Source: Candidatus Latescibacterota bacterium (GTDB lineage Bacteria > Latescibacterota > UBA2968 > UBA8231). From it: DNA of 64,000 bases. Below are positions 1 to 64,000 of this stretch, piece after piece. The DNA lies in contig CBDCSU010000006.1 in NCBI GenBank assembly GCA_965221775.1, positions 2,304,001 through 2,368,000 of the forward strand, in the 5' to 3' direction. Position numbers and translations under genes: made by a program. The notes under the pieces were generated by a model. It was not told the DNA's origin. It ran no database searches and was given only the letters and a program-made list of their open reading frames with translations. Each line of letters starts with the position of its first letter. Position 1 is the stretch's first letter.

Positions 1-353
1 GTGTCGATGCGGTCGATGGTGCCGCGGACGTCGTCGACAACCCGCTCCATGTCGGCGCCCAGCTCGAGCTCGACGGTGACCGCCGCCATGCCCTCGGCGG
101 CGGTGGAGTTGATCCGGCGGATTCCCTCCAGACCGGTGAGGCGCTCCTCGATGCGGCGCACGACGCCGGACTCGACGTCGGCGGGGCTGGCCCCCGGATA
201 GGGGACCTGGACCTGGATGCGGTCGAGGTCGATCTCCGGAAAGGTCTCCTTCTTCATGCGCAGCACACCGAGGGCCCCGGTGAGCAGGACGAAGACCATG
301 AGCAGATTGGCGGCCACGTGGTTGCGGGCCATCCACGCGACGGATCGCTTCAC
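1..353 (-). CDS. AcrB/AcrD/AcrF-family RND efflux permease, N-terminal part (runs off the window edge)
   Basis: Not in the ORF track; translated by hand from GTG 353: MKRSVAWMARNHVAANLLMVFVLLTGALGVLRMKKETFPEIDLDRIQVQVPYPGASPADVESGVVRRIEE, a typical RND N-terminus. GTGA overlap with the adaptor stop codon. Confidence 0.93.
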   Translation of the reverse strand, partial: MKRSVAWMARNHVAANLLMVFVLLTGALGVLRMKKETFPEIDLDRIQVQVPYPGASPADVESGVVRRIEERLTGLEGIRRINSTAAEGMAAVTVELELGADMERVVDDVRGTIDRID

Positions 354-1564
354 GGCGCCTCGGCCCGGTGGGCGGGGGCCACCGCCATGCCGTCGGTGAC
401 ACCCCTCAGTTGAGACGTGATCACCCTCGCGCCGGGGGCGGCGTCGAAGCGCACGAGGGCCTCCTCGCGGCCGAGGTGGACCACTTCCACCGGTTGCCTC
501 CGCAGGCGGCCGTCCTCGGCGAGCCAGACCCGTCCGCCGTCGTGCAGGGCCCGCCGCGGGATGGTGCGGACCGCCGTCAGCGGGCGCCCCTGGATCTCCA
601 CCTCGACGAAGAGGCCCACCAGGAGCGGCGCCGTGGCGGAGTCCCGGGGGCCGTAGGGGTCGTCGACCTCGACGATGAGGTTGATCATGCGGCTGCGGGG
701 GTCGACCTGCCCCTCGGTGCGGACCACCCGCCCCTTCCAGGTGTGGTCGCGCCCGGCGTGGCGCGCCCGCAGCAGTACCTGCCCGCGGCCGGCCTCTTGG
801 GGCCGTTCCGGAGGGGGCGCGTCGGCGGCCAGCGGGCGCGGCGAGGCCGGCGGCGAGGGGACGTCGATCCACGCCAGCTCCTCGTCGGGCACCGGGACCG
901 GGATCTCGGCCCGTTCGATGCCGTAGAGACGGGCCACCCCCCGCCCGGGAGAGACGTACTGACCCAGGTCCAGGTCGGTAGATCGGACGCGCCCGGCGAA
1001 GGGGGCCCGCAGGCGGGTCCGCTCCAGGCGCAGCCGGGCTTCCCGCAGGCGGGCCCTCGCCGCCTTCAGCGCAGCCTCGGCCAGCCTCACCTGGGGGATG
1101 TGCAGGGCCAGGTCGGACGGCTCGGGCCCGCCGCCGCCGCGCAGCCTCTCCCACTCGGCGGCGGCTACCTCGGCCTCGCCCCGGGCGATCTCGAGCTGGT
1201 AGAGGGCCCTGGCCACCTCGGCATCGGCCTGGTCCACGGCGAGCTCGAAGTCCTCCGGGTCGATGCGGGCCAGCTCCTGGCCGGCGGAGAAGAAGCCGCC
1301 GGTCTCCATCTGCTCGGAGACCCAGACGATGCGGCCGCCCACCTGGGGCACGAGGTCGATCTCCCGGTCGGGGCGGACCGTCCCCTGGCCGCGGACGACG
1401 ACGCGGGCGGTCTCCGGCGGAGCCTGGACCGTCTCGACCAGGGGAACCCAATGGACCGGTTCCTCCCGGGGGGGCGGGGTGCGCAGGCTCACCAGGAGCA
1501 GGTAAGCGGCCACGCCGGCGGCCAGGACCGCCACCGGCAGGAGGAATCCCATCGCCTTACTCAT
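350..1564 (-). CDS. RND efflux periplasmic adaptor (membrane fusion protein)
   Basis: N-terminal TM, lipoyl-like halves (PQVGGRIV...G; LRAPFAGRV) flanking a coiled coil; lies between the OMF and RND genes. Confidence 0.93.
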   Translation of the reverse strand: MSKAMGFLLPVAVLAAGVAAYLLLVSLRTPPPREEPVHWVPLVETVQAPPETARVVVRGQGTVRPDREIDLVPQVGGRIVWVSEQMETGGFFSAGQELARIDPEDFELAVDQADAEVARALYQLEIARGEAEVAAAEWERLRGGGGPEPSDLALHIPQVRLAEAALKAARARLREARLRLERTRLRAPFAGRVRSTDLDLGQYVSPGRGVARLYGIERAEIPVPVPDEELAWIDVPSPPASPRPLAADAPPPERPQEAGRGQVLLRARHAGRDHTWKGRVVRTEGQVDPRSRMINLIVEVDDPYGPRDSATAPLLVGLFVEVEIQGRPLTAVRTIPRRALHDGGRVWLAEDGRLRRQPVEVVHLGREEALVRFDAAPGARVITSQLRGVTDGMAVAPAHRAEAP

Positions 1565-3035
1565 CGGTCGGGGACCCGATGGCGGGATGGGTGAAACCGC
1601 CGCCCAGGGCGACGTGCAGGTCGACGCGGGCGTCGACGCGGCGGCGCCGGGTGGTGAGCAGCTGGCTGTGCGCGTCCCAGGCCCGTCGCTGGGCGTCGAG
1701 GAGGGTGATGAGGCCCACCAGCCCCCGGCGGTAGCGGTCGTCGGCCAGGGACTCCGCCGCCGAGGCCTGGTCCGCCGTCTCGACCAAGGCCGCCTCCTGC
1801 TCGGCCAGGGCGGCCTCGGCTGCCAGGGCCCCCTCGACCTCGGCGAAGGCGCTCAGCACCAGGCCGGCGTAGGCGGCTGTCAGCGCCTCGCGGTCGGCTT
1901 CGGCCGCCGCCGCCCGCGCCCGCAGGCGGCCCCCCTGGAAGAGGGGCATGGTCAGGTTGGCCGCCAGGCTCCAGACCGAGAAGTCGCCGTCGAGCAGGTC
2001 GGCCAGCGCCTCGCTGGAGCGGCCGCCGCCGCCGGTGAGCCGGATGCCGGGCAGGAGCGCCCGGCGGGCCGACGTCAGGCGCTGATCGGCCGACGCCAGG
2101 CGGCGCTCGGCGGCGGCCAGGTCCGGGCGCCGGCGGACCAGGTCGGCGGGCAGTCCTGCCGGCACGCGGCCGGTCACCGCGGGAGGCGCCTCGGCGACGT
2201 CGAGCTCGGCCGCCGGGTAGCGCCCGAGGAGCACCTCGAGCCGGCGTGTGGCGGCGTCGAGCTGGAGCCTCCGCTGGGCCAGGGCGGCGCGGGCCCCGGC
2301 GGCCTCCGCACGCGCCAGGCGCAGGTCGAGGGAGGTCCGCAGGCCGAGGGCGTAGCGGTCTTCGATGCTCTCCCTCACCCGCTGCCGGTTGCCGGCTGCG
2401 GCCTCGGCCAGGCGGGCCTGGCTGCGAGCCTCGGCGGCAACCGCGTAGGCGCGCACGATCAGGGACTCCAGGGAGAGGCGGGCCCCGGCCAGGTCGAACC
2501 GGGTGGCCTGCGCCTCGGCGAGGGCCGCCGCCTGGTCGGCCCGCAGCCGCCCCCAGAGATCGGCCTCCCAGCTGGCGCTGAAGCCGGCGTCGAAGGTGTT
2601 CGCGGTCAACGGCGGAAGCTGGCCGGCCAAGGGGCCGAAGCCCGCGAAGTTGCGCCGCGAGCGGATGGCGGTGCCGTCGACACCGGTCAGGGGCCAGAGG
2701 TCTGCCCCGGCCATGCGCGCCTGGGCCACGGCGCGCTCCACGCGGGCGGAGGCGGCGGCCAGGTCCTGGTTGTGCGCCAGGCCCTCGGCGATGAGGGCGC
2801 CGAGGTTGGCGTCGTCGAGACCGCTCCACCACGGCGCGTGCAGGCTATCGGCCTCGGTGGGGCCGTGCCCGCCGGCGCTCCAGTCCGAGGGGGTGACGGC
2901 CACGGGGGGGTCGGGGTCGAAGGGCGGCGCCGAGGCGCAGGCGGCCGTCAGCCCCAGGGCCAGGGTGAGGGCTCCGCGGACCACGGTGGACCCCGCCCGC
3001 CGGAGTCCGGCGGCCGGAGGGGCCGGGTCAGTCAT
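1557..3035 (-). CDS. Efflux outer membrane factor lipoprotein (NodT/OprM type)
   Basis: Lipobox TAAC; motifs [31 protein letters not shown] and C-terminal ALGGG. Confidence 0.93.
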
Positions 3036-3987
3036 TCGCGCTCTCCGCCGACGGGGCCGGTGAGGTCCGGCGGAACCATTTCACCGTGCGGCGGAGGCCC
3101 TCGTCCGGATCGACCCTCGGCTCCCATCCGAGCAGGTTGCGCGCCCTGGTGATGTCGGGCAGGCGGACCTTGGGGTCGTCCTCCGGGAGGGGCAGATGGA
3201 CCAGGCGGCTGCGGCTGCCCGTGAGGTCGATGATCTTCCTCGCCAGGCTCTCCATGGTCAGCTCGGCGGGGTTGCCGAGGTTGACGGGGGCCGTCACGTC
3301 CGACTCCATGAGGCGGCGGATTCCTTCCACGAGGTCGCTCACGTAGCCGATGCTGCGCGTCTGGCGGCCGTCGCCGTAGACGGTCAGGTCGTCACCGGCG
3401 AGGGCCTGGGTGATGAAGTTGGGAATGGCGCGGCCGTCGTCGTGGCGCATGCGGGGGCCGTAGGTGTTGAAGATCCGGGCGATGCGCGTGTCGACCCCGT
3501 GCGACCTGTTGTAGGCCATGGCCATCGATTCGGCGAAGCGCTTGGCCTCGTCGTAGACGCCGCGGATGCCGACGGGATTGACGTTGCCCCGGTAGTCCTC
3601 GCCCTGGGGGTGCACGAGGGGATCGCCGTAGACCTCGGAGGTGGAGGCGAGGAGGAAGCGGGCGCCCTTGGCGCGCGCGAGTCCCAGGGCCTTGTGGGTC
3701 CCGAGGGCGCCCACCTTGAGGATCTGGATCCCGAGCCGCTCGAAGTCTGCGGGGCTGGCGGGGCTGGCGAAGTGGAGGATGAAGTCGAGGGAACCGTCGA
3801 CGTGGAGGTACCCGGTCACGTCGTGGTGGATGAACTCGAAGTCGGGGTGGCTCCTGTGGGTCTCGAGGTTCTCGATGCGGCCGGTGAGCAGGTTGTCCAT
3901 GACGATCACCCGGTGGCCCTCCTGGAGGAACCGGTCGCACAGGTGGGATCCGATGAATCCCGCCCCCCCGGTGATCAGAATGCGCAC
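3028..3987 (-). CDS. UDP-glucuronic acid decarboxylase (UDP-xylose synthase)-family NAD-dependent epimerase/dehydratase
   Basis: True gene is the 3' end of track ORF 3028..6990; GTG 3987 follows a GAGGAG RBS. Motifs [40 protein letters not shown]. Confidence 0.92.
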
Positions 3988-4054
3988 GTTCGCTCTCCTC
4001 CGGCCCTGGACTCGGTAATAGAAGCTCCCTCTCTCACCGCGGCAACGCCGGAGA

Positions 4055-4083
4055 TTGACGGCCTTCCGCCCCCCCGATAGGTT
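4055..4083 (+). promoter_or_regulatory. Putative sigma70 promoter for dnaE
   Basis: TTGACG-17 nt-TAGGTT upstream of ATG 4141. Confidence 0.5.
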
Positions 4084-4140
4084 GCCTTGGGCGTCCCCCC
4101 ACACGTCACACTGGCTGCCCGCACGGCGGCCCGGGAGCCA

Positions 4141-7100
4141 ATGGCCAGCGCCGAGTTCGTCCACCTCCACGGACACAGCGAGTACAGCCTCCTCGACGGC
4201 GGCTGCGCCATCGACGCCATGGCGGCCTCCGCCGCCGAGGCCGGCATGCCCGCCCTGGCCGTCACCGACCACGGCAACCTCTTCGGCGCCATCGCCCACC
4301 ACCGGGCCTGCAAAGACGCCGGCATCCGGCCGATCTTCGGGTGCGAGGTCTACGTGGCCATCGGCAACCGCCACGACCGCACCGGGGCCCGCGGCCTGGC
4401 CCACGGCTCCAACCACCTCATCCTGCTGGCCAAGGACGCCGCGGGCTGGCAGAACCTGATCCAGCTCGTCTCCAAGGGGTACACCGAGGGTTTCTACTAC
4501 AATCCGCGCGTCGACAAGCAGCTCCTGCGGCAGCACGGCGAGGGGCTTGTCTGCATGTCCGCATGCGTCTCCGGAGAGGTGCCCCACCTGATCCAGGAGG
4601 AGGGGGTGGACCAGGCCGAGGCCGCGGCGCGGGAGTACATGGAGATCTTCGGGGACGACTACTACCTGGAGATCCAGCGCCACGGCATCGAGGTCGAGGC
4701 CAAGGTCAACGACGGGCTCCTGCACCTGCACCGCAAGCTCGGGGTGCCGCTGGTGGCCACCAACGACTTTCACTTCCTGCGCGCAGACGACCACGCCGCC
4801 CACGACGCCCTGGTCTGCATCCAGACGGGGAAGAACCTGTCCGATTCCGAAAGGATGTGCTATCCCTCGGGACTCTACATGAAGAGCCCCGCGGAGATGC
4901 AGGAGCTCTTCGCGGACCTGCCCGGGGCGATCGAGAACACCCTCGCCATCGCCGAGAAGTGCCGGGTGGAGCTGGACTTCGGGCGGTCTCTCATGCCCGG
5001 CTTCCCCATTCCCTCCGAGTTCGCGTCCGCCGACGAGTACCTGCGCCGCCTCGCCCAGGAAGGCCTGGAGCGCCGCTACCCGAAGATCGTCCCCGAGGTC
5101 CAGCAGCGCCTCGACTACGAGTTGAAGGTGATCACCAAGGAGGGCTTCTCCGGCTACTTCCTGATCGTCCAGGACTTCGTGCACCACGCCCGCGAGAGCG
5201 GCGTCACCGTCGGTCCGGGCCGCGGGTCGGCGGCCGGCAGCCTGGTCTCGTACTGCCTGGAGATCACCGACACCGACCCGATCCGCCACGACCTGCTCTT
5301 CGAGCGCTTCCTCAACCCCGAGCGCGTCGAGCCGCCCGACATCGACATCGACTTCGCCGACACGGGCCGGGACAAGGTCGTGCGCTACGTGGTCGAGAAG
5401 TACGGCGAGGAGAACGTCTCCCAGGTGATCACCTTCGGAACGATGGGCGCCAAGGCGGTGGTCCGCGACGTGGGGCGGGTCCTGGGCCTGCCCTTCGGCG
5501 AGGTGGACCGCATCGCCAAGCTGATCCCGGGGGAGCTGAAGATCACCCTCGACAAGGCGATTCAGCAGGTGCCGGAGCTGCAGCAGATGGCGGAGACCCC
5601 CGGCGAGCAGGGACAGCTGATCGAGTACTCCCGCAAGCTGGAGGGCCTGGCGCGCCACGCCTCGGTGCACGCCTGCGCCGTCATCATCGCCCCCTCCCGC
5701 CTCACCGATTACGTGCCCCTCTACCGGGCGCCGAAGGACGGCACCGTCACTACCCAGTTCGACGGCGAAACGTGCAAGGACGTGGGCCTGCTGAAGATGG
5801 ACATCCTGGGGTTGAAGGAGCTGTCCCTGATGGACGAGGCCGTGCGCCTCATCCGGCAGCGCGAGCCCGGCTTCGACCTGAACGAAGTCCCCTGGGACGA
5901 TGGTCCCACCTTCGACCTCTTCAGCCGCGGCGAGACGGTGGGCGTCTTCCAGTTCGAGAGCCCGGGCATGCGCGATCACCTGCGCCAGCTCAAGCCGGAC
6001 AAGATCGAGGACGTGATCGCCATGAACGCCCTCTACCGGCCGGGTCCGATGGAGGAAATCCCGAGGTACATCGCATGCCGCCAGGGGACGGAGCCCGTCG
6101 AGTACGATCACCCCATCCTCGAGCCGATCCTGAAGGAGACATACGGCATCATCACCTACCAGGAGCAGGTGCAGCGCATCTGCTGCGACCTCTCGGGCTT
6201 CACTCTCGGCCAGGCGGACGTCATCCGCAGCGCCATGAGCAAGAAGCGGTACGACGTGATGGAGACGTACTGGCCGGAGTTCGTCGAGGGGGCGGTGGGA
6301 AACGGTGTCGACCGGAAGATTGCGGAAAATATCTGGAAGAAGATCGCGAAGTTCTCGGAGTACGGATTCAACAAATCCCACTCCGCACCCTACTCTGAGG
6401 TGGCCTACAGGAACGCCTACCTCAAGACCCACTACCCGAAGGAGTACTTGGCGGCGAGCCTGACCACGGACCGCAACAACACCGACCGGCTCACCGTTCT
6501 CCTCGACGAGTGCCGGCGCATGGAGGTCCCGGTGCTGCCGCCCGACGTCAACGAGAGCGCCGTCAACTTCGTGCCCACGGAGACCGGCATCCGCTTCGGC
6601 CTGGCGGCGGTCAAGAACGTCGGCGCCGCCGCCGCCGGCTCGATCGTCGCCGGACGCGAGGAGCACGGTGCTTCGAAGGACCTCTACGAGTTCTGCGAGC
6701 GCCTCGACCTGGGCGCCGTCAACCGGCGCGTGGTGGAGAGCCTGGTCGCCGCCGGCGCCTGCGACAGCCTCGGCGGGCACCGGGCACAGCTCCTCGAGGC
6801 CCTGGAGCGGGCCATGCGCAACGCCCAGTCGGTGCAGGACGAGCGCCGCCGCGGCCAGATCAGCCTCTTCGGCGGAGACTCGGCGCTGGAGATGGAGCAA
6901 CAGCCGGCGTTGCCGGACGTGCCCGAGTGGACCGAGACCGAGCGGCTTTCCAACGAGAAGGAGCTGCTCGGGTTCTACGTCTCCAGCCATCCCCTGAGCC
7001 GCTACGAGAAGGACCTGGCGTACTTCGCCACATCCCTGCTGGAGATCGACGGCCGTCAGGACGGGGATCCGGTGCGCGTCGGCGGTCTCGTCAGCCGCGT

Positions 7101-7602
7101 CAGCCCATCGAGCGACCGCCGAGGGAAGGCGATGGCCTTCGTCACCCTCGAGGACCTATCGGGCAAGGCGGAGGTCGTGTTCTTCTCCGATGCCTACGAC
7201 AGATGCCGGGACCTGGTCGTGCAGGACGCGGTGGTCCTCGTCGAGGGCCGCCTGAACCGCCGCAACGGTGTCATGACGGTGCAGGCCGAGGGGGCCGCGC
7301 CGATGGACCAGGGCCGGGAGCGGCTGACGCGTTCGGTGAACGTCGACCTCCCGTACGAGGCGGTGTCGGACCAGTTGCTGGCCGACCTGCGCCGACTGTG
7401 CGGCGAGCACCGGGGGACCTGCGATCTCGTCGTCCACCTGCGGGGCGCCCCTGCCGCCCCGGGAGGCCGCGAACCCGTGGTCCGCTCCCGCAGCCTCCGC
7501 GTGAACCCGACGGACGAGTTGTTGCATGCCATGGACAACCTCGCCGGGCTGGAGCGGGCGCGGATCACGGCCCTGCCGCCCCAGGCGGGGCAGCGTGCCT
7601 GA
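4141..7602 (+). CDS. dnaE: DNA polymerase III alpha subunit
   Basis: PHP domain ([18 protein letters not shown]), [10 protein letters not shown], catalytic PPDIDID, KMDILG, YGFNKSH, C-terminal OB fold. Confidence 0.98.
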
Positions 7603-7625
7603 GAGTGGGACTCCGGATCTTCCGC

Positions 7626-8135
7626 ATGGGGCTGGCGGCCCTGGCCCTGGCCCTCTGGGCCTGCACCGGGGGAGGTCCGGAGGGCGGGGCCGAGGCGGAA
7701 TCCGGCTTCGTGGGGGACGTGGGGGGCTTCGACCTGGCGGACTACGAGGGCCGGGTGGTGGTCCTCAATTTCTGGGCCACCTGGTGCGGGCCTTGCCGCA
7801 TCGAGATTCCCGCTCTCGTCCGGCTGCGGCAGGACTTCGGGGAGGTGGCCGTCGTCGGAATCTCCATCGACCGCGGACCGGTAGAGCAGATCGTGCCCGT
7901 CATCGAGAGGTTCGTCTCCCGCTTCGAGATCAACTACCCGATCTACCTGGATGCGGAGCAGAAGGTGGCCAGGGACTACGCCGGCTCGGCGCCGTTCCTG
8001 ATGTACGTGCCGACGACGGCGGTGATCGACCAGGAAGGCCGCCTGGTGAAGCTGTACCAAGGGGTTCCCGGCCGCGGCCTCGACCCCTACGAGGTGCTCG
8101 CCGCCGAGGTGGAGGCGCTGCTGGACGACGCCTGA
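7626..8135 (+). CDS. TlpA/ResA-family thiol-disulfide oxidoreductase lipoprotein
   Basis: Lipobox-like LWAC and VLNFWATWCGPC motif; start approximate. Confidence 0.88.
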   Translation: MGLAALALALWACTGGGPEGGAEAESGFVGDVGGFDLADYEGRVVVLNFWATWCGPCRIEIPALVRLRQDFGEVAVVGISIDRGPVEQIVPVIERFVSRFEINYPIYLDAEQKVARDYAGSAPFLMYVPTTAVIDQEGRLVKLYQGVPGRGLDPYEVLAAEVEALLDDA

Positions 8136-8168
8136 CCGTTCCGGAAGGCCGGGAGGCGCCGGGCGGGA

Positions 8169-8447
8169 TCAGCTCTTGTAGTCCTGGAGCTCTCGCTTGC
8201 CGTGACGCTTGACGAGGACCTTCCGGAAGGTCTCCAGGGTGGTGCCCTTGCGCAGCTGCTGAAGGGCGATCCCCTTCGACATGACCATCATGGTGCCGCG
8301 GCGGTAATCGGGGAAGCGGCAGAAGCTCGAGGAGACCTCGTCGCCGGAGACGCAGCAGGTGTCTTCCACCTCGAGCTCGCGCTGCGAGCCGGGGTCGAAT
8401 CCGAAGTCCGTCGAGTCGTCGTCGCGGCTGTTGGTGCTCTTGGCCAT
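8169..8447 (-). CDS. Small hypothetical protein (92 aa)
   Basis: ATG 8447 with AAGAGG RBS; fills the gap between tlpA and map; upstream TTGCGC-16-TACTTT. Confidence 0.7.
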   Translation of the reverse strand: MAKSTNSRDDDSTDFGFDPGSQRELEVEDTCCVSGDEVSSSFCRFPDYRRGTMMVMSKGIALQQLRKGTTLETFRKVLVKRHGKRELQDYKS

Positions 8448-8534
8448 CGGTCCGCCTCTTCTTCTGGTTTTTCCGGGGGCAGGCAAGCCGAATAAAGTAC
8501 GGCGCCCCCCAGGCTGCGCAACGGAGGGGTCAGC

Positions 8535-9296
8535 TCAGAAGGCCAGGTCGTCGAAGCGGGACAACACGTCGGGTCCGCCGTCGGTGATCGCCACGGTGTG
8601 CTCGAACTGGCTCGACAGGGAGCCGTCGGCGGTGACCGCCGTCCACTGGTCGTCGAGGACGCGGACCTCCGGCGCGCCCGCGTTGACCATGGGCTCCACC
8701 GTGAGGACGGTGCCCGGCTCGAGACGGCGGCCCTGGTTGGGCTCGCCGAAGTGCAGCAGCTGCGGCTCCTCGTGGAAGGCGCGGCCGATGCCGTGGCCGC
8801 AGTAGTCGCGGACCACCGAGTAGCCCCGTTCCTCCACGAGCCGCTGGATGCGGTGCCCCACGTCGCCCAGGCGGGCGCCGGCGATGCTGGCCTCCAGGCC
8901 CGCTTCCATCCCCTGGCGGGTCGTCTCCATCAGATCGCGGGCCTGGGGGCCGACCTCGCCCACGGCGAAGGAGACGTTCATGTCGCCGTGATACCCGTCT
9001 TTGCGCACGGCGATGTCCACGGAGAGGATGTCGCCGGCCTGCAGCCGGCGGCGCCCCGGGATCCCGTGGACGACCTCCTCGTTGACGGAGACGCAGATGC
9101 TGCTCGGGTAGCCGCGGTATCCCTTGGCGCTGGCCACGCCGCCCCGCTGGCGGATGTGGTCGTCGGCGATGCGGTCGAGGCGCGCCGTGGTGACCCCCGG
9201 GGCGATGGCGCCGCCCACGAGGGCCATGGCCTCGGCGGCGATGCGGCAGCTGGCCCGGATCCGCTCGATCTCGGCGGCTGACTTGAGGTGAATCAT
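8535..9296 (-). CDS. map: Methionine aminopeptidase type I
   Basis: SICVSVNEEVVHGIP, GYHGD, GHGIG..FHEEP, EPM, SSQFEHT motifs. Confidence 0.97.
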   Translation of the reverse strand: MIHLKSAAEIERIRASCRIAAEAMALVGGAIAPGVTTARLDRIADDHIRQRGGVASAKGYRGYPSSICVSVNEEVVHGIPGRRRLQAGDILSVDIAVRKDGYHGDMNVSFAVGEVGPQARDLMETTRQGMEAGLEASIAGARLGDVGHRIQRLVEERGYSVVRDYCGHGIGRAFHEEPQLLHFGEPNQGRRLEPGTVLTVEPMVNAGAPEVRVLDDQWTAVTADGSLSSQFEHTVAITDGGPDVLSRFDDLAF

Positions 9297-9364
9297 CCCT
9301 GGTCCCGGTTGGTAGCGTGTCGTGGTAAGCACGGCTACCATTCGCCACTGTCAAGGGTCATGGC

Positions 9365-10384
9365 ATGTCGACGCCCCTCGTCTCCTTCCTCCTGCCCACC
9401 TGCAACAGCGGCGCCACTCTCGCAGCGGCCCTCGACAGCCTCGAGGAGCAGACGGAGCGGGACCACGAAGTCGTCGTCGTCGACGACGGATCGACGGACG
9501 GCACGGCGGCCCTGCTCGAGTCTCGCGGCGACCCCCGCCTGCGGGTCCTGCGCATCGGCCACGCCGGCCTCCTGGCGGCCCTCAACCGGGGACTCGCCGA
9601 GTGCCGGGGCCGCTACGTGGCGCGCATGGACGCCGACGACCTGTGCCGGCCGGAACGCCTGGAACGGCAGCTCGAGATCGCCGAGGCCGACGGCGACGTG
9701 AGCGTCGTCGGCACGCAGGTGGAGGTGTTCTCCACGGACGGGGAGGTGGCGGAGGGGTTCCGCCTGTACGCGGAGTGGCAGAACTCCCTGGTCCGCCACG
9801 AGGAGATCTGCCGCGAGATCTTCATCGAGAGCCCCATCGCCCACCCGTCGGCGCTGCTGCGGCGCGAGGAGCTGGTTGCCCTCGGCGGGTACGAGGAGCG
9901 CGGCTGGGCGGAGGACTACGACCTGTGGCTGCGCTACCACGCCGCCGGCCGGCGGTTCGCCAAGGTGGCGGCGCCGCTGCTGCGCTGGCGCGAGCACCCC
10001 CGCCGCGCGACCCGCACCGACGGCCGCTACTCGGTGGAGAACTTCCTGCGCGCCAAGGCCCACTACCTCGCCCGGGGGCCGCTGCGGAATCGGGACGGAC
10101 TGGTGATCTGGGGCGCCGGGCGCACCGGGCGGCGGCTCTCCAAGCACCTGATCCGGGCGGGCCACGAGCCGGTCTGCTTCATCGACGTCGCTCCCGACAG
10201 AATCGGCAGAACCCTGCGCGGCGTTCCGATCCGGTCCGCCGGGGAGCTGATGGCGTGCTGGTCTTCGCAGCGGCGGCCGATCCTGCTGGCGGCGGTAGCC
10301 TCCCGGGGGGCGCGGGCCCTGATCCGGGACCAGCTGGCCGACATGGGTCTGAAGGAAGTGGAGGACTACCTGTGTGTAGCCTGA
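9365..10384 (+). CDS. GT2 glycosyltransferase with C-terminal Rossmann-like extension
   Basis: [22 protein letters not shown]; C-terminal IWGAGRTG. Confidence 0.9.
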
Positions 10385-10905
10385 AGGACCGGATCGAGCT
10401 CTTCCGGGGAGACATCACCACCCTCGCCGTGGACGCCATCGTCAACGCCGCCAACGAGAGCCTCCTCGGCGGCGGCGGCGTCGATGGCGCCATCCACCGG
10501 GCCGCGGGGCCGGAGTTGCTCGCCGAGTGCCGCACTCTGGGCGGCTGTCCGACGGGCGAGGCCCGCATCACCGGCGGCTACCGTCTGGCGGCACGGCGGG
10601 TGATCCACACGGTGGGGCCCGTGTACAGCGGGTCCGCCCGGGACCCCGAGCTGCTGGCCGCCTGCTACCGCAACAGCCTGAACCTGGCGGCGGAGCACGG
10701 ACTCTCCAGCGTCGCCTTCCCGGCGATCAGCTGCGGGGTCTACCGGTACCCGGTGGCGGCGGCGTGCGCCGTGGCCATCGAGGCGGTGCGGGAGCACCTG
10801 GCGCGCCGCCACCTGCCGGAGCGCGTCCTCTTCGCCCTCTTCTCGGGGCGTCACTACGCCGTGTACGAAGCCGCCCTGGGGGCCGGGGTCGGGCCAGGGC
10901 GCTAG
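10372..10905 (+). CDS. Macro-domain O-acetyl-ADP-ribose deacetylase (YmdB family)
   Basis: [41 protein letters not shown]. Confidence 0.93.
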
Positions 10906-11402
10906 AGGCCGAAGACCTCGCGCGTGACGGTGGGCAGGCGATGGAAGTCGCGCAGCTCGTAGCGGTTGCCCTCCGCGTCCTCGATGATGGCCCGGTTGCG
11001 GGACAGGACGCGGATGTGGGAGCGGATATTGCGGATCTCGATACGCCGGGGTCCGCTCGAGGTCTCCACGTCGGCGTGCACGACGCCGAAGTCCTCGGCA
11101 ATGCTGGTCACCGAGGTGATGACCGGCAGGAAGTAGGTCAGGGCGAGCTGGTCCTCCAGGGCGGTGCGGCTCTCCGCGTCGAGGCCGTCGAGGGTTTCGA
11201 GGAGGCCGATCTCCTCGCCGCCGGCGTCGAAGAGGCCGATGAAGCCGTCGGCCATCTCCAGGGGGAAGGCGCGGCGCACCGAGACGTCGTCGAAGCTCCT
11301 CCCTCCCGTCTCCACCGTCAGCAGGGCGCGGCCGTTGCGGCGGATGCGCAGGGCCGACGGATCGAGGACCGGGTCGTGCACGGGATCCGGCGTCGAGGTC
11401 AC
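10902..11402 (-). CDS. DUF1854-like protein
   Basis: [29 protein letters not shown] pattern; overlaps the stop of the upstream ABC gene. Confidence 0.75.
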
Positions 11403-13759
11403 AGGGCCCTCACCTTGGCCAGTTCGGTCTGCATGTCCACGAGCCGCCGGTAGACGCCCTCCTCGCGGGCGAGCAGGTCGGCGTGGGTGCCCTCCTCGAC
11501 GATGCGGCCCTTGTCGAGGACGAGGAGACGGTCGGCGTTCTTGAGGGTTGACAGGCGGTGGGCGATGGCAAAGGTGGTGCGATTGGCGATCAGTCGTTCC
11601 AAAGCCTCCTGGATCTCGTATTCGGTCTGGGTGTCCACCGAGCTGGTGGCCTCGTCGAGGATCAGGATCCGGGGGTTGCCGATGAGGGCGCGTGCGATGG
11701 AGATGCGCTGGCGCTCGCCGCCTGAGAGGCGGCCCCCCCGCTCGCCCACCTCGGTGTCGTAGCCGTCGGGGAAGCGCATGATGAAGCCGTGGGCGTTGGC
11801 GGCCCGGGCGGCGGCGATGATCTCGGAGCGGCTGGCGTCGGGGCGGCCGTAGGCGATGTTCTGGCCGATCGATCCCTGGAAGAGCAGCGGCTCCTGAAGG
11901 ACGACGCCGATCTGGGCGCGCAGCTTCTTCTGCTGAAGACCGACGATGGGCTTGTCGTCGACGAGGATCTCGCCGTCGGTAGCTTCGTACATCCGCGAGA
12001 TCAGGTTGACGAGGGTTGACTTGCCGGCGCCCGAGTGGCCCACGAGGCCGATCATTTCCCCGGGCTCGACGGTGCAGCTCACCCGGTCGAGGATGCGGCC
12101 CACGCCATCGTAGGTGAAGGAGACGTCCCGGAACTCGACGCGTCCATCGATCACCCCCGGATCCCGGGCGCCGGGCTCGTCCATGACCTCGGGCTCGGTG
12201 TCGAGGATCTCGAAGACGCGCTCCGATGACGTGGCCGCTCTCTCAAGCTCGTTGGAGAGCCGGCTCAACTGCTGAACCGGAGCGTAGAACCTCATCATGT
12301 AGCCGATGAAGATCTGGAGCTCGCCCATGGTCATGGATCCCTCGAGCACCCGGTTGCCGCCGAACCACCACAGGATGACCGCGCCCGTGGCGGTGATGAA
12401 GGCGATGCTGGGCTGGAACCAGGCCTGCATCTTCACCGAGGCCATGCGCGCGGCGAGGAGCTCGCTGTTGCGCCGGCCGAAGGCGCGCATCTCGCGTTCC
12501 TCCTGGGCGAAGGCCTTCACCACCTTGACCCCCGGGATGGTGTCGGCCAGCTGCCCGTTCAACTCGGCGACGCGGCGCCAGATCGAGTGGAAGACCCAGT
12601 GGATCCGTTTTCGGTAAACCTGCGTGACCAGGAGCATGACCGGCGTCGGCAACAGCACCAGCAGGGCGAGGGTCCAGTCCTTCAGGAGCAGGATGACGCC
12701 GATGCCGACGAGCGTCAGCAGGGCCACCAGCAGGTCCTGGAAGCCGGTGGTGATGAAGTCCCGCATGCGCTCCGTGTCATGGGTGACGCGGGTCATGATG
12801 CGGCCGGTGCTGTGACGGGAGTAGAAGGAGAGGGAGAGGGCCTGCAGGTAGTTGAAGATCTGGATCTGCAGGTCGTAGGTGACGCGCTGACCCAGCCACC
12901 CGAGGGTCCAGGTGCGCGCCCCGTTGAGGATCATGGCACCGAAGTGGGCGCCCAGCAGGCCGAGAACGACCGCGGCGAGCAAAGCGACGCTCTGGGGCGG
13001 AGCAGCCCAGGGCTCGCCGGTCGGGTAGATCTCGGGCGGCGGGCCCTGGGGATTCTCGGCGGGCGACATCCCGGCAGGAGGAATCGGAACTCCCTCGGCA
13101 GTCAACTGCCCGCGCTCGATGAGGACCGGGGTGATGACCTCGTCGATGAGGTATCCGTTCAACAGCGGCGGCAGCAGGCTCACGAGGGTCATGGAGGCGG
13201 TCAGGAGGAAGCCGAGAATGGCTGTCTTCCTGTATGGCCTCACATAGGAGAACAGCCGCCAGAGGGTTTCCCGCTTGCGGATGCAGTGAGGGCAGACCTT
13301 CGAGCCCGGGCGCAGTGCCCGGCCGCAGCTCTCGCAGTGCTCGACCCTGCGCGGCGGGATCGCCTCTTGCGTCTGCTCGTCCCCGGCGGCTTCCACCGGC
13401 TCCGCCATGGCCGCCTCCACGGCCTGGGGCACGGCGGAGAACTTGAAGTAGTTGCCCTGGGAGAAGCGCACCAGCTCGTGGGTGCCGTCGGGCATCTCCA
13501 GCATCAGGGAGCCGCTGCCCACGTAGCTGCGGGTCTGGATGCGGCGCACCTGGTCCAGGGGCCAGCTCCGCACCTCGGGGGAGCCGCCGTTGGAGTGCAC
13601 CACGAGAAGGCGCTCGTCGGTCAGGGCGAGCCAGTTCTCGCCGTAGCGCCCGTCCAGATCGAGGTCGGCCGCCAGCAGTGCGAGCAGCAACTCGCCGGGT
13701 TGGAGCTCGCGGCGGAGGTGGGGATCGAGGACCGGCGAGATCGGCTCGAGGAGGTCCAT
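11399..13759 (-). CDS. ABC exporter (fused TMD+NBD) with N-terminal PH-like domain and Zn ribbon
   Basis: Walker A GHSGAGKS, signature LSGGERQR, Walker B ILILDEAT, AHRLST; N-terminal about 165 aa extension containing CESC...CPHC. Confidence 0.93.
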   Translation of the reverse strand: MDLLEPISPVLDPHLRRELQPGELLLALLAADLDLDGRYGENWLALTDERLLVVHSNGGSPEVRSWPLDQVRRIQTRSYVGSGSLMLEMPDGTHELVRFSQGNYFKFSAVPQAVEAAMAEPVEAAGDEQTQEAIPPRRVEHCESCGRALRPGSKVCPHCIRKRETLWRLFSYVRPYRKTAILGFLLTASMTLVSLLPPLLNGYLIDEVITPVLIERGQLTAEGVPIPPAGMSPAENPQGPPPEIYPTGEPWAAPPQSVALLAAVVLGLLGAHFGAMILNGARTWTLGWLGQRVTYDLQIQIFNYLQALSLSFYSRHSTGRIMTRVTHDTERMRDFITTGFQDLLVALLTLVGIGVILLLKDWTLALLVLLPTPVMLLVTQVYRKRIHWVFHSIWRRVAELNGQLADTIPGVKVVKAFAQEEREMRAFGRRNSELLAARMASVKMQAWFQPSIAFITATGAVILWWFGGNRVLEGSMTMGELQIFIGYMMRFYAPVQQLSRLSNELERAATSSERVFEILDTEPEVMDEPGARDPGVIDGRVEFRDVSFTYDGVGRILDRVSCTVEPGEMIGLVGHSGAGKSTLVNLISRMYEATDGEILVDDKPIVGLQQKKLRAQIGVVLQEPLLFQGSIGQNIAYGRPDASRSEIIAAARAANAHGFIMRFPDGYDTEVGERGGRLSGGERQRISIARALIGNPRILILDEATSSVDTQTEYEIQEALERLIANRTTFAIAHRLSTLKNADRLLVLDKGRIVEEGTHADLLAREEGVYRRLVDMQTELAKVRAL

Positions 13760-13999
13760 CGACTAGCTGATTCCGGGGCGGGTCGGGGCGGGCAAGGGAC
13801 GGCGGCGAGGGGCCGCAGCGGGGGGCATGGGTGGCCTGATTCTCGGCGGAGGCGGAGCATTCCGGGTTCCGCGGGCCCGCCTCGACTGAACGTAACACAA
13901 AGTAAAGCAAGCAGTTACGAATGGCAACAGGATGTCCTCCCGATTGTCGCGCCGGCTCGCCCCTCCGTAGATTCACGCACTACAGGAGGATTCACCGAG

Positions 14000-15034
14000 A
14001 TGACCACCACCTACACGCCGGAGGAGTTGCGCGAACGCCTCGACCGGCTTCCTCGCCTGCGCCTTGCGGCCCTGCCCACCCCCCTCGACGAGTTGCCTCG
14101 GCTGTCCGAGGCGGTGGGCGGGCCCCGCATCTGGATGAAGCGCGAGGACCTCACGGGCCTGGCCTTCGGCGGCAACAAGATCCGCGAGTTCGAGTATTCC
14201 ATCGCCCAGGCGGTGGAGGCCGGCTGCGATGTGCTCGTCCACGCCGCCGCGGCCCAGTCGAACCAGTCGCGCCAGACGGCGGCGGTGGCGGCCCGTCTCG
14301 GCCTGAAGGCGGTGCAGGTGGGCCGCGCCGACGCCCACTCACAGCCTCAGGGCAATCTGCTCCTGTCCCACCTCTTCGGCGCCGAGGTCCACCTGCCGCC
14401 GGTGGCCGAGCAGGGCGCCGCCCTGGAGGCGACGATGGCGCGGCTGCGGGCCGAGGGGCACAGGCCCTTCAACACCAGTTCCGACGGCGGCCTCTACCGG
14501 GGCATCGCCTATGTCGACGGATTTCTCGAGTTGTGGGACCAGTTGCAGGAGCGCGGTCTGCACCCGGACGCCGTGTACGTCTGCTCCGGGGCGCACACGC
14601 ACACCGGGATGGTGGTGGCGGCGCGCGCCCTCGGCCTCTCCCTGCGCTTCGTCGGGATCAGCCCCAGTCCCCGCGATGACGGCGAGGCGGCGCGGGGCAT
14701 GGCCCGCCTCGCCGCCGAGCACTGCCGTATCCTCGATCTCGACGTCGAGGTCACGGCGCGGGACATCGAGAGCTGGTCCGACTTCGTCGGCCCGGGGTAC
14801 GGCGTGGTCACCGAGGGCAGCCGCGAGGCCCTGCGGCTGACGGCGCGCACCGAGGGGCTCGTTCTCGACCCCTGCTACACGGGCAAGACCATGGCCGGCC
14901 TCATCGCCCACGTCCGGGCCGGCTGGTGGACGCCGGATCAGACCGTCGTCTTCGTGCACACCGGGGGGACGCCGGCCCTCTTCGCCTACGCTGGCGAGCT
15001 GGGCCTGGAGCTGGACGGAAGAGGGGCGCGATGA
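14000..15034 (+). CDS. PLP-dependent D-cysteine desulfhydrase/cysteate sulfo-lyase family enzyme
   Basis: AGGAGG RBS; WMKREDLTGLAFGGNKIR, QSN, LDPCYTGK, FVHTGG. Confidence 0.9.
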   Translation: MTTTYTPEELRERLDRLPRLRLAALPTPLDELPRLSEAVGGPRIWMKREDLTGLAFGGNKIREFEYSIAQAVEAGCDVLVHAAAAQSNQSRQTAAVAARLGLKAVQVGRADAHSQPQGNLLLSHLFGAEVHLPPVAEQGAALEATMARLRAEGHRPFNTSSDGGLYRGIAYVDGFLELWDQLQERGLHPDAVYVCSGAHTHTGMVVAARALGLSLRFVGISPSPRDDGEAARGMARLAAEHCRILDLDVEVTARDIESWSDFVGPGYGVVTEGSREALRLTARTEGLVLDPCYTGKTMAGLIAHVRAGWWTPDQTVVFVHTGGTPALFAYAGELGLELDGRGAR

Positions 15035-16512
15035 ACCAGACCGCGCCGCAGCCGCAACGTCTCGCCCGGCGCGCCGAGCTGGTGCGCCGCCTGGCGCGGC
15101 TCGTCGACGAGGGAGGGCTGATCCACCGCCCCGAGGACCTCGTGGCCTACGAGTGCGACGGCCTGTCCGCCTATCGACAGGCTCCGTTGGCGGTGGCCCT
15201 GCCGACCTCCGCCGGGCAGGTCTCCGGCCTGTTGCGCGCCTGCACCGAGCTCGACATCCCCGTCGTCCCCTGGGGTGCCGGCACCGGTCTCTCGGGCGGC
15301 GCCCTGCCCCTCGGCGACGGCGTCGTCCTGAGCACCGCCAGGATGAACCGCATCCTCGACATCGACGTGGAGGACCGCACCGTCACCGTCGAGCCTGGGG
15401 TTCCGAATCTCTCCGTCACCCACGCCGTGGCGCCCCACGGCTTCTACTACGCCCCCGACCCGTCGAGCCAGATCGCCTGCACCATCGGCGGCAACGTCGC
15501 CGAGAACGCCGGCGGCGTGCACTGCCTGAAGTACGGCACGACGACGAACAACCTCCTCGGCCTGCAGGTCGTGCTCTCCGACGGCGAGATCGTCGAGGTC
15601 GGCTCGGCCGCCATGGAGCGCTCCGGGTACGATGTCCTCGCCCTGCTCACCGGCTCCGAGGGGCTCCTCGGCGTGATCACGCGGGCGACCCTGCGCATCC
15701 TGCCGAAGCCGGAGTCGACGCGGGCCCTGATGGCCGTCTTCGACTCGGTGTCCGCCGCCGGCGCCGCCGTGGCCGCCATCATCGGGTCCGGCCTCGTCCC
15801 CGCCGGCATGGAGATCATGGACCGCCTGTCGATCGAGGCGGTGGAGGAGTTCCTCGGGTGCGGCTACCCCCTCGGCGTGGAGTCCCTGCTGCTGGTGGAG
15901 GTGGACGGCCCCGCCGCCGAGGTGGAGGAGCAGATCGACGCCGTGGAGCGGACCGTGCGCGCCGCCGGCTCCACCCAGGTGCGCCGCGCCGACTCGCCCG
16001 AGGAGCGGCAGCGGCTGTGGGCCGGCCGCAAGGCCGCCTTCCCGGCCATGGGGCGCATCAGCCCCGACTACTACTGCATGGACGGCACCATACCCCGCGG
16101 CCGGCTGCCCGAAGTGCTCGAGCGGATCGCCGTCCTGTCGAAGGCCTACGGTCTGCGCGTGGCCAACGTCTTCCACGCCGGCGACGGCAACCTGCATCCG
16201 CTGGTGCTCTACGACAGCAGCGCCGGCGAGCTGGAGCCGGCCGAGGAGCTCGGCGGCGAGATCCTGAAGCTGTGCGTCGAGGTGGGCGGGGTGCTCTCCG
16301 GTGAGCACGGCATCGGGGTGGAGAAGCGCGACCTCATGCCCTGCCAGCTGTCCGACGACGACCTCGACCTGCAGGAGGAGCTGAAGGCCGCCTTCGATCC
16401 GGCGGGTGTGCTCAACCCGGGCAAGGTCTACCCCAGCCTGCGCACTTGCGCCGAAGGCCGCATGCACGTGCCGGGGGGGCGACTGCCTTTTCCCGAGCTC
16501 GAGCGCTTCTGA
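15031..16512 (+). CDS. glcD: Glycolate oxidase FAD subunit GlcD
   Basis: YECDGL, GAGTGLSGG, APDPSSQIACTIGGNVAENAGG, HAGDGNLHP, GEHGIG, LNPGK. Confidence 0.93.
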   Translation: MNQTAPQPQRLARRAELVRRLARLVDEGGLIHRPEDLVAYECDGLSAYRQAPLAVALPTSAGQVSGLLRACTELDIPVVPWGAGTGLSGGALPLGDGVVLSTARMNRILDIDVEDRTVTVEPGVPNLSVTHAVAPHGFYYAPDPSSQIACTIGGNVAENAGGVHCLKYGTTTNNLLGLQVVLSDGEIVEVGSAAMERSGYDVLALLTGSEGLLGVITRATLRILPKPESTRALMAVFDSVSAAGAAVAAIIGSGLVPAGMEIMDRLSIEAVEEFLGCGYPLGVESLLLVEVDGPAAEVEEQIDAVERTVRAAGSTQVRRADSPEERQRLWAGRKAAFPAMGRISPDYYCMDGTIPRGRLPEVLERIAVLSKAYGLRVANVFHAGDGNLHPLVLYDSSAGELEPAEELGGEILKLCVEVGGVLSGEHGIGVEKRDLMPCQLSDDDLDLQEELKAAFDPAGVLNPGKVYPSLRTCAEGRMHVPGGRLPFPELERF

Positions 16513-16542
16513 GGGACCGCGGGTCCCGCTGGTTCCCAGTCC

Positions 16543-17703
16543 GTGGCTTCCGCCCCATCTCCCGAGCAGGTCGTGACACCCTCCGACGCCTCCGAGGTGG
16601 AGGAACTGGTACGCGACGCGGCCGACTCCGGCCGCCGTCTCGAGCTGGGCGCCGGAGGCACGAAGGCCGGCCTCGGCCGGGCCCTGTCCGAAGAGGCCGC
16701 ACGGGTCGACCTGTCGCGGTTGACGGGTGTGGTCACCTACGAGCCGGAGGAGCTGATCCTGGTGGTGCGGCCGGGCACCCGGCTGCGGGAGGTGGAGGAG
16801 TTGCTCGCCGGGCGGGGCCAGCAGCTGGCCTTCGAGCCGCCGCACTGGGGGGAGGCGGCCACCGCGGGCGGCACGCTGAGCTGCGGCTGGGCGGGCCCGC
16901 GCCGGTTCCGGGCGGGATCGGTGCGGGACTTCGTCCTCGGCGTGGAACTCGTGGACGGCCGCGGCCGGCGGCTGAGGGCCGGTGGCCGGGTGGTGAAGAA
17001 CGTGACCGGCTACGACCTGTGGCGGGCCATGGTGGGCGCCTTCGGAACCTTGGGGGTGCTCACCGAAGTGTGCCTCAAGCTCTGGCCGCGGCCGGCTGCG
17101 GAGCGCTCGCTGCGAGTGGGGGGGCTGGCACCGCCCGCCGCCGCCGCGTGCCTGCTCGAGTGGTCGCGCCGACCCGAGGAGATCAGCGGCCTCGCCGTCG
17201 ACGCCGAGGGCCGCTTGCTCGCCCGCGTCGAGGGCTCGGAGCGGGGGGTGACGCGGCAGATCGAGCAGCTGGCCCCCGAGGCGCCCGGGGCGGTGGAGGT
17301 CCTGGCCGCCGCCGAATCGGCGCGGCTGTGGTCGGGTCTGCGGGAAGCGGAGCCCTACCGGGCGGCTCCCGGCGAGGCCCTGTGGCGCATCGCGGTGCCG
17401 CCCTCGAAGGCTCCGGCAGCGGTCTCGGCGATGGCCGCCTTCGGTCTGCGGCGCAGCGGTCTCGACTGGGGCGGAGGGCTGTTGTGGGCGGTCTTGCCGG
17501 CCGATGCCGACGCCGCCGGCGTGCACGAGGCCGTGGCCCGGCTGGAGGGCGCCGGTTCCCGTCTGGCCACCGGTCCCGGCGACGCCAACCCACGGGCCTT
17601 CACCCCCCTGAGCCCGGGTCTGGCCCGCATGAACGGAATGCTCAAGAGCACTCTCGATCCGCGGGGCCTGTTCAACCCCGGACGGATGTATTCCGGCCGC
17701 TAG
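16543..17703 (+). CDS. glcE: Glycolate oxidase FAD-binding subunit GlcE
   Basis: YEPEEL, LAFEPP, GPRR, GGRVVKNVTGYDL, DPRGLFNPGRM. Confidence 0.9.
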   Translation: MASAPSPEQVVTPSDASEVEELVRDAADSGRRLELGAGGTKAGLGRALSEEAARVDLSRLTGVVTYEPEELILVVRPGTRLREVEELLAGRGQQLAFEPPHWGEAATAGGTLSCGWAGPRRFRAGSVRDFVLGVELVDGRGRRLRAGGRVVKNVTGYDLWRAMVGAFGTLGVLTEVCLKLWPRPAAERSLRVGGLAPPAAAACLLEWSRRPEEISGLAVDAEGRLLARVEGSERGVTRQIEQLAPEAPGAVEVLAAAESARLWSGLREAEPYRAAPGEALWRIAVPPSKAPAAVSAMAAFGLRRSGLDWGGGLLWAVLPADADAAGVHEAVARLEGAGSRLATGPGDANPRAFTPLSPGLARMNGMLKSTLDPRGLFNPGRMYSGR

Positions 17704-17745
17704 AAACCGGCGCCGGGCGACCGTCCTCGGCCCTCCGGAGGTCCG

Positions 17746-17774
17746 TTGACAGTGCATCCATGCTTCGTTAAGCT
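17746..17774 (+). promoter_or_regulatory. sigma70 promoter for the polyprenyl synthase-apbE-secDF...rluD run
   Basis: TTGACA-17 nt-TAAGCT. Confidence 0.65.
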
Positions 17775-17795
17775 ACATGTTTTCCCGAAGGTTAC

Positions 17796-18851
17796 GTGAA
17801 TCTCACCGATTGCCTCCCCTCCTCCCGCCGACCAACGCCGCCGCGTGAGCGCGACGCCCCCCCGATGACCTCCTCTGGTTCGCTGGGCCAGATGCTCGGG
17901 CCCATACAGAAGGAGATCGACCACTTCGAGCGGCGCCTGGACGAGATGCTCCAGGCCGATGTCGACATGGTCCACGAGGTGGCCCGTTACATGGCCGCTC
18001 TCAAGGGGAAGCGTCTGCGCCCCGCTCTCACCGTGCTGTGCACCCGCGCCACGGGGCGCTGGGACGACCGTGTCATCGACGCCGGCGTCGGGGTGGAGAT
18101 GATCCACGCTGCCACGGTGATCCACGACGATGTCGTGGACGGGGCCGGCATGCGGCGGGGCCAGGCGACGGTCAACAGCAAGTGGAACGACCATGTCGCC
18201 GTGCTCATGGGCGACTTCCTCCTCGCCCGGGCCCTCTGCCTGCTGGTCAGCCTGGGCGATCTCCAGGTCATGGCGGCGGTCTCCGGGGCCACCGAGCGGC
18301 TGAGCAAGGGCGAGATCTTCGAGTTCCAGATCGGGCTGCAGGCCGACACGAGCGAGGCCTCCTATTTCGCCATGGTGAGCGACAAGACCGCTTCGCTGAT
18401 ATCGGCCGCCTGCCGCATCGGACCCGTGCTGGCCGGGGCTCCACCGGAGGTGGTCGAGAGCCTGACGAAGTACGGCGAATCCCTGGGGCTGGCCTTCCAG
18501 ATCGCCGACGACATCCTCGACTTCACCGGTGACGAGTCGACCTTGGGCAAGCCGGTCGGCCGCGACCTGCGGGAGCGCAAGATCACCCTGCCCCTGATCA
18601 AGTCGCTGGCGGCGGCTCCCGAGGCAGAACGGTCCGAGATCGTCCGCGTGTTGTCGGCTCCGGAGCCCCGGGAGGAGGACTGGAACCGCGTCTCCGACTT
18701 CGTCGAACGGCGCGGCGGGGTGGCCGCGGCCAGCGCCGCGGCGCGGGAGTGCGCCGACCGCGCCCAGGCGTGCCTGGAGGTTCTCGAGCCCTCCGCGGAG
18801 CGCACGATCCTGGAGACCACGGTGCGTCTGGTGGTCGAGCGGGACAGCTGA
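17796..18851 (+). CDS. Polyprenyl diphosphate synthase (IspB/HepT type); alternative start ATG 17865
   Basis: GKRLRP, first Asp-rich motif HDDVVD..RRG, KTASL, second motif FQIADDILD. Confidence 0.93.
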   Translation: MNLTDCLPSSRRPTPPRERDAPPMTSSGSLGQMLGPIQKEIDHFERRLDEMLQADVDMVHEVARYMAALKGKRLRPALTVLCTRATGRWDDRVIDAGVGVEMIHAATVIHDDVVDGAGMRRGQATVNSKWNDHVAVLMGDFLLARALCLLVSLGDLQVMAAVSGATERLSKGEIFEFQIGLQADTSEASYFAMVSDKTASLISAACRIGPVLAGAPPEVVESLTKYGESLGLAFQIADDILDFTGDESTLGKPVGRDLRERKITLPLIKSLAAAPEAERSEIVRVLSAPEPREEDWNRVSDFVERRGGVAAASAAARECADRAQACLEVLEPSAERTILETTVRLVVERDS

Positions 18852-18858
18852 CGGGGCC

Positions 18859-19869
18859 TTGAAGGCCAGGGTCGTGGCGGGGCTCGCGGGGCTGGCGGCG
18901 TTCCTCTGGCTGCTGCCGAGGCCCGGCCCGGCCGTTCCCGTCGAGGGCTACCACGTGGCCATGGGCACGGTGGTGCGCGTGGCGCTGTTCGCCGACGAGG
19001 CCCGGGCGCGGCCGTTGTTCGCCCAGGCCTGGGGGCTGATCGACCGGCTCGACTCAGCGCTTACGCACTACGGCGGCTCGAGCGAGATCGCACGGCTGCA
19101 CGGCATCGCCCCGGGGCAGCCGGAGGCGCTGTCGGAGGAGTTGCACCAGGTCCTGGCGCCCGCGCTCGAGTTGGCGCGGCGGACCGACGGCGCCTTCGAT
19201 CCGGCCCTGGGGGCCCTGACGGCGCTCTGGGGGTTTCCCGAGGCGCGTCGCCCTCCGGCGCCGGCCTCGATCGACTCGGCCCTGGCCCTGGGCGGCTACG
19301 AGCAGGTGCGCCTGAGCCAGGGCCGGGTGATCTTCGAGCGGGCCGGCGTGCGGCTCGATCTGGGGGCCGCGGCCAAAGGACACGTCGTCGACCGCACCGT
19401 GGACCTGCTGCGGGCGGCGGGGGTGGCGGCAGGCGTCGTCGAGGCCGGCGGCGACCTGCGGTTCTGGGGGCGGAAGCCCGACGGACGACCCTGGCGCTTC
19501 GGCGTGCAGCACCCCCGCGACCCGGCGGATACCGTCGCCGTGGAGGATGTGGGGCTGCCGGCCCTGGCCACGTCGGGCGATTACGAGCTGGCCTTCGAGA
19601 GCGAGGGCCGCCGGTACCACCACCTGCTCGACCCGGCCACCGGGTATCCGGCCGGGAGGGCGGTCAGCGCCACCGCCTGGGCGGGCACCGCCCTCGAGGC
19701 CGATGCCCTGGCCACGGCGGCCTTCGTGGCCGGTCCGGGTCCGGCCCTGGAATGGGCGGCGGCCGACGACGGCCTCGAGGTGATGGTATACTACGAGGAC
19801 GGAGGCCATCTGCATCGCGTCCACTCGGACGGGTTGAAGGGCCGCATAAAGGCCGCCCCGGCGCCGTGA
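18859..19869 (+). CDS. apbE: FAD:protein FMN transferase
   Basis: AMGT, DLGAAAKG, GGDL, ATSGDYE, HHLLDP.TG, ADALATA. Confidence 0.92.
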   Translation: MKARVVAGLAGLAAFLWLLPRPGPAVPVEGYHVAMGTVVRVALFADEARARPLFAQAWGLIDRLDSALTHYGGSSEIARLHGIAPGQPEALSEELHQVLAPALELARRTDGAFDPALGALTALWGFPEARRPPAPASIDSALALGGYEQVRLSQGRVIFERAGVRLDLGAAAKGHVVDRTVDLLRAAGVAAGVVEAGGDLRFWGRKPDGRPWRFGVQHPRDPADTVAVEDVGLPALATSGDYELAFESEGRRYHHLLDPATGYPAGRAVSATAWAGTALEADALATAAFVAGPGPALEWAAADDGLEVMVYYEDGGHLHRVHSDGLKGRIKAAPAP

Positions 19870-19912
19870 ACCTTTTCCCGACCCGCCCGGCGGGTCACCG
19901 CAAGCGAAGCCG

Positions 19913-22567
<2,655 letters not shown>

Positions 22568-22598
22568 GGCCGGGCCCGCCGGCAGGGTCGCCCCGCCC

Positions 22599-23819
22599 AT
22601 GCGCAGCTTCGGAGTCTGTGCCATCCTCCTGTCCTTGGCGGCGGTGGCCCCGCCGCCGGCGGGGCGCACGGGGTACGAGTCCCTGTGGGGATTCGGCGTC
22701 CTCCTGCTGCTGGCGGTCACCGCCCAGGGCGTCCTCGCCCGGGCCGGCCTGCCGGCGCTGACGGCGTGGATCCTCGGCGCCTACCTGCTCGGCCCCTCGG
22801 CCCTCGACGCCCTCGACGCCTCCCGCGAGCCCCTGCTGTCGCTGGCCGGCACCGGGGCCGGCGTATGGGCCGGGCTCCTGGTGGGGCTGGGGGCGCACTG
22901 GCCGTCGGAGCGCCGCAGCCGGTGGCTGCCCCTGGTCGTGGCCGGGTCGACGCTGGTCACCTTCGCGGCCCTCACGGCGGTCTTCGGGCTGGCGGGACGG
23001 CTCCCCTGGCCGGTGGCCCTCGTGCTGGCGGCGATCGCCTCCTTCTGGGGTCCCATGGTGGCCGACTTCCAGCGCGGCCGGGAGACCCAGGTCATCGCCC
23101 TCCTGGGCTCCGCCATCGCCGTGCTGCTGCTCGCCGCGGTGCTGCTGATGGAGGCCGGGTCCCGCTGGGTGGCCCCCGAGGCGCGGGAGTGGCTCGGGTT
23201 GATGGTGCTCTCCAGTGCCGGGGGAGCCGCGGCGGCCCAGGCCCTGCGGTGGACGGGTATCCTGGAGCGGCGGGACAGCTCCGTTCTCGCCCTGGGGGGG
23301 TTCACCCTCCTCGGCGCCTGCTGGGCCTTCCACGCCGGCCTGCCGTCGCTTCCCATCGGTCTCGGGGCCGGGCTCCTCCTGGGCGCCCGCGAAGGCCCGG
23401 GCGGCGACCTCGAGCGGCGCCTGGCGCCGGCGCGGCCGATCTCCATCCTCCTCTTTGCCGCTCTCCTCGTGGTCTCGACGGATGCTCTCTCCCTGGTGCC
23501 GCCGCGAGCCTCCTGGCCCTATCAGATCCTGCTCGCCCAGTTGGGGGTCCTCCTGGTGGCGCGCGTCGTCGGGCCGGCCCTGTGGTACCCCCTGCCCTCG
23601 AGCGGCGAGTTCTCCCGCGGGTCCGGATGGCTGCTGCTGCCGAGGGGCATCATCGCCGGGGATCTGGTCCTCGGCGGCGGCGGCGCCTTCGCCGCGTTCC
23701 TGTCGCCGGAGCACGGCGACCTCCTGAGGCGGGTGGTGCTGGCCGATCTGCTCCTCTGCGGCGTCATCCTGGCGGCCCTCGCCGCCCTTGGGCAACGGCG
23801 CGGCTCCGGCGACAGCTAG
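22599..23819 (+). CDS. Polytopic membrane protein, possibly cation:proton antiporter-like
   Basis: About 11 hydrophobic segments; late LLPRG motif resembles CPA2 transporters; in-operon position. Confidence 0.6.
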   Translation: MRSFGVCAILLSLAAVAPPPAGRTGYESLWGFGVLLLLAVTAQGVLARAGLPALTAWILGAYLLGPSALDALDASREPLLSLAGTGAGVWAGLLVGLGAHWPSERRSRWLPLVVAGSTLVTFAALTAVFGLAGRLPWPVALVLAAIASFWGPMVADFQRGRETQVIALLGSAIAVLLLAAVLLMEAGSRWVAPEAREWLGLMVLSSAGGAAAAQALRWTGILERRDSSVLALGGFTLLGACWAFHAGLPSLPIGLGAGLLLGAREGPGGDLERRLAPARPISILLFAALLVVSTDALSLVPPRASWPYQILLAQLGVLLVARVVGPALWYPLPSSGEFSRGSGWLLLPRGIIAGDLVLGGGGAFAAFLSPEHGDLLRRVVLADLLLCGVILAALAALGQRRGSGDS

Positions 23820-23892
23820 CCTCCGGCGGGCGTTCTTGTGCCTGTACCACGCGCCCAGTACCTTCCCGCATCCGTCTCGTGCACAAGCCGTC

Positions 23893-24606
23893 ATGAACCC
23901 CATCGCGCGCAACTGGGAGGAGGTCCGGCGGCGTGTCGCCGAGGCCGCCGAGCGTTCGGGGCGGGGGCCGGACGAGGTGCAGGTGGTGGTGGTCACGAAG
24001 GGCCGCAGGGCCGGGGAGGTGGCCGCGGCTCTGGAGGCGGGCGTCACCGATATCGGTGAGAACCGCGTCCAGGAGGCCGGCCCCAAGAAGGAGGCCGTAG
24101 AGGCCCCGGGGCGCTGGCACCTGGTGGGCGGCCTGCAGCGCAACAAGGCGGGCCGGGCCGTCGAGATCTTCGACGTGGTGCAGTCCGTCGACAGCCTCCG
24201 GCTGGCCGAGGCGCTCTCGCGCCGCGCTGCCGCCGCGGGGCGCACCCTCGAGGTGCTGCTGCAGGTCAACACGGCGGGCGCCGAGCACCAGGGCGGCGTC
24301 GACCCCGGCAGTCTCCCCGCCCTGGCGGAGACGGCGGCCGTCCTCGAGGGCCTGCGGCTCCGGGGTCTGATGACGATCGCGGCCCATAGCGGCGAAGAGG
24401 AGCGGGTGCGCGCCTGCTTCCGGCGGCTGCGGGACCTCGGCCGCCGCCTGGCCGGGAGCATGCCGGCGGGTATGACCACCTTGTCCATGGGGATGAGCGG
24501 CGATTACGAGATGGCCATCGAGGAGGGCGCGACCATGATCCGCGTCGGCACCGCCGTCTTCGGCCCCAGGCCGGCGGCGCCGGCAGTCCCCGTCCGGGAA
24601 GGCTGA
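23893..24606 (+). CDS. yggS: PLP homeostasis protein YggS
   Basis: VVVTK, GENRVQE, WHLVGGLQRNK, GLMTI, LSMGMSGDY, RVGTAVFG. Confidence 0.95.
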   Translation: MNPIARNWEEVRRRVAEAAERSGRGPDEVQVVVVTKGRRAGEVAAALEAGVTDIGENRVQEAGPKKEAVEAPGRWHLVGGLQRNKAGRAVEIFDVVQSVDSLRLAEALSRRAAAAGRTLEVLLQVNTAGAEHQGGVDPGSLPALAETAAVLEGLRLRGLMTIAAHSGEEERVRACFRRLRDLGRRLAGSMPAGMTTLSMGMSGDYEMAIEEGATMIRVGTAVFGPRPAAPAVPVREG

Positions 24607-24612
24607 GTCGAC

Positions 24613-24914
24613 GTGTCCGATTCCGAGCTGTCCGTCTTCGACGGCTCCGGCTTCCTTTCCGGGGTGATCGACCTCATCGACGGCCTGCTGATGGTCTACC
24701 TGATCATCGTCGTGGCCCGGGTCGTCATCTCGTGGATCAACCCCGATCCCTACAACCGGCTCGTGCAGATCCTGTGCGGGCTGACCGATCCGGCTCTCGA
24801 CGGCCTGCGCCGCTACATCCCGCGGTTCATGTGGTCCTCCGGGCTGGACTTCACCCCCCTGGTCCTGATCCTGCTGATCCAGGTCGTGCAGCTGTTCCTG
24901 AGGAACCTGCGCCT

Positions 24915-24918
<4 letters not shown>
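24613..24918 (+). CDS. yggT: YggT family membrane protein
   Basis: RVVISWINPDPYN, LTDP, GLDFTPLV. Confidence 0.9.
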
Positions 24919-28094
<3,176 letters not shown>

Positions 28095-28108
28095 GGGAGG
28101 CGGGAGAG

Positions 28109-28486
28109 ATGAATCAGGAAGACCTGGCACACTTCAAGAAGCTGCTGCAGACCAAGCACGAACAGGCCAGTTCCGATCTCGAGGAGTTCGAGCGCGTCTC
28201 CCGGTCGGACGTGGCCCAGGAGTCGTCCGAGGAGAGATCCGCCTACTCGCTGCACATGGCCGACCGCGGCACCGACGCCATGGAGCGCGAGAAGAACCTG
28301 CTCTTCGCCCAGCGCGAGGGCAGCTACCTCGACTACGTTCAGGAGGCCCTGCAGCGGATCGAGGACGGGACCTTCGGCGTCTGCCGCGTATGCGGGGGCG
28401 AGATCGGGCGGGCCCGCCTGGAGGCGGTGCCGACGGCGACCCAGTGCATCCAGTGCAAGAGCGGGACCGACCAGAGGAGAGGGTGA
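28109..28486 (+). CDS. TraR/DksA C4 zinc-finger protein
   Basis: Coiled coil with tip HMADRGTD; ALQRIEDGTFGVCRVC...RLEAVP...CIQC. Confidence 0.92.
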   Translation: MNQEDLAHFKKLLQTKHEQASSDLEEFERVSRSDVAQESSEERSAYSLHMADRGTDAMEREKNLLFAQREGSYLDYVQEALQRIEDGTFGVCRVCGGEIGRARLEAVPTATQCIQCKSGTDQRRG

Positions 28487-29004
28487 GCCCCGCCGGGGGG
28501 CGCGGTGCCGCGGTCCTCTGGATCGTGCCCGCCGCCCTGCTCCTCGACCAGGCGACGAAGCAGATCGCCCTCCAAGCCCTGGCCCTGCAGTCCCCGGTCC
28601 CCGTCCTGGGGGACTTCCTTCGCCTCACCCTGATCCACAACCGCGGCGCCGCCTTCGGCCTCACCATCGGGGGGCCCCTCGTGCACACGGTGGTCGCCGT
28701 GGGCGCCCTGGGGCTGCTGATCTGGATGTACCGCGGTCTCCCGGCGCAGGCCCGGCTCCAGCGCGGCGCGCTGGCCCTGGTCCTCGGCGGCGCCCTCGGG
28801 AACATCGTCGACCGGGTGCGCCTCCACGAGGTCGTCGACTTCATCGACGTGGGGCTCTCCGAGGCCTGGCGGTGGCCGGTCTTCAACGTGGCCGACTCCT
28901 GCGTCACCATCGGCGTCCTGCTCCTGGTCGTCTCCTACTCGCGGCAGAAGAAGCCGGCGCCGGCCGGCGCGGTCACGGCCGACGACCCCGCCCCGGGGGG
29001 TTAG
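28483..29004 (+). CDS. lspA: Lipoprotein signal peptidase II
   Basis: DQATK, NRGAAFG, GGALGNIVDR, VVDFI, FNVADS. Confidence 0.96.
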   Translation: MSPAGGRGAAVLWIVPAALLLDQATKQIALQALALQSPVPVLGDFLRLTLIHNRGAAFGLTIGGPLVHTVVAVGALGLLIWMYRGLPAQARLQRGALALVLGGALGNIVDRVRLHEVVDFIDVGLSEAWRWPVFNVADSCVTIGVLLLVVSYSRQKKPAPAGAVTADDPAPGG

Positions 29005-29008
29005 TCCG

Positions 29009-30010
29009 GTGACCGGGTCGCCCGCCCCGGGGGGCGGCGTCCACGGCTTCCTGATCCAGGAGGAGGACGAGGGCGAGCGTCTCGACCGCTTCCTTCCCCG
29101 CGTTCTGGAGGACCTGTCCCGGAGCCGCGTGCAAGGTCTGGTCGCCGAGGGCGCGGTCCTTGTCAACGACGCCGCGAAGCGGTCCGGGTACCGCCTCCGC
29201 ATCGGGGATCGGGTCACGGTCCAGGTTCCGGACCCGGTGGAGTTGGTGGCTCGCCCCGAAGACCTGCCGCTTGCCGTGGTTCACGAGGACGAGGATCTGC
29301 TGGTGGTGGACAAGCCAGCCGGCATGGCCGTCCACCCGGCGCCCGGCAGTCCCTCGGGGACGCTGGTGAACGCCCTGCTCCACCACTGCCGCGACCTGTC
29401 CGGGATCAACGGCGTGCTGCGGCCGGGCATCGTCCACCGTCTGGACCGCGGCACCACGGGTCTGCTGATGGTGGCCAAGAACGACACCGCCCACCGCGGC
29501 CTGGCGGCGCAGCTGGAGGAGCGCAGCGTCGAGCGGTGCTACACCGCCCTCGTGTGGGGAAGCCCCGCCGAAGAGGGGGTGGTCGACGAGCCGCTGGACC
29601 GCAACCCCGCCGACCGCAAGCGCATGGCCGTGGTCGAGGGCGGCCGGCGGGCGGTGACCCGCTTCCGGCGGCTGCGGGCGCTTGGCTTTCTCAGCCTGCT
29701 GGAGCTGCGTCTGGAGACCGGCCGCACGCACCAGATCCGGGTGCACATGCAGCACCTGGGGCACCCGGTCTTCGGCGATCCCGTGTACGGCGGCCGCACG
29801 CGGGTGCGCGGCATCGAGCCCCGGCTCCGGGAGGCGGCGCGGCGACTGCTGGAGGGTCTCGACCGCCAGGCGCTGCACGCGGCCTCGCTGGGGTTCACGC
29901 ACCCTCGCTCGGGGGAGGCGCTGAGGTTCGAGAGCCCCCTGCCGGAGGACATGGAGCGGACCTTGCAGGGGGCCACGGAACCTCTCACCGGCGCAGCAGG
30001 CCCGGCATGA
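29009..30010 (+). CDS. rluD: RluD-type 23S rRNA pseudouridine synthase
   Basis: S4 domain (RLDRFL...SRSRVQ), KPAGMAVHP, GIVHRLDRGTTG, TGRTHQIRVH, QALHA. Confidence 0.93.
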   Translation: MTGSPAPGGGVHGFLIQEEDEGERLDRFLPRVLEDLSRSRVQGLVAEGAVLVNDAAKRSGYRLRIGDRVTVQVPDPVELVARPEDLPLAVVHEDEDLLVVDKPAGMAVHPAPGSPSGTLVNALLHHCRDLSGINGVLRPGIVHRLDRGTTGLLMVAKNDTAHRGLAAQLEERSVERCYTALVWGSPAEEGVVDEPLDRNPADRKRMAVVEGGRRAVTRFRRLRALGFLSLLELRLETGRTHQIRVHMQHLGHPVFGDPVYGGRTRVRGIEPRLREAARRLLEGLDRQALHAASLGFTHPRSGEALRFESPLPEDMERTLQGATEPLTGAAGPA

Positions 30011-30044
30011 CCCCGTGCCTGCCCTCGGAGGCAGGTCCTCACTT

Positions 30045-31958
30045 CTACTCCATCAGGCCGTATTTCCTCAGCTTCCGGTACAGCGTCGTGCGGTTTATTT
30101 CCAGCACCTGGGCGGTCCTGGAGATGTTCCGGTCCGAGGCCTCGTAAGCCCGGACCAGGGCCTGCCGCTCGGCCTCCTGGAGGGAGAGAAAGGCTTGGAC
30201 CGGCTCTCCGGGAGCGGCCGGAGGTGGGGCTGCGGCCGCCAGCTGCGGGGGGAAGCTGGCGAGCTGCAGCCGGTCCGAGGTCTCGAGCAGGACGGCGCGC
30301 TCGATGGCGTTGCGGAGCTCGCGCACGTTGCCCGGCCAGTCGTGGGCGAGCAATCCCTGGAGGGCGGCGGGGGAGAACCCGCGCAGGCTCTTGTTGGCCC
30401 TCCCGGCGTGCTCCCGCAGGAAGTGGGCCGCCAGCATGGGGATGTCCTCGCGGTGGTCCCGCAGGGGGGGGAGGGAGAGGGGGAAGGCGGCCAAGCGGTA
30501 GTAGAGGTCGGCGCGGAAGGCGCCCTCGCCGGTGGCGGCCTCCAGATCCCTGTTGGTGGCGGCGATGACGCGGATGTCGATGGGGATGGGGTCGGCTCCG
30601 CCGATACGGCGGATCTCGCGCTCCTCCAGGACACGCAGAAGGTTGGCCTGCAGGGGGAGGGGCATGTCGCCGATCTCGTCGAGGAGGAGGGTTCCGCCCT
30701 GGGCCCGCTCGAACTGCCCGATGCGCCGCGCCGAGGCTCCCGTGAAGGCGCCGCGCTCGTGCCCGAAGAGCTCGCTCTCGATGAGGGTTTCGGGAATGGC
30801 GGCGCAGTTGACGGCCACGAAGGGTCCCGCCTCTCTCGGTCCGTTGAGGTGGATCAACCGGGCCACGAGCTCCTTGCCGGTGCCGCTCTCGCCTTCGATG
30901 AGGACCGTGATGTCGCTCTCGGCCGCCCGCTGCATCAGGGCATAGACCTCCTGCATGCCCTTGCTCTTGCCGACGATGCCGTCGAATCCGCAGGTCGTCT
31001 CGAGCTCGCTGCGCAGGCGCAGGACCTCGGCCTTCATCTGCTCGCTCTCCACCTCCTTGGAGACGTCGCGGTACACGGTGATGTGGCCCATGAGGTCCTG
31101 CTGTTGGTCACGGACGGGGGCCGTGGACCGGTGGAACAGACGCGGGTTGTCACCACCGGTGTCGGTGACCACTTCCGCCAGGTCGGCGGCGCCTTCGAGG
31201 AACAGGCTGCGTCCCGCTTCGGGCAGGACGGGCGGCCGCAGGCGGGCTTCGATGCGGGCTGCCAGATCTTCGGGTGACATCTGCCTCAACTCGTCCTCGG
31301 TGGCGTCGAGCAGCTCTTCGTACCCCTGGTTCGCCAGCCGCAGGCGTCCGTCGCCGCCGAACATGCCGATGGCGTCTCCCGTGGCGTCGAGGACGGCGCG
31401 GAGCCTGTCGTTGCTCGCTTCGAGTCTGCGGTTTCCGGCTTCCAGCTCCCGCTGGTGGCTCTCGAGCTCCTGCTCGATGTTCCACTTGCCCACGAGGGAC
31501 AGGGTGATCTGCTGGACCTCCTCCCGGGAGAAGGGTTTGCGGATGTAGAGCAGCTTGTGGACCCGTTCCATGCCGCCGAGGATCTCCGGCAGCGACTTGT
31601 CGGAATAGGCGGTCATGATGACGATCTCGATGTGCTTCTCGAATTCCCTGATGCGGCGGACGGTCTCGATGCCGTCGGCTCCGGGAGGCATCCGGATGTC
31701 GATGAAGGCCACGGCAAAGGGATGGCCCGAGTCCCGGGCTGTCTTGATCAACCGGCAGGCCTGGCCCCCGCTCTCGGCATGGGAGAGTTCGAACCGCGGC
31801 AGGACGGCTTTCCCGCTCTCCGGGACGAAGGCGCCGGCCAGGGCATCCGTCGCCCGCGCCGGTGTGCCGGGCGCGAGCATCTCCTCGAAGTCCTCGTGGA
31901 TCGCCTCCTGGTCATCCACGATCAGGACGCGGAGGTTCCAGGCATCATCCACTGTCAT
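30045..31958 (-). CDS. sigma54-dependent response regulator (REC-coiled coil-PAS-AAA+-Fis HTH)
   Basis: IVDD...FIDIRMPPG; [36 protein letters not shown]. Confidence 0.93.
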
Positions 31959-32014
31959 CTCGCCTGCCTTGGATCGAGTGAGAGTGAGAGATTCGGAGGG
32001 GGACCTGCTTCGGA

Positions 32015-33280
32015 TCAGCCGGAGACGAGGGGCAGCGTGACGCTCATGGTGGTGCCTGCGCCATGGCCGCCGCTCGAGGGTTGGATCTTCCCTCCCGAAC
32101 CCGTCACGAAGTTGGCTGCCGAGTGCAGGCCGAGTCCCGTCCCTTCCCGCTTGGTCGTGTACCCGGGCCTGAAGATCGCCTCGAGGTCTTCCGCCGCGAT
32201 GCCGATGCCGTTGTCCTCCACCTCGAGGGCCAGGAAATCCCCCCGGACTCGGGCCCTGATCTCGATGCGGGGCGGGCCTTCGAGCCCGCCGGACTGCTCC
32301 AACTCGTCGATCGCTTCCATCGCATTCTTCAGCAGGTTGACCAGCATCTGGTTGAACGGGGTCTCCTGAATGCGGATCTCCTCGGGGGCGTCGCCGCAGT
32401 CCACGTGCGTGCGAATGCCCCTGCTGGAAAGGGACTCCTGCAGGATCGCCAATGCGCCGGAGATGGCCTGCCGCAGATTGAGGTCCTTGCGCGTCATGGC
32501 GTCGCTGTCGAAGCCCCGCTGAGCCCGGACGATGTCGACGATGTGGCTCGTCTGGCTGTCGACCCGTTCCACCGACTGCATCAACTGGCGGTTCTGCGCG
32601 GCGAAGTCCTCGGCCACAGCCACCAGGAAGGGCCGGACCTGCCGGCCTTGCGGGTCCTGCCGGACGTAGTCGGCCCAGTCCTCCGAGTGCGCCTCGGCGG
32701 CAGCGGACAAGGCCGAGAGGCGCTCGATGAGCGGATCGTTGCGCAACTGTTCCTGCAGGGTCCCGATACCGATGGCGGCGCTGGTGACGGCGTTCCCGAT
32801 GTTGTGGAGGATGGTGTCCATGACCTCCAGGCGCCCCTGGGCGAAGGCCTGGGCGCGGGCCTCTTCGGCCTGCACTCTCTCGGTGACGTCGCGGAAGACG
32901 GTGACCCCGCCCCGTGTGCCGCCGGGCAGGGTGATGGGCCGGCCGCTGGAGCTGATGTGGACCCCCTGCGGCTTGGCGGCGGTGCGGATGAACATCTCCG
33001 CCTCGTCCGTCGCCTCGCCGCGCAGGGCGCGCACGAGGGGCAGTTCCTCCGTCGGGAAGGGGGTCACCTTGTCGGAGCGGAAGATGCTGTACTCCTCCGT
33101 CCAGCGGTCGGGAACCGCTTCCAGGCTCGTGCCGATGATGCGTCGGGCACTCGGATTGAAGGTGAGGCCGCCGTTCTCGTCAGCGACGATGACGCCGTCG
33201 CTGATGCTGTCGAAGATGGCTCTCATCACCTCGATCTCATGCTGCAGCTCGTCGATGGTCTTGCTCACCTTGATCTCCAT
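32015..33280 (-). CDS. Cytoplasmic PAS-domain histidine kinase
   Basis: PAS ([12 protein letters not shown]), H-box ILHNIGN, N-box NLLKNA, DNGIG, F-box, GTGLGL; no TM segment. Confidence 0.9.
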
Positions 33281-33383
33281 TGAGCTGGAGGCCTGCCTTC
33301 GACGGTGAAGGATGAGACGGGTCGGGCGGCGCCGTCAGATGGCTGCACCAGGGCCGCCGGCGGGACAGGCGAGGACGGAAGAC

Positions 33384-34022
33384 TCAGCGGCTGAAGCTGG
33401 CCTTCAAGGCGCCCCAGGCGGTCCGGGCGACGGCGGTCATGGCACCGTCGAGGCGGTCGAACTCCCACTCGCCATCGGCCTCCGCCGTCAGGGTGAGGAG
33501 GTGGTTGTCCACGGACCAGGTGCGGGTCCCGCCTTCCTCGCCGAAGACGGCGAGGAACTCGACCTCCTCGAGGACGACGAAGAACTCGGCCACGTAGGCC
33601 TCCTCGAAGGCCGGGTAGTTGTCGTCGGGGACTCCGTGGGTATCGGCCGCCTGGCGGGCCAGAGCACGGGCGAGGCGGGTGAAGAACCCGGCGAGGTCCT
33701 CGCCGTCGACGCGCAGGTCCAGGCCGGCGATCTCCACCGAGAGGCGGTCCCCCTCTACGCCGTAGGTGCCGCTGCCGCTTGCGGTGATCTGCCCGATGGC
33801 CGGCGCCTCGGCGAGATCGACGCCGGCCAGGAAGCCGTCCTTCACCTCGATGACCTGGTCGATCTCGAAGCTGCCGTCGTCGCCGAAGACCAGCCGGGTG
33901 GTGACCTCGCCGACGCGGTCGTCGACGAAGGCGCCCTCCCAGGTGCCGTGGAGGTCCTCCTCGGCCGACAGGGGAGGCAGGAGCAGGAAGAGGGGGAGGA
34001 GAGAGGCCAGCAGCCGGCGCAT
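33384..34022 (-). CDS. Secreted acidic hypothetical protein with C-terminal WGxLKASF motif
   Basis: ATG 34022 after GAAGGAG; signal peptide MRRLLASLLPLFLLLPPLSA; LHGTW start is lipocalin-like; ends TAVARTAWGALKASFSR. Confidence 0.82.
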   Translation of the reverse strand: MRRLLASLLPLFLLLPPLSAEEDLHGTWEGAFVDDRVGEVTTRLVFGDDGSFEIDQVIEVKDGFLAGVDLAEAPAIGQITASGSGTYGVEGDRLSVEIAGLDLRVDGEDLAGFFTRLARALARQAADTHGVPDDNYPAFEEAYVAEFFVVLEEVEFLAVFGEEGGTRTWSVDNHLLTLTAEADGEWEFDRLDGAMTAVARTAWGALKASFSR

Positions 34023-34039
34023 GCAGTCTCCTTCGAAGG

Positions 34040-35032
34040 TCACGCGTACAGGTGGGCGACGTACTCTTCGTAGCCGTTGTAGAGCAGGGTGTCGCGCCGC
34101 TCGAAGCTCGACAGGCTCGTGGAGATGAAGCGCTCGCTGGCCTGCGACCACCGGGGGTGGGGGACCTCGGGCTCGACGTTGGAGAGGAAGCCGTACTCGT
34201 GGGGGGCCTCGGTGTTCCAGAACGTGGCCGGCTGCTCCTCGATGAACTCGATCCGGACGATCGACTTGAGGCCCTTGAAGCCGTACTTCCAGGGGGTCAC
34301 CAGGCGCAACGGCGGGCCGTGCTGCTTGGGCAGGGCGTGGCCGTAGATGCCCGTCACCAGCAGGGTCAGCTCATTGGTCGCCTCGGCCATGCTCAGGCCC
34401 TCCACGTAGGGCCAGGGGAAGTCGGGCCGGTCCCACTGCCCCGGCGCGACCGAGGGATTGAAGAAGGAGGTCATGCGCACGAAGCGGGCCGAAGACAGAG
34501 GCTCCACCAGGTCGATGAGGGCCTTCATGGGAAAGCCGGTCCAGGGGATGGCCATGGACCACGCCTCGACGCAGCGGTGGCGGTAGAGCCGTTCCTCCAG
34601 GTCCATGCGGCCCACGAGGTCGTCGATGTCCCAGGTCCTGGGCTCGTTCACCAGGCCGGCGATCTCCACCGTCCACGGGGAGGGCTCGAACTTGTCGACG
34701 TACTTCCAGACCTCCTTGCTGGTGGAGAACTCGTAGAAGTTGTTGTAGAGGCCGGCGATCTCCTCGTCGGTGAGGGGCCGGTCGAGGGTGGAGAAGTCCG
34801 GGTTCACCGGCGCCGGGTACCACTGGTCCGGGGGGATCGGCTCGCGGTCCTCGAGGCCGAGGAAGGGCCTGGGATCGACGAGGTCCTTCGGCTGCAGGAG
34901 CCGGTCGGGGATGCAGCCCGAGATCAGGCCGATGGTGCCCAGGCCGGCGCCGCGGAGGAACTTGCGGCGGTTCAGATAGGCGGCCTCGTCGGTGGCCTCC
35001 CGCTCGGGGATCTCCCATTTCCTGCGCGGCAT
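34040..35032 (-). CDS. msrP: Periplasmic protein-methionine-sulfoxide reductase catalytic subunit MsrP (YedY)
   Basis: Tat motif NRRKFL, YNNFYEF, HRCVEAWSM (Mo-ligand Cys), PWKYGFK, VPHPRWSQASER. Confidence 0.95.
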   Translation of the reverse strand: MPRRKWEIPEREATDEAAYLNRRKFLRGAGLGTIGLISGCIPDRLLQPKDLVDPRPFLGLEDREPIPPDQWYPAPVNPDFSTLDRPLTDEEIAGLYNNFYEFSTSKEVWKYVDKFEPSPWTVEIAGLVNEPRTWDIDDLVGRMDLEERLYRHRCVEAWSMAIPWTGFPMKALIDLVEPLSSARFVRMTSFFNPSVAPGQWDRPDFPWPYVEGLSMAEATNELTLLVTGIYGHALPKQHGPPLRLVTPWKYGFKGLKSIVRIEFIEEQPATFWNTEAPHEYGFLSNVEPEVPHPRWSQASERFISTSLSSFERRDTLLYNGYEEYVAHLYA

Positions 35033-35092
35033 TGGCGGCCTCCTTTCCCAGAATGGCAGAGAGAATATACGAGCCTGCCCGCTTCGCGGCGC

Positions 35093-36007
35093 CTATCCCT
35101 TGAAGGCCAGCCCCAGGGCATAGGTCGTGCCCGCCGCGGTGTTGCACCCGGAGACGATGTGGAAGAGATCGGCGCTGATCTCCACCCGGTCGTTGAAGGA
35201 CCAGATCAGCCCCGGCGAGAACTTGAGGTTGTTCTGGTCGCCCACGAGCCCGCCGGTCGCGCCGGTGGCCCCGCAGTCGCCCAGGGTCTGGATCCCCTCG
35301 ATCACACCCTTGACCAGCAGACGGTCGAAGGAGTAGCCGGCCTCCAGGCCGTGGAACAGTTCGTTGCCGTACTCCCCGCCGCGAAGGCGGTAGCCGAGGG
35401 TGCCGGTCACGTACCCCGGCACCGGGTAGAGGGACGTGCCCACCAGCAGGCGCACCTCGGCGTCGGTCTCGCCCGTGCCCAGGGGGACGTAGCTCTCCGG
35501 GATCTCCGTGGGCACGTCGTAGCCGAGGGGGATCTTGCCGCCGGCGGCCAGGGAGACGACGGCCGGATCGGCCATCAGCCGCCAGCGCAGGCGCAGCTCC
35601 AGGTCGGCAAGACCGGAGCTGGACTGGTCCGGATGCTGGCGCACGATGGTGCTGTCGAGGGCCTCGAAGTACCTCGCCTCCGTCGGATTGGTGAACTCCA
35701 GGCTCTTGTACGGCAGGGAGGCCACCATGGTCAGGCGATCCAGCAGGCCGTACTCCAGGTAGGCGGAATAGCCCCGGTCGCTCAGCTCCTCCTGGGGGTC
35801 CTGGGCCCGGTCCCGGCGCTCACCGTCGAGGTCCAGGTAGGCTCGAGAGCTGAAGGAGAGCCCGGCCAGCTTGGAGTAGAAGCCGCCCTGGGGCTGGGTC
35901 CAGGCGCCGGCGTGCAGTTGGGCCGGGGCCGCCGCCAGCAGGAGGGCGGTCAGCGGGATCCACGGCCGGAGGGGGTGAAGGGTCCTGGGTCGGTCGAGGC
36001 TGTTCAT
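35093..36007 (-). CDS. Outer-membrane beta-barrel protein
   Basis: Signal peptide ending LHA-GAW; AYLEYGLLDRLT, GLADLEL, PLGTGE; alternating beta pattern ending YALGLAFKG. Confidence 0.72.
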   Translation of the reverse strand: MNSLDRPRTLHPLRPWIPLTALLLAAAPAQLHAGAWTQPQGGFYSKLAGLSFSSRAYLDLDGERRDRAQDPQEELSDRGYSAYLEYGLLDRLTMVASLPYKSLEFTNPTEARYFEALDSTIVRQHPDQSSSGLADLELRLRWRLMADPAVVSLAAGGKIPLGYDVPTEIPESYVPLGTGETDAEVRLLVGTSLYPVPGYVTGTLGYRLRGGEYGNELFHGLEAGYSFDRLLVKGVIEGIQTLGDCGATGATGGLVGDQNNLKFSPGLIWSFNDRVEISADLFHIVSGCNTAAGTTYALGLAFKG

Positions 36008-36075
36008 AGGTGTCTCTCTGATGTTGGCAAATGGGTCAGACGTCTGGTCTCCAAGGATTGTCCATCTGGGCGAGG

Positions 36076-37095
36076 TCACAACTCCACCCCCCGCTCCCCG
36101 GCATCGGCCGCTGCCTGCACACGCAGGGCCGTCTCGGACGAAGCGAGGACCTGCCCCGTTGTCAGCTCCCCCTCCTCGCGGGGCTCGCCGCGGATCCCCT
36201 TGAGAAAGGCGTCCAGGTATCCGCCGCTGTTGCCGGGGGGCAGGGGACGCCGCTCGACCTTGCGGCCCTTCGCCGGCGCCAGCTCCAGGTGGTCGTCGTT
36301 GGTGGCGGTCTCGAGGACGCCTTCGCGCCCCCAGAAGGTCGTTCTCCAATAGTAAGGCAGGGCGTACCCCGGGCCATCGGGCGCGAAGTAGGAGACATCG
36401 CCCACGACACCGCAGCCGTTGTCCATGGTGAGCAGCATCTGGGCGCCGTCGTGGAAATGGGGGGTCTCGGGGGCGAAGGCGTTCCAGCAGCGCGCCGCCT
36501 CCAGCCGCGTGAAGCGCAGGCCGGTGATGAAGGGGAGCCCGTCGATGGCGTGGATGCCGATGTCGTTGATCGTGCCGCCGTGCTGCCCGGGCTCGAAGTA
36601 CCAGGCCGGACGGGAGCCGAGCATGAGGGGGTGCTGGCCGCCGAACTGGACGGCGTGGATCTCGCCGATGACTCCCTCCCGGATGAGGCCGCGCACCGCG
36701 CGCGGGCCGGCGGCATCCCTCATGGTGAGCATGCACCCCACTTCCAGGCCGCCGGCGGAGGCGAGGGCGCCGATCCGCTCCACCTCCCCCAGGCGGGTGC
36801 ACAGGGGCTTGTCGGCGATCACGTGGAGTCCCCGCTCCAGGGCGGCGATGAGGCGGACGCCGCGCAGGGCGTACACGTCGCCAACGGCCACGGCGTCGCA
36901 CTCGACCTCGTCGAGCAGGCGGTCCACCTCGCGGTGAGTGATCTCGATGCTCGATCCGGCCAGCTCGCGGCGGGTCTCCCCGTCCTCCTCGCAGGCTCCT
37001 ACGACGCGGACCCCCGGCGTGGCGAGGGCGCGCTCGTGGAGGCTGTGGATGTGGGCGTGGCGGAACCCGATGAAGGCGATGCGCACGTCGTCCAA
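36076..37095 (-). CDS. Gfo/Idh/MocA oxidoreductase (start approximate, TTG 37095)
   Basis: IAFIG, HVIADKP, GGTINDIGIHAID. Confidence 0.88.
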   Translation of the reverse strand: MDDVRIAFIGFRHAHIHSLHERALATPGVRVVGACEEDGETRRELAGSSIEITHREVDRLLDEVECDAVAVGDVYALRGVRLIAALERGLHVIADKPLCTRLGEVERIGALASAGGLEVGCMLTMRDAAGPRAVRGLIREGVIGEIHAVQFGGQHPLMLGSRPAWYFEPGQHGGTINDIGIHAIDGLPFITGLRFTRLEAARCWNAFAPETPHFHDGAQMLLTMDNGCGVVGDVSYFAPDGPGYALPYYWRTTFWGREGVLETATNDDHLELAPAKGRKVERRPLPPGNSGGYLDAFLKGIRGEPREEGELTTGQVLASSETALRVQAAADAGERGVEL

Positions 37096-37222
37096 GGTGG
37101 TCTCCAGAGAAGGGGATTGCAGATGAACCAAAGGCCGCGGCGCCTGCGGTCAAGCGGCGCTGGCGGGTTCCGGTCGCCCCCGGTTACCTTGAACCGGGGG
37201 CCGAATCACGGGGGGAAATGGC

Positions 37223-38065
37223 TTGAACTTCCGCAAGGCAGTGGTGGTCGGCGCCGGTACCATGGGCCGGGGCATCGCCCAGGTGCTTCTGGAGGCCGGC
37301 CTGCACGTGGGGCTGCACGACGCCTCGGGGGCCGTCCTCCAGGCGGCGGTCGACTCGGTCCGGGAGCGGGTGCGCCGCCGCCGCGATCGCGGAGAGATCG
37401 GCGGCGATCCGGATGAGATCGCCGGGCGGCTGCGCGCTCTCGCGGAGCTGTCGGACCTGGCCGGTACCGACCTGGCGATCGAAGCGGTTCCGGAGCGCCT
37501 CGACCTGAAGCAGGACGTTCTCGCCCGGCTCGACGCCGTGCTGCCTCCCGGGGCGGTACTGGCCTCCAACACCTCGGGGCTGGACCTGTCGGCGCTGGCC
37601 GGCGCCACCGGCCGCCCCCATCGGGTGGTGGGCCTGCATTTCTTCAACCCGCCCCCGGCCATGCCTCTGGTGGAGATCATCGCCGCGCCGCGGACGTCCC
37701 CGGAGGTGGTGACTGCCGTGGCCGGGCTGGCGCGCCGCTGCGGCAAGACCCCGATCGAGGTCGGCAACCGGCCTGGATTCGCCGTCAACCGGCTGCTCTT
37801 CGCCATGGTCGCCGAGGCGGTCCGGGCCCTGGAGGAGGGGGTCGCGTCAGCGGAGGATCTGGACCGCGCCGTGCGCCTGGGCGCCGGCCATCCCATCGGC
37901 CCCCTGGCGCTGGCCGACTTCGTCGGGCTCGACGTCTGCCTCGATATCCTCGAATCCCTCGAGGCCCGCCTCGGCCCCCGGTACGCGCCGCCCGGGCGAC
38001 TCCGCCGGCTGGTCGCGGAAGGCCGGCTGGGGCGCAAGACGGGGGGCGGGTTCTTCGACTATTGA
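37223..38065 (+). CDS. 3-hydroxyacyl(butyryl)-CoA dehydrogenase
   Basis: VVGAGTMGRGIA, IEAVPE, ASNTS, GLHFFNP, PGFAVNR, GRLGRKTG.GFFDY. Confidence 0.93.
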   Translation: MNFRKAVVVGAGTMGRGIAQVLLEAGLHVGLHDASGAVLQAAVDSVRERVRRRRDRGEIGGDPDEIAGRLRALAELSDLAGTDLAIEAVPERLDLKQDVLARLDAVLPPGAVLASNTSGLDLSALAGATGRPHRVVGLHFFNPPPAMPLVEIIAAPRTSPEVVTAVAGLARRCGKTPIEVGNRPGFAVNRLLFAMVAEAVRALEEGVASAEDLDRAVRLGAGHPIGPLALADFVGLDVCLDILESLEARLGPRYAPPGRLRRLVAEGRLGRKTGGGFFDY

Positions 38066-38177
38066 GAGATCCGCGCCACCGGGTCGTGAGGCCCGCCGCC
38101 GGGCCCGCTGCGCGGCCGCCCCGCCGGCCGACGGGGGCCGCGCCAGGCCATGAGGGCGCCCCACGGGGACCGACGCC

Positions 38178-39563
38178 ATGTTGAGATTCCCCCGCGCAGG
38201 TCTGCTGGCTGCCGGGGGGGTGCTGACCGGCGTCTTCCTGTGGCTCCGGGCCATCGGCGATCTCGGCGAGAACGTGCCCGGGATGTGGCTGGCTCTGTTG
38301 CCGGCCCTGGCCGCCTGGGCATACGCCGCCTGGCTGGTGCTGCGCTCCCCCCGCGCGGCGGCCGGAACCGCCGCCGTCGTGGCCGGCTTCGCCGTCCTCT
38401 TCCGGCTGCTGCTGCTCGACACCCCGCCTTCCCTGTCCGACGACATCTACCGCTACCTGTGGGACGCGCGGGTGCAGGCCTCCGGCGGGAATCCATATGC
38501 ACGAGCCCCGGACGCCGCCTCCCTCGCACCGCTACGGAACGACGACTGGGGGCGGATCAACCACCCCGAGCTCGTCACCATCTATCCGCCGGTGGCGCAG
38601 TGGTTCTTCCGGGCCGCCCACGCGGCATGGCCCGGGGCCACCGGGCTGAAGGCGGCCCTCGTCCTCGGCGACCTGCTGCTGCTGGCCGTGCTCTGGCGGC
38701 TGCTGAAGCATCGCGGGCAGAATCCGCTGCGGGCCCTGCTCTACGCCTGGCATCCCCTGCCCGTCATCGAGATCGCCGGCAACGGCCACGTCGATACCCT
38801 CGGTGTGACGCTGATGATGCTGGGTCTGCTGTTCCTGGCGTCGGGCCGCCGGCACGGGGCGGCCCTGGCCCTGACGGCGGCGATCCTGTCCAAGATGGTC
38901 CCCGTGCTGTGTCTGGCCGCCTTCTGGCGATCCTGGGAACCGGCGGACTCGCGGGGCTGGCGGCGGTGGCTCGATCCGATACCGCGCCGGCCCCTGGTGT
39001 GGGTGCCCCTCGGCGCGGCCGCCGCCTGGCTCGCGTACGCCGACGCCGGCGGGGCCATGTGGTCGGGGCTGCGGACCTTCGCCCTCAAGTGGCGTCACAA
39101 CGACAGCCTCTACGGCCTGGTCTACTCCCTGCTCGCCGACCCGAAGCCCGGCTGGGAGTGGGACGACGGCGCCCTGATGACGGCCCGCTGGATCTGCCTG
39201 GCGGGGCTCGCGGCGGTGACCGCGGGGGCGGCCGCCGGCTGGCGCGACCCGGTGCGCGCCGTCGCGGCCTCCACGGGGGCCCTGCTGCTGCTGTCCCCCG
39301 TGGTGCATCCCTGGTACCTGCTCTGGGTCCTGGCCTTCCTGCCCATGTACCCGGCACCGCCGTGGATGGCTTTCAGCTGGCTCGCCTTCCTCGGCTACGA
39401 GGCGCTCATGCCCTACCGCGGAACGGGGACGTGGCAGTCCTCGGGATGGGTGGCCTGGGTCGAGTACGGCCCGGTGTACCTGCTGCTCGGCTGGTGCCTG
39501 GTCCGGTGGGCCGCCGCTCGACGCGGCGCCGTGAGCAGGGAGACGGTCTCCGACCGGGCATGA
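38178..39563 (+). CDS. GT-C (GT87/DUF2029-like) integral membrane glycosyltransferase
   Basis: LSDDIYRYLWD, NPY, IYPP, YAWHPL..EIAGNGHVD, SPVVHPWY; multiple TMs. Confidence 0.82.
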   Translation: MLRFPRAGLLAAGGVLTGVFLWLRAIGDLGENVPGMWLALLPALAAWAYAAWLVLRSPRAAAGTAAVVAGFAVLFRLLLLDTPPSLSDDIYRYLWDARVQASGGNPYARAPDAASLAPLRNDDWGRINHPELVTIYPPVAQWFFRAAHAAWPGATGLKAALVLGDLLLLAVLWRLLKHRGQNPLRALLYAWHPLPVIEIAGNGHVDTLGVTLMMLGLLFLASGRRHGAALALTAAILSKMVPVLCLAAFWRSWEPADSRGWRRWLDPIPRRPLVWVPLGAAAAWLAYADAGGAMWSGLRTFALKWRHNDSLYGLVYSLLADPKPGWEWDDGALMTARWICLAGLAAVTAGAAAGWRDPVRAVAASTGALLLLSPVVHPWYLLWVLAFLPMYPAPPWMAFSWLAFLGYEALMPYRGTGTWQSSGWVAWVEYGPVYLLLGWCLVRWAAARRGAVSRETVSDRA

Positions 39564-39639
39564 AGCCGCCGATCCCGGTGCGTATATTCAATTTCTTCAT
39601 CCTCGCCGACGTCTCCTCTTCCCCGATCCAGGTCTCGTC

Positions 39640-40440
39640 GTGAGTTCCGGTACCTCTCCCTGGAAACTGTCCCTGTGCCTGCTCGCACTGGCCGCGGCCG
39701 CCTGCACCCAGGTCGCCCGCCAGCCGCGGCAGAGTGCCGTGCCCTGGTGGGAGGCCGGGGGGAACCCCGCCGGGACGGAGGAGGTCCAACAGGACACGTC
39801 CGCCCAGGCAGTGGCTGAAGCCGAAGAGGGGGTGTCCGCGCTCGAAGCCGCGGAGCCGCCCGACTCCGTCGCCGCCGCCGGGGAGAGAGCTCACCCGCCG
39901 GAGGCCGTGGAGGGTCCGGACTCCCTGGCGGCTGCCGGACCGGCCGCCGAAGCCGCTCCGGCCGGTCCCGGAGGTCCTCCGGAGGTCGAAGCTGCCCGTC
40001 CCCCGGAGAGGCCGGCACCGTCCCCGGAGGTGGTGCAGGCGCAGCGGCGGGCGTACGAGTCCCGCACTCGGGAGGACCGGGAGCGGGTCGAGCGGGTGAA
40101 CGAATACGCTCTCTGGTGCATCGAACGGGGCCTCTGGGAGGAGGCGCGGATCCACCTCGAGCAGGCCGTCGCCGTGGACAGCCTGTCGGCGAGCCTGCAC
40201 AACAACCTGGGGATCCTCTACGAACGGCTCGGAGAGCGGGAGAAGGCGCGGGCGGCGTATGAGTTCGCCGCCCGGCTGGCCCCCGGTAAGCGGTTGTACC
40301 AGGCCAATCTTGGCTACCTCCGCAGGGCCGAGGAGGCCCGCGGGGTACCGGCGGACAGCGTCGACATCGACGGACTGCCGAAGGCCAGGGAACGCCGCCG
40401 AGGGACCGCCCCGGCGCGGGAAACGCCGGAGGAAGGGTGA
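39640..40440 (+). CDS. TPR-repeat lipoprotein with Pro/Ala/Glu-rich linker
   Basis: Lipobox AAAC; low-complexity linker; TPR-like GLWEEARIHLEQA, HNNLGILYERLG..EKARAAYE. Confidence 0.82.
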   Translation: MSSGTSPWKLSLCLLALAAAACTQVARQPRQSAVPWWEAGGNPAGTEEVQQDTSAQAVAEAEEGVSALEAAEPPDSVAAAGERAHPPEAVEGPDSLAAAGPAAEAAPAGPGGPPEVEAARPPERPAPSPEVVQAQRRAYESRTREDRERVERVNEYALWCIERGLWEEARIHLEQAVAVDSLSASLHNNLGILYERLGEREKARAAYEFAARLAPGKRLYQANLGYLRRAEEARGVPADSVDIDGLPKARERRRGTAPARETPEEG

Positions 40441-43400
40441 TGCCCACCATGAACTCTCGTGAACGCCGCATCCGCACCGGCGCCCTGCTGCTGGCCGCCG
40501 CCATGGCCTGGCAGCCGGGCGTCGCCTCGGCCCAGGACATCCTGTCCTCCCAGCTGCGCCAGGGCTTCGGCAAGAACAAGGTTCGCTACAAGGACTTCGA
40601 CTGGCACTTCGTCGAGAGCGAGCACCTGCTCCTCCACTACGAGCCGGAGTTCGAGGACCTCGCCGACCGGGCCGTGGAGTACCTCGAGGAGGCCTACCTC
40701 CACATCAGCGCCCTCATGCGCCACGAGCTGTCGACCAAGCCGCCCATCGTCATCTTCAAGTCCCACTACGAGTTCCAGCAGACGAACATCATCCAGGCGT
40801 TCCTGCCGCCCGGGGTGGCCGGCTTCGCCGAGCCCCTGCGCTACCGCATGGTGATCCCCTTCAACGGCGATCTCGACGACTTCCGCAACGTCCTCACTCA
40901 CGAACTGATGCACATCTTCCAGTACGACATCGTGAACCGGGGACCGGTGCGGCGCATCTCCAACCCCATCGCGCGGCCGCCCACGTGGATCATGGAAGGC
41001 CTGGCCGAGTACTCGACGGAGGAGATGAACACCATCGACGAGATGGTGCTGCGCGACGCGGTGCTGACGGACCGGCTGATCCCTCTCGAGGTGATGGACT
41101 CGAGCTGGAACTACCTGCCGAACACGTTCCTGGCCTACAAGCAGAGCCACAGCCTGATGGAGTACATGGCGGCCAACTTCGGGCCCGAGAAGGTGAGCCG
41201 CATTCTGCGCGTGTGGGACCAGCAGACCGATACGGACCGGCTCCTCGAGCGCCTCATCGACATGGACATGAGCACCCTCGACGAGCGCTGGCAGGCGCAC
41301 ATGCGCAAGCGCTACTGGCCGCTGCTGCAGCACCGCGACTACGTCTCCGAGTTCGCCAACCGCGTCGTCGACAACGACGAGATCCACGGCCTGTACATGT
41401 CGCCGGAGTGGTCCCTGGGAGGCGACATGCTCGCCGTGCTGAGCACCGACGGGGTGGAGCAGCACGTCGACATCATCCGGGTCAGCAACGGCCGCCGGGT
41501 GCAGCGTGTCACCACCGGCATGCGCACCCGCGTCTTTGACGACCTGACCTTCGGCGACGGCACCGTCGCCTGGGCGCCGGACGGAAGCACCATCGCCCTG
41601 GTGGGCAAGGACGGTCCGAAGGACGCCATCGTCCTCTGGGACCTGTACGACAAGAAGCTGGTGAACACCCTCTCCTTCGACGATATCGAGATCGTCGAGG
41701 GACTCGACTGGGCGCCGGACAGCCGCCGCCTGGCCTTCGTGGGCACCGGCTACGGGCAGAGCGACCTCTACCTCGTGGACGTGGCCACCGAGCAGGTCCG
41801 CCAGTTGACCGGGACGTCCAGGCGGGAGGACCACCCCGACTTCCATCCCGACGGGAGGCGCCTCGCCTTCAGCGCCAAGGTGGAGGGCCAGTTCGACATC
41901 AAGGTCTACGACCTCGACACGGGGAGCCAGTCCACGCTGGTGGCCACGCCGGGCGACGACCTGTGGCCGGAGTGGACCCCGGAGGGCAACAGGCTCCTCT
42001 TCGTCTCCACCCGCGAGGGCATCAACGACCTGTTCCTGCAGGATCTCAGCGATGGCCGCGAGTACCGACTGACGCGCACCCTCTCCGGCATCATGAACCC
42101 CTCCCTGTCTCCCGACGGCCAGCAACTGGTGCTCAACACCTACTACCACAGCCGCCGGGAGATGTACCGCATGGACATGCCCACCATGCCGGAGCTGCGG
42201 CTGCGCAGCGACGAGCTGGCGGCGCGGGTCGGCGCCGGGCCGGTGGTCGCCGCCGAGGCCACCGAGGCCGGTGGCGAGAGGCCGTCCGGGCCGGACCCCA
42301 TCCTCCTCGTGCAGAAGGGGGCGGCCGACACCGCAGCCGCGGCCCTGGCCCGGGCCACCCGCCTCGGCCTGGAGGAGGCGGTGGCCATTCTCGACCGCAA
42401 GGCGGACACCAACCAGGCGATGAAGCTGGCGGAGGCCTCCGGCGGCGACGCCGGTCCGGCGGCGGCCGGCGAGGGCGGGATCCCCTCGCCGACGGGGGGC
42501 CTGGAGGACGTGGGCGATGCCCTGCGGCGGGACACGGCGCGGCTCCCGGGCAGTCCCGAGAGCGCCCTGGAAGGGCTGCCCCGGCGGCGGTACACGCCCA
42601 AGCTGGAGTTCGACGGGGTGGCTCTGCAGATGGGCTACTACTCAGGCTTTCTCGCCGGGGTGGCCCAGTTGAGCATGAGCGACCTCCTGGGCAACCACGA
42701 CCTGAACATGTTCACCGACTACGTGGGTTCCCAGGAGATCAACAACGATTTCACCTTCGCCGCCGGCTACAGCTACCATGGCCGCCGGCCGACGTACAGC
42801 GCCATGGTCTTCAACTGGAACCAGTACTTCAACGACAACGAGGGCCGGGGCCCCTTCGGGGGCTACTACGGGATCGGCGCCCGTCTCACCCGGGGGCTGG
42901 TGCGCAGCCGCCAGACCGGGGTGCTGGCGGACATGAGCTATCCCCTCGACGTGTACCGGCGTGTCGAGCTGTCGTACTCCTTCGTCGACGAGCAGCGCGA
43001 GATCGCGTGGCCGGTACAGGAGCCGATCGACGGCTACAGCACGCACCTGTTCAAGGCCGCCTACGTCCACGATTCCCTCAACATCGGGCTCCTCGGGCCC
43101 ACTGCGGGCCGGCGCTACTACCTGTCCGCCGGGCGCACCCTGGCTCTGAGGGAAGGGGACCGCAACTTCACCCACGTGGAGGTCGACTACCGCCACTACC
43201 TGCGCCTGGGCCGCTGGTCGGTCCTCGGGTTGCGGGGCACGGGCATCGGCTCCCTGGGGCGCGACGGCCTCGAGTACAACCTCGGCGGGCCGGCCTGGTT
43301 CCTGCCCTTCTACCCGGGGTACAACCTCAATGTCGGGCCGCTGCGGGGCTACGCGTTCTCCAAGTTCACCGGCACCCGCGTGGCCCTCGTCAACGGCGAG

Positions 43401-43712
43401 ATCCGCGTGCCCTTCATCCGCAACATCACCTTCGGCTGGCCCGGGACGTTCGCCATTCCCGCCGTGGACGGCGCCATCTTCGCCGACCTGGGGAGCGCCT
43501 GGAAGAAGGACCAGACCCTCGACCCGTGGCCGCTGCAGAGCCCCCACGTCGAGGTCGACCCGGCGGCGGAGCGGGTGCGCCTCCAGGGCGGCGTCGGCTT
43601 CGGCCTGCTCGTCTATTTCCTGGCGCCGCTGAACTTCGAGTTCGCCCGGCGCACCGACTTCAAGGACATCTCGGGGTGGCACATGCACTTCAGCTTCGGG
43701 CGGAGCTTCTGA
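40440..43712 (+). CDS. Zinc-peptidase + PD40/TolB-like beta-propeller + Omp85 (BamA/TamA-family) barrel fusion
   Basis: Signal peptide; FGKNKVRY; LTHELMH...WIMEGLAEY; repeats WAPDG, WAPDS, FHPDG, WTPEG, LSPDG; Omp85 LRGY motif, FADLGSAW, C-terminal FSFGRSF. Confidence 0.88.
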   Translation: MPTMNSRERRIRTGALLLAAAMAWQPGVASAQDILSSQLRQGFGKNKVRYKDFDWHFVESEHLLLHYEPEFEDLADRAVEYLEEAYLHISALMRHELSTKPPIVIFKSHYEFQQTNIIQAFLPPGVAGFAEPLRYRMVIPFNGDLDDFRNVLTHELMHIFQYDIVNRGPVRRISNPIARPPTWIMEGLAEYSTEEMNTIDEMVLRDAVLTDRLIPLEVMDSSWNYLPNTFLAYKQSHSLMEYMAANFGPEKVSRILRVWDQQTDTDRLLERLIDMDMSTLDERWQAHMRKRYWPLLQHRDYVSEFANRVVDNDEIHGLYMSPEWSLGGDMLAVLSTDGVEQHVDIIRVSNGRRVQRVTTGMRTRVFDDLTFGDGTVAWAPDGSTIALVGKDGPKDAIVLWDLYDKKLVNTLSFDDIEIVEGLDWAPDSRRLAFVGTGYGQSDLYLVDVATEQVRQLTGTSRREDHPDFHPDGRRLAFSAKVEGQFDIKVYDLDTGSQSTLVATPGDDLWPEWTPEGNRLLFVSTREGINDLFLQDLSDGREYRLTRTLSGIMNPSLSPDGQQLVLNTYYHSRREMYRMDMPTMPELRLRSDELAARVGAGPVVAAEATEAGGERPSGPDPILLVQKGAADTAAAALARATRLGLEEAVAILDRKADTNQAMKLAEASGGDAGPAAAGEGGIPSPTGGLEDVGDALRRDTARLPGSPESALEGLPRRRYTPKLEFDGVALQMGYYSGFLAGVAQLSMSDLLGNHDLNMFTDYVGSQEINNDFTFAAGYSYHGRRPTYSAMVFNWNQYFNDNEGRGPFGGYYGIGARLTRGLVRSRQTGVLADMSYPLDVYRRVELSYSFVDEQREIAWPVQEPIDGYSTHLFKAAYVHDSLNIGLLGPTAGRRYYLSAGRTLALREGDRNFTHVEVDYRHYLRLGRWSVLGLRGTGIGSLGRDGLEYNLGGPAWFLPFYPGYNLNVGPLRGYAFSKFTGTRVALVNGEIRVPFIRNITFGWPGTFAIPAVDGAIFADLGSAWKKDQTLDPWPLQSPHVEVDPAAERVRLQGGVGFGLLVYFLAPLNFEFARRTDFKDISGWHMHFSFGRSF

Positions 43713-43714
43713 GG

Positions 43715-44425
43715 GTGGCGGCCGGGCGTTGGGCGCCCGCCTGGATGGCCCTCCTGTGCCTGTGCGGATGCGCCGGCCGCGGACCCGGCATGGGCACGGC
43801 CGTGGAGTTCCGGGCGCCCTCCGTCCCCGACGCCGAGATCCGGCCCCTGCTCGAGGGCGTGGAGAAGATCGGCGTGCTCTCGGCCACCGACATCACGCCG
43901 CTGCAGGATCTGGACATCGAGAAGGTCATGGGGCGCCTCACCGACGCCACCGCCGGAGGTCTGCGCAACCTGTCCGACCGCACGGTGATCGGCCAGGACG
44001 AGATCCGCTGGCACTTCCGCGACGTGGAGCTGGACTCGGCGGCCGTCTTCAGCGACAGTCTGAAGAGCGCCATGGTGAGCGAGCTGGGCCTCGACGCCCT
44101 CGTCTTCGTCACCCTTCGCGGCCTGGACGCGCGGATGTCGCCCATGACCCCGACCCCCTACGGGGGCATGGCCGCCAATCCGAGGGTGAACATCACCGTG
44201 AACCTGCACCTGCTGCTGGTGAACCTGGCCACCGGCGGGCACTGGAGCCACGAGGGCCGGCACAGCAGCTGGCAGCCGGTGCAACTGGACCTTCTCGGGG
44301 GCGGCCGGGACCGCACCGAGCGGCAGATGCTGACGGCCCTGGCCCCGCCGCTGCGGCAGTTCCTGGCGCGGGTTGCGCCGCCGCCGAGCCGGCAGACGCG
44401 CCGCTTCGACAGCAGCGGGGACTGA
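43715..44425 (+). CDS. Lipoprotein, possibly CsgG/TolB-N-like alpha/beta fold
   Basis: GTG 3 nt after the Omp85 stop; lipobox LCGC; KIGVL, ELGLDALVFV, LLLVNLATG pattern. Confidence 0.7.
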   Translation: MAAGRWAPAWMALLCLCGCAGRGPGMGTAVEFRAPSVPDAEIRPLLEGVEKIGVLSATDITPLQDLDIEKVMGRLTDATAGGLRNLSDRTVIGQDEIRWHFRDVELDSAAVFSDSLKSAMVSELGLDALVFVTLRGLDARMSPMTPTPYGGMAANPRVNITVNLHLLLVNLATGGHWSHEGRHSSWQPVQLDLLGGGRDRTERQMLTALAPPLRQFLARVAPPPSRQTRRFDSSGD

Positions 44426-44457
44426 GCCGGCGGCAGGAGGGTTCGTCGGCGCAAAGG

Positions 44458-44496
44458 AAAAGGGGCGGCCCCGGTCGGGAGCCGCCCCTCTTTTCT
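44458..44496. terminator. Bidirectional rho-independent terminator
   Basis: Stem AGGGGCGGC / GCCGCCCCT flanked by an A-tract and CTTTTCTT, between convergent genes. Confidence 0.8.
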
Positions 44497-44527
44497 TGGT
44501 GATTTCCGCGCTATGGGCGGGGTGGGT

Positions 44528-45250
44528 TCAGCGCCGCTTCTTGCGCCGCTTGGCGGCCGAGCTGCCGCTGCTCTTCTCCTCCGAGGCCGGCTTCGACGAG
44601 CTGGAGGAGGAGGAAACGCTGCCGCTGGACTTGGAGCTTCCCGAGGGCCGGGTGGTGCGCTGACCGACGGTCGAGCGCCGCACCGTCGGCTCGACCCGCT
44701 GCGTCCAGGCGCGCTCCTGGCTCTGCCGCTGCCGCTCCCGAAGGGTGGTCTCGTCGACGGTGGGGGGCTCCGAGGTCGGCCCCCTGCTGGTGAGTCCGGA
44801 CCTGAGCTCGGACAACTCGGTGGTGGTCACCAGCTCGTACCCCGGGGGCACGTAGCTGCCGCGGGAATAGTAGGGGTCGTAGCCGTAGCCGTAGGGTCCG
44901 TAGTAGGGGCTGTAGCCGTACGGTCCGTAGCCGCCGTAGCGATAGCCGTATCCGTAGCCGTAGCCCGGGCCGTACGCGAAGGGCGACCCGAAGCCGTACA
45001 TGCCGTACCGGGAGTCGTAGCCGAAGATCGGATAGCCGCTGCCGTACGAGTCGTAGCCCGTGGTGCCCAGGCCGCGCTCGTCGGTGAACCGGCCGATGCG
45101 GGGATCGCGGTCCTCGGGCTCTTCCCAAGTGGCGGAATAGGCGGGTTCCTCGGGGGTGGTGAAGCCCCCGGGGGCCCGCAGGACGGTGTAGCAGCCGGTG
45201 GCGGAAACCACTGCCAGCGCGAGCACGAGACCTGTGAGGGATCTGGTCAT
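44528..45250 (-). CDS. Gly/Tyr/Pro-rich lipoprotein with Ser-rich, basic tail
   Basis: GGAGG RBS; lipobox ATGC-YTVL; GYGYGYRYGGYGPYGYSPYYGPYGYGYDPYY; ends AAKRRKKRR. Confidence 0.85.
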   Translation of the reverse strand: MTRSLTGLVLALAVVSATGCYTVLRAPGGFTTPEEPAYSATWEEPEDRDPRIGRFTDERGLGTTGYDSYGSGYPIFGYDSRYGMYGFGSPFAYGPGYGYGYGYRYGGYGPYGYSPYYGPYGYGYDPYYSRGSYVPPGYELVTTTELSELRSGLTSRGPTSEPPTVDETTLRERQRQSQERAWTQRVEPTVRRSTVGQRTTRPSGSSKSSGSVSSSSSSSKPASEEKSSGSSAAKRRKKRR

Positions 45251-45298
45251 GTCGCGACCTCCTGTGGGTGCGGCGCCCTCGCCGGGGCGCTCGGGGTC

Positions 45299-45326
45299 AA
45301 TATACGGAGGGAGCCTTCCCGGTCAA
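45299..45326 (-). promoter_or_regulatory. Putative sigma70 promoter for the Gly/Tyr-rich lipoprotein gene
   Basis: Minus strand TTGACC-16 nt-TATATT. Confidence 0.6.
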
Positions 45327-45364
45327 CGGCTTTCGGGGCTCGCCCGGGGGCCTCGGGGACCGGG

Positions 45365-46735
45365 TCAGAACAGGTAGCGGACTCCCATGAAGACGCGGTT
45401 CACGTCCACGTCCTCCCGCAGCTCCAGTTCGTTCTCGCCTTCGGCCTGCTCGTAGTTGCCGCGGGTATAGGCCAGGTCGATGCGCACCGCCTCCTCCACG
45501 GCGACCCCTGCGCCGAGGGTGTAGAACCGCCGGTCCCGGAGTACCCGGATCAGGGGGTTGTCGACCGGGTCCGGAGTGCGGGTCGGGTCCCGGGGCCCGA
45601 CGAAGGGCAGGGGGTCGGAGTAGTACCCGGCGCGCAGATCGACGGCCGCCCAGGGCACCTGCCACTCGGCTCCGAGGTGCCAGCGCAGGACGTCGGCGTA
45701 CTGGTCCTCGAAGGAGGTGTCGGTACGCAGCTCGAAGGGGTCGTCGTCGGTGTACTCGGTCTGGGTCCACTCGGTGGCGTGGACCGAGGCGGCCAGCGTC
45801 ACCTGTGGCACGGGCCGGCCGGAGACGCCGAGTCCGAAGGAGAGGGGCAGGGCGATTCGGTAGCTGCTCTTGAACTCCTCGCTCGGCGTCTCCACAAGCT
45901 CCCCGTTGTCGGATTCGACGGAACTGAAGTGTGGTTGGGGCGGGGCCCGCCAGGTGTAGCTGACCTTGTGCGAGGAACCGGTGGCCATGGTGACGCCGAG
46001 GCGCAGCCGCGGGTCGTCCCGGGGGGTGCGCACCATGGCGCCGAGGGTGGCGGTCCAGGTCGTGCCGTAGTCGTCGACGAAGACCTCGCGCTCGGTGAAG
46101 CGGCTCTCGTAGAAGAAGTCCTCCGTGTCGATGGAGACGAACTCCGAGGTCCACTCGTCCTCGCCGCCGATGAGGCTGAGGGTGGCGCCAACGGAGACCG
46201 AGGGGCTCACGTCGATGGCGCCGGCCACGGAGGTGATGGCCAGCTCGCCCTCGTGGCGGAAGCTGTCGTCGTAGGCGAGGCTGTCGCCGAGGACGGCCCC
46301 GGCCGCATCCCGGACCACCGGCACCAGGGGGTAGTCGAGGGCCCAATCGAAGTCCTTGACCCGGTTGAAGCCCGCCGCCAGCACGAGACTCCCCCGGTAC
46401 ACGGGCACCGGATAGACGAAGCCCAGGCTGCCGAAGCGGGTGTTGCTCACGTCGGCGATGGCACTGTTCTCGATCGGTGTCCCGAATCCGGCGACGGCCC
46501 GGTTCTGCCGGGCGTTGCGCAGGAAGGCGACGTTGATCTCGCGCTGGCGCATCTGCGCCAGACCGGCGGGGTTCCAGTAGACGGCGGTGAAGTCGTCGGC
46601 GAGGCCGGCGAAGGCGCCGCCCATCGCCATGGCGCGGACTCCGACGCCGGCGAAGTTGTCGATGGCCCGCTCTTCCTGGCCGGCGGCGGCCGTGGCCAGG
46701 ACGAGCAGGGCGATGGGGGTTCGGAAGTGGCGCAT
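45365..46735 (-). CDS. OmpP1/FadL/PorV-superfamily outer-membrane barrel
   Basis: Signal peptide; GVRAMAMGGAFAGLADD.TAVYWNPAGL; LRAGY; C-terminal GVRYLF. Confidence 0.87.
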   Translation of the reverse strand: MRHFRTPIALLVLATAAAGQEERAIDNFAGVGVRAMAMGGAFAGLADDFTAVYWNPAGLAQMRQREINVAFLRNARQNRAVAGFGTPIENSAIADVSNTRFGSLGFVYPVPVYRGSLVLAAGFNRVKDFDWALDYPLVPVVRDAAGAVLGDSLAYDDSFRHEGELAITSVAGAIDVSPSVSVGATLSLIGGEDEWTSEFVSIDTEDFFYESRFTEREVFVDDYGTTWTATLGAMVRTPRDDPRLRLGVTMATGSSHKVSYTWRAPPQPHFSSVESDNGELVETPSEEFKSSYRIALPLSFGLGVSGRPVPQVTLAASVHATEWTQTEYTDDDPFELRTDTSFEDQYADVLRWHLGAEWQVPWAAVDLRAGYYSDPLPFVGPRDPTRTPDPVDNPLIRVLRDRRFYTLGAGVAVEEAVRIDLAYTRGNYEQAEGENELELREDVDVNRVFMGVRYLF

Positions 46736-47502
46736 CAGAAACTCTCGCTGTAGCGAACGGTGATCTCGCGGCTGAGGTCGGCGGAGGGTCCGCCAGGCGC
46801 CGTCCGGTCCCCGTTCTGGAGGAAGTTCTTGAGCAGGAAACCGAGCCTCAGGCTCCGGGTGGGCGACCAGTTGACGCCCCCGTTGGCGTATCCCCGGTTC
46901 AGGGCCCAGGAGTCGTCGCCGCCGTGGCGGGCGAGGTCGTACTCGGCGATGAAGATGAGCCTGTCGCTGAACCGCTTGTCGGCGCCGAGCCACCCGGAGA
47001 GGCCGCCCTCCTCTTCGAGGGACCAGCTCAGGCCCCCGTGAAAGCCGAGCTGGCCGAGAGTGGTCCCGTAGTTCTTGCTGGAGGCCAGGTAGATCCCCTT
47101 GCCCCGGACCTGGTACCTGCCGTGGGCGTGGGCCCCGTATCCCTGGGTGTCGTACCCCGCCGTCAGGGCGGGCATGCCGGTGCTCTCCTCGACGAGGCGG
47201 CAGCGAGCCGCTGCCTCGACCCTGGGATACCAGTCGACCTCGTCGTCGCCGATGACCCCCTCGCCCCCGAAGGCCAGGCCGACGGCCAGGCGCTGCAGGA
47301 GTCCGGCGTCGACCTGGCCCATCAGGCCGCCTCCCGGGAACAGCCTCAGGTCGATGGCGAATTGTCCCTTGTCGAGGAGGCCGGCGGTGGGACTGTCCAC
47401 GAGGCGCACCAGCTCCGGCGGCCCGTACTGGGCGCCCGCGGGACCCGCCCGGACCGCGGCCAGCATCGCCAGTGCCGGAAGCCATGAGCGGTAGGAGGTC
47501 AA
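46735..47502 (-). CDS. YjbH-like outer-membrane beta-barrel protein
   Basis: TTG 47502 overlapping the tsaE stop; signal peptide; LVDSPTAGLL, IAEYD, C-terminal VRYSESF. Confidence 0.68.
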   Translation of the reverse strand: MTSYRSWLPALAMLAAVRAGPAGAQYGPPELVRLVDSPTAGLLDKGQFAIDLRLFPGGGLMGQVDAGLLQRLAVGLAFGGEGVIGDDEVDWYPRVEAAARCRLVEESTGMPALTAGYDTQGYGAHAHGRYQVRGKGIYLASSKNYGTTLGQLGFHGGLSWSLEEEGGLSGWLGADKRFSDRLIFIAEYDLARHGGDDSWALNRGYANGGVNWSPTRSLRLGFLLKNFLQNGDRTAPGGPSADLSREITVRYSESF

Positions 47503-48002
47503 GCGCCCCTCCCGGGACCGGCGCCGGTGTCGGGCCGCCGCCATCGGATGCGGCGCTCCTGCTCCTGCTCTCCGTGGCGGAGCTCGATCCGCCACCGCTT
47601 CTCGGGGAGCAGCTCGGGAAGGCGGTCCGCCCACTCCACGAGGGTGACGGCGTCGGCCTCGTGGAAGAACTGGTCGGCGCCGATCTCCGCCAGCTCGTCC
47701 ACCGTCGCGAGGCGGTAGAGGTCGAAGTGGTAGACCCGCAATCCGCTGCCTTCCCCGGTGCCCTCGTAGACGTTCAGCAACACGAAGGTAGGGCTGTTGA
47801 CCACCTCGTCGACACCCAGACCGGCGCAGATTCCCTGCACGAGGCAGGTCTTGCCGGTGCCGAGGTCGCCTTCGAGGGCCACGAGGTCTCCCGGCACCAG
47901 GGCGGCAGCCAACTGGCGGCCGAAGCGCCGGGTCTCGGAGGCGCAGCGGGTGCGGCGCTCACCCGCGCAGGCGAGATCCGCGGTCACCGTAGAGGGAGAC
48001 AC
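47499..48002 (-). CDS. tsaE: t6A biosynthesis ATPase TsaE
   Basis: GDLGTGKT, VNSPTF, YHFDLYRL, VEWAD. Confidence 0.95.
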   Translation of the reverse strand: MSPSTVTADLACAGERRTRCASETRRFGRQLAAALVPGDLVALEGDLGTGKTCLVQGICAGLGVDEVVNSPTFVLLNVYEGTGEGSGLRVYHFDLYRLATVDELAEIGADQFFHEADAVTLVEWADRLPELLPEKRWRIELRHGEQEQERRIRWRRPDTGAGPGRGA

Positions 48003-48186
48003 CGCACGAGTGGGGTTGGGAGGGCATCTGCATGAGCGACGGTGGAGAGGTCCCTGACAAGAGGGACCATCTTGCCGCCGGGATGTTCCTGCCGGACGGG
48101 GGAGGACTGGGCCGGGCCGCCAGGGAGCGGCGGCGGTGCGGGGGCATCCACCGCGTGAGAGCGGCGGCTTCCCCGGGGTTGGTGCT

Positions 48187-48639
48187 TCAGCCGCCGGAGG
48201 CGCGCCGGCTGTCCATGGGGATCACCGACTCATCCCCGCCCTCGACGGGCTCGGGCGCCTCCGCCCCCATGGCGTCCACACCTTCATTCTCGTCGACATC
48301 CATGGAGCAGTTGCCCTGGAAAACGGCGCCCTCGGAGATGGCCAGGGCGTTGGAGTTGATGTCTCCCACGACCCGTGCCTGGCTGTCGAGGCGGACCTTG
48401 TCGCCCCGCACGTTGCCGTGCACGACTCCGTTGATGTAGACATCGCGGCCGTCGAGCTGGGCATGGGCCTCTCCCGACTGGCCGATGGTGAGCGTTCCCG
48501 TGCACGACAACTCGCCCTTGAAGGTGCCGTCGATGCGCACGCTGTTGTCCACCTTCATGACTCCCTCGAAGGTGGTGCCGCGGCCGACGATCGTGTTCAG
48601 GGTCTCGCCGCCGCCGTTCTCTTCCTTTTTGCCCAGCAT
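48187..48639 (-). CDS. Bactofilin (polymer-forming cytoskeletal protein)
   Basis: ATG 48639 after GGAGG; TIVGRGTTFEG...RIDGTFKG...INGVVHGNV...ISEGAVFQGNCSM beta-helix repeats. Confidence 0.93.
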   Translation of the reverse strand: MLGKKEENGGGETLNTIVGRGTTFEGVMKVDNSVRIDGTFKGELSCTGTLTIGQSGEAHAQLDGRDVYINGVVHGNVRGDKVRLDSQARVVGDINSNALAISEGAVFQGNCSMDVDENEGVDAMGAEAPEPVEGGDESVIPMDSRRASGG

Positions 48640-48767
48640 TGCCTTGTCTGTCCTCCGGCTGCTTCCGGTGAAACCGGGCAAGCCGCCCAAACTGTCGAAC
48701 ACTCTGCTCATCAGGCGGCCAATATAGGACCGGGCCGCGGACGGGAAAAGGGCCGCGAGAAACCCGG

Positions 48768-49928
48768 TCACTTCTTCTTTTTCTTGGATTTTCTGCCTTC
48801 GACTCTGCCATTGGCGCGAAGCCGCTCGACCACGGCGAGCACGGCGGCCTGGGTCGGCTCCTCTACGGCGGTCATCTCTATGACGGGGACGTCCTCGTCC
48901 TCGCAGCCCCTGAGGATGTGTTCCTGGATTCGGAGGATGCGATCCAGATCGGAGAGGGACTTGCGCGGCGTCCTGGCGGGGGCCTGGACCTCCCGCTTGG
49001 CGAAGCGCGTCTCGTAGGCCTCGCGGTCGGTCAGGGCCAGGCAGATGGGCACGATGATGGCGTTCTCCTCGAAGGCTTTCCACCGCGAGACCCCGGGGAG
49101 CAGGTGCACGCCGTCGATGATGGCGCTCGCATTCTCCTCGATGCAACGGGACATGATGGCGCGCACGCCGACGCCGACGACCCGGGACTGTTCGTGGAAG
49201 GCGGTTACCACAGGGTCGAGACCGTCCTGGATGTCGGCAGCCTCGGCGTCGTAAGAGGAATCGTGGATGGAAGGCATGAAGTCCCTGGCCAGCGTCAGGC
49301 GCAGGATCTGCCGGATGTCGTCGGTGGCCACGACGCGGGGGATGTCGAGGACGTTGGCAAGACTGACGGCCAGCGTCGTCTTGCCGACGCCGGTGGCGCC
49401 GCCGATGAGGATCACGAGGGGCTGGTCCAGATCCCTCCAGTCCCGCCAGGTCCGGTAGAGCTCGGCGGAGCTCTCGCCGCATCTCTCTAGGATGACCTCC
49501 TGAACGAGGTTCTCCAGTTCGCCGTGGCCGATGCGCCCCGTCCGCTTGTCGAGGAGGTGTTCCTCCACGGTGCGGGCGAGCTCGTAGGAGCGGTCGGGGG
49601 AGAGGCCGGCGGCCTGGATCGAGTGGGACAGCAGCTCGCGAGAGAAGGGACGGGGGCCGGCGTCGCGGTCGACGGTGATCGTCGTCGGCGACGGTTCCCA
49701 GAACAGGAGGTTGCCGAGGGGGCGGTCCGGATGGTCGCGCTCGAGGAGGCTGGCGAGCAGATCGAGGATCTGTCCTCGTTCCACCTCCTTGCGCCGGCGC
49801 ACCTCGGTACGCACCTCGTCGGCGATGCCGTAGGCCTCGTCGTGATCGAAACCGCGCTGGAGGAGATGGTGGACGAGCATCCCCCGCATGAAGGGGATGC
49901 GCTTCTTGCCGTCGACGATGGTAGCCAT
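48768..49928 (-). CDS. 2-phosphoglycerate kinase-like P-loop kinase with tandem ATP-cone domains
   Basis: Two RxPF-initiated ATP-cone-like segments (RIPFMRGML, RPFSRELL); PLVILIGGATGVGKTT, TDDIRQILR, IIDGVHLLPG, IQEHI. Confidence 0.85.
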   Translation of the reverse strand: MATIVDGKKRIPFMRGMLVHHLLQRGFDHDEAYGIADEVRTEVRRRKEVERGQILDLLASLLERDHPDRPLGNLLFWEPSPTTITVDRDAGPRPFSRELLSHSIQAAGLSPDRSYELARTVEEHLLDKRTGRIGHGELENLVQEVILERCGESSAELYRTWRDWRDLDQPLVILIGGATGVGKTTLAVSLANVLDIPRVVATDDIRQILRLTLARDFMPSIHDSSYDAEAADIQDGLDPVVTAFHEQSRVVGVGVRAIMSRCIEENASAIIDGVHLLPGVSRWKAFEENAIIVPICLALTDREAYETRFAKREVQAPARTPRKSLSDLDRILRIQEHILRGCEDEDVPVIEMTAVEEPTQAAVLAVVERLRANGRVEGRKSKKKKK

Positions 49929-50035
49929 CGGCGCAAGAACCTACCCGGGCCACCTGGGAGGAGCAAGGCAGGCGGCCTTCGGGGGGATATATTATCCGCC
50001 GTTTCCACACTCCGTTCCCCATGGGAGTTCAGGTC

Positions 50036-51172
50036 ATGTCCAATCCGATTTCCGATCTTGGCCGGCAGGGCCAGAGCGTCTGGTACGACAGCCTCCGCCG
50101 GGGTCTCATCACCAGCGGCGGGCTGGAGCGGCTGATCGCCGAGGACGGCCTGCGGGGGATGACCTCCAACCCCGCCATCTTCGAGAAGGCCATCGCCGGG
50201 TCGGACGACTACCGGGGGGTGCTGCGCCGTCACGCCGCCGCCGGTCTCTCGCCCCTGCAGATCTACGAGGCGATCGCCGTCGAGGACATCCAGTGGGCGG
50301 CCGACGCGCTGCTGCCGGTGTACGAGGAGTCGGAGGGCCGCGACGGCTTCGTCTCCCTCGAGGTCTCGCCGCACCTGGCCCACGACATGGGGGGAACCGT
50401 CGACGAAGCCCTGCGCCTGGCCGGAGAGGTGGGGCGGCGCAACCTCATGATCAAGGTGCCGGGAACACGGGCGGGCGTGCCCGCCATCGAGCGGCTGATC
50501 GGGGAGGGGGTCAATGTCAACGTCACCCTGCTCTTCGCGCGGGACTGCTACGCCGCCGCCGCCGAGGCCTGGCTCAAGGGCCTGGAGAGCCTGCTCGAGA
50601 GGGGCGGTGACGTAGCCGCCGTCTCCAGCGTGGCCAGCTTCTTCGTGAGCCGCATCGACACCCTCATCGACACGCGGATCGACGAGCGCCTGGCCGAGGA
50701 GGGCGACGCCGTGCGCCGCGTCGCCCTCGGCGCCCTGAAGGGCCGCGCCGCCATCGCCAACGCCAGGCTCGCCTATCAACACTACCGCGGCCTCGTCGCC
50801 GGAAAGCGCTGGTCCCGCCTCGCAGCCGCCGGCGCCAACCCTCAGCGCCTGCTGTGGGCGAGCACGAGCGTCAAGAACCCGGCCTACCGCGACGTGCTCT
50901 ACGTGGAGGAGCTGATCGGCCCGGACACGGTGAACACCCTGCCGGAGGCGACCTTCGACGCCTTCCGCGATCACGGGGTCGTGGAGGCCACCCTGGAGAA
51001 GGGCGTGGACGAGGCCCGCGAGGTGATGGCAGCCCTCGAGGGGCTCGGCATCTCGATGCAACGTGCTACCGACCAGTTGTTGGAGGACGGCGTGCGCCTC
51101 TTCGTGGAGCCCTTTGACCAGTTGCTGGCTGCCATCGAGACCCAGTGCGAGGCCCTGCCTCGCCGCGCGTGA
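50036..51172 (+). CDS. tal: Transaldolase (long type)
   Basis: GQSVWYD, GMTSNPAIF, VSLEVSP, MIKVP, NVTLLF, SFFVSRID, LWASTSVK. Confidence 0.95.
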   Translation: MSNPISDLGRQGQSVWYDSLRRGLITSGGLERLIAEDGLRGMTSNPAIFEKAIAGSDDYRGVLRRHAAAGLSPLQIYEAIAVEDIQWAADALLPVYEESEGRDGFVSLEVSPHLAHDMGGTVDEALRLAGEVGRRNLMIKVPGTRAGVPAIERLIGEGVNVNVTLLFARDCYAAAAEAWLKGLESLLERGGDVAAVSSVASFFVSRIDTLIDTRIDERLAEEGDAVRRVALGALKGRAAIANARLAYQHYRGLVAGKRWSRLAAAGANPQRLLWASTSVKNPAYRDVLYVEELIGPDTVNTLPEATFDAFRDHGVVEATLEKGVDEAREVMAALEGLGISMQRATDQLLEDGVRLFVEPFDQLLAAIETQCEALPRRA

Positions 51173-51849
51173 ACCCCCGCCACGTGAGATTCGACCGCGT
51201 ACCCCCCGCGGTCCTGGCGGTGGCCCTGATATCCGTCCAGTGCGCCGACCGTGGAGCCGGACCGCCCGCCCCGCCTGGTGCGGATGTGGAGGAGTGCTTC
51301 GCCTGCACCCCCGAGGCCGCCATGGACCATCTCCAACACGCTTTCGGGGAGCGCGACCCGGACCTCTACGAGAGGCTGCTGGACGACGGTTTCCTGTTCA
51401 CCGAGGCGAACTGTCTGGGCGAGGTCCGGTATCACAATGGCAAGCAGGTGGAGCTGGAGGTCATGGGCGGGCGCGACTCGCCGCGGGGGATCTTCGACGT
51501 CTTTCGCACCATCGAGTTCGGATTCTGGGCAGACGACAGGCGTGAGGAGCCGGGGGCTGACTCGCCCCCGGCCTTCGAGGGAGATCCGGACGGCCATCCG
51601 GAGGAGGACTGGCTCGTCTTTCGAGGGCGGGTGGAGTTGCTGCTGCTGACAAAGCCGGACGAAGGGCTCTTCGTCGATCAGGTGATGACCTTCAAGCTGC
51701 GCCAGGAAGAGGACGGCATGTGGCGCATCCGGCGATGGGCCGGCGACCCCCTGGTGAGAGAGTGCTCGGAGAGCGGTGAAGAGCCGACGGTGGCGACGGA
51801 GTCCTGGGGCCGTATCAAGGCCTCCTTCACGGAGGCGACCCGTGGCTGA
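51169..51849 (+). CDS. Putative lipoprotein, NTF2-like fold, with C-terminal WGxIKASF motif
   Basis: GTGA overlap with tal; hydrophobic stretch ending in Cys (ISVQC); AFGERDPDLYERLLDDGFLF...WRIRRW; tail PTVATESWGRIKASF. Confidence 0.75.
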   Translation: MNPRHVRFDRVPPAVLAVALISVQCADRGAGPPAPPGADVEECFACTPEAAMDHLQHAFGERDPDLYERLLDDGFLFTEANCLGEVRYHNGKQVELEVMGGRDSPRGIFDVFRTIEFGFWADDRREEPGADSPPAFEGDPDGHPEEDWLVFRGRVELLLLTKPDEGLFVDQVMTFKLRQEEDGMWRIRRWAGDPLVRECSESGEEPTVATESWGRIKASFTEATRG

Positions 51850-52951
51850 GCGCGGACGGGCGGCGGTGCTCGTCGACGACTACCGCTTCGAGATCCGGGA
51901 GCTGCCGGCGCCCGAGGTCGAGCCCGGAGGCATCCTGGTGAGCGTTACCGGATGCGGCGTGTGCGGTTCCGACCTGCACCTGTGGCGCGGGGACATACGC
52001 ATGCACGGCTGCGTCCACGGCCACGAGCTGGTGGGGCGCGTCCACTCCCTGGGCTCGCGGGTCTCCACCGATCACCTGGAGCGGCCCCTGAAGGAGGGAG
52101 ACCGGGTGATCTTCAGCTACTTCACCCCCTGCCACCGCTGCTACCACTGCATCCGCGGCGAGTTCACCGACTGCCTCCACAACTTCGAGATCGTCCGTCC
52201 GGTGGAGGAGTGGCCCTACTGCCACGGCGGCTTCGCCGACTTCTGGTACGTCAGGCCGGGGAGCTTCGTCTTCCGCGTCGACTCGGACCTGCCGGACGAC
52301 GCCCTGACCTCCGTCAACTGCGCCGCCGCCACGGTGATGGAGGGGATCGAGCGCTCCAACCCACGGGCCGGGGACGCCGTCGTCTTCCAGGGGGCCGGAG
52401 GGCTCGGCCTCTACGGCATCGCCTATGCCCGCGAGCGCGGCGCCGGTCCCATCATCGCCATCGACGGGCAGCCACCGCGTCTGGAGCTGGCCCGCCGGTG
52501 CGGCGCCGACTACACCATCGACATCAACGAGATCACCGACCCGCAGGACCGCATCGCCCAAGTGAAGGAGTGGGCCGGCGGCGGCCGCTCGGGGGCCGAC
52601 ACCGTGGTCGAGGTGGTGGGCTTCCCCGGCGTCGTGCCCGAGGGTTTGGAGATGCTGCGGCCGGGGGGCCGCTACATCGAGATCGGCAACATCTCCAGGC
52701 GCTCGATGGTGGAGATCGACATCAACCGGGTGCTCCACGGCATCAAGTACATCGTCCCGGTCTCCTTCTACAGCCCGCGCCTGCTGCCGGCGGCACTGGA
52801 GATGCTGGAGCGCGCCCGCGGCCGGTATCCGCTGGCCGATCTCATGTCCCACAGCTTCGGTCTGGAGGAGATCAACACCGCCTTCGAGAGGGCGGAGTGG
52901 TTCGGGCGGGACCGGGCGACGGCGGTGACCCGGGCGGTGGTGAAGCCGTGA
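51842..52951 (+). CDS. Zinc-dependent alcohol dehydrogenase (MDR family)
   Basis: CGSD, GHE.VG, CHRCYHC...C, GAGGLG. Confidence 0.93.
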   Translation: MAERGRAAVLVDDYRFEIRELPAPEVEPGGILVSVTGCGVCGSDLHLWRGDIRMHGCVHGHELVGRVHSLGSRVSTDHLERPLKEGDRVIFSYFTPCHRCYHCIRGEFTDCLHNFEIVRPVEEWPYCHGGFADFWYVRPGSFVFRVDSDLPDDALTSVNCAAATVMEGIERSNPRAGDAVVFQGAGGLGLYGIAYARERGAGPIIAIDGQPPRLELARRCGADYTIDINEITDPQDRIAQVKEWAGGGRSGADTVVEVVGFPGVVPEGLEMLRPGGRYIEIGNISRRSMVEIDINRVLHGIKYIVPVSFYSPRLLPAALEMLERARGRYPLADLMSHSFGLEEINTAFERAEWFGRDRATAVTRAVVKP

Positions 52952-52963
52952 GGGCGGCAGGCT

Positions 52964-54061
52964 CTACACGAAACGGAACAACCGCACGTCCAGCACCCGC
53001 GAGGAGCCCCCGGGCTCGTTCCACTGCACCAGGATGGGGCTCTGGTAGGTGCCCCAGCCGATCTCGCCGGCGCCGGTGGACTTGCGGTCGAGGACCGGCA
53101 GGCTGATCCCCCGCTTCATCCGCAGGAAATGGGAGACCGGGACCGCCAGCGCCCGGTTGACCACTCTCTCCACCATCGAGTGACGCATGCCGGCGCGGTC
53201 GAGGAGCGTGTTGAAAATCTGCACCGCGTCGTACTGGGCGTAGTTGAGGGCCTTGGCGGGTATGCTCCGGGGAACCTGGAGGGCGCCCCGGCCCATGCGC
53301 GCCATGTAGCGGAAGGGGTTGGCGAGGACCTCCCGCAAGTCGTGGGTCATGAGCAGCGTCTCGTACTCGTTCACCGTGAGGCCGGCGTCGCGGTCGCCGG
53401 CGGGCAGGGAGATGTCGAAGCGGCCGAAAGAGACCTTGTGGTCGCGCGCCAGACTCTCCAGCTGGCCGATGAAGCCGAGAGCGGGGTCGCGCAGGTTCTG
53501 GGCGTCGATGGCGTGGGGCGAGGCCGCCACCGGCACCTGCATGCGGGCCACCTCCTCCTCGCCCTTGTAGGCGATGACCGTGGTACGTCGCTGCCGGGTG
53601 CCGCCAACGTGGACTCCGTCCAGTTCCACGAACCACACGGGCTCGTCGCCCTTGAGTTCGTAGGAGGTGGAGGTGTGGAGCCCTCCTCCCATGAAGGTCA
53701 GATGGGAGTCGGCGTTGCGGGGCTCGGTGGCGCGCTCCTTGTCGGAGAGCTCGGTGCGGCGGTGCAGCTCGTCGTGGACGTAGCCTGCGTCTGGGGGGAA
53801 GAGCTTCTGGAAGAGCCTGAGGTAGTCCTGGATGGTGGCGCCGTCGTGGTCGAAGACCTCGGCCAGGCGCTGGTCCAGGTAGCCGGCCGTGGTGTGATCG
53901 GAGATGTACAGGGCCCGGGGGAAACGGGTGAACTCGGAGCCGAACTCCTCGCGGAGCTTGCCCCTCACGTCGATCAGGTCGACGCGGGAGGCGGGCTCGA
54001 TGCGGAGAGTGGCCCGGAAGGGGGCTTCACCGGCCCGGGTGTGCCGGTTCACCAGAATCAT
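52964..54061 (-). CDS. Protein with two tandem YjbQ (UPF0047)-like domains
   Basis: First half HTTAGY, NADSHL, FVELDG..RQR; second half AGLTVNE, SLPV, GTYQ. Confidence 0.7.
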   Translation of the reverse strand: MILVNRHTRAGEAPFRATLRIEPASRVDLIDVRGKLREEFGSEFTRFPRALYISDHTTAGYLDQRLAEVFDHDGATIQDYLRLFQKLFPPDAGYVHDELHRRTELSDKERATEPRNADSHLTFMGGGLHTSTSYELKGDEPVWFVELDGVHVGGTRQRRTTVIAYKGEEEVARMQVPVAASPHAIDAQNLRDPALGFIGQLESLARDHKVSFGRFDISLPAGDRDAGLTVNEYETLLMTHDLREVLANPFRYMARMGRGALQVPRSIPAKALNYAQYDAVQIFNTLLDRAGMRHSMVERVVNRALAVPVSHFLRMKRGISLPVLDRKSTGAGEIGWGTYQSPILVQWNEPGGSSRVLDVRLFRFV

Positions 54062-54130
54062 GGGCGGCTCGTCGGTCGTGCGCCGGGGAGCGTGCGGGGA
54101 CGGATGCCGGTCCCCTTCGACTGACAGGCC

Positions 54131-54158
54131 AATGTAGACCCCGGGTCGGCGGTGTCAA
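54131..54158 (-). promoter_or_regulatory. Putative sigma70 promoter for the tandem-YjbQ gene
   Basis: Minus strand TTGACA-16 nt-TACATT. Confidence 0.62.
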
Positions 54159-54337
54159 TCCGGGTTCGGCGTCGGCTTGGGGGGGACCATGCGGGGGCGG
54201 CCAACCCTCACCGGACGTTTCCGGAAGAGCTCCGAGAAGCAGCCGAACATCGGCTGCCGGGGGTTTGTGTACAGGCGCCTGACGCAGTCGGCAGGGGGGG
54301 CGGGGGCTCGGGTTCGATCTGCAGGGGAGGGCAGGTG

Positions 54338-55111
54338 TCAGATCGGCGCCAGCCAGCCCCCGTCCACGGGCAGGGCCGTGCCGGTGATCCACTCGGCGTC
54401 GTCGGAGGCGAAGAACACGCAGGCCCGGCCGATGTCGCGGGGCCGGCCGAAGCGGGGCAGCGGGGTGGCCTGGCGGCTGGCCTCGATCTGCTCCGGCGTC
54501 AGGTAGTCCTGGATCGCCGTCTCGATGTACCCGGGGCAGACGGCGTTGGCCGTGATGCCGCGGCCGGCGAGCTCCACGGCGGTGTCCCTGGTGAGGTTGA
54601 CGATCCCCGCCTTGGCCGGCGCGTAGGCGGGACCGCCGCCGCCGGCGAAGGAATTGACCGACCCGATGTTGATGACGCGGCCGGCGGGCGACCGCTCCAG
54701 GTGGGCCACGGCGTACTTCGTCAGCAGGAAGGGGCCCCGGAGGTTGACGGCCACCACCCGGTCCCACTGGGCGGCGCCGAGCCCCTGGGTGTCGCCGGGG
54801 ATGTGAATGCCGGCGTTGTTGACGATGATGTCGAGGCTGCCGAAGGTGCTCACCGCCTCGTCCACGAGGTTCCGCACCGCGCCTTCGTCGGCCATGTCCG
54901 TCTGGACGAAATGTGACCTCCCGCCGATCTTTGCGAGTTCCTCCGTCGTGGGGGTCGTGGTGTCCTGCTCGTGGTACCGCCCCTTCTTCGGGGCTTCGCG
55001 GAGGTCGGACACCACCACGCGCGCTCCTTCGCGGGCGAACTCCAGGCAAATCCCCCGGCCGATGCCGGAGCTGCCTCCGGTAACGATGGCGACGCGATCC
55101 TCCAGTTTCAT
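54338..55111 (-). CDS. Classical short-chain dehydrogenase/reductase
   Basis: TGGSSGIG, NNAG, YAPAK, PGYIET, VDGG. Confidence 0.95.
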   Translation of the reverse strand: MKLEDRVAIVTGGSSGIGRGICLEFAREGARVVVSDLREAPKKGRYHEQDTTTPTTEELAKIGGRSHFVQTDMADEGAVRNLVDEAVSTFGSLDIIVNNAGIHIPGDTQGLGAAQWDRVVAVNLRGPFLLTKYAVAHLERSPAGRVINIGSVNSFAGGGGPAYAPAKAGIVNLTRDTAVELAGRGITANAVCPGYIETAIQDYLTPEQIEASRQATPLPRFGRPRDIGRACVFFASDDAEWITGTALPVDGGWLAPI

Positions 55112-55184
55112 GCGTATCCCCTTTCCGGCTGCCGGCGGCGGCGAATTAACCCCCGCGTCCGACGAGCGTCAATCGGAGCGGTGG

Positions 55185-55802
55185 GTGCTCCTCGTCCTTC
55201 TGGGGCTGGTCCTCGCCGGCGCCGGCGGGGGCGGCGCGGCCCCGGGTGGCGGAGAGGCCCTCATCGAGGAGATCGAGGCGACGCGAGCCCGGAAGGACAG
55301 CCTTCTCCGCCACGGTCCAGAATCGCCGCTGCGGCCGGAGGACGCGGCCTCCTTCCTCGGCCTGCGCTACTTCCCGGTGGACCCGGCATGGCGCATCCCG
55401 GGGGAGTTCCACCGCTACGGGCGAGTACGGCGCCTGCCGATGCCCGACAGCGCCGGGGCCACCACCGTGGTACAGCGCATCGGGCGCTTCCTCTTCGAGC
55501 ACGGAGGACGGTCGTACCGGCTGGAGGTCTACGGCAGCGATCAGGACCCCGGCCTCAGCGTGTTCTTCACCGACGAGACCAACGGCGTGCAGACCTACGG
55601 GGCGGGCCGCTACGTGCCGGTCGCCGCGGACGAGGCCGGCACCTGGGTGCTGGACTTCAACCGCGCCTACAACCCGTTCTGCGCCTACAATCCCGAGTAC
55701 ATCTGCCCCCTGCCGCCGGAGCACAACCGGCTGCCCTTCGCCGTCCGCGCCGGCGAGCGGAATCCTGGTCCCGATCTTGCTAATCCCCATCTTGCTAAGT
55801 GA
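55185..55802 (+). CDS. DUF1684-family exported protein (start uncertain)
   Basis: GLRYFPVDP, FTDETNG..TYGAGRY, LDFNRAYNPFCAYN...CPLPP..NRL. Confidence 0.85.
   Translation: MLLVLLGLVLAGAGGGGAAPGGGEALIEEIEATRARKDSLLRHGPESPLRPEDAASFLGLRYFPVDPAWRIPGEFHRYGRVRRLPMPDSAGATTVVQRIGRFLFEHGGRSYRLEVYGSDQDPGLSVFFTDETNGVQTYGAGRYVPVAADEAGTWVLDFNRAYNPFCAYNPEYICPLPPEHNRLPFAVRAGERNPGPDLANPHLAK
55766..55781 (+). promoter_or_regulatory. Putative sigma54 (-24/-12) promoter
   Basis: TGGTCCCGATCTTGCT has GG-N10-GC spacing with TTGC, about 80 nt upstream of ATG 55864. Confidence 0.55.
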
Positions 55803-55863
55803 TGCGGATGGCCCTAAGTTCAACAGTGGAAGCATCTTGTTGACTCACACAAGGGAGATTCGC

Positions 55864-56118
55864 ATGCCCGACGCGCAGCGCACGATGTTCAACCGCGAGG
55901 TCGACTTCAGCCTGGAAGGCACCGACAACTCCTACGCCGCCTGCCGCGCCCTCTCCCAACGGGCGCGCGAGATCAACAGCCGCTTCCGCCAGGTTCCCGA
56001 AGGTTCCGAGATCGACACGCCGAACCCGACCGTGGGCGCCCTCAACGACTACTCCGACGGCCGCATCGTCGTCAACGAGGAAGGCCCCGCGGAGCCGCCC
56101 TCCACCCCCGAGGGCTGA
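55864..56118 (+). CDS. rpoZ: RNA polymerase omega subunit (RpoZ)-like protein
   Basis: AAGGGAG RBS; DNSYAACRALSQRAREIN...NPTVGALNDYSDGRI fits the omega pattern N.Y......S.RAR.I...P...AL.E...G.I. Confidence 0.68.
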   Translation: MPDAQRTMFNREVDFSLEGTDNSYAACRALSQRAREINSRFRQVPEGSEIDTPNPTVGALNDYSDGRIVVNEEGPAEPPSTPEG

Positions 56119-56283
56119 AGGCCGGAGGGCTACCGAAGCCCTCCCATCTGCAGCGAGCGGGCCCCTCCCCCGGGCCCCGTCATCCCCTTTGCACCGGCGC
56201 CGCGACGGCCCCTCCGGGCCGCCGCGGAGAAGCAGCCGAGCCGCTGGCCGCGGTCCCTCCGCCGGCGGATGGCAAGGAGCGCG

Positions 56284-57573
56284 ATGGCCTCGTCCGATCC
56301 CGCCCCCCAGAGCGTGCTCCAGCTCCATGCGGACATGCCTCTCGAGGAGGCCTTCGCCGCTTCGTCCTCGCTCTTCGAGGACACGGCGCGCCGCTACGTG
56401 GAGGCCTACAGGCAGCTCGAGGAACGGTTCGAGTTCCTCAACATGCGCCTGGAGGAGACCAACCGGGAGCTGCGGGACAGCCTCGAGGAGAAGGATCGGG
56501 TCAGCAACTTTCTGAACAACATCCTCGAGAGCATGACCGGAGGCCTGCTCGTCCTCGGCCTGGACCGCCGCATCGCCCTCTTCAACCGCACCGCCGAGAC
56601 GATCACGGGCCGGTCGCAGGACGAGGTCCTGGGCCTCGCCTACGAGGAGGTCATGGGTCGCCCGGAAGAGAGGGAGGAGTCGGTCCTCCACACTCTCGAC
56701 AAGGGCGAGAGCCTGCAGAACCGGGAGAAGGACCTGCGCCTCCCCGATGGCCGCTCGATCCCTCTAGGCTTCAGCACCTCCGTGGTGCGCGACGGCAACG
56801 GCGACGTCCTGGGCGCCATCGAGGTCTTCACCGATCTGACCGAGGTCAAGCGCCTGGAGAGCCAGGTGCGCCGCATGCACACCCTGGCCGCCCTCGGGGA
56901 GATGGCCGCCACAGTGGCCCACGAGATCCGCAATCCCCTGGGCGGCATCGCCAGCTTCGCCAGCCTGCTGGAGCGCGACCTCGCGCCGGACGACCCCAAC
57001 CGGCGCCTGGTAGGCAAGATCACCGAGGGCGTGGCCCGGCTGAACCGCATCGTCAGCAGCCTGCTGAGCTATACCCGTCCCCTCAACCTGAACACGCAGC
57101 CTGTCGATCTGGCGGTCGCCGTGGAGGAGGCGGCGGCCTTCTTCGAGGTGGACGCCGAGGACCGCAGTCCCGGCGTGACCATCCGCCGCGACTTCCCGAG
57201 CCGTACCTGCATGGGCCAGGTCGACGTCGAGCGCTTCCGCCAGGTCGTCCTCAACCTCCTCCTCAACGCCGCCCAGGCCATGCCGGAAGGCGGCGCCATC
57301 GACCTGAAGATCGACGAGGTGCGCGGGCAGGACGGTGACTGGGCCCGGGTCTCCGTTCGCGACTCCGGCGCCGGCATCGCCGCCGACATCCTCGACAAGC
57401 TGTTCACCCCCTTCTTCACCACCAAGGAGGACGGCACCGGCCTGGGCCTGGTGACCTCCCGCAAGATCGTCGAAGCCCACGGCGGCCGCCTCACCGTGGA
57501 CAGCGTCCCCGGGGAAGGGGCGTGCTTCACCATCGCCCTGCCCAGGCAGGCGAATCCAGGGAAGGACTCATGA
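56284..57573 (+). CDS. PAS histidine kinase, FleS/FlrB-like
   Basis: N-terminal LEEAF...YRQLEER coiled coil, PAS, AHEIRNPLG, NLLLNA, DSGAG, PFFTTK, GTGLGL; no TM. Confidence 0.92.
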   Translation: MASSDPAPQSVLQLHADMPLEEAFAASSSLFEDTARRYVEAYRQLEERFEFLNMRLEETNRELRDSLEEKDRVSNFLNNILESMTGGLLVLGLDRRIALFNRTAETITGRSQDEVLGLAYEEVMGRPEEREESVLHTLDKGESLQNREKDLRLPDGRSIPLGFSTSVVRDGNGDVLGAIEVFTDLTEVKRLESQVRRMHTLAALGEMAATVAHEIRNPLGGIASFASLLERDLAPDDPNRRLVGKITEGVARLNRIVSSLLSYTRPLNLNTQPVDLAVAVEEAAAFFEVDAEDRSPGVTIRRDFPSRTCMGQVDVERFRQVVLNLLLNAAQAMPEGGAIDLKIDEVRGQDGDWARVSVRDSGAGIAADILDKLFTPFFTTKEDGTGLGLVTSRKIVEAHGGRLTVDSVPGEGACFTIALPRQANPGKDS

Positions 57574-58964
57574 CGGCAAAGCGGATCCTCGTAGTCGACG
57601 ACGACTCGTACGTGCGCAGCGGCACCGAGGAGATCCTCCTGCGCCAGGGCTACGAAGTGGACACGGCGGGTTCCGCCGCCGCCGCCCTGCAGGCGCTGGA
57701 AGGCGCGGAGTACGATCTGATGCTGTCCGACATCAAGATGCCGGGCATGAGCGGCCTGGAGCTGCTCGAGAAGGTGGTGCCCCAATGGCCCGAGCTCACG
57801 GTGGTCCTCATGACCGCCTACGGCGCCATCGACGACGCCGTGCGGGCCATGCGCAACGGCGCCTACAACTACGTCCTCAAGGGGGACGGATCGGCGCCGG
57901 AGGAGATGGAGATCGTCGTCGAGCAGGCCCTCAAGGTGCAGGACACGGAGCGCGAGAACCGGCGCCTGCGGTCGGAGTTGAGCAGCCGCTACGGCTTTGG
58001 CAGCATGATCGGCAAGTCGCCGGCCATGGTGCAGGTCTTCGACCTGGTGCGCACCGTCGCCGACAGCCGCGCCACGGTCCTGGTCACGGGGGAGAGCGGC
58101 ACGGGCAAGGAGCTCGTGGCGCGGGCCCTGCACTACAACAGCCCCCGGACGGGCGGTCCCTTCATCCGCCTCAACTGCGCCGCCCTGCCGAGGGACCTGA
58201 TGGAGAGCGAGCTCTTCGGCCACGAGAAAGGGGCTTTTACCGGGGCCATCCGCCAGACCCGGGGACGCTTCGAGATGGCCCACGGGGGGACCCTGCTGCT
58301 GGACGAGATCAGCGAGATCGATCCGGCCCTGCAGGCGAAGCTGCTGCGCGTGCTCCAGGAGCGCGAGTTCGAGCGCGTCGGCAGCAGCCAGACGATCGAG
58401 GTCGACGTGCGTATCGTGGCCACCACCAACCGGGATCTGGCCAGGGAGGTGGAGGAGGGCAACTTCCGCGAGGACCTCTACTACCGCCTCAACGTGATCG
58501 AGATCGGACTGCCGCCGCTGCGGGATCGTCCGGAGGACGTGCCGGCCCTGGTGCTGTCCTTCATCGAGCGCTTCAACGAGGAGAACGGCAAGGGCATCCA
58601 GGGTCTGGAGGAAGAGGCCCTGGAGCTGCTCGGCCGCTACCCTTGGCCAGGCAACGTGCGCGAGCTGGAGAACTACGTGGAGCGCGCCGTGGTCGTCTCC
58701 CCCGGGCCTCGGCTCAAGGCGGCGGACTTCCCGCGCAAGCTGGTGGAGGGGCCCGACGGCTCTCCCGGGGAGCTGGCCTCGCAGGTGGGCCTGACCGTGC
58801 ACGAGATGGAACGGCGGCTGATCATGAGCACCCTTGAAGCCCTCGGCGGCAAGCGCACCGAGGCGGCGGCCCAGCTCGGCATCAGCACCCGCACCCTGCG
58901 CAACAAGCTGCACGAGTACGGCGCCATGGACGCCTTCAAGCGGGAAGCCGTCGCCGGGGGCTGA
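57570..58964 (+). CDS. sigma54-dependent response regulator (FleR/FlrC/AtoC-like)
   Basis: [46 protein letters not shown]. Confidence 0.94.
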   Translation: MTAKRILVVDDDSYVRSGTEEILLRQGYEVDTAGSAAAALQALEGAEYDLMLSDIKMPGMSGLELLEKVVPQWPELTVVLMTAYGAIDDAVRAMRNGAYNYVLKGDGSAPEEMEIVVEQALKVQDTERENRRLRSELSSRYGFGSMIGKSPAMVQVFDLVRTVADSRATVLVTGESGTGKELVARALHYNSPRTGGPFIRLNCAALPRDLMESELFGHEKGAFTGAIRQTRGRFEMAHGGTLLLDEISEIDPALQAKLLRVLQEREFERVGSSQTIEVDVRIVATTNRDLAREVEEGNFREDLYYRLNVIEIGLPPLRDRPEDVPALVLSFIERFNEENGKGIQGLEEEALELLGRYPWPGNVRELENYVERAVVVSPGPRLKAADFPRKLVEGPDGSPGELASQVGLTVHEMERRLIMSTLEALGGKRTEAAAQLGISTRTLRNKLHEYGAMDAFKREAVAGG

Positions 58965-59976
58965 GCCTCCGGCCCCTGCCCTGTTCCAGCCCCAGGATGC
59001 GGTCCATCACACGGGCCGTGCGCAGGGCGCTGTCCCCGGTGCTGGGGCAGGCGCCCCGGCCGAGCAGGTCGTCGACGACGCTCTGGATGAGGGGCTGCTG
59101 CACGTGGGCGGGAGCGGCCACGGCGAACTCCTCCACCTCGGAACCGCGCTCCAGGCGCACCGGCCGCTCCAGGTCGAAGGCGGCGAAGCGCAGGCGGCCG
59201 CCGCCGCCGGTGATCTCGATCTCCTCGACGCGGCTCGACGCGTCGGCGACGAAGCACCAGGCGCCGCTGCCGGCGGCGCCCGACTCGTGCCGCCAGCAGG
59301 CGGTCACCGTGTCGCGGCAGGGGTAGAGGCCGCCCTGGCACAGGGCCACCCCCTCCGCCTCACGGATCGGACCCAGCAGGAAGTCGAGGAGGTCGAGCTG
59401 GTGGCAGCCGAGGTCGTGGAAGTGGCCGCCCTCGCCGGCGATGGCCGGATCGACACGCCAGGGCCGGCCGCGCCGGCTCGGGGCCCCTGCCGCGGGTTTG
59501 AACAGCCGGATGTTGACGGTGCGGACATCGCCCACGGCGCCCTCGTCGAGCAACTCGGCCACCTTCATGTGCACGGGCAGGCGGCGGCGGTAGTAGGCGA
59601 CGAAGAGGGGTACCCCGGCGCGGCGGCAGGCCTCCACCATCTCCTCGCACTCGGGGGCGGTGCGCGCCATCGGCTTTTCCACGTAGACGGGCTTGCCGGC
59701 GGCGGCGGCTCGCAGCGTGTACTCCGGGTGGGAGTCAGGCGGCGTGGCCACGTATACGGCGTCGACGTCCTCGTCCTCGATCAGGGCCCTGGCGTCGTCG
59801 TACCAGCGCGGCACCCCGTGGCGCCGGGCGTAGTCCCGGGCCTTGTCGCGGTCGCGCCGCATCACGGCGGCCAGCTCCGAGTCGCGGGCCTTCTGCAGGC
59901 CGGGGCCCGACTTCACCTCGGTGACGTCGCCGCAGCCGATGATGCCCCAGCGCACCGGGGCCGCGTGGATCTTCAT
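58936..59976 (-). CDS. Gfo/Idh/MocA oxidoreductase
   Basis: WGIIGCGDVTEVKSGP, YVATPP, VEKPMA, AYYRR, DLGCH. Confidence 0.92.
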   Translation of the reverse strand: MKIHAAPVRWGIIGCGDVTEVKSGPGLQKARDSELAAVMRRDRDKARDYARRHGVPRWYDDARALIEDEDVDAVYVATPPDSHPEYTLRAAAAGKPVYVEKPMARTAPECEEMVEACRRAGVPLFVAYYRRRLPVHMKVAELLDEGAVGDVRTVNIRLFKPAAGAPSRRGRPWRVDPAIAGEGGHFHDLGCHQLDLLDFLLGPIREAEGVALCQGGLYPCRDTVTACWRHESGAAGSGAWCFVADASSRVEEIEITGGGGRLRFAAFDLERPVRLERGSEVEEFAVAAPAHVQQPLIQSVVDDLLGRGACPSTGDSALRTARVMDRILGLEQGRGRRLSPRRRLPA

Positions 59977-60017
59977 CGCATTCCTCCGGCGCCAAGGGTA
60001 GAGGGGGCCCGGGTCGA

Positions 60018-60047
60018 TTGACAAGGACGGAGCCCCTGGGGTAAGAT
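60018..60047 (+). promoter_or_regulatory. Putative sigma70 promoter of the nfeD-floA operon
   Basis: TTGACA-18 nt-TAAGAT. Confidence 0.6.
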
Positions 60048-60075
60048 CTAGCGCTCTCACCCCCGGTCTAGAAGA

Positions 60076-61494
60076 ATGCCCCCTACTCCCCTCCTCAAGC
60101 CACGATGGACGCGCCTGCTGCCGGCGGCGGCGCTCCTCGCCCTCGCGGCTCTTCCTCTCGGTGGCGAGGAGGCCCCTGCCGGCGAGGCGGGAGCGGCCCC
60201 CGAGGAGGTCCGCCAGCCGCTGATCCACCTGCTGCGGCTGCGCACGGTGGACACCGAGGGCGGCATGATCGACCCCGGGATCACCGCCTACGTGGAGCGC
60301 GTCGTCGAGGACGCCGACGAGGCCGGTGTCGACGCCCTGGTCTTCGAGATCGACACTTTCGGCGGCCGCGTCGACGCCGCTTCGGTGATCCGCGACGCCA
60401 TCATCGACGCCGAGTCCCTGACCATCGCCTTCATCGACAAGCGGGCGATCTCCGCCGGCGCCCTGATCTCCCTCGCCTGCGACAAGATCGTCATGGTCAA
60501 GGGCGGCACCATCGGCGCCACGACGCCGGTCTCCGGCACCGGCGAGAAGGCCGGCGACAAGTACGTCTCGGTCATGAGCGCCGAGATGCGGGCCACGGCC
60601 GAGCGCACCGGGCGCGACCCGGAGATCGCCGAGGCCATGGTCGACGAACGCATCTACATCCCCGGCTTCAGCGACGAGGTGGGCCGGCCGGCTACGCTGA
60701 CCACCAACCAGGCCCTGCAGTACGGCCTCGCCGACGAGACCGCCCAGTCCCTGCCCGAGCTGCTGGCGATCTACGACCTGGCCGATGCCGAGATCGTGGA
60801 CGTGAAGATCAACCTCGCGGAGCGCGTGGTGCGCCTCCTCACCCATCCCATCGTCACCTCCATTCTGCTCTCGGTGGCCCTCTTCGGCCTCATCGCCGAG
60901 GTGCGCACCCCCGGTTGGGGCCTGGGCGGCTCGATGGCGCTGCTGGCCCTGGCCCTGTTCTTCGGCAGCCACCTCATCGTCCACCTCGCCGACTGGCAAG
61001 AGCTGCTCCTGTTCTTCGTCGGCCTCGGACTGATCTTCGCCGAGATCGCCTTCATCCCCGGCTTCGGCCTGGCCGGCGTGGCCGGGTTCCTGTGCATGCT
61101 GGCCAGTGTGCTGCTGACCCGGCTGCCCGCCTTCGAGTTCTGGAGCATCGAGCAGATCAGCGGCGTCGTCGGCCAGTTCGCCCTGTCGATGATCATCGGT
61201 ATCGTCGCCGCCCTGGTCCTGCTGCGGTCCCTGCCCAAGGTGCCCGCTTTCCGGCACCTGATCCTGGCGGGCCGGACCTCGGCCTCGGACGGATACGTGT
61301 CGGCGTCGACCGACCAGGACCACGAACTGGTCGGCATGGAGGGCGTCACCCTCACAGAGTTGCGGCCCGTGGGCGTGGGCCAGTTCGCCGGCAAGCGCCT
61401 GGACATCATCGCCGAGGGAGAGTACATCGAGGAGCAGACGACGGTGCGCATCGTCCAGGCCCGCGGCAGCCGCGTCGTGGTGCAGGCCATCTAG
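60076..61494 (+). CDS. nfeD: Long NfeD (YqeZ-like; ClpP-like domain + TMs + OB fold)
   Basis: IDTFGGRVD, AISAGALI, IGATTPV, AEAMVD, IPGFG, LRPVG. Confidence 0.92.
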   Translation: MPPTPLLKPRWTRLLPAAALLALAALPLGGEEAPAGEAGAAPEEVRQPLIHLLRLRTVDTEGGMIDPGITAYVERVVEDADEAGVDALVFEIDTFGGRVDAASVIRDAIIDAESLTIAFIDKRAISAGALISLACDKIVMVKGGTIGATTPVSGTGEKAGDKYVSVMSAEMRATAERTGRDPEIAEAMVDERIYIPGFSDEVGRPATLTTNQALQYGLADETAQSLPELLAIYDLADAEIVDVKINLAERVVRLLTHPIVTSILLSVALFGLIAEVRTPGWGLGGSMALLALALFFGSHLIVHLADWQELLLFFVGLGLIFAEIAFIPGFGLAGVAGFLCMLASVLLTRLPAFEFWSIEQISGVVGQFALSMIIGIVAALVLLRSLPKVPAFRHLILAGRTSASDGYVSASTDQDHELVGMEGVTLTELRPVGVGQFAGKRLDIIAEGEYIEEQTTVRIVQARGSRVVVQAI

Positions 61495-61505
61495 CCGGAG
61501 GAGCC

Positions 61506-62012
61506 GTGGAAGAACTGCTCAGCGCCGAGGCGCTGCCCTGGATCTACAGCGTGGGCCTGCTCGTCCTCGGCCTCGTGCTGGTTCTGCTCGAGATATTCGT
61601 CGTCCCGGGGTTCAACATCTTCGGGATCCTCGGCTTCGGCACCGTCTGCCTCGGCGTCCTCTTCGCCTACAACCGGCTCGGGCCCGAGGCGGCCGCGGTG
61701 ATCGGCGTCCTCGGCTTCAGCGGCACCGGCGCACTGGTGTGGCTGCTGATCCGCAACCGGGCCTGGCAGCGGATGGTGCGCGAGGACCGCACCGACCGCG
61801 CCTCGGGCTACGACTCGGCCACGGGCGAGCAGGAGGGACTGGTCGGCCAGGCGGGCGTCGCCCTCACGGCGCTGCGTCCGGCGGGCCGGGCCCGCTTCGG
61901 CAACCAGATTGTGGACGTGGTGACCGACGGCGCCTTCATCGCCGAAGGCGCCGCCGTGGCGGTGCTGGAGGTGCACGGCAACCGCGTCGTCGTCCACGAA
62001 CGCGCACAGTAG
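61506..62012 (+). CDS. Short NfeD-family membrane protein
   Basis: GGAGG RBS; EIFVVPGF, TMs, LRPAG, VDVVTDG OB fold. Confidence 0.88.
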   Translation: MEELLSAEALPWIYSVGLLVLGLVLVLLEIFVVPGFNIFGILGFGTVCLGVLFAYNRLGPEAAAVIGVLGFSGTGALVWLLIRNRAWQRMVREDRTDRASGYDSATGEQEGLVGQAGVALTALRPAGRARFGNQIVDVVTDGAFIAEGAAVAVLEVHGNRVVVHERAQ

Positions 62013-62033
62013 CGGAAACCAAAGGAGATCCCA

Positions 62034-63029
62034 ATGCCAGAGGCTCTGCTCTACATCGCGATTCTCTTCGCGATCATCATCTTCCTGAGCCTGTTCACCT
62101 ATTTCGTGCCAGTCGGGCTCTGGATCACGGCGTACTTCGCGGGGGTCAAGGTGGGGATCTTCCGCGACCTGGTGGGCATGCGGCTGCGCAAGGTGCCGCC
62201 CGGCGCCATCGTGCGCCCCAAGATCAGCGCCGAGAAGGCGGGCCTGGAGGTGGCGCTGGAACGGATGGAAGCCCACTACCTGGCCGGCGGCAACGTCGAC
62301 GCCGTCATCCTGGCCCTGATCTCGGCGGACAAGGCCAACATCGAGCTGACCTTCGAGCGTGCGGCGGCTATCGACCTGGCGGGGCGCGACGTCCTCGAGG
62401 CGGTGAAGGTCAGCGTCAATCCGAAGGTCATCAACACGCCACTCATCGCCGCCGTGGCCAAGGACGGCATCCAGGTGAAGGCCACGGCGCGGGTCACGGT
62501 TCGCGCCAACATCGACCGCCTGGTGGGCGGCGCCGGCGAGGAGACGATCATCGCCCGCGTCGGCGAGGGCGTGGTGACCACCGTCGGCTCGGCGGACACG
62601 CACAAGCAGGTGCTGGAGAACCCCGACTCGATCTCCAAGACGGTGCTGGGCAAGGGGCTCGACTCGGGGACGGCCTTCGAGATCCTGTCCATCGACATCG
62701 CCGACGTCGACGTGGGCGACAACATCGGCGCCAAGCTGCAGACCGAGCAGGCCGAGGCCGATCTCAAGATCGCCCAGGCCAAGGCCGAGGAGCGCCGCGC
62801 CATGGCCCAGGCCCGAGAGCAGGAGATGAGGGCGCTGGTGGAGGAGATGTCGGCGCGCGTGAAGGAGGCGGAGGCAGAGGTGCCGCGGGCCATCGCCGAG
62901 GCGTTCCGCACGGGCAACCTCGGGATCATGGACTATTACCGGATGCGGAACATCCAGTCGGATACGGAAATGCGGACGTCGATCTCCGAGACCGGCGAGG
63001 GCGAGTCCGGCGGCGAGGACCGGAGCTGA
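62034..63029 (+). CDS. floA: Flotillin-like protein FloA (YqfA)
   Basis: [55 protein letters not shown]. Confidence 0.95.
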
Positions 63030-63041
63030 GGCGGACGACCC

Positions 63042-63617
63042 GTGGAGCAACTGCTACTCATCCTGTTCCTGCTGTTCAGCGTGATCTCGGCGCTGCTGGA
63101 GCGGCGCAAGCGGCGCCGGCAGATGGAGGAGGCCCAGCGCCGCCAGCAGCAGACGGAGGACGGGGCGCCGGTCCCCCAGGCAGAGCAGGAGAAGGAGGAA
63201 GAGGAGGAGTGGGGCGGGTGGCCCTTTCCCGGAGGGGATCCCTTCGAGCCCCGCCCCACTCCTCCCCCCACGGCCCGGGCCGAGCCGGACGAAGGCGAGG
63301 TGGTCGTGCTGGAGTCGGCGGCGCCGGCCGACGGCCAGTCGCTGCTGGAGCAGTTGGAGCGTCAGGCCCAGGAGGCGGAGCAGCGCGCCCGGGACGAGGA
63401 GGAGCGCGCCCGCGAGCGGGCCCAGGAGATCCAGCAGTCCCGCCAGCGCATGGCGGCGCGGATGCGCCAGCTGGGGTCGGCGGGAGCACCGGGTGAAGCC
63501 CGGCCCCGGGGGCGGAGTCCGTGGAGGCTGACGCCCGACCGTGCGCGCCAGGCGGTGGTCTACGCCGAGATCCTGGGGCCGTGCAAGGCCGACCGGGGCG
63601 AGGAGTGGCGCTGGTAA
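63042..63617 (+). CDS. Membrane-anchored coiled-coil protein (YqfB-like)
   Basis: N-terminal TM, charged linker, C-terminal ARQAVVYAEILG; directly downstream of floA. Confidence 0.75.
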   Translation: MEQLLLILFLLFSVISALLERRKRRRQMEEAQRRQQQTEDGAPVPQAEQEKEEEEEWGGWPFPGGDPFEPRPTPPPTARAEPDEGEVVVLESAAPADGQSLLEQLERQAQEAEQRARDEEERARERAQEIQQSRQRMAARMRQLGSAGAPGEARPRGRSPWRLTPDRARQAVVYAEILGPCKADRGEEWRW

Positions 63618-63627
63618 CGGTCGATTG

Positions 63628-63714
63628 GCCGAAGTGGCGGAACTGGTAGACGCGCTGGATTCAAAATCCAGTGGGGGCAACCCCGTGTGGGTTCGAGTCC
63701 CACCTTCGGCACCA
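63628..63714 (+). tRNA. tRNA-Leu (CAA)
   Basis: Acceptor GCCGAAG/CTTCGGC + ACCA; anticodon arm CTGGA-TTCAAAA-TCCAG; long variable arm; GGTTCGAGTCC T-loop. Confidence 0.97.
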
Positions 63715-63800
63715 ACATACCTTCCCTTCTATCCTCTCCTGTTCCCCGAAGATCACCGTAACTCATTGCAAGTGAAGCATATTGGCGGTCCCGGGAGGGC

Positions 63801-63829
63801 TTGCGGCTTCCCGGGGCCTCTCATATATT
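63801..63829 (+). promoter_or_regulatory. Putative integrase promoter
   Basis: TTGCGG-17 nt-TATATT. Confidence 0.5.
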
Positions 63830-63840
63830 CCCCCGCGTGA

Positions 63841-63864
63841 CGTGGTAGAAACCGTGGGGGAAAC
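63841..63864 (+). repeat. Tandem 12-bp direct repeat, candidate integrase arm-type sites
   Basis: CGTGGTAGAAAC / CGTGGGGGAAAC immediately upstream of the integrase start. Confidence 0.6.
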
Positions 63865-63869
63865 CGAGG

Positions 63870-64000
63870 ATGGGGAAGCTCACTGCCGCAGGCATCAAAT
63901 CGCTCGTGAAGCCCGGCCGGTATGGCGATGGCGGGACCCTGTTCCTGTGCGTCGCCCCGGGGGGCTCCAAGTCCTGGATCCAGCGCCTCACCATCGATGG
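63870..64000 (+). mobile_element. P4-like tyrosine integrase, N-terminal arm-binding domain (truncated by the window edge)
   Basis: Hand translation MGKLTAAGIKSLVKPGRYGDGGTLFLCVAPGGSKSWIQRLTIDG; GAGG RBS; about 155 nt downstream of the tRNA. Confidence 0.88.

Follow-up and report, generated by a model that had tools for sequence, protein, structure and literature searches.

A short C-terminal tail on unrelated exported proteins of a Latescibacterota genome: a candidate signal of PorU-bearing, motor-less type IX secretion systems

The PEP-CTERM/exosortase, GlyGly-CTERM/rhombosortase and LPXTG/sortase systems use short C-terminal tags found on numerous small exported domains that are unrelated to each other. 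By the published account, the T9SS signal is a folded beta-sandwich (CTD), one conserved Lys of which contacts PorV, and the GldLM motor drives substrate extraction (PMC10994853). Published PorU sites tend to have S, T, N or D before the cut and G, S or A after it, e.g., T/GI and T/SL (PMC5445135, PMC11969387). Prevotella intermedia has short CTDs of 43-55 aa, a cut-down signal that is still cleaved and glycosylated (PMC11969387). The type B CTD with PorP/SprF shuttles shows that a further class of signal can have a shuttle to itself (PMC12618676).

Here we describe a 12-residue C-terminal tail, consensus [TS]-A-V-x3-[ST]-W-[GA]-x-[IVL]-K, on 43 of the 4,088 genes of Candidatus Latescibacterota bacterium. 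It was first noticed on two proteins, P0001 and P0002, encoded in a 64,000-nucleotide stretch of DNA (the window).

33384..34022, minus strand: P0001 gene, 212-aa secreted protein, one of a five-member paralogue family (sequence)
33963..34022, minus strand: predicted Sec signal peptide of P0001, about 20 residues (sequence and hydrophobicity heuristic)
33402..33437, minus strand: P0001 tail, T-A-V linker and W-G-x-L-K core (profile and sequence)
51169..51849, plus strand: P0002 gene, 226-aa putative lipoprotein (sequence)
51241..51243, plus strand: candidate lipidated Cys of P0002 in a non-canonical lipobox (sequence)
51784..51819, plus strand: P0002 tail, P-T-V linker variant and W-G-R-I-K core, then nine variable residues (profile and sequence)

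Re-reading of the sequence bore out both ORFs, their coordinates and the C-terminal sequences given in the initial annotation, including identity at 8 of 14 residues between 33393-33434 (minus strand) and 51787-51828 (plus strand). The two proteins were said to be otherwise unrelated, and they are indeed not full-length homologues: BLASTP aligns the C-terminal stretch alone (47 aa, 32%, E 8e-4). Parts of the motif as first drawn are coincidental, namely the shared ASF ending (close P0001 homologues vary after K) and the A after V, which is found in 3/43 tails. In the P0001 tail, W, G and K are invariant across 24 aligned relatives, and all five members of the P0001 paralogue family carry the tail. 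The lipocalin-like label rests on one paralogue that matches Lipocalin_4 over the cut-off, while P0001 itself matches nothing, and the sole domain match of P0002 is a weak one to DUF4440 (E 0.037). Two paralogues of P0002 elsewhere in the genome end in variant W-S-x-V-K tails. Among 65 P0002 homologues, 35 have a lipobox by regular expression and 45 keep W[GAS]x[IVLM]K within the last 25 residues; it is missing in 20. In two of four runs from a single study, RNA contigs matched the 3' end of the P0001 gene exactly, but this falls short of showing expression. An Rfam search of the window returned one tRNA and nothing else.

The tail is a C-terminal module common to unrelated exported proteins. 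A genome-wide profile scan placed the 43 genes in 16 unrelated protein families. The motif is neither confined to the two starting proteins nor equally frequent at internal positions, two outcomes that the initial annotation had named as refuting. All 43 genes score at least 21.9 and the next of the called genes scores 5.1, with no internal match at a score of at least 12 in 1,348,242 internal positions of the same genome. Because the terminal matches themselves served to train the profile, the weight rests on the score gap and the internal control. Among 50,010 six-frame ORFs, W-G-x-[ILVM]-K lies within the last 15 residues in 38 of 60 matches; its density is 56 and 40 per million positions terminally vs 1.0-1.2 more than 100 aa from the stop, an enrichment of about 40-50-fold. 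One family, the largest, supplies 20 of the 43 carriers, as might be expected of a chance match or the remnant of a single paralogue family. That explanation is ruled out by the number of families and the terminal enrichment, and given also the 42 clusters of tail carriers in the GTDB sample and reversed-pattern controls (0-3 matches per genome vs up to 120 for the true pattern), its probability is negligible.

Within the tail, W, G/A, I/V/L and K are each conserved in 43/43 genes and T/S(-7) and V(-5) in 40/43, with [TS]AV at a fixed position in 29/43. About 14-27 residues separate the start of the linker from the protein end. Of 104 tails in the GTDB scan, 84 have R or K as the last residue, which yields K-x3-R (the search pattern was of fixed length) and would resemble the terminal KxxxK motif E of CTDs, but K+4 is basic in only 14/35 tails of the source genome. 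Linker spacing shifts in Ignavibacteria and Poribacteria. A looser pattern that omits the linker was too noisy for profiling across genomes. The tail region matches no Pfam or NCBIfam model, and the tail profile, when run against PDB sequences, hit a single chance match (E 3.7). The ESM Atlas returned unnamed clusters alone. No description of the tail was found among the literature matches listed, although subscription papers or supplements may contain one.

Carriers are small (52-347 aa in the source genome) and mostly exported. A hydrophobicity heuristic called signal peptides in 33/43 carriers vs 13% genome-wide (549/4,088); the remainder comprise eight with export signals visible by eye after start correction, one fragment and one anti-sigma factor. 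Lipoproteins, a Rieske protein with a Tat-like start and a membrane anti-sigma factor (the lowest-scoring carrier) are included, as are proteins with CHRD, spondin, LTD and LamG domains. P0167 and P0200 have an internal CTD-like domain plus the tail. Structure predictions for both P0001 and a carrier from Ignavibacteria place the tail outside the folded core. In the AlphaFold2 model of P0001 (pLDDT 82) the last core strand stops at residue 190, residues 194-207 have pLDDT <50, and a helix spans 200-210. Three checks aimed at refuting a candidate sorting signal (full-length homology, terminal confinement and placement in the folded core) were run and none did so, and that interpretation is supported. 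The occurrence of similar tails in FCB lineages and Poribacteria was also confirmed.

The source genome encodes SprA, 14 PorV-family matches, two PorU proteins over the cut-off, one PorU2-like and one PorZ-like protein, and 71 type A-like and 28 type B-like terminal CTD genes. GldM, on which alone we judged the GldKLMN motor, was not found in it by a search that was positive in 32 of 131 other genomes. In the same phylum, PorU is over the cut-off in 41/42 genomes of 11 families and in 0/25 genomes of three families (f2, f3 and f4). Tails occur in each of the 11 families. No tail was identified in f2, f3 and f4, where 19 inspected pattern matches were all internal or in spurious ORFs. The PorU-less families nevertheless keep PorV (25/25), SprA (5/5 tested) and 7-29 CTDs (17 tested). 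Among the 131 genomes of a second phylum, 41 have tails and all 41 have a PorU match (40 over the cut-off). Tails were found in 0/37 of its genomes without a PorU match, in 0/32 with GldM, and in 41/69 that are PorU-positive and GldM-negative. The three PorU-less families share one class and may reflect a single loss, and the GldM and PorU splits of the second phylum probably follow class lines; thus, the co-occurrence counts are not independent. Families f8 and f10 have PorU and up to >100 CTDs, but 0-2 tails (counts that leave out G012 and G048, with short ORFs, and G038). PorU2-like proteins were considered as an explanation of the tail and rejected, as f2, f3 and f4 have them without tails and only one C25 protein accompanies the tails of G083, G002, G003 and G005.

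The linker connects the tail to CTD cargo. [TS][AGSD]V precedes 27/69 type A CTDs of the source genome (background 5.7%), but only 1/28 of its type B CTDs, and it precedes 7/31 CTDs in other PorU-positive genomes vs 1/58 in PorU-negative genomes. It is missing from most CTDs even so (42/69 in the source genome and 24/31 in the other PorU-positive genomes). The T-A-V half of the tail fits the PorU cut-site pattern, and the candidate site in P0001 would lie between T and A of its linker. The initial annotation had placed the tail in none of the known sorting systems. This holds in that the tail is not a CTD, but was too strong, given the evidence that ties it to PorU.

The reading we favor, to which we give about an even chance, is that the tail may be a peptide-sized, non-Ig T9SS signal that brings exported proteins to PorU for cleavage and glycan attachment. 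Proteins with the tail would be exported by Sec. The W-G-x-I-K helix with its invariant Lys would then be recognized as a substitute for the Ig-like CTD of 80 residues; its reader would be either a PorV-family shuttle located at SprA or PorU itself. PorU would cut the T-A-V linker between T/S and A/G, with transpeptidation onto a surface glycan. In f1, the family of the source genome, cutting would depend on either a PorU with a Ser nucleophile or the PorU2-like paralogue that has the Cys. In 11/11 f1 genomes read and in one f6 genome (G009), PorU has Ser at its catalytic position and retains the His. In the source genome both PorU copies are His-Ser, and His-Cys is found only in the PorU2-like paralogue. 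Cys occupies this position in nine other families and in 12/12 genomes of the second phylum. The Ser-type protein is the sole C25 protein in G083 and G009, making cleavage doubtful where tails are most numerous. Also against this reading are the lipoprotein, Rieske and membrane anti-sigma factor carriers and the contrast between a predicted helical tail and the beta-strand motifs of CTDs. A broader version, in which motor-less T9SSs of the FCB superphylum and Poribacteria would use a third, helical peptide signal, and the Ser-nucleophile PorU of f1 would cut and anchor dozens of small proteins, is possible but on the doubtful side.

The tail could instead be an uncleaved docking peptide: by binding PorU or some other T9SS-associated protein it would tether small proteins to the attachment complex or to large cargo, and the Ser-type PorU would be an inactive scaffold. 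This would account for the conservation of T-A-V and W-G-x-I-K despite the loss of the catalytic Cys in f1 and the f6 genome, and for the lipoprotein carriers, which require no new anchor. In the largest tail family, 6/20 members are no more than two genes away from a type B CTD gene, and 5/43 carriers adjoin such genes (1.1 expected, p 0.004), but there is no enrichment next to type A cargo (1/43). In Ignavibacteria there is one conserved single-copy tail protein, also in records from the cultured Rosettibacter and Melioribacter, with a predicted FN3 fold, and this FN3-plus-tail protein looks more like an adaptor than like cargo. Its neighbors (MATE-like transporter, SpoIID, Maf and YtxH) were discounted as machinery and attributed to housekeeping synteny. 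Against docking, which we consider unlikely, the linker has the form of a cut site and disappears from CTD cargo in lineages that lost PorU, and most tail-bearing lineages keep a Cys-type PorU.

Slightly less likely again, in our view, is an envelope tag independent of the T9SS, either a membrane-binding amphipathic helix or a signal for some other peptidase or receptor, that matches PorU through shared ancestry. The tail is predicted to be helical in both models, 34/43 tails have a hydrophobic residue at W+6 or W+7, and the mean hydrophobic moment is 0.38 (with no background value beside it). Phylogenetic contrasts are few, and the membrane anti-sigma factor and Rieske protein among the carriers suit such a tag. 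However, the invariance of W and K and the fixed T-x-V spacing suggest a protein reader over bulk lipid binding, and losses of tail, PorU and linker coincide. Around the 80 titled loci, no machinery gene other than cargo recurred within the 4-kb flanks. The tail also occupies the place of a CTD: the profile of the Ignavibacteria FN3 domain matches a pre-CTD FN3 domain of the source genome (E 1e-3), and after this domain tail and CTD begin at the same place. CTD-like domains occur on paralogues in four of the 16 tail families (e.g., Cache domains with 52% identity over 307 aa). The two pairs with readable alignments have extra domains between passenger and CTD, and are not clean exchanges.

Some tails include A-P-E-P-S-T-W or V-E-P-S-T-W, which we take to resemble PEP-CTERM starts, and CHRD, spondin, LTD and LamG passengers would suit a shortened PEP-CTERM or GlyGly-CTERM signal for exosortase or rhombosortase. 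As the initial annotation noted, there is no transmembrane helix in the tail or after the motif (best 19-residue Kyte-Doolittle mean 1.14). Exosortase (PF09721) was not found in the source genome or in 10/10 other f1 genomes (it was found in 8/68 overall), nor was any PEP-CTERM match found in the source genome. The exosortase reading is largely refuted, and the shortened-signal explanation is very improbable.

If the preferred reading, a T9SS signal read by PorU, is true, a 12-residue signal of motor-less, PorU-bearing systems would show how cargo is recognized outside the gliding Bacteroidota, and would indicate where thousands of hypothetical proteins from uncultured phyla reside. The tail could serve as a compact display tag. 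The Cys-to-Ser change in PorU is a separate question about sortase chemistry.

The closest described signal is the T9SS type A CTD (TIGR04183/PF18962; PorV shuttle and PorU sortase, NF033709, NF033707). Like it, the tail is C-terminal on mixed, Sec-exported passengers, has a [TS]-small-V linker upstream and co-occurs with SprA, PorV and PorU; a K-x3-R/K ending may be a further resemblance. Unlike the CTD of about 80 residues, the tail is only about 14-27 residues from linker to end, with a predicted helix, an invariant W and no beta-sandwich. The PxGxY motif D is absent from the tail alignment, and no TIGR04183-type match falls on the tail (NCBIfam, Pfam). Tail carriers are shorter than type A cargo (median 659 aa in the source genome), and the tail is not found in the GldM-positive genomes searched. 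Three beta-strands and motifs B, D and E are still present in the short CTDs of Prevotella intermedia (PMC11969387), and the tail is a third to half their length, without such folds. The many PorV paralogues and type B-like cargo of the source genome recall the type B setting, but the type B CTD is a folded domain that mostly lacks the linker, and no dedicated tail shuttle clade was found in a rapid phylogeny of 71 PorV-family proteins drawn from 11 genomes (with 60 of the 80 matches included). As in the PEP-CTERM, GlyGly-CTERM and LPXTG systems, copy number varies widely between genomes; unlike in these, no transmembrane helix or basic cluster follows. The tail, which lies outside the coverage of Pfam and NCBIfam, is likely an uncatalogued address label.

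The two window proteins in which the C-terminal motif was noticed, a 212-aa secreted protein (P0001, 33384..34022(-)) and a 226-aa putative lipoprotein (P0002, 51169..51849(+)), have the coordinates and ends described in the initial annotation. An alignment of the two covers the C-terminus only. In their genome (5.36 Mb, 6 contigs, completeness 96.8%, contamination 7.75%), 38 of the 60 matches to W-G-x-[ILVM]-K fall within the last 15 residues of ORFs. A tail profile matched 43 of 4,088 genes in our own gene calls with a clear score gap, and no internal match scoring ≥12 was found there. One additional carrier is located in an uncalled ORF, and W-S-x-V-K variants occur on two lipoproteins. The tail is C-terminal, with the consensus [TS]-A-V-x3-[ST]-W-[GA]-x-[IVL]-K and 2-15 residues beyond K.

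The tail is also modular. After its removal, the 43 carriers (52-347 aa, median 261) sort into 16 families with domains including CBM9-like, Cache, lipocalin, LTD, temptin, Rieske and GmrSD_C; domain-model searches of the carriers returned no family model covering the tail. A bias toward export signals is present: a crude heuristic, which under-calls since it detects just 31 of 71 type A cargo, assigns signal peptides to 33/43 carriers vs 549/4,088 genes. The ten carriers missed comprise eight with a hydrophobic start (by eye), one fragment and one membrane anti-sigma factor. Tails contain no TM helix, as originally stated. The AlphaFold2 core of P0001 stops at residue 190 and places the tail outside it as a low-confidence helix; despite this low confidence, the W, G and K are unchanged across 24 relatives. 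The lipoprotein family of P0002 shows drift, the core pattern being lost in 20 of 65 homologues. Two members of this family, P0167 and P0200, each combine an internal CTD-like domain with a terminal tail. CTD-like domains are internal, not C-terminal, in nine proteins of the genome (e.g., C6:1382671-1384965), an arrangement to which P0167 and P0200 join the terminal tail. CBM9-like tail genes at five loci (L013, L014, L015, L018, L019) adjoin paired type B-like CTD genes of 640-1,080 aa.

A GTDB scan with a strict tail pattern gave at least 120 loci. The 80 that are titled, a few of them chance matches in short ORFs, include Ignavibacteria, Kapabacteria, Calditrichaceae, Eisenbacteria, Krumholzibacteria, Latescibacterota, Poribacteria, Zixibacteria and Bacteroidota. 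The FCB-related and Poribacteria lineages named in the initial annotation are both represented. Among the matches listed, 41 proteins (L091:4004-4396 and 40 relatives) form one family of ~133 aa with a signal peptide, FN3 fold and tail. It is conserved, single-copy in 40/41 genomes, occurs in Ignavibacteria, Kapabacteria and Calditrichia, cultured species included, and carries no name in source records that give names. The remaining listed matches fall into 41 small clusters that carry CHRD, spondin, LamG, beta-helix and LTD domains.

The tail co-occurs with PorU, the T9SS sortase. Across the 121 genomes of the phylum that were scanned, all 40 others of the same family (f1) have 6-120 pattern matches vs 0-2 with a reversed control. 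In machinery searches of 67 of the 120 other genomes, PorU above cut-off was identified in 41/42 genomes of 11 families vs 0/25 of f2, f3 and f4, which retain PorV, SprA and fewer CTDs. All 11 PorU-positive families contain tails, at low copy on signal-peptide proteins in f8 and f10 (8/16 genomes) and as six in-frame pattern matches, rather than counted proteins, in f14. Pattern matches in f2/f3/f4 (1-3 in 20/44 genomes) are at control level. The 19 inspected matches, from 14 of these genomes, are all internal or in spurious ORFs, and the other six match-bearing genomes have one string in common with an inspected spurious match. Genomes of these families (e.g., G007, G058, G063, G073, G103) encode SprA, 6-27 PorV paralogues and CTD cargo without the cut-site linker, and no PorU above cut-off; this lineage may secrete without clipping.

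In a second phylum (131 genomes around a cultured Ignavibacteria genome), a strict pattern that misses tail variants identified tails in 41/94 genomes with a PorU match vs 0/37 without, and in 0/32 GldM-positive vs 41/69 PorU-positive, GldM-negative genomes. These contrasts may represent just two or three evolutionary events, and Fisher significance is given no weight because related genomes are not independent. A tag independent of the T9SS is a serious though rather unlikely alternative. The tail also ends a zf-HC2 anti-sigma factor (L037:5505-6236) and a Rieske protein whose start is Tat-like (L027:5109-5537), two carriers that plain secretion explains poorly.

The genome encodes SprA, two PorU above cut-off and about 100 CTD cargo, 28 of them type B-like, together with 14 PorV-family matches and genes resembling PorU2 and PorZ. 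GldM was not found by a search that was positive in 32 other genomes, nor were exosortase and PEP-CTERM identified in this genome. One tail gene is co-stranded with genes for a lipoprotein-like protein, a PorV-like barrel, a 1,097-aa TPR protein, ExbB and ExbD (L022:6967-15504; C5:282963-291503), which are candidates for a TonB-type energiser serving a T9SS that lacks the motor. The window itself encodes a FadL-type barrel with weak PorV-family matches (45365-46735(-)) and a peptidase-MA/PD40/Omp85 fusion (40440-43712(+)), which is close in size to a TolB-like propeller gene in the porU-porV operon (L040:6941-10066). A tRNA (63628-63711) followed by an ORF from 63870 that by eye resembles a phage-type integrase is a possible island boundary.

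Alignment of the catalytic position showed His-Ser instead of His-Cys in both PorU copies:

L040:14260-17856 (C5:944256-947855), PorU with His-Ser
L041:8502-12179 (C4:1166498-1170178), PorU with His-Ser

The porU C690A allele of P. gingivalis is described as a catalytic mutant (PMC5562754). To locate the matching position we aligned against PorU from GldM-positive genomes instead of the P. gingivalis protein, and 4/44 rows were unparsed. Ser, encoded by AGC or AGT, occupies this position in 13 copies from 11/11 f1 genomes and in the one f6 genome read (G009), with His retained; the residue is Cys in f5, f7, f8, f9, f10, f11, f12, f13, f14 and 12/12 second-phylum genomes. The uniformity of this Ser across two codons points to selection, whether for a nucleophilic serine or for a scaffold that has lost activity, and Ser-type PorU is a candidate serine sortase or inactive scaffold. 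A PorU2-like protein with His-Cys is also present in the genome of the window; a second C25 protein was not found in G083 and G009. Docking of the tail on T9SS parts without cleavage, in which Ser-type PorU would be an inactive scaffold, is a serious though rather unlikely alternative.

PorU prefers S/T/N/D before the cut and a small residue after it (PMC5445135); T/GI and T/SL are among the sites that have been measured (PMC11969387). The T-A-V linker of the tail fits this preference. The same linker precedes 27/69 type A CTDs of the genome (background 5.7%) vs 1/28 type B. In other genomes it precedes 7/31 CTDs with PorU present vs 1/58 with PorU absent, from the best 30 of 300 and best 60 of 176 matches, with about five rows mis-anchored and many PorU-negative rows being orthologues. 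The FN3-plus-tail profile matches an FN3 domain directly before a CTD in our genome (E 1e-3), and the linkers of tail and CTD line up in this match. Paralogues with a CTD-like domain exist for four tail families, and extra domains intervene in the readable alignments. Another kind of linker, [AGST]-K-[PAS]-[VAL], precedes 6/69 type A CTDs (background 0.9%) and many tails of the P0002 family and, unlike T-A-V, remains in PorU-negative genomes. The favoured reading, to which we give an even chance, is that the tail is a peptide-sized T9SS signal processed by PorU, in which case it would be recognized and cleaved and its carriers placed at the surface.

Family-model searches gave no model of the tail, and listings of the open literature gave no published description of it. 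The analysis adds the absence of tails where PorU is lost, the disappearance of the linker from CTD cargo, the contrast with GldM and a PorU with Ser in place of Cys. The tail belongs neither to the type A or type B CTD families nor to the CTERM systems, which bear a TM helix. The initial annotation, in placing it in none of the known systems, went too far, since the evidence links the tail to PorU and it probably functions in the manner of a CTD.
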